This document shows, piece after piece, positions 1 through 53,454 of a DNA stretch of 53,454 nucleotides. The first letter of the stretch is position 1. Each line of letters opens with the position of its first letter. The notes under the pieces are model-generated. The model saw only the letters and a program-made list of their open reading frames with translations, did no database searches and was not told the DNA's origin. The translations under genes were made by a program, and so were the position numbers. This DNA is from a virus. Taxonomy: Duplodnaviria; Caudoviricetes. Location: positions 1 to 53,454 of the IMG/VR virus record IMGVR_UViG_3300033552_000011; one strand, given 5' to 3'.

Positions 1-163
1 CTACGAGCGGCACAGTTGATATTATACAATCAAAAGTTGTCACCTCGGAATTTAAAATCAGATCGACTTGCGACCCGCCATTAACGCTTGCTTGAATGCG
101 AAAAGCTTTGCCTGGGTCCAAGAGCTTTAGGATCTTAGCACGGGCACAGAGTGTTATTTTCAT
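1..163 (-). CDS. partial hypothetical protein (weak HesB/IscA-like look), runs off window start
   Basis: Own translation MKITLCARAKILKLLDPGKAFRIQASVNGGSQVDLILNSE..., open to the window edge; ATG at 161-163 just after a hairpin. Confidence 0.4.
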   Translation of the reverse strand, partial: MKITLCARAKILKLLDPGKAFRIQASVNGGSQVDLILNSEVTTFDCIISTVPLV

Positions 164-173
164 GGGATTTGAA

Positions 174-194
174 AGAGGGGCTCGAAGCCCCTCT
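174..194 (-). terminator. stem-loop terminator/processing hairpin
   Basis: AGAGGGGC-ttcga-GCCCCTCT immediately after the stop of 197..379; U-tract short. Confidence 0.65.
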
Positions 195-196
195 GG

Positions 197-379
197 TTAC
201 TTCAGACGTTTTTCGCCGATGTCTTTCAACGCTTGAGCAGTTGCCGTAACGCTGTTGTCTTCGAGCAGGTCAGAAAGCTTGCGATGAACTTTAGTACCTT
301 CATCGGTCACCACTTCTACGTAAACTTGAAGTTCGTCGGTGCCGTCGAAATAGTCGAGACCGATGTTGGTTAACTTCAT
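197..379 (-). CDS. hypothetical protein
   Basis: 60-aa ORF, ATGA overlap with the upstream gene. Confidence 0.75.
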   Translation of the reverse strand: MKLTNIGLDYFDGTDELQVYVEVVTDEGTKVHRKLSDLLEDNSVTATAQALKDIGEKRLK

Positions 380-582
380 TCTGCTTCGCCTTGAGCGTCA
401 GTCTTTTCGCCGGTCTTCTTCACCAACGAGTTGGATTCGATTGCTGCGCGAATTGCTTTCATGAGCTTGGCTTGCGAGGTGAAGACCTCGGTCTTGTAGC
501 AGCCATCTTCGCCTTGTGAGCTGAAGATGAATCCGCCGTGTACCAGCTGAATGCTGATCGATGATTCCATTGTACTATCCAT
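376..582 (-). CDS. hypothetical protein
   Basis: 68-aa ORF with AAGGAG SD, directly after uvsX. Confidence 0.75.
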   Translation of the reverse strand: MDSTMESSISIQLVHGGFIFSSQGEDGCYKTEVFTSQAKLMKAIRAAIESNSLVKKTGEKTDAQGEAE

Positions 583-603
583 TGTGATACTCCTTATGTT
601 GGT

Positions 604-1674
604 TTATTCGTCTTGATCCGCAATTGAATCAAGGGCGTCTAGGTCGATTTCTGGTTCGTCACGAGCCAGCAGTGGTGCGCAAGCTGGGTGCTTCAACAGC
701 TTGAGTGCAATTTCGTCGGTGATTTCGCTTTCTTTAAAGGCAATGCGTTCGCCATTTACTTCTGCGATCCACTTCAACTTCTCACCGACTTGTGTTCCTT
801 TTGCAATCACACCATCAGCTTCAAGGAGATCAATCAGCCCTGAAGTCGAAGACATACCACGATTGTAAGGAATATCCAGTTCCACCTTAGTACCGAGCTT
901 GGCGAAACGAGATTTGTAGGTTTCAAACTTCATGCGAACACCTACGACTTCAGTATCTTCCTTGAGCTTCAGCTTGGTAATCATGCCGATGATCGAGGAG
1001 GAAAACTTAGTCGAGTTGGTAACTGCCCATGGTCCATCACCCAACATAATGTCTTGAGGATAGACGTGGTCGGTAACCAACATCTTGATTGGGAGACGTG
1101 CAATCTTGCCAACAGCCAGACGCAGCATCGCCTTACGGCGTTTTGCCAACTGACCTTGGTCACCCTTGATGACACCCTTGTCGTAGTTCGTCATTTCGGT
1201 TTCGGAGGACAGCATCGCCAACGAGTCGATAATGATGAGGGTACGCGGAGCATCCGGATTGTCCTTGCCGTATTCCTTCTTGTAGTTCAAGAAGAAGTCG
1301 GAGAGGATACCGTTCATGTCTTCGATGGTCGAGCATTGCATGTACGTCAACGCATCTTCGCCAATGTCCACGCCAATCTTGCGGAGATAATCCACGTCGA
1401 AAGCGTTTTCAGTATCGATGAGCAGGACGTGATAGCCTTGCTTCTGAGCGTGCAGCGCGATGTTGGAAGCAATGAACGACTTACCAGAACCCGATGGACC
1501 TGCAAACAGGGTGATGCGGGAAAGTGGTACGCCTTTCAGATAGTCACCTGACAGCGCGCGGTTCAAGGCGTAGTTACCAGTGCTCAACCATTCTTCGACG
1601 GAACGAATTCCGACTCCGACTGTATCAAGCTTGGCAGCATCTTTCTTGAATTTTTCGAGGAACTTAAGACCCAT
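604..1674 (-). CDS. uvsX: UvsX RecA-like recombinase
   Basis: STGNYALNRALSG, Walker A GPSGSGKS, DTENAFD, IIDSL; start revised to MGLKFL (GGGAG SD). Confidence 0.92.
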   Translation of the reverse strand: MGLKFLEKFKKDAAKLDTVGVGIRSVEEWLSTGNYALNRALSGDYLKGVPLSRITLFAGPSGSGKSFIASNIALHAQKQGYHVLLIDTENAFDVDYLRKIGVDIGEDALTYMQCSTIEDMNGILSDFFLNYKKEYGKDNPDAPRTLIIIDSLAMLSSETEMTNYDKGVIKGDQGQLAKRRKAMLRLAVGKIARLPIKMLVTDHVYPQDIMLGDGPWAVTNSTKFSSSIIGMITKLKLKEDTEVVGVRMKFETYKSRFAKLGTKVELDIPYNRGMSSTSGLIDLLEADGVIAKGTQVGEKLKWIAEVNGERIAFKESEITDEIALKLLKHPACAPLLARDEPEIDLDALDSIADQDE

Positions 1675-1873
1675 TTTTCTCTCCCGTGCCGTGCTTGTCG
1701 CTGGCGTTGTAGAGACGAATTGCACTGCGTCCATCTCCGAATGTTTCCTTGATTGCAGCCTCAGCAGCATCGCGTGATGCAAAGCTAACTACGAGGTTGG
1801 ATTCCGGAAACAAGACGGGGCTCACGGAGATGAAATGTCCACCCGTAAAGTCGATGTGTTTTGTTTGTTTCAT
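1664..1873 (-). CDS. hypothetical protein
   Basis: MKQTKHIDF start with CAGGAG SD, overlaps the uvsX start. Confidence 0.7.
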   Translation of the reverse strand: MKQTKHIDFTGGHFISVSPVLFPESNLVVSFASRDAAEAAIKETFGDGRSAIRLYNASDKHGTGEKNGS

Positions 1874-1894
1874 AATACTCCTGTAAGAAACTTG

Positions 1895-1923
1895 TGTACA
1901 ACCTGGATGATTGCATGTAGAAT
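1895..1923 (+). promoter_or_regulatory. early-type promoter on + strand with no downstream gene
   Basis: TGTACA-N17-TAGAAT, matches the early consensus seen elsewhere in the window. Confidence 0.5.
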
Positions 1924-1949
1924 GAACCATCCAGGAAAATCACAGATCA

Positions 1950-1967
1950 AGAGACCGTGTGGTCTCT
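1950..1967. terminator. hairpin after gp32
   Basis: AGAGACC-gtgt-GGTCTCT. Confidence 0.55.
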
Positions 1968-1972
1968 AAGAA

Positions 1973-2839
1973 TTACTCGGCTTTAGCAGCAGCGCGGAGG
2001 CGGAGCTGTTCAACAACCGACAGTTTCTTTTCGCCAGGTACGGCAGGAGCAGCTTCAGCTTTCGCTTCAGGTGCAGCCGTCTGTGCAGTTTCTTGCTTTG
2101 CAGCAACAGGAGCAGCTGTCTCAGCTTGTTCGCCGGTGAACTGGCCACCAGTCTGGTCGGCCAGAAGCATAGCTTCCATCACATCACGGGTGATGCGCGG
2201 AGTACGGTACTCGCCCAGGTTGTACAGCGTCATCGATTCGATGATGTCGTCTGCAACGTCCGTTTGCTTCGGCGCGAAGCTCGAAGTGCCGTAGTCTGCG
2301 TACTCGCCGGACTTGGACTTCTTGATGCGGAAGTTGTAACCGCCTTTCAGTTCGAATGGTGCTTCTTCCAGATCGCCGCTCGAGAACGAGGCTTGGATCT
2401 GCTTGAAGATCTTCGGACCGAATTCCATCAGCTTGACCAGTTGTTCCTGATCGTGCTCAATGGTCGTGTCAATCACCAGCACCTGGCCGATGTACGACTT
2501 CTTGCGGTAGTATTTCTTACCGAGTTTCTCGTTGTGGTCAGGAGACTTCTCGTCGTAGTACTTCTGGGACAGAGCACAGATTGGGCAGTCTTCACCGTAC
2601 ATCTTCAAGCAGGCGACTTTTTCGCGCTTGCCATTGATCGTCAGCTCGTGAGCCAGGTTTTCTACCAGGAAACCCATTGGGTTTTCTTCGTCTGCGTCAG
2701 GGAGGAATCGTACGATAGTGGTGGAGTCAACGTCCATCTTCCAGAAGTTGAAGAAGAGTTTCCACGTTTGGTTGCCAGTGTTGTCGCCGGAGGTTTTCGA
2801 AGCGAATGCGGAGGCCAGATCTGCGAGTGATTTTTTCAT
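1973..2839 (-). CDS. gp32-like single-stranded DNA-binding protein
   Basis: IVRFLPD, HELT..CLKMYGEDCPIC zinc site, KIFK, GYNFRIK, YGTSSF; next to uvsX; start revised to MKKSL. Confidence 0.88.
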   Translation of the reverse strand: MKKSLADLASAFASKTSGDNTGNQTWKLFFNFWKMDVDSTTIVRFLPDADEENPMGFLVENLAHELTINGKREKVACLKMYGEDCPICALSQKYYDEKSPDHNEKLGKKYYRKKSYIGQVLVIDTTIEHDQEQLVKLMEFGPKIFKQIQASFSSGDLEEAPFELKGGYNFRIKKSKSGEYADYGTSSFAPKQTDVADDIIESMTLYNLGEYRTPRITRDVMEAMLLADQTGGQFTGEQAETAAPVAAKQETAQTAAPEAKAEAAPAVPGEKKLSVVEQLRLRAAAKAE

Positions 2840-2904
2840 TTTGGTAGTTCTTTCAATAAAGTTTGTCAAATGTTTGTAAAGTACAACCTCTTTCGGTTGC
2901 CAGG

Positions 2905-2912
2905 TATTTATA
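2905..2912 (-). promoter_or_regulatory. T4-type late promoter
   Basis: TATAAATA upstream of gp32. Confidence 0.7.
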
Positions 2913-3029
2913 GGAAATACGAGATGCTTTACAATTTTTCTTGATTAGTTGCGCTCGATCAAGAGAATTCATTGTAACATGGAAACATTGTTTTCCACAA
3001 ACTTTTTCAACGTTGTACTGAAAGAAACG

Positions 3030-3689
3030 TTACTTTGAGATACGTAAGACGATGTGTGCGATTATGATATCGACAATCATTTTGACACGGCCGAACAAGC
3101 CGCGGAAGAAACCTTGCTTCTGCTCTTTGATTACCTGAGAGAGACCCGGCATAATTTTGAAGTCAAACCCGCATGTGCGGTCTGCAATGTAGTTGAGAGC
3201 CGTTTCAATCATGAAACGCGACTTGTACTTTGCTGGTACTGATTCCCACATCTCGCGTGACACGGCTCGTTCCCCACCCAACTTTGCTGCCATCTCAATG
3301 GTGAATGGCAAATGCCAATACAGACCGCGGTCTCGCATGGCAACCATCATGCATACTTGCTCAGACAGAACTGGTTCAAGCGTTTGGTCAATGATCTCGT
3401 GAGTCAACCCAACAATGTCAGCATCACAAAAGAAGATCACATCTGGATCGGATAGCTGCACACCCAGTTCCATCGCCGCGCCTTTGCCTTTATTCGGCCC
3501 AGTGTGGACGATTACTTTCTGTTGTGGCCATGGTGGGCGTGAACCCAACGCGGTGAGGTATGTGTCATCTGTAGAACCGTCGTCGACAATTATGATCTGA
3601 TCAAATCCCGGATACGACGAAAGGACCTCCATCACCTTTCGGATCCGAGGTCCTTCATTGTAAGCAGCAACTATCGCTACGACTTTCAT
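3030..3689 (-). CDS. glycosyltransferase family 2
   Basis: AYNEG, IIVDDGSTDDT, NKGKGAAM, FCDAD (DxD). Confidence 0.9.
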   Translation of the reverse strand: MKVVAIVAAYNEGPRIRKVMEVLSSYPGFDQIIIVDDGSTDDTYLTALGSRPPWPQQKVIVHTGPNKGKGAAMELGVQLSDPDVIFFCDADIVGLTHEIIDQTLEPVLSEQVCMMVAMRDRGLYWHLPFTIEMAAKLGGERAVSREMWESVPAKYKSRFMIETALNYIADRTCGFDFKIMPGLSQVIKEQKQGFFRGLFGRVKMIVDIIIAHIVLRISK

Positions 3690-3703
3690 CGAACAGTTTC
3701 ACC

Positions 3704-4861
3704 TCATGGTATGAAGATCGAAAATGAATCTACTTCGGCTCCCAACCACGGAGTCTCCAACTGCATTGCAATCTGGTGAACGCGGTAATCGCTCAACGAC
3801 TTATCGCCGCGAGTCTTCTGACGAGCCATTGCCTTCGACTCGGAGATGAAGAACTCGATCGAGCGGATACGGTAACCTTTTGCCTTCGCTGCTTCGATGA
3901 ACTTGCCACGAGCCTTACGACCCTGGTTCATGCGATCCAACACGATCGTCGCTTTGGTTTCCAACAAGTCAGCGAACTGACGTGCGGAGTACTGGTCAAA
4001 CTTCGAGTCCGGATGCATGTGGCAATACTTCCAGCACGCATCGTACTTCTGCGCACCCGTCAATACTTCCAGAGCCGTGTAATCCTCGTACGGCATGTTG
4101 GCATGTGCATACTGCAAACGCAACTCATCTTCGCTGAACACTTTGAAGAGGTCATCCATCGCTTTGATGAACGTTGACTTGCCGGCACCAGAGATGCCAA
4201 CCATCAAAATCAATTCAGGCGCATTCGCAGGAATCTTGCGCTCGTTAAACGAGACCAGCTGGAAACCTTCGATCCACTCCTCGACGTTCTGCTTCTTCGT
4301 CTCGTGATCGTCGGAGATACGGCCGTGGCAATCCGAACGCAGCATGTCGTAGAAGCAGACTTCATCGATGCCCAACGTCGCGTCGATCATGTGCGCCAAC
4401 TTCTGACGCTTCTGCTCGTTCTTCAAACCGTATGGCAAGTGATGTTCGATCATGACTTTGATGATGCGGACATCTTTCCACGAGAAACCTTGGGCGAAGA
4501 ACATCTCGCGCAGCTCATCGTTGTCGCACATGAAGGACAGGAACACATTGCCGGAGATCGGTTCGTGGCCGGCGTAGCGACGATAGAACACACCTGGCTC
4601 TTCTTTCTTTTCCAGGGTTTCTTCTGCTTCCGGTTTACCGAAGTCGTGGAACAGCAACGCCATCAGTGTCAACGTGCGCTGACGCTCTGTGCGAGTGTGC
4701 GAAAACATTTCGATGTACTTCTCGATCGTCATGCTCGTGTGAACAGCGACGTTCGCTTCGCGATGCCACGGCGAGTTTTCGACCGTGTTCTCCATCGTCT
4801 TCCAGTTCGGCGTCTGCTCGATGCGAGCTTTGAACTGCGCGAAAAATTCCAATGCGTCCAT
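3704..4861 (-). CDS. HD-domain phosphohydrolase fused to P-loop (AAA_33/PNK-like) kinase
   Basis: WHRE..V..HT, LFHDFGKP, YAGHE, IEHH; C-terminal LMVGISGAGKST, IVLD. Confidence 0.8.
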   Translation of the reverse strand: MDALEFFAQFKARIEQTPNWKTMENTVENSPWHREANVAVHTSMTIEKYIEMFSHTRTERQRTLTLMALLFHDFGKPEAEETLEKKEEPGVFYRRYAGHEPISGNVFLSFMCDNDELREMFFAQGFSWKDVRIIKVMIEHHLPYGLKNEQKRQKLAHMIDATLGIDEVCFYDMLRSDCHGRISDDHETKKQNVEEWIEGFQLVSFNERKIPANAPELILMVGISGAGKSTFIKAMDDLFKVFSEDELRLQYAHANMPYEDYTALEVLTGAQKYDACWKYCHMHPDSKFDQYSARQFADLLETKATIVLDRMNQGRKARGKFIEAAKAKGYRIRSIEFFISESKAMARQKTRGDKSLSDYRVHQIAMQLETPWLGAEVDSFSIFIP

Positions 4862-4887
4862 GTATAATCCTTTTATTCGTTGAGGCC

Positions 4888-4916
4888 ATTATACATCCGG
4901 CCCGAACGAATGTACA
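4888..4916 (-). promoter_or_regulatory. early promoter
   Basis: TGTACA-N17-TATAAT. Confidence 0.75.
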
Positions 4917-4923
4917 CGACTAT

Positions 4924-5421
4924 TTAGGTGTTCTTCACCGTAACGGTCAAGCCGGCAAAGATGTATTCACCTTCGCCGATTGCATCGCCATGCGAGAATT
5001 CGCGCCGCGGCGAGATGGTGAGGCGGGCAACTGGTACGCCAAGCTGACCAGCAATCAGTTGTGCGAGGTCGGCGATCGACAGCTCGTAGGTTTGAACGCT
5101 GGCTTTGAGTTTGAAACTTTCGCCTGGTGACTGATATGCGTCGTCTATTTTCTTCTCCGTAATTGAATCGAGGTAATCGGTGAGTGCCGCTTTAGCTTTG
5201 AGTTTGAAACTTTCGCCTGGTGACTGATATGCGTCGTCTATTTTCTTCTCCGTAATTGAATCGAGGTAATCGGTGAGTGCCGCTTTAGCTTTGGTCAGTT
5301 TATTCCCAACATACTCTGCGTCAAAGTTTGTGTAGCCCTGAATGAAACGCTCGGCAAGCTCATTCGCATCATCGACCTCGCGTTGCAGCTTCTTCATCTG
5401 CTTGAGTTGTTCTGCGTCCAT
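4924..5421 (-). CDS. hypothetical protein with internal 31-aa perfect duplication
   Basis: KAKAALTDYLDSITEKKIDDAYQSPGESFKL occurs twice. Confidence 0.7.
   Translation of the reverse strand: MDAEQLKQMKKLQREVDDANELAERFIQGYTNFDAEYVGNKLTKAKAALTDYLDSITEKKIDDAYQSPGESFKLKAKAALTDYLDSITEKKIDDAYQSPGESFKLKASVQTYELSIADLAQLIAGQLGVPVARLTISPRREFSHGDAIGEGEYIFAGLTVTVKNT
5102..5293. repeat. perfect 93-bp tandem duplication
   Basis: Units start at 5102 and 5195; GCTTTG microhomology at the junctions. Confidence 0.95.
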
Positions 5422-5759
5422 CAGTCAAGCCTCGTGTGCGAGGTTACATCGACGCCATACTTTCGCAGGTGTTCGGCGAATGCACGTGCACCCGCTTCTT
5501 TCGCGTCCATGCATTGCGTGAAGTTCTTCGATGGATTCCAGACGGAGTATCCGCCTTCATACGAAGTGTCGCCGAGTTTCATTTCTTTCAGAACCTTGAC
5601 GAACTGGCCACGAGCTGGTTTGATTTTGACCCATGCGAAACCGCACGGGAAATGTTCACCGTATTGCTCGATGTACGCAGCTGTAAACCGAGCAGCTTCT
5701 TCCAAGCCTGCTTCGATAATCAACTGCACATCGTTATCTGTGAGCTTGACTTGGGCCAT
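5421..5759 (-). CDS. hypothetical phage protein
   Basis: CGFAWV...QCMDAKEAGA.AFA..L...G; start MAQVK. Confidence 0.75.
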   Translation of the reverse strand: MAQVKLTDNDVQLIIEAGLEEAARFTAAYIEQYGEHFPCGFAWVKIKPARGQFVKVLKEMKLGDTSYEGGYSVWNPSKNFTQCMDAKEAGARAFAEHLRKYGVDVTSHTRLD

Positions 5760-5761
5760 GA

Positions 5762-6013
5762 TTAGTCCGTCCGAATGGTTGAGCCTTTGAACCAGCCGCT
5801 GCAAACAACGCCGGATACCTGGACACCAGTTGGGCCTTTGGCCGTGAACTTGGTCTTGAACGAATCATCCTGGCCGCAGCCGAAAACGGAGTAGCCGTCG
5901 GTTTTGATGTCGGTGTAACCGGCACCTTGCAGCGCTTTAGTTGCGTCAGTAGCACTGGAACAACCGCTCAGCGCAGCGGCGAGGAGAATGAGAACGAGAG
6001 TTTGCTTTTTCAT
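5762..6013 (-). CDS. putative lipoprotein
   Basis: MKK + hydrophobic stretch + lipobox LSGC. Confidence 0.75.
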   Translation of the reverse strand: MKKQTLVLILLAAALSGCSSATDATKALQGAGYTDIKTDGYSVFGCGQDDSFKTKFTAKGPTGVQVSGVVCSGWFKGSTIRTD

Positions 6014-6258
6014 GATGTGCTTTCAGGGGCAAGACGACATTGGTAACAACGGACGAAGCTTTCATCTTCTTCGAAAATGAAGCAGGCGTGATTTGTTTCT
6101 GGCGGGAAAATCACCGCCTTTACTGTGTTCACGCGGAATGTGGACTTGAAAGGTTTCGGAGTAACTTTGTTGTTGCTCCGCGACTTCTTCATCACGCGCT
6201 TACCTACCATCGTGTGGTAGGTTTCGATAAGTTCTGGAGTGTCGTGGTACATAATCAT
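6010..6258 (-). CDS. hypothetical protein
   Basis: 82-aa ORF in a tightly packed operon. Confidence 0.7.
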   Translation of the reverse strand: MIMYHDTPELIETYHTMVGKRVMKKSRSNNKVTPKPFKSTFRVNTVKAVIFPPETNHACFIFEEDESFVRCYQCRLAPESTS

Positions 6259-6260
6259 CC

Positions 6261-6752
6261 TCAGAAACTTGGGTTACGTTCGTTTACAATGCCTTTGACC
6301 AGTGACCACGTGCCGCCGACCATGACCCAGCGCGAGCTTTGCTTCCGGCGATTGAACACTTCACCGGTCGAGGTCGTGATGCGCCAGCCCTTCGTGATGC
6401 GGGTGATCACGCCACACGGGTAGTAGTCACCGTTGAAGCCGTACGAAACATCGTCACCAACCTTTGGTGGTTCGACAATGCCGAAACGATGGCTGGTGTA
6501 TTCGCCATCGTCGTAGGCCAGGAAGAAAGGTTTGTCTTCGCTACGGCCATGAACGCCTTGCTCGTTGAAGTGTGCGGCAATCGCTTCCACTTCTTCGATG
6601 CTCTTGAAATCCGGGCTGCACTTTGCCAAGTCGTACTCGAGGCCAAAGAAATCGCGCAGGATTGGTTTGTACTCTTCAGTGCAACGGCCGGTGTAAGGCG
6701 ATTCGCTGGTTACATGAACCGGCTGGCCTTTGTTAAAGAGTACGTAGATCAT
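6261..6752 (-). CDS. hypothetical protein
   Basis: 163 aa, GGAG SD, first gene after an early promoter. Confidence 0.8.
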   Translation of the reverse strand: MIYVLFNKGQPVHVTSESPYTGRCTEEYKPILRDFFGLEYDLAKCSPDFKSIEEVEAIAAHFNEQGVHGRSEDKPFFLAYDDGEYTSHRFGIVEPPKVGDDVSYGFNGDYYPCGVITRITKGWRITTSTGEVFNRRKQSSRWVMVGGTWSLVKGIVNERNPSF

Positions 6753-6785
6753 TTTGAAGCTCCGTGTTTGTCAGTCGATATAAAG

Positions 6786-6814
6786 ATTATACACGCAACC
6801 CCGCCGCGTGTACA
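6786..6814 (-). promoter_or_regulatory. early promoter
   Basis: TGTACA-N17-TATAAT followed by ATCGAC. Confidence 0.8.
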
Positions 6815-6822
6815 CACTTCTT

Positions 6823-7254
6823 TTACTTTTTACCGGCAAATCCAGTAGCGCAGATGTAGTCGCCGCTCGGCATCGGTTCGTCGAGCTGGCTGATCATCTC
6901 GTCGGCATGGAGCACCAGCGTTCGGTATGCTTCTTTGCGACGCTTCAGATATTCCTGCAACTGTGGCCGGATCATCTCGAGCACTTCCGCTTCCGACTTT
7001 CCGGAACGGTAGACGAACACGTAACCAGACGAACCATTGCGGTTGCGATCATCCCAAACAATCTGATTGAGTTGGTCTGGGCGAACGCTGACGTTGTTGT
7101 GGTGACCAGGTGGATTCACTCTCAGTTCGACACCGAGCCAGTCACTGGTTTCAACTGGGTACATGAACTCGTGATTCGTGCGAACCATGAAGCCATGCGA
7201 CTCGACGCTGATCGTTGCGTAGCTGTACAGATCGCCATCTTTGATTTCGGGCAT
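6823..7254 (-). CDS. hypothetical protein
   Basis: start MPEIKDG with GAGG SD. Confidence 0.7.
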   Translation of the reverse strand: MPEIKDGDLYSYATISVESHGFMVRTNHEFMYPVETSDWLGVELRVNPPGHHNNVSVRPDQLNQIVWDDRNRNGSSGYVFVYRSGKSEAEVLEMIRPQLQEYLKRRKEAYRTLVLHADEMISQLDEPMPSGDYICATGFAGKK

Positions 7255-7255
7255 G

Positions 7256-7600
7256 TCAGTGTTCCTCAGGTTCGTACAACCAGCAGGTGCGGAGTGTAAT
7301 GCACCCGTTAAAAAGAATGATGACCGATGTTGCACCGTTGGAGCAATGGATACGATGCTGCATCTTGCGGCCCCACGTGTTCTCGTTCTGAAGCATCGCG
7401 TAGTTTGCCTTCAGCCACTTCATCGTGTCGATGAGGACGCACGCTTGATCTTCGTTCTTCGGAAAACGTTCGAACAGTCGTTCCAGAAAATGGGCCTGAA
7501 TCTGCGTCTTCAAACGAGTCGCAGGGTCTGGACACCACTTGTCATTCTTCTCTCGAAGAATGGCACGGAACTTGCTGAGTGTTGGATAGTCTACTGACAT
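7256..7600 (-). CDS. hypothetical protein
   Basis: 114-aa ORF in operon. Confidence 0.7.
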   Translation of the reverse strand: MSVDYPTLSKFRAILREKNDKWCPDPATRLKTQIQAHFLERLFERFPKNEDQACVLIDTMKWLKANYAMLQNENTWGRKMQHRIHCSNGATSVIILFNGCITLRTCWLYEPEEH

Positions 7601-7890
7601 TCGACAACCTCCTCAACTTGTGTAATGCCGATGGTTGCCATCTGCCCGGATTCTTCGTCGAGGTGCATGAACAGCACATTTGGCGTATTCGGATTCGTGT
7701 TCGCGATAATCTCTGCTGGATCAACACCGATCAGTGTGAACAGCTCAGACGCGTCATCGATAGCAAGAACAACTTCGACAGCATTACGTGCATCCCACGC
7801 ATTTGCTTCGCCGGTCCACTGCCGGAGGATTCGTTGCGCCATGTCAGGAACTGAAATGGACCACTTGTATTTGATCAATGGACGGCTCAT
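7591..7890 (-). CDS. hypothetical protein
   Basis: 99-aa ORF, AAGGAG SD. Confidence 0.7.
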   Translation of the reverse strand: MSRPLIKYKWSISVPDMAQRILRQWTGEANAWDARNAVEVVLAIDDASELFTLIGVDPAEIIANTNPNTPNVLFMHLDEESGQMATIGITQVEEVVECQ

Positions 7891-8153
7891 ACTTTACACT
7901 CCTTAATGAATTGTTTCAGTTCTGTAGTGTTCATGTTGCTGATGTGGATATCCATCAGCTCTGCAGTCCATGCTTCATTGGCCAGGACTTTGAGAATGCC
8001 AGAGCCCATGTTCATTGTGGAAGACATAGTCATTCCGAAAAGAACCGACTTGGTTTCTTTCTCGTCTTCCGTGATCTCGTGCCATGAGGCAACGTAAGTT
8101 CCTTCGAGAGAACTACGCAGCACGAAGATATATTGGTGTTTGTAGGTTTTCAT
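7887..8153 (-). CDS. hypothetical protein
   Basis: 88-aa ORF with ATGA overlaps. Confidence 0.7.
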   Translation of the reverse strand: MKTYKHQYIFVLRSSLEGTYVASWHEITEDEKETKSVLFGMTMSSTMNMGSGILKVLANEAWTAELMDIHISNMNTTELKQFIKECKV

Positions 8154-8224
8154 GCCGGTGTCAGTGGTTGGTTGTTCTCATCGCGGGTTTCATCCCACGT
8201 CGTTTTCTCATCGAGTTCAGACAT
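8150..8224 (-). CDS. 24-aa acidic microprotein (absent from the ORF track)
   Basis: MSELDEKTTWDETRDENNQPLTPA; AAGGAG SD; stop overlaps the next ATG (ATGA). Confidence 0.6.
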   Translation of the reverse strand: MSELDEKTTWDETRDENNQPLTPA

Positions 8225-8242
8225 GGGAAAGCTCCTTTTTGG

Positions 8243-8599
8243 TTAATAAGCGTAACGCGCTTTGTCAGCTGCCATTTTGGCTTTGATTTTCTCGCAGTGC
8301 AGTTCGTTCAGCGACTTGTAGCCGCCGATTTCCTGTGCGAGGCCAAGTGGGCTTGTCCGGTCCGAAGCTTCGCGGTTCGTGAGACGTGCAACAATGTCGG
8401 TGGAGGTCATGCGGGCAAGGATGAACTTGAGCCAATGTTTGGCACCGGCTTTTGGACGCATGTATTTGAAGCGCGAAACAACAACGAACACACCAGCAGC
8501 ATCTTTCATGCGAATGTAGACTTCGCCGCGGCCACTCATTTCTGCAACGATAACACCATTGACCAGGACATTGTCGCCGTCGAAAGTTACCTTGTTCAT
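8243..8599 (-). CDS. hypothetical protein
   Basis: 118 aa, GGAG SD, first gene after an early promoter. Confidence 0.8.
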   Translation of the reverse strand: MNKVTFDGDNVLVNGVIVAEMSGRGEVYIRMKDAAGVFVVVSRFKYMRPKAGAKHWLKFILARMTSTDIVARLTNREASDRTSPLGLAQEIGGYKSLNELHCEKIKAKMAADKARYAY

Positions 8600-8629
8600 G
8601 TTCGCTCCAGTTGTTTAGCCGATGTAAAG

Positions 8630-8658
8630 ATTATACCCAACATCGACTAACATGCACA
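8630..8658 (-). promoter_or_regulatory. early promoter
   Basis: TGTGCA-N17-TATAAT. Confidence 0.75.
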
Positions 8659-8713
8659 GTGTTTTATTCGCTGGTGTCGAGAAGGAATTCCGGTTGGCCT
8701 TGTATGCGGATTT

Positions 8714-8986
8714 TCATTTTTTGATAACCTCTTTCTGCTGTTTCGCACCAGCACGATGTGATTTCGACCATGCGTAGTCTTCACCGTTTGGAAGCTTACC
8801 GTCGACTACAGCTCCGCCAGGGTCGGAAGCACCGACCTGAACGAAGGTTTGTTGTGTGGACGTGACGTGCGTGTAACCTTGGTTGATTAGAGATTCGCAC
8901 TTGGCGATGCTCTTTTCACGTTCGTCATCATCAAAGATTTGGCAGCGAGGCGCGCTGCCGGAGAGGTAATAAACTACGATGCTCAT
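8714..8986 (-). CDS. hypothetical protein
   Basis: 90-aa ORF with AAGGA SD. Confidence 0.7.
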   Translation of the reverse strand: MSIVVYYLSGSAPRCQIFDDDEREKSIAKCESLINQGYTHVTSTQQTFVQVGASDPGGAVVDGKLPNGEDYAWSKSHRAGAKQQKEVIKK

Positions 8987-9045
8987 AAAGTTCCTTTTTC
9001 AATAGGCCCATAATAACATGAACCTACGAAAAAGGGAACTGATAA

Positions 9046-9276
9046 TTATGGAGCTGGTGTTGGTGCTGGTGCAGGTTCCGGTGCTGGCTTTGGAAACTCG
9101 TCGCGTACTGCTTTGATCGCGAGGTACCAGGTGCCTGTCTTGGCAGGCTCGCCGAACTTGCCGTCACGGACATCGTCGTACAACAAGCCAAGCTGATCGC
9201 CGATCAATGGATAGTTATTCTGGCGCAATGCATCATAGGGTGGGGTGAATGGAAGTGCTTGGTTTTCGGTAGGCAT
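9046..9276 (-). CDS. small tail-fibre-associated (assembly/chaperone-like) protein
   Basis: R..YP.IGDQL..LY.D...G...W...I..V...PKP pattern; last gene of the fibre operon. Confidence 0.6.
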   Translation of the reverse strand: MPTENQALPFTPPYDALRQNNYPLIGDQLGLLYDDVRDGKFGEPAKTGTWYLAIKAVRDEFPKPAPEPAPAPTPAP

Positions 9277-9785
9277 TAGTATTGTGCTCCTGTTGTATTG
9301 ACCACAGCGTAGTTTGTGATCGAGATGGTTTGACCTGAATTGTTTGTGTTAGCTGGGTTCAGCAAGTACGCAGTAAGATTGAAGCCGCAGTAATATGAAG
9401 TCAGCGCAGTTCCAACGATAACTAAAAATCCGTCGGCACTGGCGTACTGTCTCTCTGCCGTCAAACCCGTGTATGCGGTGTTGTGCTGTGCTGGATTATA
9501 TATGTCCACAATGTTCGGAGCATTATACAGATAATGAGTCCATGCGCAACGGATCGGTTGCGACTGACCATAGTTGTAACCTTCTGCTTCGATCATTATC
9601 ATGATATCGCTTTTGATTGCGATGTTTGTCTTCATGTGAAAGAAGCATGTGCCGAAGTTGTCTTGCGTCCAGATACGAGCAAAGTCAAGCTGAATATTTG
9701 CTAACCCGTTTGTGCCGGCGCCATATGATGTGCTGGTGCTGTTTGGCCCAACCTTGAGACGGACTGCGCTGTTAAGTTTAGCCAT
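9276..9785 (-). CDS. tail-fibre-associated beta protein, paralog 3
   Basis: HMKTNI..M.EAEGYNY..Q.IRCAW..YASADGF shared with its neighbours. Confidence 0.7.
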   Translation of the reverse strand: MAKLNSAVRLKVGPNSTSTSYGAGTNGLANIQLDFARIWTQDNFGTCFFHMKTNIAIKSDIMIMIEAEGYNYGQSQPIRCAWTHYLYNAPNIVDIYNPAQHNTAYTGLTAERQYASADGFLVIVGTALTSYYCGFNLTAYLLNPANTNNSGQTISITNYAVVNTTGAQY

Positions 9786-10234
9786 TAGAATACATTCCCT
9801 GCGTTAGATGTTGTTGAAATGTTTAGCACTCCAATTTTGCGACCCTCGCTAGAACCAGTGGTTGTCACATAAGCATTAATGGTCAAACCAATAAAGTACG
9901 TAGATGAAACAGAAGCTTTCAAACACATATATCCATCAGCACTTACATAAACACCAGTTGCATCCAAACCTAGATAACAGTTGTGTAGACCAACGCTATA
10001 CGTGGTGTTTGCGTATCTATGAAACGACCACGAAGACCGAATTGCTTGTTGAGCTGCGTACGCATATCCGACAGCTTCAAACATCACCATGATGCTTGGA
10101 ATATTCGATGGAATATCGGTCTTGATATCAATGTACCCGAAGCTGTCGCCAGTGCTTAGTGTCGCGATGCCATATTGAATATGCCCGTCTGGACCAGCAG
10201 GGGAGATTGTTGTTGGTAGATTAAAAGAAGCCAT
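9785..10234 (-). CDS. tail-fibre-associated beta protein, paralog 2
   Basis: IKTDI..MFEAVGYAY..QAIRSSW..YVSADGY. Confidence 0.7.
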   Translation of the reverse strand: MASFNLPTTISPAGPDGHIQYGIATLSTGDSFGYIDIKTDIPSNIPSIMVMFEAVGYAYAAQQAIRSSWSFHRYANTTYSVGLHNCYLGLDATGVYVSADGYMCLKASVSSTYFIGLTINAYVTTTGSSEGRKIGVLNISTTSNAGNVF

Positions 10235-10704
10235 TAGAAATAATTCCCCGCGGTAGTTACGGCTTGAACGTTTGTAATTTGAACATTGAAACCTGGGCTA
10301 GCAGAAGGCGCAGTGTTGTGGCAATTGAACATAACACTCAAATAATACAAATCCCGCTGAGTTGTACTAAGGCAAACAAATCCATCAGCTGAAATGTAAA
10401 CCGAATTCGGAATCATTCCAGGATAAATTGACTGAAGGCCAATGTTCAAGATAGGTGCGGTCGCACCTTCCGAGTAAGGATAGAACGTCCATGCACAGCG
10501 AATAGATTGAGCGGTTGCATACGAATACCCAACTGCTTCAATCATACACATGGCATTTGACCGCGCCGGGACATTTGTTTTAAAATGCAGGAAGTATGAA
10601 GTGTGATCTTCAGACGACCTGCTGTAATTAAAAATACCGTGACGGGAGGCTCCTACGAGCCCGTCCGTCGACGTTACATTTGTGTTAGCTGAAAGCTTAG
10701 CCAT
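10234..10704 (-). CDS. tail-fibre-associated beta protein, paralog 1
   Basis: HFKTNV..MIEAVGYSY..QSIRCAW..YISADGF. Confidence 0.7.
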   Translation of the reverse strand: MAKLSANTNVTSTDGLVGASRHGIFNYSRSSEDHTSYFLHFKTNVPARSNAMCMIEAVGYSYATAQSIRCAWTFYPYSEGATAPILNIGLQSIYPGMIPNSVYISADGFVCLSTTQRDLYYLSVMFNCHNTAPSASPGFNVQITNVQAVTTAGNYF

Positions 10705-13700
10705 TCTTCAACTCCTGGACCATCGCTTCGAGAGACTTGATGCGCTGCTCTTGTGCCTTCATACCTTCAATCAGCACAGCTACCATACGCGCGTAGTGAA
10801 CACCGGATACTTCGCCATCGCCGTTATGTGCAACGAGTGCTGGAAGAACTTCTTTCACTTCTTCAGCGATCAAACCAATCTGGTTCATTGCCGAACCGTC
10901 GATCAGATCGTACACAACACCGCGCATTGCGAGCACAGACTCAAGACCGCCGGTAAGCTGACGAACGTTTTCTTTGATGCGAATCGTTGAAGATTCGGAA
11001 ATCGAAGCTGCAGTAAATGCACCAGTTGCAGTGACAGTAGCTGCAGCGATCGTGAGTGCACCAAGGCCAGTTGATGCTGTTCCGCCCTGCGCGATCAGAC
11101 GAACGTCGTAGTCAACACCGCTATTTCCTGATGAACGGAAGTCGATGAACGGAGTGCTTGCTGTTCCTGGTGCACCCATCTCAATGCCGGTGTTCGCGAA
11201 CGGCAGGGACAGCGCCTGGGCGCTCAGGCTTCCGCCCATGGTGACTTGGCCGGTCGCCTCGATCGACAGGCGGTTCACGTAGGTCAGCAGCGCCGGGTCG
11301 GAGCCCTGCGTGCCGGTATTGGACGACCCGGCGATCGTCAAAGCTCCGCCGCCGACTGCGCCGTTGTACGACGAGCGGATGCGGAAGGCCTTCAGCGTCG
11401 AGGACCCGCCGTCGAACGGCACGAAGATGTCGTTGCCGTAGTCGGTGCCGGCGTTGTCGACGATGCGGACGCGGTGGAGCGCGCGGCCGGTCTGCAGGGA
11501 CCCGGAGGTCGCCAGACCGGTAGCTACTACCGAGCCCGTAACCTGCAGCTTATTAGTGGCGTCGTCTGTCGTTGCGCCAATTAGCAGATTACCAATTGAA
11601 GTGACGCGCATGCGTTCAGCAAGACCTACACCTGTAACTCCAGCAGTTTTTGTGAGGAATGCAATATCACCAGCAATGCTGCTGGTATCAACTGTTTTTG
11701 ATACCCCAAGAATTTGCGATGTCGGATTGCTCGTCTGATCGCCGGCCACAAAGCTCAAAGCAACATTCGAGTTTGCAGAAACAAATGCATTCGTCAGCTT
11801 CAGATTTTCGCCGAGTGCACCGTTGGCGTTGTTTGAAAATGTAACGTTTCCAACAACGTTCAGGCCGAAAAGTGTGCCGACCGAGGTCAGCGACGAAGCG
11901 GTTACGCCGGCTGCAAGAGTTGCACCTGTCAGAGTTCCTGCGGCGGATGCTGGAGCAGCTGACCATGTAGGAGGCGCGTCACCTGCCGAAGTAAGAACTT
12001 GACCTGCAGTTCCGACGTTTGCAGCGTTGTTACCAAACGCGAGACCGCCTGAACCAGTTACACGGAAACGTTCGAGGTACGATGCAGACGTACCTGTCAC
12101 AAAGCGGATTGCACCGGAGTTTGCGAGTGTTGCACCCTGTCCACCACCAAGACTTACATTACCACCAGTGTTTGCACCAGTTGCAGTACCACCAATTACT
12201 GTTGCGTTACCGCCGTTACCAGCGGTGCTTCCTGCTGCACCGGCAAACGTAACGTTACCACCGTTACCACCGGAACCTGCGCCACCCGTAATGTTTACTG
12301 GTCCACCGTGAGCACCAGCACCAACACTTGTGTTAGCACCACCAGTCAAGGCAAGTGTACCACCAGTTGTGCTTGAGAATGCAATATCACCAGGGCGAAC
12401 AGTGATGGTACCTGGTCCAGTGCCGCCGTCGAAACCACGGATCAAACCACCTGGGCCAGAGTTGCCACCAAGGATGATGGTACCTGCGGCTTCAGCAGTT
12501 GTCTTGAACGTGGTGCTTGGGCTGTAAATTGTCGACAATGAAGCTTGAACAACGTTAGCAGCGATGATCGTACCAGTCAACGATCCAGCAGCAGCAGTTG
12601 AGCCTATTACCGTGCCGTTAACTGTAGGTGTTGCCTTAAAATCAACAACGCCATTTGCTCGCGACACTGTCAAAACGATGTTTTGCACGCCGTCATTGTA
12701 TTGACGAGTCAAGAAGAAGTTCGAACCGGTTGTTGAGCTTTCAGCAGCGTTGTCCGCGCCCATGATCCAGCGGCCACCGTTTGCAACACTTGAAGTCGAG
12801 AAGAACAACGAACGATAAGTACTGGCCGCAGCAGCAATATTTTCACCTGTGGTCGTCACGTAGTTTGGTGTGATGTCGCCAAGGGTCAACGTGATTGCCG
12901 GAGTAGTGGTTGCCGTTGCAACAGTTCCTGAAATACCATTTGCAGTCGTAACCGATACGGATGATACACCACCTGCGGCAGTTGCCCAGGTTGGAGGTGC
13001 TCCGCTGCCAGCCGATGTCAGAACTTGGCCGGTAGTACCAGTGGCAGTCGTTGTTGCACCAACCGAAATTGCACCAGTATTTGTAATCCTGAAGCGTTCT
13101 GCTCCACCTGTAAACATACGAATATGACCAGGTGTTGTACCTCCACCTGCATTTAGGACAATGTTACCGCCAGTTCCGCCAGTTCCGCCAGTTGCGGCGG
13201 CAATGTTTACTGTTCCGCCGGTGGCTCCAGTTTGGGCTCCAGATGTTGCACCACCCAAGATGTTTACTGTTCCGCCAATCACACCGAAACCGGTAGAAGT
13301 ATTTGCGCCGCCCTGGATAGTGAGTGCAGGTGCCGTAGTGCTGTCAAGGTTAATGTCAGCTGGACGAATAGTCGTCAGCGATGCGGTGACAACGTTCGCA
13401 GCAAGAATTGTTCCAGTCAGCGTACCTGCCGCTGCTGCAGCGACGGTTGTCCACGTAGGCGTAGACCCAGCACCTGCGGAGGTCAAGACTTGACCTGATG
13501 TTCCCGTTACTCCGTTAACCTTCCATTCACCCACACGGGTGATGACGAGTCGGTCAGCGTAGCTGCCTAAGCTCGGCGAAGTAGCCAAACGGATGAAGCC
13601 CGTCGTACCACCTTGTTCCGGTGAACTACCAGCCCGAATGACAACCGAACCACCAGCCATCGTACCCTGGAATGTCGAATTGCCTGCGGTAAGAGTAAGG

Positions 13701-14854
13701 TCAAGACCAGTGTTACCATCGTTCTGCGCAGTGATGGTGTTTGCCGTGAAGCTTGTAGGAACAGTAGCCGCAGGAATCGCTGTCCACGTTGGCGCTACAC
13801 CTGTACCGTTAGATGTCAGCACCTGCCCTGAAGTGCCGGACAGTCCACCAACTTTCCATTCACCCACACGGGTGATGACGAGTCGGTCAAGGTAGCCCCC
13901 GGCGTCGCTTGGCGTGGTAGCCAAACGGATGTAGCCTGCCGTACCACCAGGCTCGGTCGAAGCACCGGCCTTGATGATTACATTACCAGGTGCCGTGGTT
14001 GCCTGGAACGTCGAGTTGCCCGCGGTCAGGGTAAGATCGGCACCTTGCAACCCGCTGTTTGTCGTCGTGATGTTGCCCGGAGTTCCGGCCTGACCCAATA
14101 CGAGGTTGCCGCTACTACCACTGCCACCCAGAGTTAGAGTGCCAGACGCATCAACCCAAGTGAACTTGGCTGAACCAGTCAGGATGCCGTTTGCATTGTA
14201 TTGAACTTGATTGTTACCACCGGAACCATTTGCAAGCGTAAAATTGCTTGACGAAGCAGCTGCGATTGTGATCACACCAGTTGTTGGGTTGTACGAACCG
14301 CCATCACCAGTTACACTGATCGACGAGCGAGCACGAGCATTCGTGTAATAGAGGTTTGTGCCTTCGTCAACCACGGTAGATGTAAGCACAACAGTGCCAG
14401 TCAACCCGTTGACGGAAGTGACATCGCTTGTAGGATTCAGGAGTTGAACCCAGTTTGCCAGGACCGTAGGATTCGCGGTACGCAAGATGTAGGTCGTGTT
14501 GGTGTCTGTACGTACTGCAACGTCGCCAACTTCTGCTGTCAAACCAAGCATAGCTGCTTGAGTAGACACAACAAAGGTGTCAGTGATTGTAAGCGATGGG
14601 ATCTGAGTTATTGCGATCTTGCCGTTTTCCAGCGCTGCAGGCGTAAAGCCAAGTGCAGCAGTGATAGACTGAGCAGTGAGTTCGGTACCTGCTCCAACTT
14701 GGATCCAGGCAATACCGTCGTAAATGTGGAGGCCAACGCCTGTTTTGAAGAACAGCTCACCATTGGTAGCATTAGCTGGGAACGTTACTCCGCTAACAAT
14801 TGCCAGATTCGTAGCTGTCGATGATCCAAGAAGCTCGATGCCGTCTAATTTCAT
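10697..14854 (-). CDS. long tail fibre with C-terminal peptidase-S74 intramolecular chaperone
   Basis: 1385 aa, G/T/A-rich, repeated GQVLTS..G..PTW and ERFRIT motifs; C-terminal S..R.KEN..GLIAEEV..V.Y..MVAVLIEGMK + coiled coil. Confidence 0.9.
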   Translation of the reverse strand: MKLDGIELLGSSTATNLAIVSGVTFPANATNGELFFKTGVGLHIYDGIAWIQVGAGTELTAQSITAALGFTPAALENGKIAITQIPSLTITDTFVVSTQAAMLGLTAEVGDVAVRTDTNTTYILRTANPTVLANWVQLLNPTSDVTSVNGLTGTVVLTSTVVDEGTNLYYTNARARSSISVTGDGGSYNPTTGVITIAAASSSNFTLANGSGGNNQVQYNANGILTGSAKFTWVDASGTLTLGGSGSSGNLVLGQAGTPGNITTTNSGLQGADLTLTAGNSTFQATTAPGNVIIKAGASTEPGGTAGYIRLATTPSDAGGYLDRLVITRVGEWKVGGLSGTSGQVLTSNGTGVAPTWTAIPAATVPTSFTANTITAQNDGNTGLDLTLTAGNSTFQGTMAGGSVVIRAGSSPEQGGTTGFIRLATSPSLGSYADRLVITRVGEWKVNGVTGTSGQVLTSAGAGSTPTWTTVAAAAAGTLTGTILAANVVTASLTTIRPADINLDSTTAPALTIQGGANTSTGFGVIGGTVNILGGATSGAQTGATGGTVNIAAATGGTGGTGGNIVLNAGGGTTPGHIRMFTGGAERFRITNTGAISVGATTTATGTTGQVLTSAGSGAPPTWATAAGGVSSVSVTTANGISGTVATATTTPAITLTLGDITPNYVTTTGENIAAAASTYRSLFFSTSSVANGGRWIMGADNAAESSTTGSNFFLTRQYNDGVQNIVLTVSRANGVVDFKATPTVNGTVIGSTAAAGSLTGTIIAANVVQASLSTIYSPSTTFKTTAEAAGTIILGGNSGPGGLIRGFDGGTGPGTITVRPGDIAFSSTTGGTLALTGGANTSVGAGAHGGPVNITGGAGSGGNGGNVTFAGAAGSTAGNGGNATVIGGTATGANTGGNVSLGGGQGATLANSGAIRFVTGTSASYLERFRVTGSGGLAFGNNAANVGTAGQVLTSAGDAPPTWSAAPASAAGTLTGATLAAGVTASSLTSVGTLFGLNVVGNVTFSNNANGALGENLKLTNAFVSANSNVALSFVAGDQTSNPTSQILGVSKTVDTSSIAGDIAFLTKTAGVTGVGLAERMRVTSIGNLLIGATTDDATNKLQVTGSVVATGLATSGSLQTGRALHRVRIVDNAGTDYGNDIFVPFDGGSSTLKAFRIRSSYNGAVGGGALTIAGSSNTGTQGSDPALLTYVNRLSIEATGQVTMGGSLSAQALSLPFANTGIEMGAPGTASTPFIDFRSSGNSGVDYDVRLIAQGGTASTGLGALTIAAATVTATGAFTAASISESSTIRIKENVRQLTGGLESVLAMRGVVYDLIDGSAMNQIGLIAEEVKEVLPALVAHNGDGEVSGVHYARMVAVLIEGMKAQEQRIKSLEAMVQELKNG

Positions 14855-14893
14855 AATATGTCCCTAACCAGTTGTATGTGATTGACTTAGGGC

Positions 14894-14901
14894 TATTTAT
14901 G
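14894..14901 (-). promoter_or_regulatory. late promoter
   Basis: CATAAATA upstream of the tail fibre. Confidence 0.7.
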
Positions 14902-14910
14902 TCGACAAGC

Positions 14911-16443
14911 TTAAATTAGGAACGGAACTGGCTCTTCTCCAAACTGATCATTGTCGTCTGGGGCAACATACTCATTGACCTGTTCAAACGCTGTTTCGTT
15001 GTACTCCGCCAGACGTTTCAGCAGGCGGATGACAATGATCGTGGCCATGACCGCATCATCGGTTGCTCCGGCTTTCGCCTCATACGTTTGGCCCTTGGCG
15101 ACGAAGTTCTTGAGTTCTTCCAGCAGAACAGATGAATTGACGTTCAGACCGTTTGACACTTTCTCAATCAAGCCCTTGAGCTGCAGACATGCGAGGATCT
15201 TCTTCTTGCCAGATGTAAACACACCAAGCTTCTGCGTACTAGGTTCATCGTTATACAGCTCTGCAAACTCAGGCTGTTTCTCATCGTTCATGTACAGGGC
15301 AGCTACAGCTTCACCGATACCGTTACGTTCGAATGTCCAGATAACATCTGCTCGACCCTTGCCGACAGGTGTGCTGAGAAGGTTCAGAATCCATTTGAGC
15401 TTTGCATAGAGCAGCGGGATATTAATCTCGTTGCTTCGCCACTCTGCGACCTGATTGAGAGATGGGAATTCAAACACCTCGATGACAGAGAAGTCTTTAC
15501 CAGTGCCTGTCGCAGGATCGAGACCGACAAGGTATGTTTTGTTTTGACCACCGATCTCTGAATCAGGAACCCAGAACTTGAAGCCCATGTCCTCGTACAG
15601 GTGAGGACGAGACCGCATGTTGACCAGCTTCATACTGTTCATCAGCAACGCATCGGAGGAAACAAATATGCAATCCAATTCGGCTGCCGCTTTGACTGTG
15701 CCCAGTTTGCCAACCATCTCATCGTAATACTTCTGGCCACGGTCAGGGTGTTCGTGCCAGTATGCGGCCACTGGATAGAAACCATTCGTGCCTGCGTTCG
15801 CGCCACGCCAGAGTTCAGCGAACAAGTCCGTGTCTCCGTTCGGTGTAGAGGTTACAATGAATTGACCACCAGTCGACAGGGATGGAGCGAGCGATGCCCA
15901 CATTTCTTCCTGGATGCGAGGCGAGGCGAAAGCCAATTCGTCCAGCATAACGCCAGCAGGTGAGCTACCACGGCCTGTACGTTCTGATGTTGCTTCCGAA
16001 GAAATCTTCGAGCCGTTGTCGAACTCGAGCATGGTACGGGAATTGAACTTCGCACCAGCCTTGAGCCAGTGTGGTAGTTCATCGTACGCAGTCTTGATGC
16101 GGTCCATGATCTGTACCGCGTGATTCATGTTCTTGGATGCGATGATCAGTTCTTTGTTTGGCTGAAAGTTTGCGATCCACAGGAAGTACATTGCCACTAT
16201 GGTAGTCTTACCAAGCTGTCGGCTGCAGAGCATGACGACGTCTTTGTGGTTCATGAGCGCGTCAAGCATACGCTCCTGGTAACCGTACAGTTCCAGCGGT
16301 ACCAGACCTTTTGTCGGGTGCTTTACCTTGATGTACTTCGTGAAAAAGAATTCAGGATCTTTCATGCAGCGACCAAGGTCTATAATATCTTCTGGCCGGT
16401 ACTCACTATTTTCATGAGCGCGTTTTGATTTTGGGTTTTTCAT
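14911..16443 (-). CDS. terminase large subunit (gp17-like)
   Basis: LYGYQ, SRQLGKTT, MLDELAF, TSTPNG; nuclease LDPATGTGKDFS, FERNGIG, DDAVMA. Confidence 0.95.
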   Translation of the reverse strand: MKNPKSKRAHENSEYRPEDIIDLGRCMKDPEFFFTKYIKVKHPTKGLVPLELYGYQERMLDALMNHKDVVMLCSRQLGKTTIVAMYFLWIANFQPNKELIIASKNMNHAVQIMDRIKTAYDELPHWLKAGAKFNSRTMLEFDNGSKISSEATSERTGRGSSPAGVMLDELAFASPRIQEEMWASLAPSLSTGGQFIVTSTPNGDTDLFAELWRGANAGTNGFYPVAAYWHEHPDRGQKYYDEMVGKLGTVKAAAELDCIFVSSDALLMNSMKLVNMRSRPHLYEDMGFKFWVPDSEIGGQNKTYLVGLDPATGTGKDFSVIEVFEFPSLNQVAEWRSNEINIPLLYAKLKWILNLLSTPVGKGRADVIWTFERNGIGEAVAALYMNDEKQPEFAELYNDEPSTQKLGVFTSGKKKILACLQLKGLIEKVSNGLNVNSSVLLEELKNFVAKGQTYEAKAGATDDAVMATIIVIRLLKRLAEYNETAFEQVNEYVAPDDNDQFGEEPVPFLI

Positions 16444-17225
16444 ATGAATTCACACATATAGTTTTGACGCCATGCTTGCATGCCTATCATGGTCATCGTT
16501 CTTTGCTTCCACATATCGGTAAACGACAGGTCATCAATCGTCCGTTTGAAAGATGTAAAAGTGGAGAAGGGTTTAAAGGAGTCTGTCCAAGCAGCTGCAA
16601 ACGAGTTGTTCCTACCATTAGGCGTGGAGGCAATTAGAACTTTGCCGCCTTGAACTATCGTTGGACAGATGTCGTTATAGATTGCACGCTGAATAGCATC
16701 AGGTGCAAACGCGAAAGAATCGAGGTAGACGCGATCGACAGTGCGCCCGCGCATAGAATTTACGTTAAGTGTTTCAACCATAATTGCGGAGCCGTTGTCA
16801 AACTCCATGTACGACTTACGATTGCTCCGAATACTCGGGCGGAGATATGTTGGCACGTGGGTAATCATGTGAGTCAAGATGTCGTACATCTCTTTTGCAA
16901 ACGTCGCGCTGATACCAAAAGCAATTGCCTTGTGACGCGGTTTGAAGATTACTTCCCACAGAATGAATGCAAGCGACATCGTGGTCATGCCAGTGCCGCG
17001 TGGCATCATGGCAACCATGTTCTGTGATCGCTTAACTGTCGTAATAAATTCGCAGTGATAAGTGTCGAGCCGAAGTTGCCGAGCACCTGATGGCGTACGC
17101 AGCATGAGATATTTCCTCATGAAATACAGCGGGTCACCGGCGCACTTGATTAACTCTTCGCCCTGTTCTCGTGAAAGCCTAGACTGACCTCCTAAGCGTC
17201 CACGCTTGGAAATAATCTTCGTCAA
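16440..17225 (-). CDS. terminase ATPase-domain paralog, predicted inactive
   Basis: KC..DP.YF..KY, PRGTGMTT, MEFDNGS, YLDSFAF, ASTPNG, WRQNYMCEFI; no nuclease domain. Confidence 0.8.
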   Translation of the reverse strand: MTKIISKRGRLGGQSRLSREQGEELIKCAGDPLYFMRKYLMLRTPSGARQLRLDTYHCEFITTVKRSQNMVAMMPRGTGMTTMSLAFILWEVIFKPRHKAIAFGISATFAKEMYDILTHMITHVPTYLRPSIRSNRKSYMEFDNGSAIMVETLNVNSMRGRTVDRVYLDSFAFAPDAIQRAIYNDICPTIVQGGKVLIASTPNGRNNSFAAAWTDSFKPFSTFTSFKRTIDDLSFTDMWKQRTMTMIGMQAWRQNYMCEFI

Positions 17226-17806
17226 CTGGTTTCTCCAAACACGAAGTTCTGAATAGTCCGGACGGTTGCATTACTCAGCAAAACTTCGAAGTGAGTTGCA
17301 TTAATTTCTACTCGTTCGCCAAAGCCGAGACCTTGCTGGCTGGAGATCGTTACCACACCGTCGTTGGGTGCAGGTGACGTATGTAGGTGACCGCCAGTAG
17401 AAACTATTGTGAGGGTTGGGATATCTAATTTCAATTCTCTGCAACGCATGATGTGCGGAGCGCGTGGCACAATGTCGTTGAACACACGTGAACTACCCGG
17501 AAGCCAGCGCAGGGTTTCTGCCGCGCGCGAGCCTTTGAACGGAGTAGAGATCAGTACCAGTCGCTCAACGAGCTGTGGCATATCAGCAGCCACTAGGGTG
17601 GCAATGACGCCACCCAGTGAATGCGCAACCAGCGTTAGCGAATGACCACGTGGAAGCTTTGAAACTACTTCAGCAATAGATGCCTGAAGGTTTTGGTGGC
17701 TTCGGTAATCAATGCAGTGCGCCTGATGTTTTGGCAGCTGGGAGATGATGTAACTGAACGACGTGGAACTTGAATTGAGTCCATGAATGTAAGCAATGTG
17801 TTTCAT
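17222..17806 (-). CDS. alpha/beta hydrolase (esterase/lipase)
   Basis: YIHGLNS, AHSLGG nucleophile elbow, STPF.GS, NDGVV, ATHFE. Confidence 0.88.
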   Translation of the reverse strand: MKHIAYIHGLNSSSTSFSYIISQLPKHQAHCIDYRSHQNLQASIAEVVSKLPRGHSLTLVAHSLGGVIATLVAADMPQLVERLVLISTPFKGSRAAETLRWLPGSSRVFNDIVPRAPHIMRCRELKLDIPTLTIVSTGGHLHTSPAPNDGVVTISSQQGLGFGERVEINATHFEVLLSNATVRTIQNFVFGETS

Positions 17807-17855
17807 AATGGGACCTTTTCATTCCATCTACGGATGGTTGGAATCGCAGCAAGGT

Positions 17856-17990
17856 TTACTCGCCGTTCTTCTTTTTCTTTACCTTTGGCTTGATCACACC
17901 AGCCCAACGCAAGAATTTATTGCCAAGATAAGTTGTTGCCGCCGTAGCTGCTGCGGCGGCAATTGTCTTACCGATCAAACGCAACAACAT
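17856..17990 (-). CDS. 44-aa basic amphipathic peptide (absent from the ORF track)
   Basis: MLLRLIGKTIAAAAATAATTYLGNKFLRWAGVIKPKVKKKKNGE; TAATG overlap with the upstream gene. Confidence 0.55.
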   Translation of the reverse strand: MLLRLIGKTIAAAAATAATTYLGNKFLRWAGVIKPKVKKKKNGE

Positions 17991-18289
17991 TACACGTCTT
18001 TCTTGTCGTTGTCGTCGGTGTGACCATACCCATTGTCACCACCGTCATAAAGCGACTTCGCTTTATCGACTGCGTTGTTCTTCACTTCAGCAGCACGTGC
18101 TGCTACAGTGTCCTTGGTTTCCATAGCCTTGTTCATGACTTCGTTCTTCATGTCAACAACTTTGGACTTGCCGTCACGCATGCGTGCTTTGAGCGGCTTG
18201 CGCTCGAGTGCAGCCGTAACAACTTTCGTTACGTAGTATGAAGCTGCAGCGCCAACAGCGCTTACGAGGATTTTCTTAAGAATTCCCAT
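17990..18289 (-). CDS. small membrane-anchored coiled-coil protein (YtxH/LEA-like appearance)
   Basis: N-terminal ILVSAVGAAASYYV followed by K/D/A-rich helical repeats. Confidence 0.6.
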   Translation of the reverse strand: MGILKKILVSAVGAAASYYVTKVVTAALERKPLKARMRDGKSKVVDMKNEVMNKAMETKDTVAARAAEVKNNAVDKAKSLYDGGDNGYGHTDDNDKKDV

Positions 18290-18331
18290 GGTCATCTCCT
18301 TAGATTGTGGGGTTAATGCGCGAGATGCGTC

Positions 18332-18889
18332 TTAGTCTAACATTTGATATTCATTCAGCTTAGCGAGTTCTTTCTTGAACTCGTGTGCAAAGCCTTCATT
18401 CCAACGTTTGATGACCGGTGTTTTTGGCCGGTCAAACGTCCATTGAGGTATGCGATAAGCCGTGGCACCAGGATTGGACAGGAGCAACTTCACGTTACGG
18501 GCCGCAACCTTCGCAGCCATCTTGACGCGCTTCGATCCTTCCTTGCTGATACCAATTTCTTTCATACGCTTCGAAATCTTGGTCATCACAACCAGGTTCC
18601 GCAGCGTGTTGTAAAACTCATTGAACCAGCGATTTCCACCGAAGCCTGTTAGCGGTCCACGTCCCCAGCCACCTGTGCTGTTGGTCGTTGTTCCTACAGG
18701 CGGTGGTTGAACTGGTTCACCGGTGATGTCACCAGAACCTCCAGTGCTATCGCCAACTGCTGGCACTCCACCAGCATCACCTCCGCCTTCACCTTCCTCC
18801 ATCAGGAGCATAGGTAACAGGCTCTCGTAGATGGCAAGTCGCTTGCCTTCAAGGAGAGTTGGTGGATTCAGAAGTTCGTCTAGTTTCAT
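18332..18889 (-). CDS. putative internal head protein (MKLDELL..LLE leader)
   Basis: Follows a late promoter; several L-x-E sites; G/P-rich linker. Confidence 0.55.
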   Translation of the reverse strand: MKLDELLNPPTLLEGKRLAIYESLLPMLLMEEGEGGGDAGGVPAVGDSTGGSGDITGEPVQPPPVGTTTNSTGGWGRGPLTGFGGNRWFNEFYNTLRNLVVMTKISKRMKEIGISKEGSKRVKMAAKVAARNVKLLLSNPGATAYRIPQWTFDRPKTPVIKRWNEGFAHEFKKELAKLNEYQMLD

Positions 18890-18910
18890 GTCGGGTTCCT
18901 GGTGGTGTCT

Positions 18911-18918
18911 TATTTATA
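18911..18918 (-). promoter_or_regulatory. late promoter
   Basis: TATAAATA. Confidence 0.75.
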
Positions 18919-18920
18919 GG

Positions 18921-19658
18921 TTACGAACGGTACCAACCTTCAGCTTTCTTTTTCAGATCAGCTTCATTGAAGATTTCAGGGATCAGGTAACCGCCCTTTG
19001 CAGCAGTCAGTTTTTCAAGCGTGCGAATTCCAACAGGGTTGTCTACCGCCTCGTTGTAGAATCCAGACACCTGCTTGAAGATTTTTTGAATCGCATCATT
19101 GTCCAGCTCACCGTCGTTGTTTGAAACCTCGCGGAAGAAATCAAACTTGCCCTTGAAATACTCCTTGTTCACTTCTGATTCAGCGTAAACTTTCTTGATA
19201 AAGTCCTCGTCAACGTGGCGATCAATTGCTGCGCCGCGTGCTTTGGCTCGCTCAATTGCAACGTCTAGGTTGACATTGATAAACACCATGCCCACATCGT
19301 AGCCAACTGATTCCAAGAGACCGGCACGAGCCAGAATGTTCGACGCATCGTTTGAGGTACCGTCTACAAACAGCGGCAACATCGAGTTCAAATAGTTGAA
19401 CAGCGAAGTGCTCGTGATAGGCCGGGTGCGATCACGGAAGAACGACTTCCATGTTTCATTGTTAGAAGGCATCTTGTATTTCTTCGACAAGAACTCTGTT
19501 GCGATGTCGGTGTTTACAACCTTTGGTGAAATCGTGCCATGCAGCTTAGAAACTGTGTAGGACTTACCTGCACCAGGAATCCCTACAACGAAGAGTGCCT
19601 TGAGGATACCCTTGTCGTTAATTGATTCGTTCATCATGAATTCTTTGAATGTGATCAT
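18921..19658 (-). CDS. zeta-toxin/AAA_33-like P-loop kinase with capsid-targeting-like N-terminus
   Basis: MITFKEFMMNE; VGIPGAGKS, VNTD, FVDGT, GYDVGMVFI, ERAKAR. Confidence 0.75.
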   Translation of the reverse strand: MITFKEFMMNESINDKGILKALFVVGIPGAGKSYTVSKLHGTISPKVVNTDIATEFLSKKYKMPSNNETWKSFFRDRTRPITSTSLFNYLNSMLPLFVDGTSNDASNILARAGLLESVGYDVGMVFINVNLDVAIERAKARGAAIDRHVDEDFIKKVYAESEVNKEYFKGKFDFFREVSNNDGELDNDAIQKIFKQVSGFYNEAVDNPVGIRTLEKLTAAKGGYLIPEIFNEADLKKKAEGWYRS

Positions 19659-20536
19659 TACTTTGCTTTCAACTTTTTAACTTCGGCCTTGAACTCGTCA
19701 TAGTAACGAGCTGGCACAGAAAGGTATTTACCGGAGAACCAGCACTCACGTGTCTCTCCAGGCAAATCTAAATCTTTGGATGTGATCAGCTTCGCACGCC
19801 AATCTTCTGGCGTAAGCTTCTCAGGAATTTCTGTAGCTGCGATCTGTACCAACTGCGACAGCCAGGAATCGTCGTTAGCTTCCTCAGCGAACTTGTCAGC
19901 CACCTCGTCATTGCCATTGGCTTCTGAATTGAATCGACCCCTGCCATTACTGAATACCTTCTTGATCAGCTTCAGCTTGTCAAGAATGCCCATGTGGTCA
20001 GGGAACTCTTTGTAAAGCTCAGTGCCAACAAAGATTCGGAATGCATCGTCGATCAATCCAAAAATGCCATCGATTCGAACACCATCAAAGTTGTCTGTTA
20101 CTGTGCTACGCTTGAGCACGTTCATTTGATTTAGGTCGTAGTCATCCAGCATCGCAATCTTTACCCCGTCGAACGGGAAGATCATGAGAAGGTTTGATTT
20201 GTCATCGCTCACGGTGCCGACTGCGGATTCAGCATTAGTTGAGCAGAAAATCGATTGCCGACGAGCCGGCCAACCTTTCCAGGCCGGCTGAGAGAAAACG
20301 AATTCTTGTTCTTCAGCGCTGCCACCTCGGGACGTGGATTCGCGAGTGCGGGGTACACGGGTGCGGAGTGGATGATGTTTTTCATCCCAGGCACTGCCAC
20401 TTAGCCGGCACAACGGGTTATTGATATCAGGGAATTGCGAGCAATGGTTCAGAAATTCCTTGGCAGCGGCTTCTACTGAATCGTGCTGTTGGTCTTCTTC
20501 CTCAGCTTCGTTGAGGAACTGTTTGAATGTAATCAC
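19658..20536 (-). CDS. CTS-tagged ART-like paralog (group A)
   Basis: MITFKQFLNE; LCRL, RRQSIFCSTN, IFPFDG, RECWFSG. Confidence 0.6.
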   Translation of the reverse strand: MITFKQFLNEAEEEDQQHDSVEAAAKEFLNHCSQFPDINNPLCRLSGSAWDEKHHPLRTRVPRTRESTSRGGSAEEQEFVFSQPAWKGWPARRQSIFCSTNAESAVGTVSDDKSNLLMIFPFDGVKIAMLDDYDLNQMNVLKRSTVTDNFDGVRIDGIFGLIDDAFRIFVGTELYKEFPDHMGILDKLKLIKKVFSNGRGRFNSEANGNDEVADKFAEEANDDSWLSQLVQIAATEIPEKLTPEDWRAKLITSKDLDLPGETRECWFSGKYLSVPARYYDEFKAEVKKLKAK

Positions 20537-21276
20537 AAGGTGCCTTCCGTTTTTAGGCGAGTATAAAAGTTACGACGGATTGCGACACACTTGCCGCCGA
20601 TCCATAGTTCACGCTTTGTGTCAGAATAGTTGTCGATGGTTTTTGTTGTGGCTAACTCAAGCTTCAATCCTTCAGGACTGTAAGCCTTTTCCAGAGCTGC
20701 TTCAACGTTGTCCGGTGTACCGAATATTTGGATCAAACTCTCAACAATGCTTCCGCCCGAATCATCTGACATTTTCTCTTTGATAGCGTCGACGAACTCA
20801 AGGTAAGAAGACTGTGGCAAATCAAAGCTGCGCCAGATTCCGTTCCAATTGTGAATGCGATGGTCATCTTCTGAATCACCGATTTGAAAACTTGGTGTTG
20901 ACCAAAGATCATAAGCTGCGCAGACACCGATCTTTACACCGTCGTAAGGAAACACCGCATATACAGCACCGAATGCATCAGCGGTGTCTAGGTCATTTGC
21001 CAGGATGATTGACTTGCTCCGCTTCGGATATCCGAGTGACGGAAGGAAATTATCCATGATGTTGGTGTAAAAATTCGATGTGTTGGCAGACTCACGTGTT
21101 GATGCTTCACCATTCAAAAGGAAAGAATCTGAACCTGGGTTCATACCACGCCATAATGGTTCCTTCAGCTTGAGCGCGTCCCCGCAATGCTCTTTGATTA
21201 GAGCAACAGCTTCGGCAACTTCAAGTGCTGTTTTATGCGCACCCGCTTCATTCAGCAGGTATTGTTTAAATCTCAC
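20533..21276 (-). CDS. CTS-tagged ART-like paralog (group A)
   Basis: MRFKQYLLNE; LWRG, KRSKSIILAND..A..FG, VFPYDG, RELWIGG. Confidence 0.6.
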   Translation of the reverse strand: MRFKQYLLNEAGAHKTALEVAEAVALIKEHCGDALKLKEPLWRGMNPGSDSFLLNGEASTRESANTSNFYTNIMDNFLPSLGYPKRSKSIILANDLDTADAFGAVYAVFPYDGVKIGVCAAYDLWSTPSFQIGDSEDDHRIHNWNGIWRSFDLPQSSYLEFVDAIKEKMSDDSGGSIVESLIQIFGTPDNVEAALEKAYSPEGLKLELATTKTIDNYSDTKRELWIGGKCVAIRRNFYTRLKTEGTL

Positions 21277-21743
21277 TTGATTTCCTTTACTTCGGCATCA
21301 ATCGAAATCATACGCATGATCTCTTCTCGCGATGCAACCACGACGTTGTTCTGATTACGTCCTCCGCTGAATGGAACGAAAGCTGCTTGGCGCTTACGGT
21401 CGCCCTTGACCTTGGCACGGGTTGCAACTGCGTTCAGCGCTATGGTTAGATAGGATGCAGCAACCTCAGCATTACGAGCTGCGTAACGAGGCTCGATGAT
21501 CTGTGTGTACTCGGTCTGCTGTTGGAAGGTTTCGAGTGCAGCGTCATAGATGGCGTCGATGCGCTCATCAATAACTTTGTCATCCTCGTCCTGCTCTTCA
21601 CCCTCAGGTGGTGCAACCATCTCGGCCAGTTCACCTTCGGTTACCTGATCGTACTCTTCCAATTCCTGGCCATCCTCTTCGCGCTCGGTATTGAACAGCT
21701 CGTCAAGCGGGTTCAGAATTGGGTTTTCAGATTTCTGTTTCAT
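21273..21743 (-). CDS. probable terminase small subunit (gp16-like)
   Basis: Helical 156 aa; EPRYAARNAEVA..L..A and C-terminal NNVVVASREEIMRMI resemble the gp16 pattern. Confidence 0.55.
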   Translation of the reverse strand: MKQKSENPILNPLDELFNTEREEDGQELEEYDQVTEGELAEMVAPPEGEEQDEDDKVIDERIDAIYDAALETFQQQTEYTQIIEPRYAARNAEVAASYLTIALNAVATRAKVKGDRKRQAAFVPFSGGRNQNNVVVASREEIMRMISIDAEVKEIK

Positions 21744-22450
21744 TTTCGTACTCCCTTTGCGTTCCGCATTACAGAGCGGTACAGCATCATGTCAACAGCA
21801 ATACATTTGCCGCCGATCCATAGTTCGTGTTCTTTGCCATCATTGTAAATCCCAGATGTGGCGGTAGTAGCAAGCTTAAACTGCTCTGCGTAAGCCTTTG
21901 CTATCGTTTCCTTGATCGTCTTAGGATCGAGGTCTAAGATGTCACGCCTACCTAACAATGCCTTGAAGTCGCTTATTAACTTTGGAAATGACTTGTCGGT
22001 AATATCGTTATCGTTGTAGAAGTTGTTCCAGCGGTTAATGGTTCTTGCCATCGACCTCGGATGATTACTCAGCGAGATTTCAGTCTCAAAAATATCTCGA
22101 CCAGGACAAACACCAATCGTTACTCCGTCATATGGAACGATCGCATATGGTTCACCGTACCCGGCAGCATACTTTCTATTCTTCCAGTTCGCGGCGATGA
22201 TTGATGCGCTTCGCTTCGGGAACTCCTTAGGCAATACCGCATCCAGGATGACCGTGTAATGGTTAGATGTATTTGCTGACTGCCGTTTGCCAGCTGCACC
22301 GTGAATCAAGCCATAGCCATTTTCAAATGGATTCATGCCACGAACGATTGGCAGTTGGCCGATCGCATCTTTACAATGCTTATTCAGTAGCTTCCAGACT
22401 TCCTCTTCAGCGAGATCGGTCTTGTACTGTTTGATTTCGCTGAGTATCAT
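21740..22450 (-). CDS. ART-like paralog (group A), short MILSE leader
   Basis: IVRG, SANTSNHYT, KRSASII, IVPYDG, EHELWIGG; start revised to the ATGA overlap. Confidence 0.6.
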   Translation of the reverse strand: MILSEIKQYKTDLAEEEVWKLLNKHCKDAIGQLPIVRGMNPFENGYGLIHGAAGKRQSANTSNHYTVILDAVLPKEFPKRSASIIAANWKNRKYAAGYGEPYAIVPYDGVTIGVCPGRDIFETEISLSNHPRSMARTINRWNNFYNDNDITDKSFPKLISDFKALLGRRDILDLDPKTIKETIAKAYAEQFKLATTATSGIYNDGKEHELWIGGKCIAVDMMLYRSVMRNAKGVRK

Positions 22451-23208
22451 TCTGGAGAGTACCATCGAGATTGACCCAACATATTAGGATCAGGGTTCTC
22501 CATCATGTCTTTATAGACATTCATATTTATGACCACGCACTTGCCACCAATCCAAACCTCGCGACGCTTCTTGTCGTTGTAGACTTTGGATTCATCAGTG
22601 GTAGCCAGCTTAAACGGTTTCGTATAAGCTTTAATGAACTCCTGCTTAATGGTGCCTGGGTCAAGATCCGCAAGCCAATCAGAAATTCCGCTTTCTTTTG
22701 CCCGAAGTTTTTCAAGACGTTCCATCATTTCTTCAAAACTTAGTTTGTCATTGGCGACCGAATTACGCAGGTTGTAATTCCAATCCTCAATACTTTCATT
22801 GTATCCATTAACCTCAATTCGTGTGTCCCACATATCCGAGTCCGGGCAGACACCGATCTTCACCCCATCAAACGGAATGATCGCGAACAGCCTCCCACCA
22901 TATGCAGCTGCATGACTACGGTTCGCCCAGTTGGCACAGATGATTGACCCACTGCGCTTTGGAAACTCTTTCGGCAGAACAGCATCGAGAATGACGGTGT
23001 AATAATTAGTTGTGTTGCGTGACTTACGCCCGCCAACCTCACCATGTAAAACTCCGAAGCCGCCATCGAACCCCTTCATACCACGGACGATTGGTGTTTC
23101 CAAATCCTTCAGTGCGTCTTTGCAATGCTTGTTGAGAAGTTCCCAGGCACCTTGGGCGTCTGTCTCAGTTTTATACTGGTCTTCTGCCAGATAGTCTTTG
23201 AATCTCAT
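22447..23208 (-). CDS. CTS-tagged ART-like paralog (group A)
   Basis: MRFKDYLAE; IVRG, KRSGSIIC, IIPFDG, REVWIGG. Confidence 0.6.
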   Translation of the reverse strand: MRFKDYLAEDQYKTETDAQGAWELLNKHCKDALKDLETPIVRGMKGFDGGFGVLHGEVGGRKSRNTTNYYTVILDAVLPKEFPKRSGSIICANWANRSHAAAYGGRLFAIIPFDGVKIGVCPDSDMWDTRIEVNGYNESIEDWNYNLRNSVANDKLSFEEMMERLEKLRAKESGISDWLADLDPGTIKQEFIKAYTKPFKLATTDESKVYNDKKRREVWIGGKCVVINMNVYKDMMENPDPNMLGQSRWYSPE

Positions 23209-23690
23209 GTTGCAACTTTCTTGCCGGCCTTTGCCGCAGATGTTTTATAGATTGTTTTTTCAGTCACCACGCGGAACGTAGCACCTTGGGATTCAGCAAA
23301 GATCGCAGCAGCTTTCCATTTTGCCTGGTTCACTGCGTACATCATCTTGTCCCGCTCGGACATGCCAGGTGTAAGCACTGACTCACGATACGGTTTGACC
23401 TCGATGATTTCTTTCTTGATGGCACCGTTCGCATCACGGTACAGCATGATAAAGTCTGGATAGTAGCGGGATACTTTCGGCCGGCCATTCGGATCGAGCT
23501 TGATTGGGTTTACGTACGGGATCGCCAGCTCTTCAGAACCCCAGCGGAGCACTGCATTGTTCTGATCGAGCCATTTCATAAATGTCACTTCCCAACTGGA
23601 CCTGAACATAATGTTGTGCACGTTGCCCACATACTTCTGTGGATTCTTCGGCATGAACCTACCATGCATTGATCGTTTTGTACCTGCCAT
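23205..23690 (-). CDS. head completion protein (T4 gp4-like, TnsA-type nuclease fold)
   Basis: F.PKNPQKY.G...I.FRSSWE..FM.WLD....WGSEE..IPY, RYYPDF, IEVKP, VNQAKW. Confidence 0.92.
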   Translation of the reverse strand: MAGTKRSMHGRFMPKNPQKYVGNVHNIMFRSSWEVTFMKWLDQNNAVLRWGSEELAIPYVNPIKLDPNGRPKVSRYYPDFIMLYRDANGAIKKEIIEVKPYRESVLTPGMSERDKMMYAVNQAKWKAAAIFAESQGATFRVVTEKTIYKTSAAKAGKKVAT

Positions 23691-23702
23691 GGGTCTAATC
23701 CG

Positions 23703-25043
23703 TTATTTGATTGTTGTGCCAGCTGAAAGCGGGTTGTTCGGATCAGACGTGACGACCGCTTCAACAGAAGGTCTACCGGCAACATCTGAGTCCAGCACTG
23801 TTGTAACACCTGCAGGCGAAATGCTTGGTGCTTTAATCACGTTCATGTTTGTGAACGCTGCACCGGCCTGATTAACAAATCCTACGCCACCGCTTATGAA
23901 TCCTGCACCTAGATTACGCGAAGCAGCACCAACCAAGCCGCCAAGAATATTGGATGCTTGGCTACCAATGAGAGAAGCGAAACGACCGTTGCCAGCTATT
24001 GATTGCACCGTCCTGTTGATTGCAGATGATGTAATCTTCTGGGTAGCTCGGCCAAGTTGATTTGTGATGATGTTCGCGAATGGGTTGCCACCACCTTGCG
24101 GGTTGACACCGCGACCGGTTGGTGAAAAATCTACCGGAGCACCGTTGATACCTGGTGTGGTGATGTTATAGAACGGGCCGTCTGGGCCCTGCAACGGGCC
24201 GACCTGAACAATTTCCATCCAGTCATAGTCGAACTGCATGGTAACCAGGTTGGCGTCAGAACCTTCGTGTGAGAGGTCATCCAAGTCAAATGAGACCAGA
24301 CGCGCATTCAGAAAGTCAAAGATTGTTTCCTCAACTGCGGCGCCAAGTTGTGAACCCGGGTTCACATACATTTGCTTGACACGAATTGTTTGGATGACGT
24401 TACCAACTTCAGACGTGAGTGTGCCGCGGATTGCTGTGTCATTCGATTTGGCATCGTTGATCGCCGAGAAGTTCATACCGTTACCTTCTTGGATGGACAA
24501 CGGATCCGGAATACCAGTAGAACCTTCGCGACGCAGCTGACGGCGTGTGATCGGCGAATGAATCATCATGATCGCGCGGAAGAAGTTCATCACCCGGTTA
24601 CCAGTATCATCCATGAATGTCAACGTCAGTTCGCGGTGGCGAATCTTCTTGAGTACCTTCGTTCGGAAGTTGTACATGTTGATGTCGTCTTCATACTCGA
24701 AGTCGATTTTCGGGCGGTCGACCGACTTGACCATGAAGGTGAAGTCTTGCGACGCCAAGTTCGGATAAGCTGCCTTTGCTTCGGCAGTAAAGACAAACTC
24801 GACCTTGAAGAGGAACTTGAGCTTCGGGCGATAGCTTGTACCACCGGCCAGTGCCGCAGCATAGGATGAAGAATAGAATGATCCGTCGTTCCTATTGGAA
24901 GACGAGCTTGGTGGATTTGGGACACCCAACAATGGGCCCAACGTTCCGCGCGAGAATTCTTCTACAGCAGCACCAAACTTATCTGAAGCTTGACGCTCGA
25001 GTGCAATTTTGGTACTCTTTAGAATTGGGCTAATATCTGACAT
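23703..25043 (-). CDS. baseplate/tail-tube initiator protein (gp48/gp54-like, tube fold)
   Basis: F.V.F, VKSVDRPKI, NMYN, LTLTFMDD, LSHE...VTMQFDYD resemble the tube fold; adjacent to the tube gene. Confidence 0.6.
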   Translation of the reverse strand: MSDISPILKSTKIALERQASDKFGAAVEEFSRGTLGPLLGVPNPPSSSSNRNDGSFYSSSYAAALAGGTSYRPKLKFLFKVEFVFTAEAKAAYPNLASQDFTFMVKSVDRPKIDFEYEDDINMYNFRTKVLKKIRHRELTLTFMDDTGNRVMNFFRAIMMIHSPITRRQLRREGSTGIPDPLSIQEGNGMNFSAINDAKSNDTAIRGTLTSEVGNVIQTIRVKQMYVNPGSQLGAAVEETIFDFLNARLVSFDLDDLSHEGSDANLVTMQFDYDWMEIVQVGPLQGPDGPFYNITTPGINGAPVDFSPTGRGVNPQGGGNPFANIITNQLGRATQKITSSAINRTVQSIAGNGRFASLIGSQASNILGGLVGAASRNLGAGFISGGVGFVNQAGAAFTNMNVIKAPSISPAGVTTVLDSDVAGRPSVEAVVTSDPNNPLSAGTTIK

Positions 25044-25070
25044 GTTTTGCATCCACAATAGTGATTCCTC

Positions 25071-25078
25071 TATTTATG
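25071..25078 (-). promoter_or_regulatory. late promoter
   Basis: CATAAATA. Confidence 0.7.
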
Positions 25079-25098
25079 GGTATCGGCCAACAAACTTG

Positions 25099-25127
25099 TG
25101 TGCATAGTCGCGAAATGCAGGTATAAT
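25099..25127 (+). promoter_or_regulatory. early promoter (+ strand)
   Basis: TGTGCA-N17-TATAAT, then CAGGAG SD. Confidence 0.8.
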
Positions 25128-25152
25128 TCTTCTATCAACTCAGGAGACACAA

Positions 25153-25458
25153 ATGGCAAATGTTGCAGACACTATCTTGGAACAACTCGGCGGTAACAAG
25201 TTTCGTGCCATGACTGGTGCAAAGAACTTCTTGTCCTACGGTCCTGAGAATGCATTGTCGTTCCGTCTGCCAGCGAATTTATCCAAGGACAAAATCAACT
25301 ATGTGAAGATTACGTTGGGCAGCAACGATCTCTATACCGTGGACTTCAAATATATCCGTGGGGTGAAGGTCACGGATATCAGTAAGCATTATGCTGTTTG
25401 CTGCGACGAGCTGCAAGAACTGTTCACCGAAGCAACTAGTCTTGCTACCCATCTGTAA
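25153..25458 (+). CDS. hypothetical phage protein
   Basis: 101 aa (TILEQLGGNKF.AMTGAK...DLY..F); own promoter and SD. Confidence 0.8.
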   Translation: MANVADTILEQLGGNKFRAMTGAKNFLSYGPENALSFRLPANLSKDKINYVKITLGSNDLYTVDFKYIRGVKVTDISKHYAVCCDELQELFTEATSLATHL

Positions 25459-25466
25459 GGATAATC

Positions 25467-25721
25467 ATGAGCATCTTCGCCCGCGCCTTGAAGTTAGAAA
25501 TGGTAAAAGCTGACCGCGAATCCCAGAAGCAACACCGGGAAGAAAAAGAAGAACAAGCTGTCATGAAGGAACAGTTTCACGCCGAACAGATCGATGTTGG
25601 CTTTCGTGAAGAAGTGATTGCCGAACTGGTCGCAAGTGGATTTGCTCCACACGTGGCTGCGAACCTGACCGACACACCTGCCAAGTTGATGGCGAAAGCC
25701 CGCGAGATCGAGTACATCTAA
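25467..25721 (+). CDS. hypothetical protein
   Basis: 84 aa, AAGGA SD. Confidence 0.7.
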   Translation: MSIFARALKLEMVKADRESQKQHREEKEEQAVMKEQFHAEQIDVGFREEVIAELVASGFAPHVAANLTDTPAKLMAKAREIEYI

Positions 25722-25745
25722 TAAAAATGGCCCCGAAGGGCCATT
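25722..25745 (-). terminator. UUCG-tetraloop intrinsic terminator between convergent genes
   Basis: minus strand AATGGCCC-TTCG-GGGCCATT-TTTA. Confidence 0.85.
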
Positions 25746-25764
25746 GAACTTTAAGCGTGGTAGC

Positions 25765-26361
25765 TTACGTAGTGACGTTGCCGCCGAGAGCCGTGCCGTA
25801 ACCTTGGCCAGATTCTGTTTTGCGAGCATGGTCGTAACGAATTGACAGAGTGACTGTTGCTGCTTCGGACGCTGAGTAATCGCGATCACCGAAGTCGGCG
25901 TTGACGATGTAGCAACCTTCGAGAATCCATGAGGATGTAACACCTTCGTCACCGTCAAGTTGATCGATGCGAATGCCGAATTTGTAGTCAGAACCAGTAG
26001 CAGCAGTGTTCAACCAACGGCCGTCGAGATCGGAGCCGATGATACGCTGTTGAGTTTCCATCTGTGCTTCGATGACGCGAGTGGCGAGTCCACCGAGGTC
26101 GTCTTCAAACGTAACAGAGATTGGTTCCCAGCTGTGTTTACCAGCGATATACGCTGTCGAGTTGTAGCGGTGCAGGGTTACTTCTTCCCATGTAATGTTC
26201 GGCATCGTGACAGTAGTCACTTGCATAGTCAGGTTACGAGAATTGGCACCAGGAATCAGTTGACCGATGTTCTGGAAGATGATACGGAATTTGTTCTTGA
26301 GACGTGGGTGCAGAATACCTGCGCCTGCACCGGGAATTCCGAAATTTGAAAGTGTGGCCAA
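25765..26361 (-). CDS. tail tube protein (gp19-like), TTG start
   Basis: PRLKNKFRI, P..TWE....RYN....AGK..WEPI.VTF.DD, QLDG, GCY, TL.IRYD; GGAG SD; next to sheath. Confidence 0.88.
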   Translation of the reverse strand: MATLSNFGIPGAGAGILHPRLKNKFRIIFQNIGQLIPGANSRNLTMQVTTVTMPNITWEEVTLHRYNSTAYIAGKHSWEPISVTFEDDLGGLATRVIEAQMETQQRIIGSDLDGRWLNTAATGSDYKFGIRIDQLDGDEGVTSSWILEGCYIVNADFGDRDYSASEAATVTLSIRYDHARKTESGQGYGTALGGNVTT

Positions 26362-26399
26362 GGTTTTCTCCTTTTGTATTGGATGAGCTTTTCAGAAAC

Positions 26400-26407
26400 T
26401 ATTTATG
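26400..26407 (-). promoter_or_regulatory. late promoter
   Basis: CATAAATA upstream of the tube gene. Confidence 0.7.
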
Positions 26408-26446
26408 GATTAGCATCAAAAAATGGGCTAAACTTTTGAGGGGCCT

Positions 26447-26471
26447 AATAAAAAGGACCCGAAGGTCCTTT
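26447..26471 (-). terminator. UUCG-tetraloop intrinsic terminator
   Basis: minus strand AAAGGACC-TTCG-GGTCCTTT-TTATT. Confidence 0.85.
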
Positions 26472-26473
26472 GT

Positions 26474-26692
26474 TTAATCTAGCTTGTCGAGCTTACCAAG
26501 ATCAACGTCTTTGCCGTCGATCTTGATTGGTGTTCCTAACGTCTTGAGAACAAACTTGACTGCGTCTTTCTTTGACTTTGCGTGGACCTTCCTGGTGTTG
26601 GAGTCCTTGCCACGGTTGGTGGTGTAGGTGACTTTGTATTCATTGTCACCGTCCGCCGCTTTTCCGTAGTCCGCAATCTCAAAGAGCTTCAT
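26474..26692 (-). CDS. small basic protein with MKLFE leader (possible internal protein)
   Basis: 72 aa, K-rich, translationally coupled to the sheath gene. Confidence 0.65.
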   Translation of the reverse strand: MKLFEIADYGKAADGDNEYKVTYTTNRGKDSNTRKVHAKSKKDAVKFVLKTLGTPIKIDGKDVDLGKLDKLD

Positions 26693-28551
26693 CAGATCTC
26701 CGCGTCAGTTGCTACAACACGAATAGCGATGTAAACAAATTCCGCTGCGCGTACTGGCTTGATAGCCACGTCCAACCAAAGTTCGTTACGGTCGATACGA
26801 TCACCGAAGTTGTTCGACTCGTTGCAATACGTCGCGTAGTCGCTCAAACCACGTTTGACCAGGATGTCGTTCAGGATACTATCTGCTGCCGACTTCAGGT
26901 TATCACGAGTGATTTGATCGTTTGGTTCGAACACGAACGGCATTGCACCCTTGCGGAGTGAACGCTTGAGGTACATAACCAGACGCACAACGTTGATGCG
27001 GTCGAGAGCCGAAGCTGCAGGAGCCGAAGTCTTCTGACCCCATACCAACATACCGCGTCCTGGGAAGAACGTGATTGGGTTGATGTTCTTGTCGTACTCG
27101 TACAGGTTGTCGCGCTGGCCGTCATTCAGATTGCATTCCACGAAGGTGGTTGCAGTTCCTGCTTGACCAGTGAAGTAACCAGCTTTGGATACGCCGGTGA
27201 CCAGACCACGTGCCACACCTGCTGGCGGAGTCCAAACATAACCTTCTGAGTCGCTGTATGTAATCGTGCGCAGTGCAGTTCCAGATGGTGCACCCATAAC
27301 GTTGCGGCCGTCCATGTTGGATTGCAGAGTCCATGGGTAGTAGTACGCAACCGATTCCGAAGAGAAGCGTTCCGACGTCAGCGCCCATTGAGCAACTTGG
27401 TCAGGCGACATGTTACCTGGAGTATCAGCGATGACCATTGCTTCGTCCTTGACAGCAACCGACAGTGCCAACAGTTCATCAACAACTTCTGGATAACCAG
27501 GGCAGAGGATGAGGTTGTATTCGTACATGTTCGAGCGAACTTCAACATTGCTGTTGATTTCAGCTTGGAGCGCAGTCGTGATAGCAACGCGGCGAGCAGC
27601 ATCGTTTGCACCGAGTGGAGCAGTGATGGTGACATCCGATACAGTGATGACAAATTCGTCGCCAGCAGCAAATGGTACTGAACCTGGCACAGCAGTGAAG
27701 CTGATGACCTGGCCGTTGGTGTTGCTGTCTGCAAATTCAGAATTAACGAAGCCAGTACCGATTGGACCGGACACAGTACCCGTCACGTCGAACGAAGTTG
27801 GCGAAGTGAAAACGATCGTGTAGGTTTCTGGGATTGCCAGCTCACCAGCGTCAATGTTTGCGATACGGCCGTTGCCTGCAATCTCACCAGTAGTTTGAGC
27901 GACGTAGTCAGTGCTGAACGTGAAGTAATCGTTTGCAGTGTATGGTACATCTCCACCAGTCACGTTGAAGTTGATGACGTTCGAGCTGAATGCAAGACCG
28001 ATCGAACCAGCGCCAATATAGCCAGACTTATCGCCGACAACTGAGAAGGAAGATGGTGACGAGAACCTAACGGTATACGTCTGCGGCTTGACGCCATTAC
28101 TGCTTGAGAAAACGTCCTGAAGTGCACCGTTACCAAGACCTTGGAAGTCAACTGCGCCTGACAGCTCGGGAATTCCCATGCTGAGGAATGTTTCTGGTGT
28201 GTCAGTCAAATCGATGTTTGCACGTACAACGAAGGCACGGTTACCGATGCCGAGGAAGTTGTTCAGTGCAAGTAGACCGTATTCGTTACGCGCGTCGCCG
28301 TGGAATTCATTGCCTGCGGAATCGCGGCGGAACGATGGGACACCGTAAAGCTGAAGCGACTGCGCCATGGAAGTGACGGTACGGACGACTGAATGTTCAA
28401 GCGTACCAGCGGCTGGTGTAATGCCGTTTGGTTGTACTTTCCCTGCATTGGATGCAATGAAAATAAGCGGAACTGTCGAAGCCGACACCGGAATGAAATA
28501 GCTCTCGTTTGTAACAGTGACTGAGACGCCTGGGGATACCAGTGTTGCCAT
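26692..28551 (-). CDS. tail sheath protein (gp18-like)
   Basis: LVSPGVSV, YYPW, WTPPAG..RG, RDNLY...INPI, WGQKT, LDRINVVRL, FEPND, KPVRAAEF; start revised to MATLVSPG. Confidence 0.95.
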   Translation of the reverse strand: MATLVSPGVSVTVTNESYFIPVSASTVPLIFIASNAGKVQPNGITPAAGTLEHSVVRTVTSMAQSLQLYGVPSFRRDSAGNEFHGDARNEYGLLALNNFLGIGNRAFVVRANIDLTDTPETFLSMGIPELSGAVDFQGLGNGALQDVFSSSNGVKPQTYTVRFSSPSSFSVVGDKSGYIGAGSIGLAFSSNVINFNVTGGDVPYTANDYFTFSTDYVAQTTGEIAGNGRIANIDAGELAIPETYTIVFTSPTSFDVTGTVSGPIGTGFVNSEFADSNTNGQVISFTAVPGSVPFAAGDEFVITVSDVTITAPLGANDAARRVAITTALQAEINSNVEVRSNMYEYNLILCPGYPEVVDELLALSVAVKDEAMVIADTPGNMSPDQVAQWALTSERFSSESVAYYYPWTLQSNMDGRNVMGAPSGTALRTITYSDSEGYVWTPPAGVARGLVTGVSKAGYFTGQAGTATTFVECNLNDGQRDNLYEYDKNINPITFFPGRGMLVWGQKTSAPAASALDRINVVRLVMYLKRSLRKGAMPFVFEPNDQITRDNLKSAADSILNDILVKRGLSDYATYCNESNNFGDRIDRNELWLDVAIKPVRAAEFVYIAIRVVATDAEI

Positions 28552-28605
28552 TGTTTTTCTCCTATGGATTGGCAGCAAACCTGCTGCTCTGGTTGTTCAT
28601 GATGA

Positions 28606-28613
28606 TATTTATG
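28606..28613 (-). promoter_or_regulatory. late promoter
   Basis: CATAAATA upstream of the sheath gene. Confidence 0.7.
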
Positions 28614-28643
28614 AATATGCCCAGTTTCCCGGCAACAATGACA

Positions 28644-29828
28644 TCACTTTAGGTTGAAAGCTTTCATGAAAGCTTTCAAGGCGTTCTGTTCGGTTTCGTT
28701 GTCAAACATAGTTTTTGCTTTTTCAAAAGCATCAGGCACATGTTTATGAATTTTGTTCAGCATTGTCTTGAACTCAGCAATCATTTTTGTAGATATGTTG
28801 GGTTGCTTTTGGTAGATCAATTTACCCATCCAGTACATGGCAGTGTACAATGCCTGTTTGGCGTCTGTCCCATCCTCAACAGCATGTTCCAATCTACCCC
28901 AGACTGCGCCGCCCGCCTGAGAACTGATAAACGTTTGCAAGGTATCTCGTGGGTTGGCACCAACATCATCTTGCTTTTTGGTCTGGCTTGCACCAAACAA
29001 CTTCGCAAGCTTCTTCAGGTATTCTTGCTTCTCAGCTTCCGGATCACATGCCAGTTCCAGGATTGTGAGGAAGCGACCAACGTCGTCGGTAACCTGGTTC
29101 AATTTCTTGTGGTAGTCAGTGTTGCCTGCAGTACGGAATTCCAGGTAGCCAGCATCCAGTTTCATTAGGTTGACGGTACGGTACTTCATTTTCTTGAGAG
29201 CTGATCCGGCCATTGCCTTAAGCATCGATGCACTCTCTGGCTTGCTGGCATATTCTGACAGAGCTGCCATCAGGTCAGCACGGTGTTCCTGGGCATATGT
29301 GTTCAGCTTGCGATCGTAGGACTTTAGCACGTGTGCTTCGCCCATGAACAGGATCAGCTTGAGCGGATCGAGCTTTTCTTTGATGTCAGGGATCGACAGG
29401 TTCAAGTGCAGACCTGTTGTCGAGTTGGTAACCACTTCGTGCTTGACCATCCATTTGAACAACATCTTCAGGTCGCCCAGCGAGTCTTCGACTGGGTCTG
29501 GTGGGGAGATGATTTCAATTCCGCAGCCCAGTCCACCCTCTTGAATCGAACCGTCGGGAACGATTCGCCATTGGTTGATGCTCTCGCCGTTGACTCGCAC
29601 GGAATAGCCCAGCAAATCTTCGAGGGAATCTTTGGCCATCTTTGCTGTGGCCATGAAGTCGCCCTTGCTTGAATCCTGTGTGCTGACAATGAGCAGGTCC
29701 GATTCCTCTGGAACCCACATCTCTAGTTCGAAGCCCATCTTCGCAGAACCAGACATGCGTTCGATTGCTGCGGCGAATACGCCCTTGGACATGCGTGCTT
29801 CGTCCAGAAATTGTTTGAATGTAATCAT
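28644..29828 (-). CDS. putative amidoligase (COOH-NH2 ligase type) with CTS-like N-terminus
   Basis: MITFKQFLDE; GFELE, W.IVPDGSI, GIEIISP, TNSTTGLHLN, KYRTVNL, LEFR. Confidence 0.82.
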   Translation of the reverse strand: MITFKQFLDEARMSKGVFAAAIERMSGSAKMGFELEMWVPEESDLLIVSTQDSSKGDFMATAKMAKDSLEDLLGYSVRVNGESINQWRIVPDGSIQEGGLGCGIEIISPPDPVEDSLGDLKMLFKWMVKHEVVTNSTTGLHLNLSIPDIKEKLDPLKLILFMGEAHVLKSYDRKLNTYAQEHRADLMAALSEYASKPESASMLKAMAGSALKKMKYRTVNLMKLDAGYLEFRTAGNTDYHKKLNQVTDDVGRFLTILELACDPEAEKQEYLKKLAKLFGASQTKKQDDVGANPRDTLQTFISSQAGGAVWGRLEHAVEDGTDAKQALYTAMYWMGKLIYQKQPNISTKMIAEFKTMLNKIHKHVPDAFEKAKTMFDNETEQNALKAFMKAFNLK

Positions 29829-30535
29829 AGGTCTACAAAAGCTTTCTTTATGACGCCGAGTTGCAGGTCACGGTTTTCTTTATCGTTGGCCAGCGGAATG
29901 ACGTAGTACTCGTCGCAATCAATCATGATCTCAACTGCCATACCTACAGCCTTGTCGAATCCGTTGATGGTGTAACCGAGACCCTTCATCAGTTCACCGA
30001 TTGCCTCAACATCTGGCTTACCGTCTGAACCAACGAACTCTTTTTGAAGTTCACCAGGTGTACCGTGATCTTTCGTATTTGTCTGCAATTCTTTTCGAAT
30101 CACATCATCATACAGGTCGGCAACTTTTGGTGACCAGACATAGGTGAACTTACCGATTGGCAATATGACTGCGACCTGCCCATACTCATATGCGTTTTCA
30201 CGGCCAGCCTCACCAAAGCAAAACACCGCCTGTGAGCGGGCACGGATGCCCATCTCTTCTTCAAACCAATCATCAATGATTCCATGGATTGCTTTCGCGG
30301 TATCCATTGGCTTGCGTTCTTTGCGAACAGTCTTCTTGAACACATTGAAAGTAACGCCTGGGAATTTCTCACCAAGCGACATGTTGCCAACCAGCGAACC
30401 AGCGCCGTTCATGCCCCGGACTATCAGGCCATTCTGTTGGGATCGTTTGAAGAAGTCAGAACAGTCGCCACGAAGCAATCCCTCGAAGGTCAAGTTTTCT
30501 TTTTCCTCTAGGAACTGCTTAAACGTTTTAGTCAT
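29825..30535 (-). CDS. CTS-tagged ART-like paralog (group B)
   Basis: MTKTFKQFLEE; IVRG, RKPMDT, ARSQAVFCFG, LPIG.F.YVWS, VEIMIDC..YY. Confidence 0.58.
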   Translation of the reverse strand: MTKTFKQFLEEKENLTFEGLLRGDCSDFFKRSQQNGLIVRGMNGAGSLVGNMSLGEKFPGVTFNVFKKTVRKERKPMDTAKAIHGIIDDWFEEEMGIRARSQAVFCFGEAGRENAYEYGQVAVILPIGKFTYVWSPKVADLYDDVIRKELQTNTKDHGTPGELQKEFVGSDGKPDVEAIGELMKGLGYTINGFDKAVGMAVEIMIDCDEYYVIPLANDKENRDLQLGVIKKAFVDL

Positions 30536-31031
30536 CTGATTTTACTTTGTACATTTCACGACGCAAGTCGCGCGGTGAAGTACCCTTGATTTTCATGGTG
30601 CGCTTCGGCATATCAAAGATATACTCTGGGATCGAACCAACAAAGTGCTTGTCAGTACGCTTGATGGCGTAGGTCTCTGCGCGCGATGCACCATTTTCCA
30701 GGTGACGCATATCAACCAACTCCACGTCTGAAAACATCTGGCGAACCTTCTGAACATTGTCAATCGTGAATTCAATCATTTCAGAATTGCGTTTTTGTTT
30801 CGCCTTATCGAAATCAGTCCACACTTTCAGCTTGATTTTCATTGGCTTACCGTCATACAGTTTGTCAAGCTTGGCTTGCTTCTCTGCCTTCAAACGATCA
30901 CCGGCTGCGTTCAGTACTTTGTCGTTCTCAGCTTTCTTTTCAGCACGCTTCGCATCTTTCTCTGCGCGCGTTACCTGCTTGCCGCCTTTGTTCTCGGCAA
31001 TGTACAGGTCGATTAATTGAATCAGTTTCAT
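30528..31031 (-). CDS. basic hypothetical protein, leader ending YIAE
   Basis: MKLIQLIDLYIAE, K-rich. Confidence 0.65.
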   Translation of the reverse strand: MKLIQLIDLYIAENKGGKQVTRAEKDAKRAEKKAENDKVLNAAGDRLKAEKQAKLDKLYDGKPMKIKLKVWTDFDKAKQKRNSEMIEFTIDNVQKVRQMFSDVELVDMRHLENGASRAETYAIKRTDKHFVGSIPEYIFDMPKRTMKIKGTSPRDLRREMYKVKSDD

Positions 31032-31819
31032 AGGATCTCGTTTGGTTGTGGTGGAATAGGACCCTGTGCAGGGCGTTCAGTAATTTCAACGGTGCCGTAG
31101 GTCGGGTCACCGAAAGGCAGAAGGTTACCGTCATCAGTTACTTCAAGAGTACCCATTGACCCGAGGTCACCAAGTTGAATCACGACCTTGCGTACCAGGT
31201 CATCCTTGATGCCCATTGGAATGCTGAGGTAGATTGGCATGATGAAGCCGAGTGACCAGACGATCATGCGGCGATCTGCACCTGATGGATAGTTTTCTTC
31301 GTTGTTGATGTCGGTCAGGGTAATGTTGGTGATGCGCGTCCAGTCAAACGGTCCATCAGACTTTTGGATCTGAATGTCTGGGTTGAAGAGAACGAGGATC
31401 TGTTCGAGGATCTGGTGAAGCTGTTGGGTGTTTGATGCCCAGATAGCAAGTTCCATAGTCATGTCATATGGAACAGGCATGACGCGCTTGACAACCGTCA
31501 GGTCATCTGGGAAGACACCACCGGTTTTCATTGTAACGATTTGATCGACGAAGCCAATACCACGACGACGTTCATCGTTAGGTACAAGGCCAGTCATGTA
31601 TGCGGACATCGTCGGCAGGGAGAATACACGGTTCGATGTGTTGCCTGACATGATGCCGGCAACAACACGGTCTTTGTTACCAATGACTGTAGGTACACTG
31701 ATGAATTCGGGCTCGCCGCATTCACCGATGCCAGTCTGTACTTGCAGGCCGTGGAAGATCGAGACGAACTGGAGCAGGTATGCCCTGAGTTGTCCGTGGT
31801 AAAAAAAGTGGTTTATGAT
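31028..31819 (-). CDS. tail sheath stabilizer/terminator (gp15-like), non-canonical ATC start
   Basis: Frame open upstream of the track's ATG (IINHFFYHGQLRAYLLQFVSIF...VP); LPTMS, PVPYDM.MEL.IW, QILEQILVLFNP; GGAG 8 nt before ATC. Confidence 0.8.
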   Translation of the reverse strand: MINHFFYHGQLRAYLLQFVSIFHGLQVQTGIGECGEPEFISVPTVIGNKDRVVAGIMSGNTSNRVFSLPTMSAYMTGLVPNDERRRGIGFVDQIVTMKTGGVFPDDLTVVKRVMPVPYDMTMELAIWASNTQQLHQILEQILVLFNPDIQIQKSDGPFDWTRITNITLTDINNEENYPSGADRRMIVWSLGFIMPIYLSIPMGIKDDLVRKVVIQLGDLGSMGTLEVTDDGNLLPFGDPTYGTVEITERPAQGPIPPQPNEIL

Positions 31820-31836
31820 GGTAAAAGCTCCGTGTG

Positions 31837-32466
31837 TTATTTGAATCCTAGAGATTTTTTAAGCTCTTCCTCGTATTCAATCGGGAAAGCATAGTATTTA
31901 TCGCACTTGATCATGATCTCACATTCATTGCGAACGGCAGAATCCAGACCAGTCTTTCGGTATTCTTGTTTATTCAGCCACTCGATAATGTCGGCTGGCT
32001 CACCTTCGTCTAGCTCTTCACCTTGGAGGTCAACATACAAATCGCTGATGTTAACCGACCACACATATTGAAATTCACCAATCGGGAAAATAATATGAGG
32101 ATCGCCGTATTCTTCGATGATCTCTGAAGAAGAATTTTCACCAAAGGCAAAGAGGCCTTCGGTACGCGCTTTGAACCCAAACTTATCATCGAACCAAGCG
32201 TTAAGTGTGCGATGGGTTTCGCTCGACATATCGCGTGGTTCACGATCAGAACGTACAGTTTTCCTGATGTACACCAGCTTGTTGCCTTCAGAATCTGTTA
32301 CATGCAGATCACCGGAAAGATGACTGTGTTTAATACCACGGAACAGGAAACCATTGCGGTCGGAGTCCCTAATGAACTGGCCGCAATCGCGTTCGATCAT
32401 CGTGCGAACTTCGTTGTCATACGACTTTGGATCGGCTTCGTTCAGGAATTGTTTGAATGTTTTCAC
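31837..32466 (-). CDS. CTS-tagged ART-like paralog (group B)
   Basis: MKTFKQFLNE; LFRG, ARTEGLF, IFPIGEF.YVWS, ECEIMIKC..YY. Confidence 0.6.
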   Translation of the reverse strand: MKTFKQFLNEADPKSYDNEVRTMIERDCGQFIRDSDRNGFLFRGIKHSHLSGDLHVTDSEGNKLVYIRKTVRSDREPRDMSSETHRTLNAWFDDKFGFKARTEGLFAFGENSSSEIIEEYGDPHIIFPIGEFQYVWSVNISDLYVDLQGEELDEGEPADIIEWLNKQEYRKTGLDSAVRNECEIMIKCDKYYAFPIEYEEELKKSLGFK

Positions 32467-33104
32467 GGGGTCATATCCAGTGCTAGTTTGATGGCATGCT
32501 CGCCGGCAAGTTCAAATGCGTAGTAACGATCGCATTGGACCATAACTTCATTTTTCATGTTCACGGCTTTGTGTAGGTGAGAGTCGATGTACTTGGCGGA
32601 GTTTAGAAACTCAATGAGCTTTTCTTCATCTCCATCTTTTAACTTGTTAATATCTTGGCCAATCTCGTTGTAAAGATCCTTGACAATCGGGGACCAAACG
32701 TAATTGAATTCACCAATTGGAAAGACTGCGCATGGTACACCGTACTGACGCAGGAGATTTTTGCCGGTCTCACCCAGGCAGAACATTGTCTGCGAGCGAG
32801 CACCGAAGCCGAATTTCTTTTTGAACCAGTTGTCCATGATCTGGTGTTGCTGCCGTTGGCTGTCTTTCGGCTTGCGATCTTGCCGAACAGTCTTCTCCCA
32901 GTAAATGAGGTCGTGTTCACGAGGTGAATCTACGCCGGCTCTAATTGACAGAGCTGTATCAATAGGAATTCCGCCTTCGGAAACACCTCGATACAGGAGA
33001 CCATGTTGTTTCGACTCTTGCAGGAAAGGTTTGCAGTCGCGCTCGACCAGTTCCCTGAACGTGATGGCTTCTTCTTCGGTGATAAATTGTTTGAATGTAA
33101 TCAT
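32463..33104 (-). CDS. CTS-tagged ART-like paralog (group B)
   Basis: MITFKQFITE; LYRG, ARSQTMFC, VFPIGEF.YVWS, NEVMVQC..YY. Confidence 0.6.
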   Translation of the reverse strand: MITFKQFITEEEAITFRELVERDCKPFLQESKQHGLLYRGVSEGGIPIDTALSIRAGVDSPREHDLIYWEKTVRQDRKPKDSQRQQHQIMDNWFKKKFGFGARSQTMFCLGETGKNLLRQYGVPCAVFPIGEFNYVWSPIVKDLYNEIGQDINKLKDGDEEKLIEFLNSAKYIDSHLHKAVNMKNEVMVQCDRYYAFELAGEHAIKLALDMTP

Positions 33105-33724
33105 TATGTTTTGCCAGTCGTTAGTGACTCTCGTAGCAGCGTTGCGTATTCCATAGGGAACGCATAGTAGCTGCTACATTGGACCATGATCTCATTACGA
33201 CCACGACATGCGTGCTGCAAATCCGTTGTTTGGTAACCAGCGCCTCCCAACCATTTGGTAATCTTTTCTTCCTCGTATTCATCCATGACGTTATACATGT
33301 CCTCAACATGTTCTGACCAAACGTATTTGATATCACCAATTGGGAAGATAATGCAGGGTGTTCCATAATGAGAAAGTTCATTACGATGAAGTCCAGCACC
33401 GGCTGCGAACACACAATTTGTGCGGGCACGGATGCCGAACTTTTCATTGAACCAATCATCAACAATGGTAGTGCGCTTCCTGGACATGTCCTTCGGTTTA
33501 CGATCGGTGCGAACAGCCTTCTTGATGAAGTCCATGTTGGTACCATCGTAAGCCTCGGTCGATCCAGGAATACCAGTATCAATCTTGACACCACGATACA
33601 GGAATCCACCCTTGGCTTCTTTTAAGAACGGGCCGCAATGCTTCTCGAGAAGAATCTTCACCTCTGCAGGTGGTTCTTCTCCAAGAAATTTGTCCTCACC
33701 TAGATATTGCTTAAATGTTATCAT
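33104..33724 (-). CDS. CTS-tagged ART-like paralog (group B)
   Basis: start revised to MITFKQYLGE (ATGA overlap); LYRG, ARTNCVF, IFPIG, NEIMVQC..YY. Confidence 0.6.
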   Translation of the reverse strand: MITFKQYLGEDKFLGEEPPAEVKILLEKHCGPFLKEAKGGFLYRGVKIDTGIPGSTEAYDGTNMDFIKKAVRTDRKPKDMSRKRTTIVDDWFNEKFGIRARTNCVFAAGAGLHRNELSHYGTPCIIFPIGDIKYVWSEHVEDMYNVMDEYEEEKITKWLGGAGYQTTDLQHACRGRNEIMVQCSSYYAFPMEYATLLRESLTTGKT

Positions 33725-35655
33725 GGAACCTTCTTGCTGGATGGATTCATTGTCGTATCCATATTCAGAATTTGAAGCTGACTTGGACGGTGCGCAGAAC
33801 GCTGGGCACGGCGATCGGTCTCGACATAAATCCAATCGTTCTTGACGATTGAGAATTTGTACAGGCGAGCTGGCAGGTTGAGCTGAGGCGCGTACTCGAG
33901 GCGGTAGTATTCTCCGTCTTTAGCTTTTGCAGCATCAGGTAACTTGTCGAAGCCAGTCGTGTATGGTGCTCCATCTGGCGGCAAGCCATCCTCGACATAC
34001 AGGCCAACACCGTCGTACGAACCTGGTTGGCGGAAGCGATTGGTACCAGAGGCTTGTTCGCGAACGTTCGTTCCCTTTTCTGGAACAGCGCGAACTGCTT
34101 CGGCTTCGTTTGCCTCGGATGCTGTGAGTCCCATCGTTTCGATTTGTTCAACACCTTCAAAGAATCGGAAGTCGTCAGTGATGTATTTCTGTGTGTCGGC
34201 AGTGCCGAGCAAATCGCGGTGCTCTTGACCTGGAATAAGTTGTTGAGCCTGGAAACGGTAGATGATCGGCTTCCAACCAGAGGTGAAACCATCTGCTGCC
34301 CAACCGCCGTCAGTTACTTCCAGGAACTTACGCACTGGACGGAGGTGTTGATCCCACTGCATTTCAGATGGGACTTCAAGGATGTCTCCAATTACGATTG
34401 GCCGACCAAGTGCTCGCACCATGTCAGCGAAGGATACAGTGAACGAATAGATGTCAGCCATCTGGAAACCGAACTTTGACAGGTCAGACACAGCGTCAAA
34501 TGGGGTGTACTGTGCTTTGAGCTGGATAGATGATTTCGCGTAGTCGCGATCACGGTTCTCCATGAAGAGCGGGTCTTGGATATCGTCAAGCGTTGTTGCC
34601 TGGTAATCGAATAGCTCGAGCTTGTCTACAACCCATGGCGAACCATTGCTGGCACCAGCGAATGATGTAGGTACAATCCTCCAGTAACGGGATGCAGCTG
34701 ACTGCTTGATACGAATCAACGCACCTATTGCTGCATTCGGCAGGTTGACAACGTCAACACGCTTCCATTCCATCTCGACAGGAACCATGAACGAATCGCC
34801 AGATTGGAACGGCACAGCACCTGGGTTGATTGTGAACGAGCCTTCTGGCGAATTGAATTGAGCGCCGACAGTTGCTTCACCAAGGATCGATGTGCCTTCG
34901 TTCGACGTGTACATGACCGTAAACTTCATCGGCGAATCAGCAAACAGCATGAATGATCCTGGCCGGGAACCAAAGCCTGGGCGGAATCCACCCACGGCGC
35001 CGTCGCCGCCCTGAGCATTGGACGTTGTGATCTTGAACTGGTTGACTGTAAAGTTTCCGTCGGAGCGGTCAACACGAACCTGCATCGCACGAGTAGTCGC
35101 ATCCGGTCCTTGCTGGATACGGAAACTTGTGATGTGTTGGGAGTCAGGTGCACCAGGTGCGTTCTCAGGTTCGCCGAAAGAAGTCTTGCGAATACCAAAA
35201 TCATAACCAATATACGCGGGTCCTTGCAGAACGTCTAGGCCAGTGGTTGAGCTGACCCAACTGTCGGCCAGCTCGTCAAACACATTGGCAACATCTCCGC
35301 TCGACCCGATTGCGTGGCCAGCACCAACGAGGTCAATCAGCTTGCCCTGCTCGTGGTTACCCAGGAGCTTGAACACATTGACTGGCGCGCCAGAGATGTT
35401 CAGTGCTTCAGCAGCAACTGCATCCTGGTAAGTGTTCTCAGTGTATGCACAAACGTCTTGCGAAAGCCTGTACGTACCAACGCAGAATTCCGGAGGCACG
35501 TAGGTTCCACCGCCACCAGGCGGTATGACTGCGCCAGGGCCAAGTGGTGGGGCATAAGGCAGGCCCGAGTTAGGGGTCACCGGATTGTTGAAGGAGCCTG
35601 CAGCATCCAGGCATTCTTCAAGTGTAGTTCGTTTTGGTGGTAGTGGTGTAGTCAT
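33721..35655 (-). CDS. neck protein (gp14-like) with inserted discoidin-like and beta domains
   Basis: EALNISG..V.V, DPLFMENRDRDY, LSKFG, GRP.VIGDILE; lies between gp13 and gp15. Confidence 0.65.
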   Translation of the reverse strand: MTTPLPPKRTTLEECLDAAGSFNNPVTPNSGLPYAPPLGPGAVIPPGGGGTYVPPEFCVGTYRLSQDVCAYTENTYQDAVAAEALNISGAPVNVFKLLGNHEQGKLIDLVGAGHAIGSSGDVANVFDELADSWVSSTTGLDVLQGPAYIGYDFGIRKTSFGEPENAPGAPDSQHITSFRIQQGPDATTRAMQVRVDRSDGNFTVNQFKITTSNAQGGDGAVGGFRPGFGSRPGSFMLFADSPMKFTVMYTSNEGTSILGEATVGAQFNSPEGSFTINPGAVPFQSGDSFMVPVEMEWKRVDVVNLPNAAIGALIRIKQSAASRYWRIVPTSFAGASNGSPWVVDKLELFDYQATTLDDIQDPLFMENRDRDYAKSSIQLKAQYTPFDAVSDLSKFGFQMADIYSFTVSFADMVRALGRPIVIGDILEVPSEMQWDQHLRPVRKFLEVTDGGWAADGFTSGWKPIIYRFQAQQLIPGQEHRDLLGTADTQKYITDDFRFFEGVEQIETMGLTASEANEAEAVRAVPEKGTNVREQASGTNRFRQPGSYDGVGLYVEDGLPPDGAPYTTGFDKLPDAAKAKDGEYYRLEYAPQLNLPARLYKFSIVKNDWIYVETDRRAQRSAHRPSQLQILNMDTTMNPSSKKVP

Positions 35656-36492
35656 TTAATCATTCCAGTCAGGAGCATTCCAGTGTTCTTGCAGTTCTTC
35701 AAGTAGCTCTGGATATTGATCAGCCCATTCCATAATTCGTTTTGCGTCTGCTTCTTTCATGCGGCCGATAGTTGGAATGAATCCAACTTCACCCTCGATC
35801 CAGACTTCACCATCTGAGTCGTGGTTACCTACCTGTGCACCGGTCGTGTTACGAAGGAACAGGGACGGTGTCATCACAGCTTCCCATGCCTCGTATAGAT
35901 TGTCCAACTTGAGACGCTTCATGTACTTGTACAATGAGGCAATGGACGAGCTTTGGTCGCCCTCATCTTCTACGTGCCGTTGCACATCTTCCAAATCGAT
36001 ATTCTTTAAGGCAGATACCAATTCAGGATAGGTGTCATGCTTGTCGGTCATCAGCGATTCTGACACTTGGTTAAACTCTTCAATGGTCATATTCGAAATT
36101 TTGGTCTCGGCATCCCACAAGTCGCGGTCGCCTACAACCCCGATCTTGGCTTCATCGTGTACTATGAGGAGAGCAGCCGAACCAAAGCCTTGAGCGATGT
36201 CTCGGTCATCGGCAGCGATCCAAGCCTGTGAACGCTTCGGCCAGTCTTTGAACATGGGATGATTGTCAAACCACAATGTGTAGTTGTTGTACGTGTTGGC
36301 GCTTTTGCGAGGCAAGCCACCAAGCGATGACCCAAGACGCAGACCTTTCTCGCCATCGCCAGATCCGCCGCGATACAGGAACTTCGGTCCAGACATATAC
36401 ACTTTCGCGTTTGTGTCCGCCCACTTGATGAAGGCTTCTACGCCGACGACGGCAGTGCGTGATTCAGAAAGGAATTGTTTAAAAGTCTGCAT
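35656..36492 (-). CDS. CTS-tagged ART-like paralog (group A)
   Basis: MQTFKQFLSE; LYRG, RKSANTYNNYT, KRSQAWIA.D...A..FG, GEVWIEG. Confidence 0.6.
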   Translation of the reverse strand: MQTFKQFLSESRTAVVGVEAFIKWADTNAKVYMSGPKFLYRGGSGDGEKGLRLGSSLGGLPRKSANTYNNYTLWFDNHPMFKDWPKRSQAWIAADDRDIAQGFGSAALLIVHDEAKIGVVGDRDLWDAETKISNMTIEEFNQVSESLMTDKHDTYPELVSALKNIDLEDVQRHVEDEGDQSSSIASLYKYMKRLKLDNLYEAWEAVMTPSLFLRNTTGAQVGNHDSDGEVWIEGEVGFIPTIGRMKEADAKRIMEWADQYPELLEELQEHWNAPDWND

Positions 36493-37350
36493 TTAATCGT
36501 CCGCGCCTTTGCGGTTCCATTGTGCTGTGAGTTGTTTTGACAACTCCTCGTTTTTATCTTTCAACCATTCAGTCAAAAGCACTTTGTCTTCTTCGCTTAT
36601 TTGATTCCTGTCAAGTGAAATGAATCCGCATTCACCTTCGATCCAAACCTCAACGCTACCACTCGAATCGATGTTCGCACCGGTAGTCAGGCCGAAAATC
36701 TCTGGTTTGACGAGACCATTCCAAACATCCCACATGTCGTCCCAATTTCTCTTGTCCATCTCTTTGAGCAAGTGCTCAAGTTGGTCCTCATAGAACGTAG
36801 CGAGATTAACCTTGTCGTCATACCATTTACGCATCAGCCTCTTTGAAACGTGCTGCAAGGCATTCTGAAGTTCAAAATACTTTTCGCTGCGGCCCATATC
36901 GAACCTGTGCAAGAGCGTTTCGGTAAGCTCATTTAAACCTAAGAGATCTATATCTGGCAAAACCTTCTTGACCCAGATATCACCAACCAAAACGTCTGCG
37001 ACCTTATCGTTGTCCTTGATGAACATCAGGTGAGGGTAACCAAAGTCGCCAGCTTTCCCCGCACTGGTTGAAGCAATGAATGACGACGAACGCTTCGGGA
37101 AGCCTTTGAATCGCGGATGACCATCAATCCACAGAGTGTAGTTGTTGGGGATACCACCAACACTCTTACGAGGCTTTGTACCAACTGAATTTCCAATTGT
37201 GATACCAGCATCGCCACTCGTGAATCCGCGATAGACATGTTGATTGCCCGCAATATACTTCGAGCAATTTGAGTTTGCCCACTTGATAAAATCTTCGGCC
37301 GATACTGCTTTGCCTCGTCCCTCGGAGAGAAACTGCTTGAATGTCTTCAT
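36493..37350 (-). CDS. CTS-tagged ART-like paralog (group A), best STS motif
   Basis: MKTFKQFLSE; VYRG, KRSSSFIASTSAGKAGDFG, VEVWIEG. Confidence 0.65.
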   Translation of the reverse strand: MKTFKQFLSEGRGKAVSAEDFIKWANSNCSKYIAGNQHVYRGFTSGDAGITIGNSVGTKPRKSVGGIPNNYTLWIDGHPRFKGFPKRSSSFIASTSAGKAGDFGYPHLMFIKDNDKVADVLVGDIWVKKVLPDIDLLGLNELTETLLHRFDMGRSEKYFELQNALQHVSKRLMRKWYDDKVNLATFYEDQLEHLLKEMDKRNWDDMWDVWNGLVKPEIFGLTTGANIDSSGSVEVWIEGECGFISLDRNQISEEDKVLLTEWLKDKNEELSKQLTAQWNRKGADD

Positions 37351-38087
37351 TTGCATTTAACGTGAAATTGCTTCAACGCACCTATGGTAGTTTCCTTCTT
37401 ACAGTAAGCACACGACGCTCGAATATTACCTGGTGCAGGTTTTCCGCGTTGTTTGGCAGACTGTCGATCTTTTTGTTCTTGCGACATTGGTATTCCCTTT
37501 GGCCTTCCGCCTAGGTTGGTTCCGTTTTTAGTGCGGGCTGCGGCAGATTTTCTACCGCGCTCGATTAGTTCCTCTTTGTTGGCTGTAGCGTAATATTTTT
37601 CCTGGCCAGCAAGAAGATTTTGCTTCTGCTCCGCATTGCGTTTCTTTCCAGTATTAGCTGCTGCTCGTTTAGCAACTGATTCTGGGGATTGTGCCGGTGG
37701 AATATAACCTTCAGCTTTTCTCTTTTCCCACATTAGCTTACTTGCTACCGAGTTCTTTAACTTTGATTCTTCAGGTGAAACGTATCCTGGAAAATTACCC
37801 AGTCCACCTCTAGCAATGTTCATACACAGCGGGTCGGATTTTAATTCCGCAGTTATCAATTCTTCTTCTCGCAATCCCAGCGATTCTCTATCAACACAGA
37901 ATTCTAAAATCACACACACATGATTTTTCTTACCGTGTTTTCTTATAGATCGAGCTAAATGCGTTCCGCTGCCTTTGTACCCGTCCGTCAAATCGTCCGT
38001 CGAATGCATCCCGATATACCACTTGCCTGTAACTAAGCAGGTTGTTTTATAAATGAAGTGATATTTTCTGCGCTGTGCCCGTGTCAT
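37347..38087 (-). mobile_element. free-standing GIY-YIG (Seg-like) homing endonuclease
   Basis: FIYKTT...GKWYIG.H, Y.GSG, E..LI, NI..GG; NUMOD3-like basic repeats; visibly more AT-rich than flanks. Confidence 0.88.
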
Positions 38088-38134
38088 ATATTTCCTAAAA
38101 TTGTTTATCTAAGGTATATATGGCACTTTTGGTA

Positions 38135-40051
38135 CTACCCCATAAGAAAACTTACGTTACCGAGCCCAATCAGCCCACCGTATTCGTAGTTCAACAGTTC
38201 TTCTTTCAGTTCCATCATGTCCTGACGCGCTTCGGAAACCAGGAGTTCACCGTTGAGGTTGATCGTGCCGCTTGGTCCTGGAGTACCAGAAGCAAACTTC
38301 GAGCGGATCAGGCCGAGCATCATCTTGAGTTCAGCCAATGCCCAGTTCTGAATGTACTGCTTGCACCAACGGTCGAGGAGGAGTTCCTGCTCTGAACGTT
38401 CCAGCATTGCTTCGATTACAACGGTTTCGTATCCACGGATTGCACGGAGGATAACCAGCTCGTGCGATGCTTCATCCCATTGGTATGTCAGATCGCCGGC
38501 GAACAGGCGATTCAGTTCTTCGCCGTATGCTGCAACTAAGTGAGTGCTGAGAATGTCTCCGCCACCAGCTGCCAGGTTGTAATACTGCTGTGCAAATGCG
38601 TGAGCCCAAACATCATTCGGTCCACCACCGTAAACACCCAGTGGGCCCATGCGGTGAATCTTATGGATGTCAACGATGTGGTCTGTCTTGTCGATTGCCG
38701 AGTTCAGGTAGTATTTCTGTTGACCTGGAATCAGCTTGAACAGGACGAAGCCACGGCGGTACGCGCCGCTCGACAGCTGACGATAGTTGTCCAGAGCATT
38801 GTCGATCGCGATGTTGAATTGTTCTTCTTGCAGCTCGACGCAAAGCTGTGGCCAACCAAGTTGGGCATTCAGGGACTTGATCAAGGTAATGCGCTCGTCG
38901 TATGATCCGTCGTTACCAATCGAAATCTTCTCAGTGGACGGTGAACCTGCCTGGTCGCTGTTGACCTTGTTCCATGACACACCGTTCCAGGCGTTCAGAG
39001 CCTTGGACGTCGTGTTGTAGAAGAGTTGACCCAGGTACGGGTTGCGAAGCAGTTCGGTCTCAACAGTGATCGGTGTAATAAATGCTGGAACCAGTGAGGT
39101 GCCGTTGTCGTACAGAGTGTTGGTTGCATTCGGGAAGATCCACGAAGCACCATCGTAGAAGTACAGGCGACCAAGTGTATAGTCGTAATACATTTGTCCG
39201 GCAACGGAAGGTGTTGGTGTTTGAATCTCAGATGTGAAGCGTCCCATAGCTACCCAAGGGTCACCAACGGCAGAGCGCAATTTCAGGTTTGATGAATTCA
39301 GTTCGGCCCAACGTACGCCATTGAAGATACGTAGTTGCCCACCCATCAAGTAGACCTGGCCCATGACACCTGGGTTGTACGGTCCAGACAGGATCATATT
39401 GGCTTCGGTCGGAATCCATGAACCGGAGACACCGTCATAATACTGGACGATGTTGAGCACCTGGTCGTGGTAGACCATGCCCGGAGCCGGAGCTGTTGGG
39501 GCTTGTGGGTACGACGGGATGTTGCCTGTATATGCAGCCGAACCACCGTGGCCGGAGACAGCTCCGACTAAAGGATACGATTGAACCCCGATCGGGTAGT
39601 ACTGCAGAATGTTCGATGAAGCATGGACAGATGCGTAGTAGATTTTGTTCGGGTTAGTATTGTTGATGGTGATCGTAAAGACCTGCATCGTGCTTGGGTA
39701 ACCAGTCGTTACCGCGTCGACTGTCAGATCCTCTGGTGTTGGGAACTGAGTACCCATGGCAGCATGGAATGCACCAACAACGTGTGCATCGCCTATCATT
39801 AGAATTGGATTCAACCAATCAGGTTCTGCATCTGCAGCGTAGGCCGTTCCGTCTTGCGGGTAGTTAGATGCGCTGATCGGCTTTTCGCTCAGGAGAATAA
39901 CTGCGCCATCTGTCACAGACAGGGCAACAGGTCGCTTGACCGTAAGCTTAATGCTTGTTGGTGTAGGGCGGGAGACATCGATGCTGAACTGGCGGGCGTC
40001 GATCCACAAGTCATGTGTTGTTTTTGCTGAAATATCGGAAGGTGTAGTCAT
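38135..40051 (-). CDS. neck protein (gp13-like) with large N-terminal extension
   Basis: C-terminal LGWP...VEL.EEQ...AI..AL, W.K.Y....A.AE.K..LG.IRSKF, GT..LNG..L..EA. Confidence 0.8.
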   Translation of the reverse strand: MTTPSDISAKTTHDLWIDARQFSIDVSRPTPTSIKLTVKRPVALSVTDGAVILLSEKPISASNYPQDGTAYAADAEPDWLNPILMIGDAHVVGAFHAAMGTQFPTPEDLTVDAVTTGYPSTMQVFTITINNTNPNKIYYASVHASSNILQYYPIGVQSYPLVGAVSGHGGSAAYTGNIPSYPQAPTAPAPGMVYHDQVLNIVQYYDGVSGSWIPTEANMILSGPYNPGVMGQVYLMGGQLRIFNGVRWAELNSSNLKLRSAVGDPWVAMGRFTSEIQTPTPSVAGQMYYDYTLGRLYFYDGASWIFPNATNTLYDNGTSLVPAFITPITVETELLRNPYLGQLFYNTTSKALNAWNGVSWNKVNSDQAGSPSTEKISIGNDGSYDERITLIKSLNAQLGWPQLCVELQEEQFNIAIDNALDNYRQLSSGAYRRGFVLFKLIPGQQKYYLNSAIDKTDHIVDIHKIHRMGPLGVYGGGPNDVWAHAFAQQYYNLAAGGGDILSTHLVAAYGEELNRLFAGDLTYQWDEASHELVILRAIRGYETVVIEAMLERSEQELLLDRWCKQYIQNWALAELKMMLGLIRSKFASGTPGPSGTINLNGELLVSEARQDMMELKEELLNYEYGGLIGLGNVSFLMG

Positions 40052-40077
40052 CTTGGTTCCACGTAAGCTATCTGAGC

Positions 40078-40085
40078 TATTTATG
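40078..40085 (-). promoter_or_regulatory. late promoter
   Basis: CATAAATA upstream of gp13. Confidence 0.7.
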
Positions 40086-40170
40086 GATAACGGTGCCTTA
40101 TTTGATGACAGCCGAACCGATTCTTATTTGCCAGCTAATGCTGTATATTTCTCGTTTAGTAAATAGATGT

Positions 40171-40449
40171 ATGAACTTTATCCTCCATAAATTTCGCTCA
40201 GGCGAAACAATAGATGCTGTGATCCGCCTCAAAGGCAGGCACAGTTATTCCCACGAAGAAATTTTAGCTCTTCGCAAACGCTTTAACGAGTTGAATGGAT
40301 TGATCGTGCCCAGACCTGGGCAGACTTTCAAGATACCGTTGGAAGGTATTGGCACAGACGACTTTGGAAACTCAGTCTTCCTCGTGCCGGTAGATGGCCC
40401 AGTAGTGTCGGACCCAAAAGCAGATGGTAATGATCCAGCCAATGGCTAG
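40171..40449 (+). CDS. LysM-like small protein
   Basis: HKFRSGETI..V...N.LNG..PRPGQTFKIP; TAAATA immediately upstream. Confidence 0.55.
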   Translation: MNFILHKFRSGETIDAVIRLKGRHSYSHEEILALRKRFNELNGLIVPRPGQTFKIPLEGIGTDDFGNSVFLVPVDGPVVSDPKADGNDPANG

Positions 40450-40605
40450 GAACGCGCCAATCCACAGTAACAAATACACAATTACGTAGTCTAGCCAGAT
40501 CCCGGCAATGAGCCAGCCGATCGTACCCAGGATCGTGGGAATCAACATGTGACCCCACGCCTGTGTTAACACGATGCCGATGATATCAAATAACCTTGAG
40601 TTCAT
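40372..40605 (-). CDS. small membrane protein
   Basis: Two to three hydrophobic segments; GGAG SD. Confidence 0.55.
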   Translation of the reverse strand: MNSRLFDIIGIVLTQAWGHMLIPTILGTIGWLIAGIWLDYVIVYLLLWIGAFLAIGWIITICFWVRHYWAIYRHEED

Positions 40606-40620
40606 CTGGCCGCTCCGCCA

Positions 40621-41199
40621 TTATGCTAGAACGTACTTTACAATCTTAGCAATGTTGACCGCATCATCCATGCCATTGTGGTGACGGCCTTCCAGCTTCT
40701 CACCAATGACTTCGAGCATGCCGGCCATACCTTTTTCCTTCTTGTACTTCATCTTCTGGGCGAACGCAGTCTTGATGTTGACGTGTTCCATGTAGTCGAA
40801 CGGATTCACGTCGGCCTGGATTCCGTACAACGCACCGATACCTTTTTGGGTCTTCGAGCTGAGCATGTTCTTGTCGTACTGCCCACACGAATACCAGATG
40901 TGATCGGGTGTCGGCTTGAAGATGTTGATGAATTCCTTGAGGGAACGCGCCATGGTCTTGCCTTCTTCGATGATCTGTTCTTGCGTCCAGCCAGTCAGCT
41001 CGGTGCAGAACGGAGATACCTGGGTGAACTGTGGTCGAATGACGAAGCGTTGCTTGTCAACAACTGTCCAGGTCGCGTATTCAAGAACAGCAACGCCGAT
41101 CTCGATTACTTCGTTTGGCTTGGTTCCCTGTTCTTCCTTGGTATCCCAGCATGTGGCTTCGATGTCAATCACGAAGCCAATCTCTTTCTTGTATGTCAT
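40621..41199 (-). CDS. DEDDh 3'-5' exonuclease (ERI-1/KapD-like)
   Basis: VIDIEATCW, EVIEIG, FCTELTG, CGQYD, EGRHHNGMDDA. Confidence 0.9.
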   Translation of the reverse strand: MTYKKEIGFVIDIEATCWDTKEEQGTKPNEVIEIGVAVLEYATWTVVDKQRFVIRPQFTQVSPFCTELTGWTQEQIIEEGKTMARSLKEFINIFKPTPDHIWYSCGQYDKNMLSSKTQKGIGALYGIQADVNPFDYMEHVNIKTAFAQKMKYKKEKGMAGMLEVIGEKLEGRHHNGMDDAVNIAKIVKYVLA

Positions 41200-41201
41200 T
41201 A

Positions 41202-41498
41202 TTATTCTTTCTTCACTATTGTAAGTTTCGGACGCACCTTGGGTGCTGGCTTTGCCCAAACCAAGTGCATCATGTGTGTATTGGGTTTAACGCGGAATGC
41301 AGTGATCTCTGATTCGCTGGCAGGTCGCCAATGATCGGATGTGAACAGTCTGCCGAAGGCCACCGACATGTTGCACAGGTCCTTCGTATCTTCGTTGTTG
41401 TACACAGCACCTTGCGGTGTCAATACAACTGTATGATCTGACTGCTCGTTGTAAATCACGAGGTCACCGCCGATCGGAATCAGCTGGTGGATTCTCAT
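41202..41498 (-). CDS. hypothetical protein
   Basis: 98-aa ORF, ATGA overlap. Confidence 0.7.
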   Translation of the reverse strand: MRIHQLIPIGGDLVIYNEQSDHTVVLTPQGAVYNNEDTKDLCNMSVAFGRLFTSDHWRPASESEITAFRVKPNTHMMHLVWAKPAPKVRPKLTIVKKE

Positions 41499-41713
41499 GG
41501 AGTAACGCCGAATTTCGTCAGTGCACGGAGTTCGATTGCGATGGCCATGTATTCCGTATTGAAATGTTTCAGCGCATTGGAAAGATCGTCGCGCTGTGCA
41601 CCACCTGATGATAGTGCATACATTTCACTTTGGGCAATGCGTATGCATTCCGACACAACCTTATGACGGGCTTGCAGGAATTCAATTCGTTCGTTCGAAA
41701 TGGGATGAGTCAT
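41495..41713 (-). CDS. hypothetical protein
   Basis: start MTHPIS with AAGGA SD. Confidence 0.6.
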   Translation of the reverse strand: MTHPISNERIEFLQARHKVVSECIRIAQSEMYALSSGGAQRDDLSNALKHFNTEYMAIAIELRALTKFGVTP

Positions 41714-42254
41714 AATTCGTAGTCCTTTGGATAAACCATTCTGGTGGGCGTCGGTTGGTCCAGCGGGCGAACCGCGCTTTGCTACCCACGTATAAATTTT
41801 GGTAAGAAATGACAGCATCGTCAACCTTGTATTCGTCTGGCATTGACAACGGCGGATCAGTGAACTCGCCGTCGGGAATGTTTTTTGGTAAGCTGCTCAG
41901 CAGCGACAGTGTCTTAGTTTCGGTTGCGTGCACCTTGCCGTAACGGCGAGTGTACTCTTTGCAGCACTCGAAAAAAAGATCATACAAGAATTTATAGTTT
42001 TTTGAGGATGCTCGAATCCAGATATTATCCGGATGATTGACGTGGGAACCTTTATAGAAGACATCTTCATTCTCGGCGAGAACCCATTGCTGTTGCTTGC
42101 GACCTTTGTGTATAACGACTTGATGCTTGCCATCGACGACGCGATGGCATGTGCTCAGCATCTGTGCATACTCAACGATCATCTTGACGATGTGCTTATC
42201 ACAATGTGCGTGTGCACATTCTTGGACATTACGGGAGAGATAAAAGATATTCAT
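41682..42254 (-). CDS. pyrimidine-dimer DNA glycosylase superfamily (Pyr_excise-like) protein
   Basis: MNIFYL....CA..HCDKH.VKM..E.AQMLST, H.NHP..IW, EYT.RYGK.H, MPDEYK. Confidence 0.8.
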   Translation of the reverse strand: MNIFYLSRNVQECAHAHCDKHIVKMIVEYAQMLSTCHRVVDGKHQVVIHKGRKQQQWVLAENEDVFYKGSHVNHPDNIWIRASSKNYKFLYDLFFECCKEYTRRYGKVHATETKTLSLLSSLPKNIPDGEFTDPPLSMPDEYKVDDAVISYQNLYVGSKARFARWTNRRPPEWFIQRTTNYDSSHFERTN

Positions 42255-42260
42255 GGAAAC

Positions 42261-42269
42261 ATTATAACA
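42261..42269 (-). promoter_or_regulatory. extended -10 promoter, leaderless
   Basis: TGTTATAAT 6 nt before the ATG. Confidence 0.6.
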
Positions 42270-42290
42270 CGTTTCCATGATCTAGGGAAA

Positions 42291-42995
42291 TTAAATACTG
42301 ATGCCAAGATCCGCCTTGGCGCGAATCATAACGTTGGCCCACTTCTTCGGACCGTCCGGAGTATCGCGCGCTGCTCTGTTCCAAGCCGCTTCGACTTTCT
42401 CCATGGACTTACCAGACTTCTTCATGAGGGTGTCAAGCTTCGATTGGTGAGCTGTAGGTACACGAGGCTTTGTTGGTGTATCCGTTTCGCCACTGATGTA
42501 GGGGTCAGACCGCTTCATCATACCCTCTTTGACGAGGGTAAAGAACACCGGTTCGTGATTTACTGGGCTTTCGTCTCGGTTGATTTTCCAACCTGCTGGG
42601 AGATTCTTTTTGAACAGCCGCGCGTACAGGTCGGCACGGGTTGCTTTGCCCTTTTCCTTGTCAGCACTGAATTTGATCTTCCGTGGATTCACATCTTTGA
42701 TGAATCTCTGCAGGATAGCTTTCAGCGTAGCGAAAATCTGGAACTCATTGCCTTTGTTGGTTTTGGCAAAGGTCACAGTGGCATAGGTGTCATCGTCTTT
42801 GTGACGCTGATCGGGAACCTTCTCACCAAAGACAATATCCCATTCACCTTCATCGTCGTCATCCATCATGCCTTCATTCACAGCGCTGAAGATTATGAAA
42901 CGATCTTCGACCTTGAACTCGGCCATAAATTCTGATTCATCGGTGTCAATGACCTTGAATGGTAAAGCCTTGTCGAGGATTTCATCTAGCTTCAT
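42291..42995 (-). CDS. hypothetical protein with MKLDEIL leader (possible internal protein)
   Basis: 234 aa, last gene of a late operon; TNKGNEFQIFAT...F.A.K...R..LY. Confidence 0.7.
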   Translation of the reverse strand: MKLDEILDKALPFKVIDTDESEFMAEFKVEDRFIIFSAVNEGMMDDDDEGEWDIVFGEKVPDQRHKDDDTYATVTFAKTNKGNEFQIFATLKAILQRFIKDVNPRKIKFSADKEKGKATRADLYARLFKKNLPAGWKINRDESPVNHEPVFFTLVKEGMMKRSDPYISGETDTPTKPRVPTAHQSKLDTLMKKSGKSMEKVEAAWNRAARDTPDGPKKWANVMIRAKADLGISI

Positions 42996-44209
42996 TTGGC
43001 TTTCTTCCTTTCCTCGGCCGCCTTGGCCGCTGCCTTGACCTTTTCGGACGGGTTGTTAAAGGCTCCCAAGAAGTCTGGTCGCCGCTCAACAACGGCCAGC
43101 TGGACCGCCTCGGTCGGGTTCTTGATGTTGGCGATCATGTACGGATTGATCTTGATCGCAGCCAGCTGCACTGCCTCGCTCGGGTCCTTGATGTACTTGA
43201 TCGCCAGGCCTGCCATGTCCTCAACGGCGGCCAGCTGCACTGCCTCGCTCGGGTCCTTGATGTGCTGAATGGCATTATGTCCGCCAAAGGAGCGTACCAT
43301 GGCGAGCTGCACCTGCGTGGATACGGTATCAGGAAAATATCGCAAAGCCTTGCCGGTGAGAGAGTGGCCCTCTTCCTGTGCCAGGAAGTCCATGATGGCT
43401 ATCATCTGCTTGTCCGTAAGATTTGCACCAGCGATCTTCTCTGGATTATTGGCAAACTGCGAGACGTCCGTTCCCCCCATGTACAGCAAGGCGCCGTGCC
43501 CGTCGCGGTATAGCCCCCTTTTCATCGTGAATACGCCGTCTAGCTCTCCTCCGTTGATCTCGCCCACCCACTCCTTCACGGTCCGCGTGAAGCCGGCAAC
43601 ATTGGTCCCATAGACCTGGTCTTCGATCCCCAGGGCGACCTTCTTCTTGTTTGTGAATGGCTTGATTAGTACCCGCGCCACAGGAGCAGATATATTTTTA
43701 TCGTCGCTCTTGATCAGGTATGCAACGAGTGTGCCACCCTTGACGTCCAGCGGTACGTAGTGCATGTTTTCCCCGTCCTCCAGGTTCATACAAGATGTCC
43801 ATCCTCGGTCGGTGGACATTCCACCGAGGTCGTACGGGTGCCGGCTGATCACTACCACGTAGTCGCTTCGCTTCGCGCCCCCGCGCTTCGGGTCCTCTGC
43901 AAACTGCTTCAGCAGTTCGGGGTCCTTGAGCAGCTTGCCGATCTTGACCTTCCGTTTGCCGTCGTCCTTCGAGGCGATGCCCGTGGCGTAGTCCTCGATC
44001 TCGTAGCCGGCGTCGGCGATCGCCTTCGCGATGGCGGACGGTGCGGAGATCCTCTCCGCGTCTCCCTTCAGCGGGATGTAGATGCGGTATGCCTTCTTGT
44101 CGGAGGCGTACTTCTTGAAGATCTTGGCGTACTTCGACTTGTCCCAGCCCTTAACGAGGGAACGGTATTGGCTTGGCTTGAGCGCCTCTAGTAGTTCTGC
44201 TAATTTCAT
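42992..44209 (-). CDS. hypothetical protein with MKLAELLE leader and C-terminal helical repeats
   Basis: SRHPYDLGGMSTDRGWTSCM motif; IK(D/N)P(S/T)E.V..AA repeated about four times; GC-rich. Confidence 0.75.
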   Translation of the reverse strand: MKLAELLEALKPSQYRSLVKGWDKSKYAKIFKKYASDKKAYRIYIPLKGDAERISAPSAIAKAIADAGYEIEDYATGIASKDDGKRKVKIGKLLKDPELLKQFAEDPKRGGAKRSDYVVVISRHPYDLGGMSTDRGWTSCMNLEDGENMHYVPLDVKGGTLVAYLIKSDDKNISAPVARVLIKPFTNKKKVALGIEDQVYGTNVAGFTRTVKEWVGEINGGELDGVFTMKRGLYRDGHGALLYMGGTDVSQFANNPEKIAGANLTDKQMIAIMDFLAQEEGHSLTGKALRYFPDTVSTQVQLAMVRSFGGHNAIQHIKDPSEAVQLAAVEDMAGLAIKYIKDPSEAVQLAAIKINPYMIANIKNPTEAVQLAVVERRPDFLGAFNNPSEKVKAAAKAAEERKKAK

Positions 44210-45066
44210 TGCCGCACCAGTACATACCCAATTTCTGGGTTCGAGAAGGTTACACGGAGTTGGTTGCCTGTGAGGAACTCAACATTCGATGGAATTATAA
44301 TCTGTGGACCATCGCCGCGGTCGACGTAGAACTGACAGAAGGCAATGTACGGAGCTGCAAGTGCAAGCCCGTGGTTAACAGTCCACGTAGTAGCTGCAGT
44401 ACCTTGTGTGTGGCGGAATGTAACGCCGAACGAGGCTTTGTTGACAAGTTCCCAAGAGGTTCCATTCCAAACACGCACCTGTTCATCGTCAGTGTCGTAC
44501 CAGGTCTGTCCGACAAACGGGCTGCCAGGTGCAGTAGGGTTCGCGAAGTTGCGAGCCAGGTTGACGAAGTTCTGTGTGAACGCTTCACCCCAGCCAGACG
44601 AGTCACGACCCATTAATTCAATTGGATATGTCGTGATGTTGACAGCAGGTGGAACAACAATTGTACCTGTGCCGGTATAGAGCAAGTACGTGCTGATGTT
44701 GGTAATATATCCGTCGGAGATGAGGGTTGCAGGATCGTTCGCGCCAAGAGATGGAACCGTCTCGTTGACATTGATCTGTGTCCGTCCGGCTTGCAGACTG
44801 CTTGATGTTCTGTCACTTGCTGATACAGGTGTGTACACTGTATAGCGACCGCCGTACTTTGCATTTTCAACAATGTCAAAGGTTGTGGCCTTGATCAGTG
44901 TGTAGCCTGCTGGCGCTGGTGCCGTGTATGACGGCAGAACTTCACCGGTCAAGGGGTTGCGATAAAACTTCCCTTGAAAGATTTGGGTGTAGTCGTTGGC
45001 TACCTCAATGGAACCTGGGATTCCACCAGTTGTTGCATTGACTTTGAGAATCTTAATCTTGCGCAT
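44206..45066 (-). CDS. virion structural protein
   Basis: GWGE....NF..L..NFA....P..P..GQ.WYD motif typical of jumbo-phage structural proteins; late promoter upstream. Confidence 0.65.
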   Translation of the reverse strand: MRKIKILKVNATTGGIPGSIEVANDYTQIFQGKFYRNPLTGEVLPSYTAPAPAGYTLIKATTFDIVENAKYGGRYTVYTPVSASDRTSSSLQAGRTQINVNETVPSLGANDPATLISDGYITNISTYLLYTGTGTIVVPPAVNITTYPIELMGRDSSGWGEAFTQNFVNLARNFANPTAPGSPFVGQTWYDTDDEQVRVWNGTSWELVNKASFGVTFRHTQGTAATTWTVNHGLALAAPYIAFCQFYVDRGDGPQIIIPSNVEFLTGNQLRVTFSNPEIGYVLVRQ

Positions 45067-45093
45067 TATTTTACCTGAAAGGGTGTGATCAGG

Positions 45094-45101
45094 TATTTAT
45101 A
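45094..45101 (-). promoter_or_regulatory. late promoter
   Basis: TATAAATA. Confidence 0.75.
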
Positions 45102-45121
45102 AAAGATTCTGAATGTTCCAA

Positions 45122-45418
45122 TCACCACTCCCAGGGCATACATTTCTGTTCAGTCTTGGGCAGTTTCGCCCAGCTTTTTGGACCCATGAACAGAGTTTTT
45201 CGACCAGTAAGAGGGTCCTCAGCAATCTTGATCACACTATGTGTTCCGAAGAATTCCAGCATCCAAGCGTTGGTTGAGGCTACAAGTTCAGGTGTCTGTA
45301 TGCGTACAAACTCAGGAGAGCATGTCATGCGCGGCTCATAGTCCAGCGCGGGGTCAATCACAATTGGAATGCCAAACATCAGACTGCTCTCCGCACACGT
45401 TGCTTTGCAACCATCCAT
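45122..45418 (-). CDS. hypothetical protein
   Basis: ORF in operon; start uncertain. Confidence 0.6.
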   Translation of the reverse strand: MDGCKATCAESSLMFGIPIVIDPALDYEPRMTCSPEFVRIQTPELVASTNAWMLEFFGTHSVIKIAEDPLTGRKTLFMGPKSWAKLPKTEQKCMPWEW

Positions 45419-45576
45419 TGGATGCGCCGGGGATTCAGCATCTCGAACTCCGGCATAAATTCATTCTCAAATTCGTACTCGAGGCAATCCGTGATGGCAT
45501 TGATGGCGCGCATCAGGTTGTCTTCAGCAATCAGAAGATGAGCGTCGAGCTCTTCTTTGGTATAGGTTTTGTCCAC
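45379..45576 (-). CDS. hypothetical protein
   Basis: 65-aa acidic ORF. Confidence 0.55.
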   Translation of the reverse strand: MDKTYTKEELDAHLLIAEDNLMRAINAITDCLEYEFENEFMPEFEMLNPRRIQWMVAKQRVRRAV

Positions 45577-45914
45577 TCGGGAACCTCAATTTGTAAATTC
45601 TGTTCGAACCAGTCTGCGACGAGACGACGGTGGCAGAAGTCACCTGGCTTCTCATAACAGAGCAGGGTCACATTGTTCCCATATTCCTCGATGATCGCAT
45701 CGTACAATTCCCGTGCGTCGAGATGATCGAGCACACGGAGACTATATTCCATGGTGTAGTCGTGATGACTACCTCCACCTTTGATAGCACGCAGCATGGC
45801 AGGAGTGGGAGCCAGCATTTTCAACTGCGGCCCGCTGTACCATTTCGGTGGATACTGAGAAATACTTAAGGGAACCTCAATGTTCTTAAGGTTCCCGAAG
45901 TAAGATGTTTTCAC
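45531..45914 (-). CDS. DUF488-like protein
   Basis: TSYF, LAPT, LLCYEKPGDFCHRRLVADW. Confidence 0.75.
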   Translation of the reverse strand: MKTSYFGNLKNIEVPLSISQYPPKWYSGPQLKMLAPTPAMLRAIKGGGSHHDYTMEYSLRVLDHLDARELYDAIIEEYGNNVTLLCYEKPGDFCHRRLVADWFEQNLQIEVPEWTKPIPKKSSTLIF

Positions 45915-46177
45915 AGTGACATGCGGACGTACTCACCATCTGGCAACTGCGCCGAGACCTCGATGTCGTAGTATCCACGACCACCAACCGAAACTTGGTA
46001 ATCCGCTAGGTATCCTTGTTGCTTCAACAACGAACACGCACCGAGTGTAAGAACTTTTCGGTACATGTCGCTGGTGGCAACGCCCTCGCACTCGAGGACA
46101 TCGCGCATCATCACAGTCATTTCATCCACACACATAGATGGTGTCGTGTCAATTGCCGGGCGTGATTGGATTTTCAT
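45911..46177 (-). CDS. hypothetical protein
   Basis: 88-aa ORF. Confidence 0.6.
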   Translation of the reverse strand: MKIQSRPAIDTTPSMCVDEMTVMMRDVLECEGVATSDMYRKVLTLGACSLLKQQGYLADYQVSVGGRGYYDIEVSAQLPDGEYVRMSL

Positions 46178-46199
46178 AGGGATTCCAAACTAGGTTAAA

Positions 46200-46844
46200 T
46201 TATTGTTTCTTTTTGAGGGACGGAGTGATCGTGCCTGAGACCGATCCGGTGATCGTGGACTTGCCACTTTCGATCGACTGCGCTGATTCCATTCCACCCA
46301 TCGCACCACCCATCGCCATGACCTTGCCGTATGAACGATGATGGTCGCTGCCTGTGGATACGCGCGAAGACATCAGCTCCCAGGATTTGTACCCGAATGC
46401 TGCAGTCACTGCGTCTGCCTTGGCACGGAAGTTTGTGATTGCTTCAGTCATCAATTCAGCCTCAACGCTGGTACGCAATTTGCGGCTGACCGAATTCTGT
46501 GAACCCTTGACCATCATGGTTTTCACATCAGTGGCAAGCTGCGCAATCTTAGCACTGTCGGTTCCCTTGATAGTGACCCGGGCGATACCAAGGTAACTGT
46601 CCATCTTGCCCTTGGCAGTGTAGACTGGCTCGACTTGGAAACTGTCCGTCGATACTTCAACTTCTTCTGGCTTGAGATGTGGGTGGATCAGATCGAGAGC
46701 TTCACGGATCGCAGCGCGCAGTTGCACTTGAACATCTTGTGCAATGGAACCTTGGCGTTGTGCCTCGAAGAAAATTGCCACGACGTCATTCGATATTTCG
46801 CGTTCCGCAGATCCGTCAATGGTAATGGTTGTTGGTTCAGTCAT
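46200..46844 (-). CDS. SIMPL (DUF541) domain protein
   Basis: ITIDG.A.REI..D, T..FQVEP.Y, EAI..FRAKA..V..AFG, IESG.STIT..VSG. Confidence 0.75.
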   Translation of the reverse strand: MTEPTTITIDGSAEREISNDVVAIFFEAQRQGSIAQDVQVQLRAAIREALDLIHPHLKPEEVEVSTDSFQVEPVYTAKGKMDSYLGIARVTIKGTDSAKIAQLATDVKTMMVKGSQNSVSRKLRTSVEAELMTEAITNFRAKADAVTAAFGYKSWELMSSRVSTGSDHHRSYGKVMAMGGAMGGMESAQSIESGKSTITGSVSGTITPSLKKKQ

Positions 46845-47340
46845 TGAATACTTTCGAGAGGAGGCCGACGTTGTCCGCGTGCGATGGTGCGGACCAGCCA
46901 GCCGGTTTAATAAGGTCAGGAAGTCCGAGAGGGTTTGGTCGGTTCGCATTTACACCTGAATTTTTCTGCATGTTCTTTTCATGGACGCGACGCCATGCTT
47001 CGTCCGAGTTGACATCGAACGCGTTCAGTGTACCGATTGCAACCACGCTCAAGTCAATCAGTGCATCGACAGTTTCGTCGGCACGGTCTTTCGTGAACTC
47101 TGGATCGTTCAATGCAGCATTCATTTCATCCAGTTCTTCTTGGAGGAAGTCGATACGGAACTGAAGGAACTGTTTCAGCTTGTCCTTGTCAAGCGTGCGG
47201 ATTACCGGATTCACGCCGAACTTGTCATGCATCTCTGCAATGTCATTCACCCAGCTGATGCCGCTCTGTGGCATAATTGCTGCGGTGATACCTGGCTCGT
47301 TTACTTCTGATACAAAAGTTGGTGTTTGGGGTTGGCCCAT
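46837..47340 (-). CDS. MazG-like nucleoside triphosphate pyrophosphohydrolase
   Basis: R..FLQEELDE, ETVDALIDL.VVAIG, AW.RVH..NM.K, LIKP.GW.AP. Confidence 0.82.
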   Translation of the reverse strand: MGQPQTPTFVSEVNEPGITAAIMPQSGISWVNDIAEMHDKFGVNPVIRTLDKDKLKQFLQFRIDFLQEELDEMNAALNDPEFTKDRADETVDALIDLSVVAIGTLNAFDVNSDEAWRRVHEKNMQKNSGVNANRPNPLGLPDLIKPAGWSAPSHADNVGLLSKVFND

Positions 47341-47357
47341 TTTTCTCTCCTTCGGGA

Positions 47358-47921
47358 TTATTGCTGCGTTAGGAGAGTGAAACTATTATACCATGATTCA
47401 GGAAACATTACGTCTTTTTCAATGTCGCGCGCTAGCCATTCTTGTAGTCGAGTAATGTTGATCGACCATGGAGTTTCAGGCTTGCCTGTTGCTTTGCAGA
47501 ATACTTTCTTGCCGTCGACAAACAGTTCTACTGCTCCGACTTCCCGGGCGTAGGCGAAGTCAAATACTGAAGTCAGCAGAGCCTCGTTCAGATCTGATCG
47601 TTCGCGATACACGACATAGGTCATGCCATGCTCTTTTGCAAAGAGGAATTCGTTGTGGGAGAGGTAGACGTAGTCAGTCCGCTCGAGACCGTTCTTGTCG
47701 GTGAGAAGTTTCAGATCGAAGTACTGATTGCCGAGTGCGACGTCGTATGGCGCGTCATCAGCTTCTGGAACGGTGAAGCCAGTGTCAGTTGCGAGAGCCA
47801 GGAACTTAAAATTCTTGTCGAGGTCGAGACCTCGCTCGCTGAAGGTCAGCTTGTGAAAGTCTTCTTCGAGTGGGATAGTGCGTGGGAACATGGTGTGTTG
47901 TGTAAGGTTGTCAATACACAA
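47358..47921 (-). CDS. hypothetical protein
   Basis: about 180-aa ORF; YDV...FDLK may be PD-(D/E)XK-like; start uncertain. Confidence 0.65.
   Translation of the reverse strand: MCIDNLTQHTMFPRTIPLEEDFHKLTFSERGLDLDKNFKFLALATDTGFTVPEADDAPYDVALGNQYFDLKLLTDKNGLERTDYVYLSHNEFLFAKEHGMTYVVYRERSDLNEALLTSVFDFAYAREVGAVELFVDGKKVFCKATGKPETPWSINITRLQEWLARDIEKDVMFPESWYNSFTLLTQQ
47385..47393 (-). promoter_or_regulatory. extended -10 promoter
   Basis: TGGTATAAT upstream of the MazG-like gene. Confidence 0.5.
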
Positions 47922-47988
47922 TCATAACACAAACGGAAAAAAGCTCCGATCTGTTTCCAGAACGAAGCTTTTCTTTTGGGGTATATTT

Positions 47989-48318
47989 TTAAACGCCGTG
48001 CTGGTCGACGTAATCTTTCATTGCACCAGACCGGATGAACCATACTACGGCTTCATTGGCGCACATGCGCAGCGCTTTTGTTGCAACACCTTCGCCACCT
48101 GGAACATTGTGTGCTGCATTCCAGATGCGACACAGATCATTGTAACCCAGCGACGACTTTGGATAGTCGATTGGTTTGACACGATACGCGACGTTTGGAC
48201 TCCAGTCTGGATTCGGACAGTCCGACCAGACTTCGATATCTTCGGCTTCACAAAGCATTTGGATATCTGCACCATCCGCGAAAGCGTGGATCAGTTCAGC
48301 GTGGATACGTGGTTTCAT
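47989..48318 (-). CDS. hypothetical protein
   Basis: HAELI.A.ADGA.IQ...W.D...P.W.....YR.KP. Confidence 0.75.
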   Translation of the reverse strand: MKPRIHAELIHAFADGADIQMLCEAEDIEVWSDCPNPDWSPNVAYRVKPIDYPKSSLGYNDLCRIWNAAHNVPGGEGVATKALRMCANEAVVWFIRSGAMKDYVDQHGV

Positions 48319-48569
48319 TAGCGGATCGTTTTCAGGTTTTCGGAAGGGTGTGCCAGCAGGAAGTTGGTAATGTCGAGGCCGAGATTCCGGACAGTGCGGG
48401 CTTTCTCTACCATGCGAGTGGCTTTGGCCACGTTCTCAGGAGTAGCGATACCATGCATCTTCGTGACATCAGCCATCGCGATTTCACGAGCAGCGGTCAG
48501 ATCTTTTTGAGCGCAAACAGCTGTTACAGTAGCCATCGTGAAGAAACCTACTTTGATTTGCTTGGTCAT
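48318..48569 (-). CDS. hypothetical protein
   Basis: start MTKQIK, GGAG SD after an early promoter. Confidence 0.7.
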   Translation of the reverse strand: MTKQIKVGFFTMATVTAVCAQKDLTAAREIAMADVTKMHGIATPENVAKATRMVEKARTVRNLGLDITNFLLAHPSENLKTIR

Positions 48570-48599
48570 TTCAAACTCCGAAATTTTGTCGATGGAATG

Positions 48600-48627
48600 A
48601 TTATACACTATCCATCGAAAATGCACA
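48600..48627 (-). promoter_or_regulatory. early promoter
   Basis: TGTGCA-N16-TATAAT followed by ATCGAC. Confidence 0.7.
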
Positions 48628-48628
48628 G

Positions 48629-48781
48629 TTATTTTTTGACGAAGCCGGCCAACAGAATGCCGGTGATGCAACCACCAACGGCATACGGGATCAGACTTGG
48701 GTCGCTAACCAACAATGCCAACATGAGCAAGCCGGCGATGAACATGAGCAAGCCGGCGATGATGTAAGGTAAATGTTTCAT
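48629..48781 (-). CDS. small membrane protein
   Basis: MKHLPYIIAGLLMFIAGLLML..., two TM segments. Confidence 0.65.
   Translation of the reverse strand: MKHLPYIIAGLLMFIAGLLMLALLVSDPSLIPYAVGGCITGILLAGFVKK
48720..48761. repeat. 21-bp perfect tandem duplication
   Basis: AACATGAGCAAGCCGGCGATG x2. Confidence 0.9.
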
Positions 48782-49023
48782 TTGAGCAACATCATCAAGA
48801 ACCAGGTGATGACTGCCGCCGCGATTGCGAGCTTCCCAAGGTACGGAACGAACCCTAGCAGTGCGCCTTGCCACCACACAACTTGCGGAGCTTTGCCCGC
48901 GTACTCGAGCCAGCTGTTCAGCGTGTATGGCCATAGCCAAGCACAGACCGCGCACCAGCACAAAAGGAAGAACAGACCAAAACCAGCTCCGCTCGTATCA
49001 CGTCTCATATAATGTCTGCTCAT
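48778..49023 (-). CDS. small membrane protein
   Basis: hydrophobic; LWPYTLNSWL. Confidence 0.65.
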   Translation of the reverse strand: MSRHYMRRDTSGAGFGLFFLLCWCAVCAWLWPYTLNSWLEYAGKAPQVVWWQGALLGFVPYLGKLAIAAAVITWFLMMLLK

Positions 49024-49277
49024 GTTTGCTTCCAAACCAGTTCGTAAGGTGGGTTGATTTGCGGCATCACTACGTTGATGCCTTCCGGTTTCTTCATGTT
49101 GAAGATGACAAGTGTGGATGTCACGTTGTCTTCCATGTCGAAGTGCGGACGGCCAGCATAATCATACCATTCGTCCCACGACATATTCACATCCGGCTTC
49201 TTCCGGTGATCCGTGAAAGTCACGGCGAAGTCACTCAGTGGCGCCATTTTAAATTCGCCCGTATTCATTGCGTACAT
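49020..49277 (-). CDS. hypothetical protein
   Basis: start MYAMNTG with GAGG SD. Confidence 0.65.
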   Translation of the reverse strand: MYAMNTGEFKMAPLSDFAVTFTDHRKKPDVNMSWDEWYDYAGRPHFDMEDNVTSTLVIFNMKKPEGINVVMPQINPPYELVWKQT

Positions 49278-49279
49278 GA

Positions 49280-49387
49280 TTACCTCGAGATTTTGTAAAG
49301 GTAAAAGAGTAACGCACATACCCCGAGCACGATGCAGATCGGCTGGACGATGCTCTCACCTATTGCTTGAATTATTTCAACTGTCAT
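49280..49387 (-). CDS. 35-aa single-TM microprotein (absent from the ORF track)
   Basis: MTVEIIQAIGESIVQPICIVLGVCALLFYLYKISR exactly fills the gap between neighbours. Confidence 0.55.
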   Translation of the reverse strand: MTVEIIQAIGESIVQPICIVLGVCALLFYLYKISR

Positions 49388-49388
49388 G

Positions 49389-49877
49389 TTACCACCCCTT
49401 CGCTGCGACCCAGATGTCTACTTCATCACCGGTGATTATACCAGGTTTGTCCCAGGATTGTTTGAGTTCCGGAAAATGTTTCCGCACCTTGTCGTAGACG
49501 AGATGGTTCGGAATGCGACCTGGCGATTCGTGCGAGTCAGCATATTCCCAACCGAGATCAACCAGCAGCGAGACGATTGCGCCACTGCGGCAAATACCGG
49601 CGTGGCAGTTGACCCAAACATTCTTCTTCTCGATCTTGGCTGCCTTGATGAAGTATGCGATCTCAGCAGCTTGAGTGTCTGTGATCTCGCCCTTGCCAAT
49701 CGTCTGCGTGTCGTTGAACTGCAGGAACATGATGCGGTCGAATTTAAATTCGACCTTGACATCATCACCATTCGAATCAGTGATCGAGATCAGCCAATCG
49801 TTCTCGTCAGTGCCGAACGGAAAGTTATGCCCGTTCAGGCCCTGGATTGTCTTGCGCGGGAAGTTCGCGGTTTTCAT
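49389..49877 (-). CDS. tyrosine/dual-specificity phosphatase-like protein
   Basis: LISITD, F.D, VNCHAGICRS (CX5R), PNHLV. Confidence 0.8.
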   Translation of the reverse strand: MKTANFPRKTIQGLNGHNFPFGTDENDWLISITDSNGDDVKVEFKFDRIMFLQFNDTQTIGKGEITDTQAAEIAYFIKAAKIEKKNVWVNCHAGICRSGAIVSLLVDLGWEYADSHESPGRIPNHLVYDKVRKHFPELKQSWDKPGIITGDEVDIWVAAKGW

Positions 49878-50206
49878 GACAGCTTGAGCGTGAACCGCTT
49901 TGCGATGTTCTTCAGCACGACTTCGCTATATTCGAAGCCGCTCTGATCGAGTGCGTCTTTTGCTTTCATGATCAGTTTGCAGTACAGCACGGCAATCGTG
50001 TCCATGTCTTCATCTGACAGCGAACCGTTTTCAAGTTCGATTTCCATGCTGCTGGCGATTGTTTCTGCTTCGAGTGAATCGAGGCCACAGAAGACGAGGT
50101 TGTCACGAAGCTTTTTCATGAAGACGAAACCGGCTGCATCGGCTTGATCGATGTCAGATGCTTCGCGGAGGAAGTCGATCAACTGTTGTGCGAGTGGATG
50201 GGTCAT
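49874..50206 (-). CDS. hypothetical protein
   Basis: 110-aa acidic helical ORF. Confidence 0.7.
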   Translation of the reverse strand: MTHPLAQQLIDFLREASDIDQADAAGFVFMKKLRDNLVFCGLDSLEAETIASSMEIELENGSLSDEDMDTIAVLYCKLIMKAKDALDQSGFEYSEVVLKNIAKRFTLKLS

Positions 50207-50207
50207 A

Positions 50208-50423
50208 TTATCCTTTGATGATTTGTAGAATCTCGCGAGATGTTACGACCTCGCATTGGGCTTGAATCTCCGCGATACGCTTCTTCGGAATATCGTAGTG
50301 CGGGTGGCTGTCATTGTGAAACCAACATCGCTTGATGTTCAGTTGCTCTGCCATTGCGTGTAAGTTCTCGACGCTGTACGGAACACAGACGAGATGTCGG
50401 CCGTTGTCGCAGAAGAACTTCAC
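50208..50423 (-). CDS. DUF4031-like protein
   Basis: HL....ENLH.MA..L.IKR.WF...PHYDI. Confidence 0.65.
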   Translation of the reverse strand: MKFFCDNGRHLVCVPYSVENLHAMAEQLNIKRCWFHNDSHPHYDIPKKRIAEIQAQCEVVTSREILQIIKG

Positions 50424-50644
50424 AGATGCCCGCGGCGATAAAACATTGTGAAACCAAGCAACAGCACATTCAAAAACGGAATGAACGACAACACAAGCAA
50501 CCCGCCGATGAATGCACCAGGCGGATCAGGGTATCCGGGTTCACCAGTGTGTCGCATGATCGTCACGTCTTCCAAGGCTGTGTGCAGGCCGTACAGGAAA
50601 ATGCACGTCGAGAAGACGCAGTAGATAATCAACCAGGTTTGCAT
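50420..50644 (-). CDS. small membrane protein
   Basis: two hydrophobic segments, FIPFLN. Confidence 0.65.
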   Translation of the reverse strand: MQTWLIIYCVFSTCIFLYGLHTALEDVTIMRHTGEPGYPDPPGAFIGGLLVLSFIPFLNVLLLGFTMFYRRGHL

Positions 50645-50895
50645 TATTTGTTCGCCTTGATCAACTGCTCGACTTCACCGGAGCATGGCACCATTGTCAA
50701 CATGCCAGCATTCGAGCCGGCGTATGCCGCGGCGAAGCAAAAACCAGTGCGGGTGTCTTTGCTGTACGTCAGCTTTGGCATCGTGTCTACCGCGCGTTGC
50801 TGGTGGTCAACACACCCACTGAGCGCGGTACCAGTTCCAAAGAGAACTGTAACTGCCGCGACATAGCTGAAAAATATTTTGTTGGATTTGATCAT
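50644..50895 (-). CDS. putative lipoprotein
   Basis: lipobox LSGC; Y.KD.RTG.CFA. Confidence 0.7.
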   Translation of the reverse strand: MIKSNKIFFSYVAAVTVLFGTGTALSGCVDHQQRAVDTMPKLTYSKDTRTGFCFAAAYAGSNAGMLTMVPCSGEVEQLIKANK

Positions 50896-51152
50896 TTGGA
50901 GAGTTTGATGAGTTGTGCTTTGGCCCCGACCAGCTTGTCGGTTTTCAGTTTCAGAGTACGACCGCGCAGCTCGCCATCACAGCAGAGGTTTTCTGGCGAC
51001 AGTTCGTTCTCGACTTTCTCCAGCAGGGTGTCGATATCGCCTTGCGACAGCTTCTTGTGATCGAAGGTTTTCTTGTCTTTCGTGAACGGTGCCCACAGAT
51101 TAACGCCATCGATGAAAGCCTTCAGATGCTGCACGTTGGTGATCGTTGCCAT
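50892..51152 (-). CDS. hypothetical phage protein
   Basis: ELSPENLCCDGE motif; first gene after an early promoter. Confidence 0.75.
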   Translation of the reverse strand: MATITNVQHLKAFIDGVNLWAPFTKDKKTFDHKKLSQGDIDTLLEKVENELSPENLCCDGELRGRTLKLKTDKLVGAKAQLIKLSK

Positions 51153-51181
51153 TTGATGTCCTTGAAAGAGTCGATAGAAAG

Positions 51182-51210
51182 ATTATACACTTGCGCTCTG
51201 CGAATGTACA
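51182..51210 (-). promoter_or_regulatory. early promoter
   Basis: TGTACA-N17-TATAAT + ATCGAC. Confidence 0.8.
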
Positions 51211-51217
51211 GTACTTT

Positions 51218-51544
51218 TTAATTCCAGACGATGGTCCAGCTCCGCCCAACTTTTTTGAGCGTGCCGACTTTGTTGAAGGAAATACCGTCGCTGAAGCAGC
51301 TGTAAATTGGACGACCTTCTTTGGTCGTGAAGGCGAACACTGCTCCGCCTTCTTCAGGCTTGGTCATGATGAAGTAATCGGGCAGGCCGACATTCTTGAA
51401 GTGTTCAATGCGCCGACCACACGTCCGATTATGAACCGCGTTCGAAACACCCCAGCCGTCTTTGTAGCGGTACTCAGCTACGCCAACCGTTACAGCACCG
51501 ATGGTGCGGACTTTGGTGTTCAGTGCGTAGACGTAAGTTCCCAT
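51218..51544 (-). CDS. hypothetical protein
   Basis: 108 aa, GGAG SD. Confidence 0.75.
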   Translation of the reverse strand: MGTYVYALNTKVRTIGAVTVGVAEYRYKDGWGVSNAVHNRTCGRRIEHFKNVGLPDYFIMTKPEEGGAVFAFTTKEGRPIYSCFSDGISFNKVGTLKKVGRSWTIVWN

Positions 51545-51576
51545 GTTCTTTGCTCCAGTGTTTTGTCGATGGAGTC

Positions 51577-51605
51577 ATTATACACGGAACCAGCATTTGT
51601 GCACA
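51577..51605 (-). promoter_or_regulatory. early promoter
   Basis: TGTGCA-N17-TATAAT + ATCGAC. Confidence 0.8.
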
Positions 51606-51612
51606 GTGTTTA

Positions 51613-52716
51613 TTAAGGGGTTACGATAATTTCTTCAGACAGTTGAATTTTGCTTTCATCGAGTGCAACCATCTTCACATCAATATTCAATTTATCAATG
51701 CCACGCAATACACTAACAACAGCAACGCTTCCAATTTCTGCAGCACCAACACGCCATGGCAAGTCCGCTGGTCCGTTGACTGAATCGCCATTGAACTTGA
51801 GAATGATGTCACCAGCTTGAATACCTGCATCTCGTGCTGGTCCGTCTTCTTCTACTCTCGCAACCAGCACGTCACGAGAACTGAAATGCCCGCCGAGTGT
51901 TGCGTCAGCAATTTGTACGCCAAGTCTTGCACGCGTTACTTTACCTGAATTCTTTAACTGGTTGGCAATACGCATTGCTTCGTCGATCGGCACAGCAAAT
52001 GAAATGCCGGCAGAACCACCAGACTGCGTGAGGATTTGTGAATTGATACCAATCACTTTGCCGTCGATGTCGATCAGTGGACCACCGGAATTTCCAGGGT
52101 TAATTGAAACATCAGACTGAATCAGTGGCAAGTACTCGCCGGCATCTCGCGCAGCAGCAGAAATGATTCCAGCAGTCACTGTGTTCTCAAGATTGTACGG
52201 TGAGCCGATTGCAAATACCCACTGCCCAACTTTGATTTTGCTGGACTTGCCGACTGGAATGTGTGGCAAATCTTCTGCGTCTACTTTCAGCAGTGCCACG
52301 TCAGTGCGTTTGTCAAAGCCAAGAACTTTGGCCCTGAACTCTCTGTGGTCGGTAAGTACAACAGTGACATCAGTTGCACCGTCAATAACGTGTGCATTGG
52401 TCAACACATAACCGTCTCTGGAAATGATGAACCCAGAACCGATTCCGCGATCCGGGTCTTCGCTGGAAAGTCGTGGAGCAAAGAAGCCCTGCAGTAAATC
52501 CTTCAGCTCTGCAGGAGTGGAAGCTTTTGCTTTCGGGTTTTCAATGGTGCGAATGTGAACGACACCAGGTCCATCCTCCTCGATCAGTTTGCTGAAGTCG
52601 GGCAGGTTGCTCACGACCGGTTTTTGGTAGATACCAAACATGATGCCGACTCCGGAACTGACAATAGCAGAGGCGATGCAACAGCCGATGATAAGCTTCT
52701 TAGACATGATAGTCAA
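51613..52716 (-). CDS. HtrA/DegP-family serine protease (trypsin + one PDZ, N-terminal TM/signal)
   Basis: GSGFII, TNAHV, DVALLK, INPGNSGGPL, AGIQAGDII. Confidence 0.95.
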   Translation of the reverse strand: MTIMSKKLIIGCCIASAIVSSGVGIMFGIYQKPVVSNLPDFSKLIEEDGPGVVHIRTIENPKAKASTPAELKDLLQGFFAPRLSSEDPDRGIGSGFIISRDGYVLTNAHVIDGATDVTVVLTDHREFRAKVLGFDKRTDVALLKVDAEDLPHIPVGKSSKIKVGQWVFAIGSPYNLENTVTAGIISAAARDAGEYLPLIQSDVSINPGNSGGPLIDIDGKVIGINSQILTQSGGSAGISFAVPIDEAMRIANQLKNSGKVTRARLGVQIADATLGGHFSSRDVLVARVEEDGPARDAGIQAGDIILKFNGDSVNGPADLPWRVGAAEIGSVAVVSVLRGIDKLNIDVKMVALDESKIQLSEEIIVTP

Positions 52717-52737
52717 TCAATAGGGGATGAGATGTAT

Positions 52738-53106
52738 TTAGCATCTCGAAAGCTTCAAAGCTTCTGCGAGTGCCGCTCGACACTGGTCGAGTTCTGATTG
52801 CAGCCGTCGCAGCCGAATTTCTGCAAACGTGTAGATCGTGTACGGGATCGCGCTGTCAATTCCCATAATCGTGCGCAGTTTCTCGAGAGCTTCGATGTCT
52901 TCACGCTCGTGTGGCTCGACGCTCGTCATGAGCTTGCCATTGACGAACACGTCGCCGATGTGCTCACTGACGATCGTCACGTCGCGAATCGACGCTGGCG
53001 TAAAGCAATGTTGCACGAATGCTGACTTGATGTTCAGATCGACTATACCAGGCAGCGGATGCAGATGCTCGATTTCAATACCGAGATGAGATGTGACATA
53101 GGTCAT
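52738..53106 (-). CDS. hypothetical protein
   Basis: 122-aa ORF, C-terminal coiled coil. Confidence 0.7.
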   Translation of the reverse strand: MTYVTSHLGIEIEHLHPLPGIVDLNIKSAFVQHCFTPASIRDVTIVSEHIGDVFVNGKLMTSVEPHEREDIEALEKLRTIMGIDSAIPYTIYTFAEIRLRRLQSELDQCRAALAEALKLSRC

Positions 53107-53306
53107 GGTTGTTCTCTCAGGAATTTACGAATCTCGATTATGCTTTGAACGAAATGCGGCCGGAAGGTTTTCTCATGGCAAAAGTGTCTGCCCTTGACAC
53201 CGCGAATACGAGCAGCTTGACGATATGCCTTCAGTGCTTGTTTCGCGTAGACGATCGCTGCTTCTGTTCCGTCACGGGCTTCCATGAATTTGATTTGAGC
53301 TATCAT
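53103..53306 (-). CDS. hypothetical protein
   Basis: 67-aa ORF with ATGA overlaps. Confidence 0.7.
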   Translation of the reverse strand: MIAQIKFMEARDGTEAAIVYAKQALKAYRQAARIRGVKGRHFCHEKTFRPHFVQSIIEIRKFLREQP

Positions 53307-53454
53307 TTCTTATATGCCCTTCGTTGACGTGCCAGGAAATTACGGCGCTGGCGTTTCTTCTCGGCAGCATCGTCAATCTTGACTGGTTGCACTTCTGTCG
53401 GCACAAGGCCTACAACAATGAGATCGGAAATGCACTTCGACATCTTCCGCTTCG
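53303..53454 (-). CDS. partial hypothetical protein (start outside window)
   Basis: Open frame ...KCISDLIVVGLVP...RRAYKK* ending in an ATGA overlap. Confidence 0.5.
   Translation of the reverse strand, partial: KRKMSKCISDLIVVGLVPTEVQPVKIDDAAEKKRQRRNFLARQRRAYKK

Follow-up and report, generated by a model that had tools for sequence, protein, structure and literature searches.

What do ten related ORFs on one strand of a giant T4-like phage encode, and do their products enter the host together with the DNA? Little is known about the cargo with which giant phages accompany their DNA into the host. The window, namely the whole 53,454-nt stretch analysed here, carries these ORFs on the minus strand (Table 1). 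The original prediction regarded their products as a virion-delivered, diversified battery of R-S-E clade ADP-ribosyltransferases (ARTs) or NAD-binding decoys.

Table 1. Family members (m1 to m10) and two unrelated ORFs with the same type of leader
Feature	Coordinates	Strand	Length (aa)	Subfamily	Leader	Remarks
m1	19658-20536	(-)	292	A (divergent)	(M)ITFKQFLNE	GTG start; phrog_12810 4e-6
m2	20533-21276	(-)	247	A	(M)RFKQYLLNE	GTG start; matches phrog_11975 too
m3	21740-22465	(-)	241	A	MVLSRMILSE (degenerate)	EHE before late strand
m4	22447-23208	(-)	253	A	MRFKDYLAE	model pLDDT 92.8
m5	29825-30535	(-)	236	B	MTKTFKQFLEE	
m6	31837-32466	(-)	209	B	(M)KTFKQFLNE	GTG start; ECE before late strand
m7	32463-33104	(-)	213	B	MITFKQFITE	model pLDDT 87.2
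m8	33104-33724	(-)	206	B	MITFKQYLGE	ATG at 33724; phrog_11975 2.9e-28
m9	35656-36492	(-)	278	A	MQTFKQFLSE	phrog_12810 1.2e-28
m10	36493-37356	(-)	287	A		phrog_12810 1.3e-21
Amidoligase-like ORF	28644..29828	(-)	394		MITFKQFLDE	Pfam Amidoligase_2 1.5e-6, 28.7 bits (cut-off 22)
Zeta-toxin/AAA_33-type P-loop kinase-like ORF	18921..19658	(-)	245		MITFKEFMMNE (variant)	type assigned by Pfam

One domain family in two subfamilies

The ten-member paralog family and its coordinates were confirmed by the ORF list, BLASTP, PHROG HMMs and hhalign. HMMs of one or both of two PHROG families matched all ten members with E-values from 4e-6 to 2.9e-32, phrog_12810 matching six ORFs and phrog_11975 four. Both are bare clusters without an attached function, and the model of phrog_12810 describes a fusion protein, with the family domain at positions 1-250 and a P-loop kinase joined to it. 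Within subfamily A, BLASTP connected m3 with m4 (5e-79), m9 with m10 (1e-50) and m1 with m2 (3e-10); E-values among m5-m8 of subfamily B ranged from 4e-30 to 1e-52. The subfamilies are bridged by m10-m6 (1e-6) and m9-m7 (4e-4), and hhalign aligned A with B over 129 columns (probability 99.5%, E-value 3.9e-22). The ten members are one family, related far beyond chance. When the entire contig was searched with the profile in six frames, 11 matches resulted, which are exactly the ten ORFs, with m8 found in two pieces. The listed TTG start of m8 at 33835 would run into the upstream gene for a 644-aa virion protein. The family ORFs lie in a one-strand block together with the genes for neck, sheath, tube and head closure, where stops and starts overlap, and the kinase-like ORF begins on the last base of m1.

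The ordered motifs are also genuine, and FIASTS in m10, IFCSTN in m1, EHE in m3 and ECE in m6 read as originally described. The Glu of the leader (see below), the Arg residues of x-R-G, R-(K/E)-(S/P) and (K/A)-R-(S/T), and the Glu of E-x-(W/M) are invariant in all ten members, and the profile alignment revealed a conserved Asp common to both subfamilies. Both Ser residues of R-S-x-S are each at least 90% conserved in subfamily A (138 sequences); they are not among the conserved positions listed for subfamily B. Among the 138 sequences, five charged residues and several Ser, Asn, Tyr and Thr residues are invariant or nearly so, at a mean column identity of 19%. The profile search found 8,466 clusters at 50% identity, and the family appears to be restricted to phages in the sources searched. 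All ten products fall into one old family of alpha/beta domains with two subfamilies, which is uncharacterised so far, having neither a Pfam model nor a match to a solved structure.

The N-terminal leader and probable prohead loading

Part of the N-terminal helix of the original prediction is in fact a separable leader of 9-11 residues, M-x-T-F-K-Q-F-L-x-E. The leader forms the low-confidence end of both AlphaFold models (m4 and m7; pLDDT of 72 and 44 for the first ten residues). An alternative start at 37350 gives m10 the 10-residue leader MKTFKQFLSE. Nine of the ten leaders end in (L/I)-x-E and that of m2 in L-L-N-E; the leader of m3 is degenerate and that of m4 one residue short. Twelve ORFs in the window bear the leader, namely the ten members and the amidoligase-like and zeta-kinase-like ORFs. 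A degenerate DNA pattern for T-F-K-[QE]-[FY]-[LIM]-x-E matched the window eight times, each time at the 5' end of a minus-strand ORF (reversed control, 0). The 12 ORFs spell the leader with different synonymous codons, so selection acts on the peptide and recent copying does not account for it.

The two additional ORFs are otherwise unrelated to the family. BLASTP aligned the amidoligase-like ORF with most members over 8-13 N-terminal residues alone, and with m9 over up to 31 residues at 42%. The kinase-like ORF matches Zeta_toxin (3.8e-8) and AAA_33 (8.1e-8) in Pfam, and phrog_12810 at positions 260-454, beyond the family domain. A zeta-like kinase adjoins the family here and in Ralstonia phage RsoM2USA, and is fused to it in Atu_ph07 gp053. 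In RsoM2USA, the leader also heads the unrelated ORF89 and ORF385, which align with the family profile over the 11 leader residues only. As judged from these alignments, the leader is a modular tag placed on unrelated proteins.

The same pattern and length are found in the 10-residue leader of T4 IPI, IPII, IPIII and Alt. T4 IPII and IPIII (NC_000866) begin with MKTYQEFIAE, in register with the family leader: positions 1, 3, 7 and 10 are identical, and 4 (Y/F) and 8 (I/L) are conservative. In T4, residues 4 and 7 serve targeting and residues 8 and 10 processing (PMC9026906, in excerpt). The family profiles aligned with IPIII in register, weakly (hhalign, 11-13 columns, E-value 0.047-0.049, probability 1.1%), by the leader alone, without similarity between the mature parts. 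The likeness to the T4 internal proteins extends to a leader on unrelated proteins, T4-type morphogenesis genes and, in relatives, a gp21-type prohead protease. Peptidase_S77, the family of this protease, was found in RsoM2USA (2.5e-30), Atu_ph07 (2.4e-22) and MAG G001 (4.2e-26), the other three of the four records searched, but not in the window, an estimated 18%-complete fragment; scaffold and capsid genes are likewise absent from this contig. Unlike the three small basic proteins of T4, the set here consists of ten paralogs of one conserved domain, and the phage is a giant one.

Atu_ph07 has 13 family matches, ten of which carry a leader of their own, M-(R/K)-W-x-Q-L-x-E (control, 0). Most fall within CDS 31-76, a cluster from which, as a whole, 29 proteins were detected by virion mass spectrometry (PMC6102473, in excerpt).

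We infer that the family probably represents head proteins that would be loaded into the prohead, trimmed by the protease and ejected. In this view the leader is a propeptide of 9-11 residues equivalent to the T4 capsid targeting sequence (CTS), and it would direct each member into the prohead's scaffolding core. The gp21-type protease would cut after the Glu of (L/I)-x-E, leaving mature products of some 200-280 residues that would remain in the filled head and exit with the DNA at infection. Because each protein begins with a T4-like head-loading tag, injection with the DNA is probable. The virion-delivered, diversified battery of the original prediction is independently supported by a T4-type leader on every member, while its identity as ARTs or NAD decoys is not (see below).

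The same leader and context would also fit packaged proteins without enzymatic activity, either bulk internal head proteins that, as a mass resembling an inner body, organise or accompany the very long DNA, or stoichiometric defence inhibitors like T4 IPI. In phiKZ-like giant phages (phiKZ, SPN3US), which belong to a different lineage and have a different cleavage motif, head paralogs are trimmed by the prohead protease and then ejected. Processed head proteins that occur as sets of several paralogs have been described in phiKZ-like phages such as SPN3US (PMC5694885, PMC7411985, in excerpt), and the T4 internal proteins are reported to be diverse inhibitors of defence in which the CTS alone is conserved (PMC3012670, in excerpt). 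Copy number is high in all four records: the window has ten ORFs, and the profile matched 13, 5 and 16 times in the other three. However, charged residues that stay invariant or nearly so at 19% mean identity point to a binding or catalytic site more than to filler or to surface-binding inhibitors. The other proteins with the tag, the kinase and the amidoligase, are moreover predicted to be enzymes, and a non-enzymatic role is rather unlikely.

Alternatively, the shared N terminus could be an element for translation initiation or folding, and the proteins cytoplasmic and outside the virion. In the excerpt of PMC8504454, indeed, none of the RsoM2USA family members (ORFs 255 and 403-405) belongs to the ten protein bands listed for purified virions, but the leader-bearing ORF89 is one of these bands, an abundant virion protein. 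Moreover, the peptide is conserved and the RNA sequence is not, the leader occurs on unrelated proteins, it is in register with the T4 leader, also at the four positions that matter there, and the different Atu_ph07 leader again ends in L-x-E. We consider a cytoplasmic role improbable, and prohead loading remains our preferred explanation.

Comparison with ADP-ribosyltransferases

The original identification, by which the members are R-S-E clade ARTs or NAD-binding decoys that enter the host and modify targets there, was unsupported by fold, Pfam and profile searches. R-S-E ARTs (T4 Alt, ModA and ModB; C3; VIP2) resemble the family in that a strand with Arg is followed by a Ser-rich strand and then by a late strand with Glu; in the family, x-R-G, R-S-x-S before a strand and the late Glu strand are real. 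Alt, annotated with a leader, is packaged in the head as proposed here, and the consensus of the T4 ModB/ModA/Alt alignment looks similar (L-x-R-G ... V-V-S-x-S ... E-Q-E-V-M-I-P). However, besides the invariant Arg and late Glu, the family has two further invariant Arg residues and an Asp; E-x-E occurs in only two of the ten members and a literal S-T-S in m10 alone. Whereas S-T-S ends strand 2 in ARTs, S-x-S stands before its strand in the predicted model.

Foldseek comparison of the two confident AlphaFold models with the PDB, along the lines of the check originally proposed, gave no match at E ≤ 0.001 among 350,542 PDB chains, in a search run without a positive control. The best PDB matches had E-values of 0.94 and 0.67, with TM-scores of at most 0.17 by query length and 0.21 by target, and no ART was among the best 50 listed for either model. 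In BFVD, all 29 matches at E ≤ 0.001 are uncharacterised giant-phage proteins of the family itself, with no named ART among the 50 matches listed for these viral predicted structures, and the Atlas structure search yielded TM-scores of at most 0.34 outside the family. None of the ten members matched a Pfam ART family at E ≤ 1, with a sensitivity of one in three T4 ARTs (Alt found at 5.8e-36, ModA and ModB missed), and no ART family was among the 25 of 40 Pfam families listed for the 138 relatives. Alignment to T4 ModB, ModA and Alt by hhalign reached probabilities of 0.2-0.3%, with a T4 ART profile that in the control recovers no ART in PDB sequences. The nearest named ESM Atlas cluster for m4 and m7 is DUF2441, with scores of 0.83 and 0.84, which are leads only, as are all below 0.9, since shuffled proteins score as high as 0.8 in one case out of three. 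DUF2441 is listed in the Pfam ART clan (PMC7955679, in excerpt), but its model (PF10386) did not match the window at E ≤ 10, and hhalign to three DUF2441 proteins gave probabilities of 0.05-0.09%. With no ART among the Foldseek and BFVD matches listed, no Pfam ART match for the ten members and hhalign probabilities of at most 0.3%, the ART identity is unsupported and appears improbable, although the sequence tests are insensitive for ARTs.

Possible activity and significance

As to what the proteins might do, the invariant R/R/R/D/E residues may, tentatively, form a pocket for a phosphorylated ligand, such as a nucleotide, an NAD-like molecule or nucleic acid. The F-P strand and the late Glu strand are separated by a helical insert that is hypervariable and could give each paralog its own target. 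In line with the adjacency and the fusion described above, the family would be coupled to a zeta-like kinase packaged along with it. More speculative, and somewhat doubtful, is a reading in which the family constitutes a novel fold for catalysis or ligand binding around the invariant R/R/R/D/E site, delivered ready-made by the capsid and diversified into at least ten specificities per phage. Such proteins would act together with the kinase and the amidoligase within seconds of the start of infection, either on host defence of a nucleotide-based or NAD-centred kind or in host takeover.

An arrangement reminiscent of polyvalent injected phage proteins (Iyer and Aravind; PMC7824862) is seen in P0068 (2,645 aa), in which five family units stand in series with other domains, most of the units being preceded by (L/V)-x-E-S. 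In the window, by contrast, every unit is encoded by a gene of its own and has its own leader, and the excerpted account of polyvalent proteins in PMC7824862 does not describe this family.

An attractive but unsupported ART label is hereby corrected before it spreads into annotation. Because the family is large, apparently phage-restricted, and without a Pfam model or solved-structure match, it is a good target for structural and functional work. Should the leader prove to be a genuine tag for head loading, searching for a short motif would list the injected cargo of a whole clade of giant T4-like phages; here, 12 tagged proteins, including predicted enzymes, occur within 53 kb. The injected proteome of giant T4-like phages would then be readable straight from their genomes.

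The paralogous family and its invariant residues

The ten ORFs of the family (m1 to m10, at 19658, 20533, 21740, 22447, 29825, 31837, 32463, 33104, 35656 and 36493, respectively) were confirmed at the places named in the original prediction, all on the minus strand, and BLASTP, PHROGs and hhalign bore out their paralogy. Within the ten ORFs, BLASTP distinguished subfamily A, composed of m2, m3, m4, m9, m10 and the divergent m1 (5e-79 with 50% over 232 for m3-m4, 1e-50 for m9-m10, and 3e-10 for m1-m2), and subfamily B, composed of m5 to m8 (4e-30 to 1e-52, 32-40% identity). Among the PHROGs, phrog_12810, approximating subfamily A, was matched by 6/10 and phrog_11975, approximating subfamily B, by 4/10, with m2 and m10 matching both. 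The two subfamilies were linked by BLASTP (m10-m6, 1e-6) and aligned by hhalign with a probability of 99.5% (E 3.9e-22, 129 columns); at the sequence level, they are homologous. Searching all six frames of the contig with the profile returned 11 matches, which are exactly the ten ORFs with m8 split into two pieces, and no further member. In other contigs, individual paralogs have orthologues at 66-78% identity, compared with 25-50% between paralogs. Because orthologues are closer than paralogs, the copies can be regarded as old and each maintained separately.

The ordered motifs of the original prediction are real as well. Glu at about position 10, Arg of x-R-G, Arg of R-(K/E)-(S/P), Arg of (K/A)-R-(S/T) and Glu of E-x-(W/M) are invariant in all ten members; E-x-E occurs, as predicted, in two of them (EHE in m3 and ECE in m6), and a literal S-T-S in m10 only. 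Across 138 sequences of subfamily A, whose columns average 19% identity, R42, R61, R85 and D125 are invariant, and E9, G43, S63, N68, Y70, T71, D75, P83, S86, S88, I90, G105, P112, G119, E217 and W219 are conserved in at least 90%. The matching residues R39, R74, R103, D143 and E186 are retained in subfamily B (19 sequences). The invariant R/R/R/D/E set, together with the many conserved polar residues, argues for a ligand or active site, for which holding a phosphate would be the simplest role. The stretch separating the F-P strand from the late Glu strand is highly variable in length and sequence and could set the choice of target.

The family profile retrieved representatives of 8,466 clusters at E <= 0.001, 4,966 of them at 1e-10 or better, and the Atlas clusters of the family are 96-100% viral. 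No source searched gave the family a name past 'hypothetical'. Within the open-access listings and passages searched, including passages of the jumbo-phage survey PMC7824862, no description was found of the family or of a T4-type targeting leader in giant phages of the Atu_ph07 type.

Profile and fold searches for an ADP-ribosyltransferase

The original prediction proposed that the family are R-S-E ADP-ribosyltransferases (ARTs) or NAD-binding decoys, which was unsupported by Pfam, hhalign and fold searches of the PDB and BFVD, all being negative. None of the ten members had a Pfam match above cut-offs, and relaxing the threshold to E <= 1 brought up no ART family; when 138 relatives were searched singly, 40 families appeared at E <= 0.1, each matched by at most two members, and the 25 of these 40 that were listed include no ART family. 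NCBIfam did not match any of four members, and a PDB sequence search with both subfamily profiles returned nothing of note. With hhalign, the probability against an ART profile of only three sequences (T4 ModB, ModA and Alt) was 0.2% and 0.3%. Two controls show that these sequence and profile tests are insensitive: searched against PDB sequences, the T4 ART profile retrieves no ART, and Pfam detects Alt (PF03496, 5.8e-36) and misses ModA and ModB. It is therefore chiefly the fold searches that speak against ARTs.

The AlphaFold2 models of m4 (pLDDT 92.8, pTM 0.88) and m7 (pLDDT 87.2, pTM 0.84) were compared by Foldseek with 350,542 PDB chains. No chain matched either model at E <= 0.001, and E <= 10 admitted 74 and 117 matches, respectively; the best had E values of 0.94 and 0.67, their TM scores not exceeding 0.17 relative to query length or 0.21 relative to the target, and no ART was among the best 50 of 74 and the best 50 of 117. 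All 29 BFVD matches at E <= 0.001 are uncharacterised giant-phage proteins (Atu_ph07 and uncultured marine phages), with no named ART among the matches listed. In the ESM Atlas structure search, hypothetical clusters from viruses reached TM scores of 0.72-0.82, and nothing with a name exceeded 0.34. The nearest named Atlas cluster to m4 and m7 is DUF2441 (0.83 and 0.84, where scores below 0.9 count as leads only), a family placed in Pfam's ART clan according to PMC7955679. However, hhalign against three DUF2441 proteins, from 3/401 genomes searched, gave probabilities of 0.09% and 0.05%, and PF10386 had no match on the window at E <= 10. The by-eye likeness in the F-P-x-x-S-R and E-V-I-F-x-G motifs was thus not upheld, and kinship with DUF2441 was dropped. 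That the members are ARTs is improbable.

The N-terminal leader and the gene setting

The window is an entire virus contig of 53,454 bases, with an estimated completeness of 18%, and comes from a giant T4-like myophage. Besides the genes in the table, it carries UvsX-, gp32-, sheath stabiliser-, head closure- and neck-type genes; genes for a capsid, a scaffold or a prohead protease were not found on it. Megablast of 19000-38000 against phage records gave zero matches, and a single-protein scan of genome contigs for the family matched one MAG contig. The two terminase ORFs overlap in the matched part of phrog_5989, which could reflect gene splitting, frameshifting or duplication. The homing endonuclease-like ORF overlaps the start of m10, and the longer tail-tube-like ORF has 451 aa. 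The T4 late-promoter-like TATAAATA has three matches in the window against 0.48 expected; none directly precedes a member, so it is uninformative for the family and was dropped as a marker of late expression.

Features of the window other than the ten family ORFs
Feature	Position	Strand	Evidence
TATAAATA sites	2905-2912, 18911-18918, 45094-45101	-	22-36 bases upstream of ORF starts 2869, 18889, 45066
HD and PNK-like kinase ORF	3704-4861	-	HD-like by printed sequence; phrog_6931 and PNK-like kinase PHROG matches
Large terminase as two adjoining ORFs	16440-17225 and 14911-16443	-	both match TerL models
Zeta-toxin/AAA_33-type kinase-like ORF	18921-19658	-	Zeta_toxin 3.8e-8, AAA_33 8.1e-8; leader MITFKEFMMNE
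Two tail-tube-like ORFs	23703-25058 and 25765-26361	-	phrog_4542, 6e-14 and 4e-44
Tail sheath gene	26692-28578	-	53% identity to the sheath of Ralstonia phage RsoM2USA
Amidoligase-like ORF, 394 aa	28644-29828	-	Pfam Amidoligase_2, 1.5e-6; leader MITFKQFLDE
Homing endonuclease-like ORF	37347-38087	-	phrog_314, 1.6e-41; between neck/adaptor gene and m10

Family members begin with a leader of consensus M-x-T-F-K-Q-F-L-x-E. These first 9-11 residues lie outside the domain; their pLDDT is 72 in m4 and 44 in m7, compared with above 90 for the body. The same peptide begins two unrelated ORFs, the zeta-type kinase-like ORF and the amidoligase-like ORF; the latter is flanked by the tail sheath gene and m5 and is a predicted enzyme, probably head-loaded. 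The HD and PNK-like kinase ORF, used as a contrast to the tagged kinase within the contig, has no leader. Searched as a degenerate DNA pattern, T-F-K-[QE]-[FY]-[LIM]-x-E has 8 matches in the window, all at the 5' ends of minus-strand ORFs, and 0 for the reversed control. Leader codons vary synonymously between ORFs (TTC/TTT, AAA/AAG, CAA/CAG, CTN), indicating that the peptide is what is kept.

The leader resembles the capsid targeting sequence of T4 IPII and IPIII, which start with MKTYQEFIAE in the T4 record: the length is equal, M1, T3, F7 and E10 are identical, and the differences at positions 4 (Y/F) and 8 (I/L) are conservative. According to reviews, residues 4 and 7 of the T4 sequence serve targeting and residues 8 and 10 processing (PMC9026906), and T-even internal proteins are diverse defence proteins with only this sequence in common (PMC3012670). 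With hhalign, only 11-13 leader residues of IPIII align to either family profile, in register, with a score that is not significant alone (E 0.047-0.049, probability 1.1%).

Relatives in giant phages and a proposed role as head cargo

The family is expanded wherever found: Atu_ph07 (490 kb) has 13 profile matches, RsoM2USA (344 kb) has 5, and the phage contigs binned in a MAG (G001) have 16. Of the 19 ORFs translated at one Atu_ph07 locus, 11 (gp053-gp063) are members, among them gp054, in which two units stand in tandem, and gp053, a fusion whose annotation is zeta-toxin-domain. Their common leader differs, M-(R/K)-W-x-Q-L-x-E, retaining the L-x-E ending; its DNA pattern has 10 genome matches (9 in the array and 1 at member gp408) and 0 in the control. 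PMC6102473 reports 29 proteins from CDS 31-76, the array's cluster, in Atu_ph07 virions by MS, a total for the whole cluster. In RsoM2USA, members 403, 404, 405 and 255 and kinase-like 254 carry a leader of the window's type, as do ORF89 and ORF385, in which the leader is the sole alignment to the family profile and Pfam finds no match. ORF89 is named among ten protein bands of purified RsoM2USA virions (PMC8504454); none of the ten is a family member. ORF89, with the exact leader, is one of three adjoining paralogs (ORFs 88-90, 65163-67654) that are leucine-rich-repeat-like by eye and carry leader variants; Pfam gave no match at this locus. Peptidase_S77, the family of the T4 gp21-type protease, was found in 3/4 records searched (RsoM2USA, Atu_ph07 and G001) and not in the window, a fragment. 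A metagenomic protein of 2,645 aa, P0068, contains four B-type units, one A-type unit and other repeats, with (L/V)-x-E-S, by reading of the printed sequence, before most units, which looks like protease sites. This polyprotein-like chain also contains a different repeat five times over and matches GNAT weakly.

The best-supported reading is that the ten ORFs encode capsid-targeted internal head proteins. Members would be synthesised late, alongside the structural genes; throughout the ORF block, stop and start codons overlap. The leader would draw them into the prohead core, they would be trimmed after the leader Glu, and they would be ejected along with the DNA. The idea of an injected battery is thereby retained as a proposal, from the leader evidence, and the ART label is dropped. 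A family member adjoins a leader-bearing zeta-like kinase both here, where the kinase-like ORF begins on the last base of m1, and in RsoM2USA (255/254), and family-kinase fusions occur in Atu_ph07 gp053 and the phrog_12810 model. This adjacency and fusion suggest that the family and the zeta-like kinase act jointly. On this reading, the proteins would be tagged head cargo in the style of T4, drawn from a cargo family that is new and very large.
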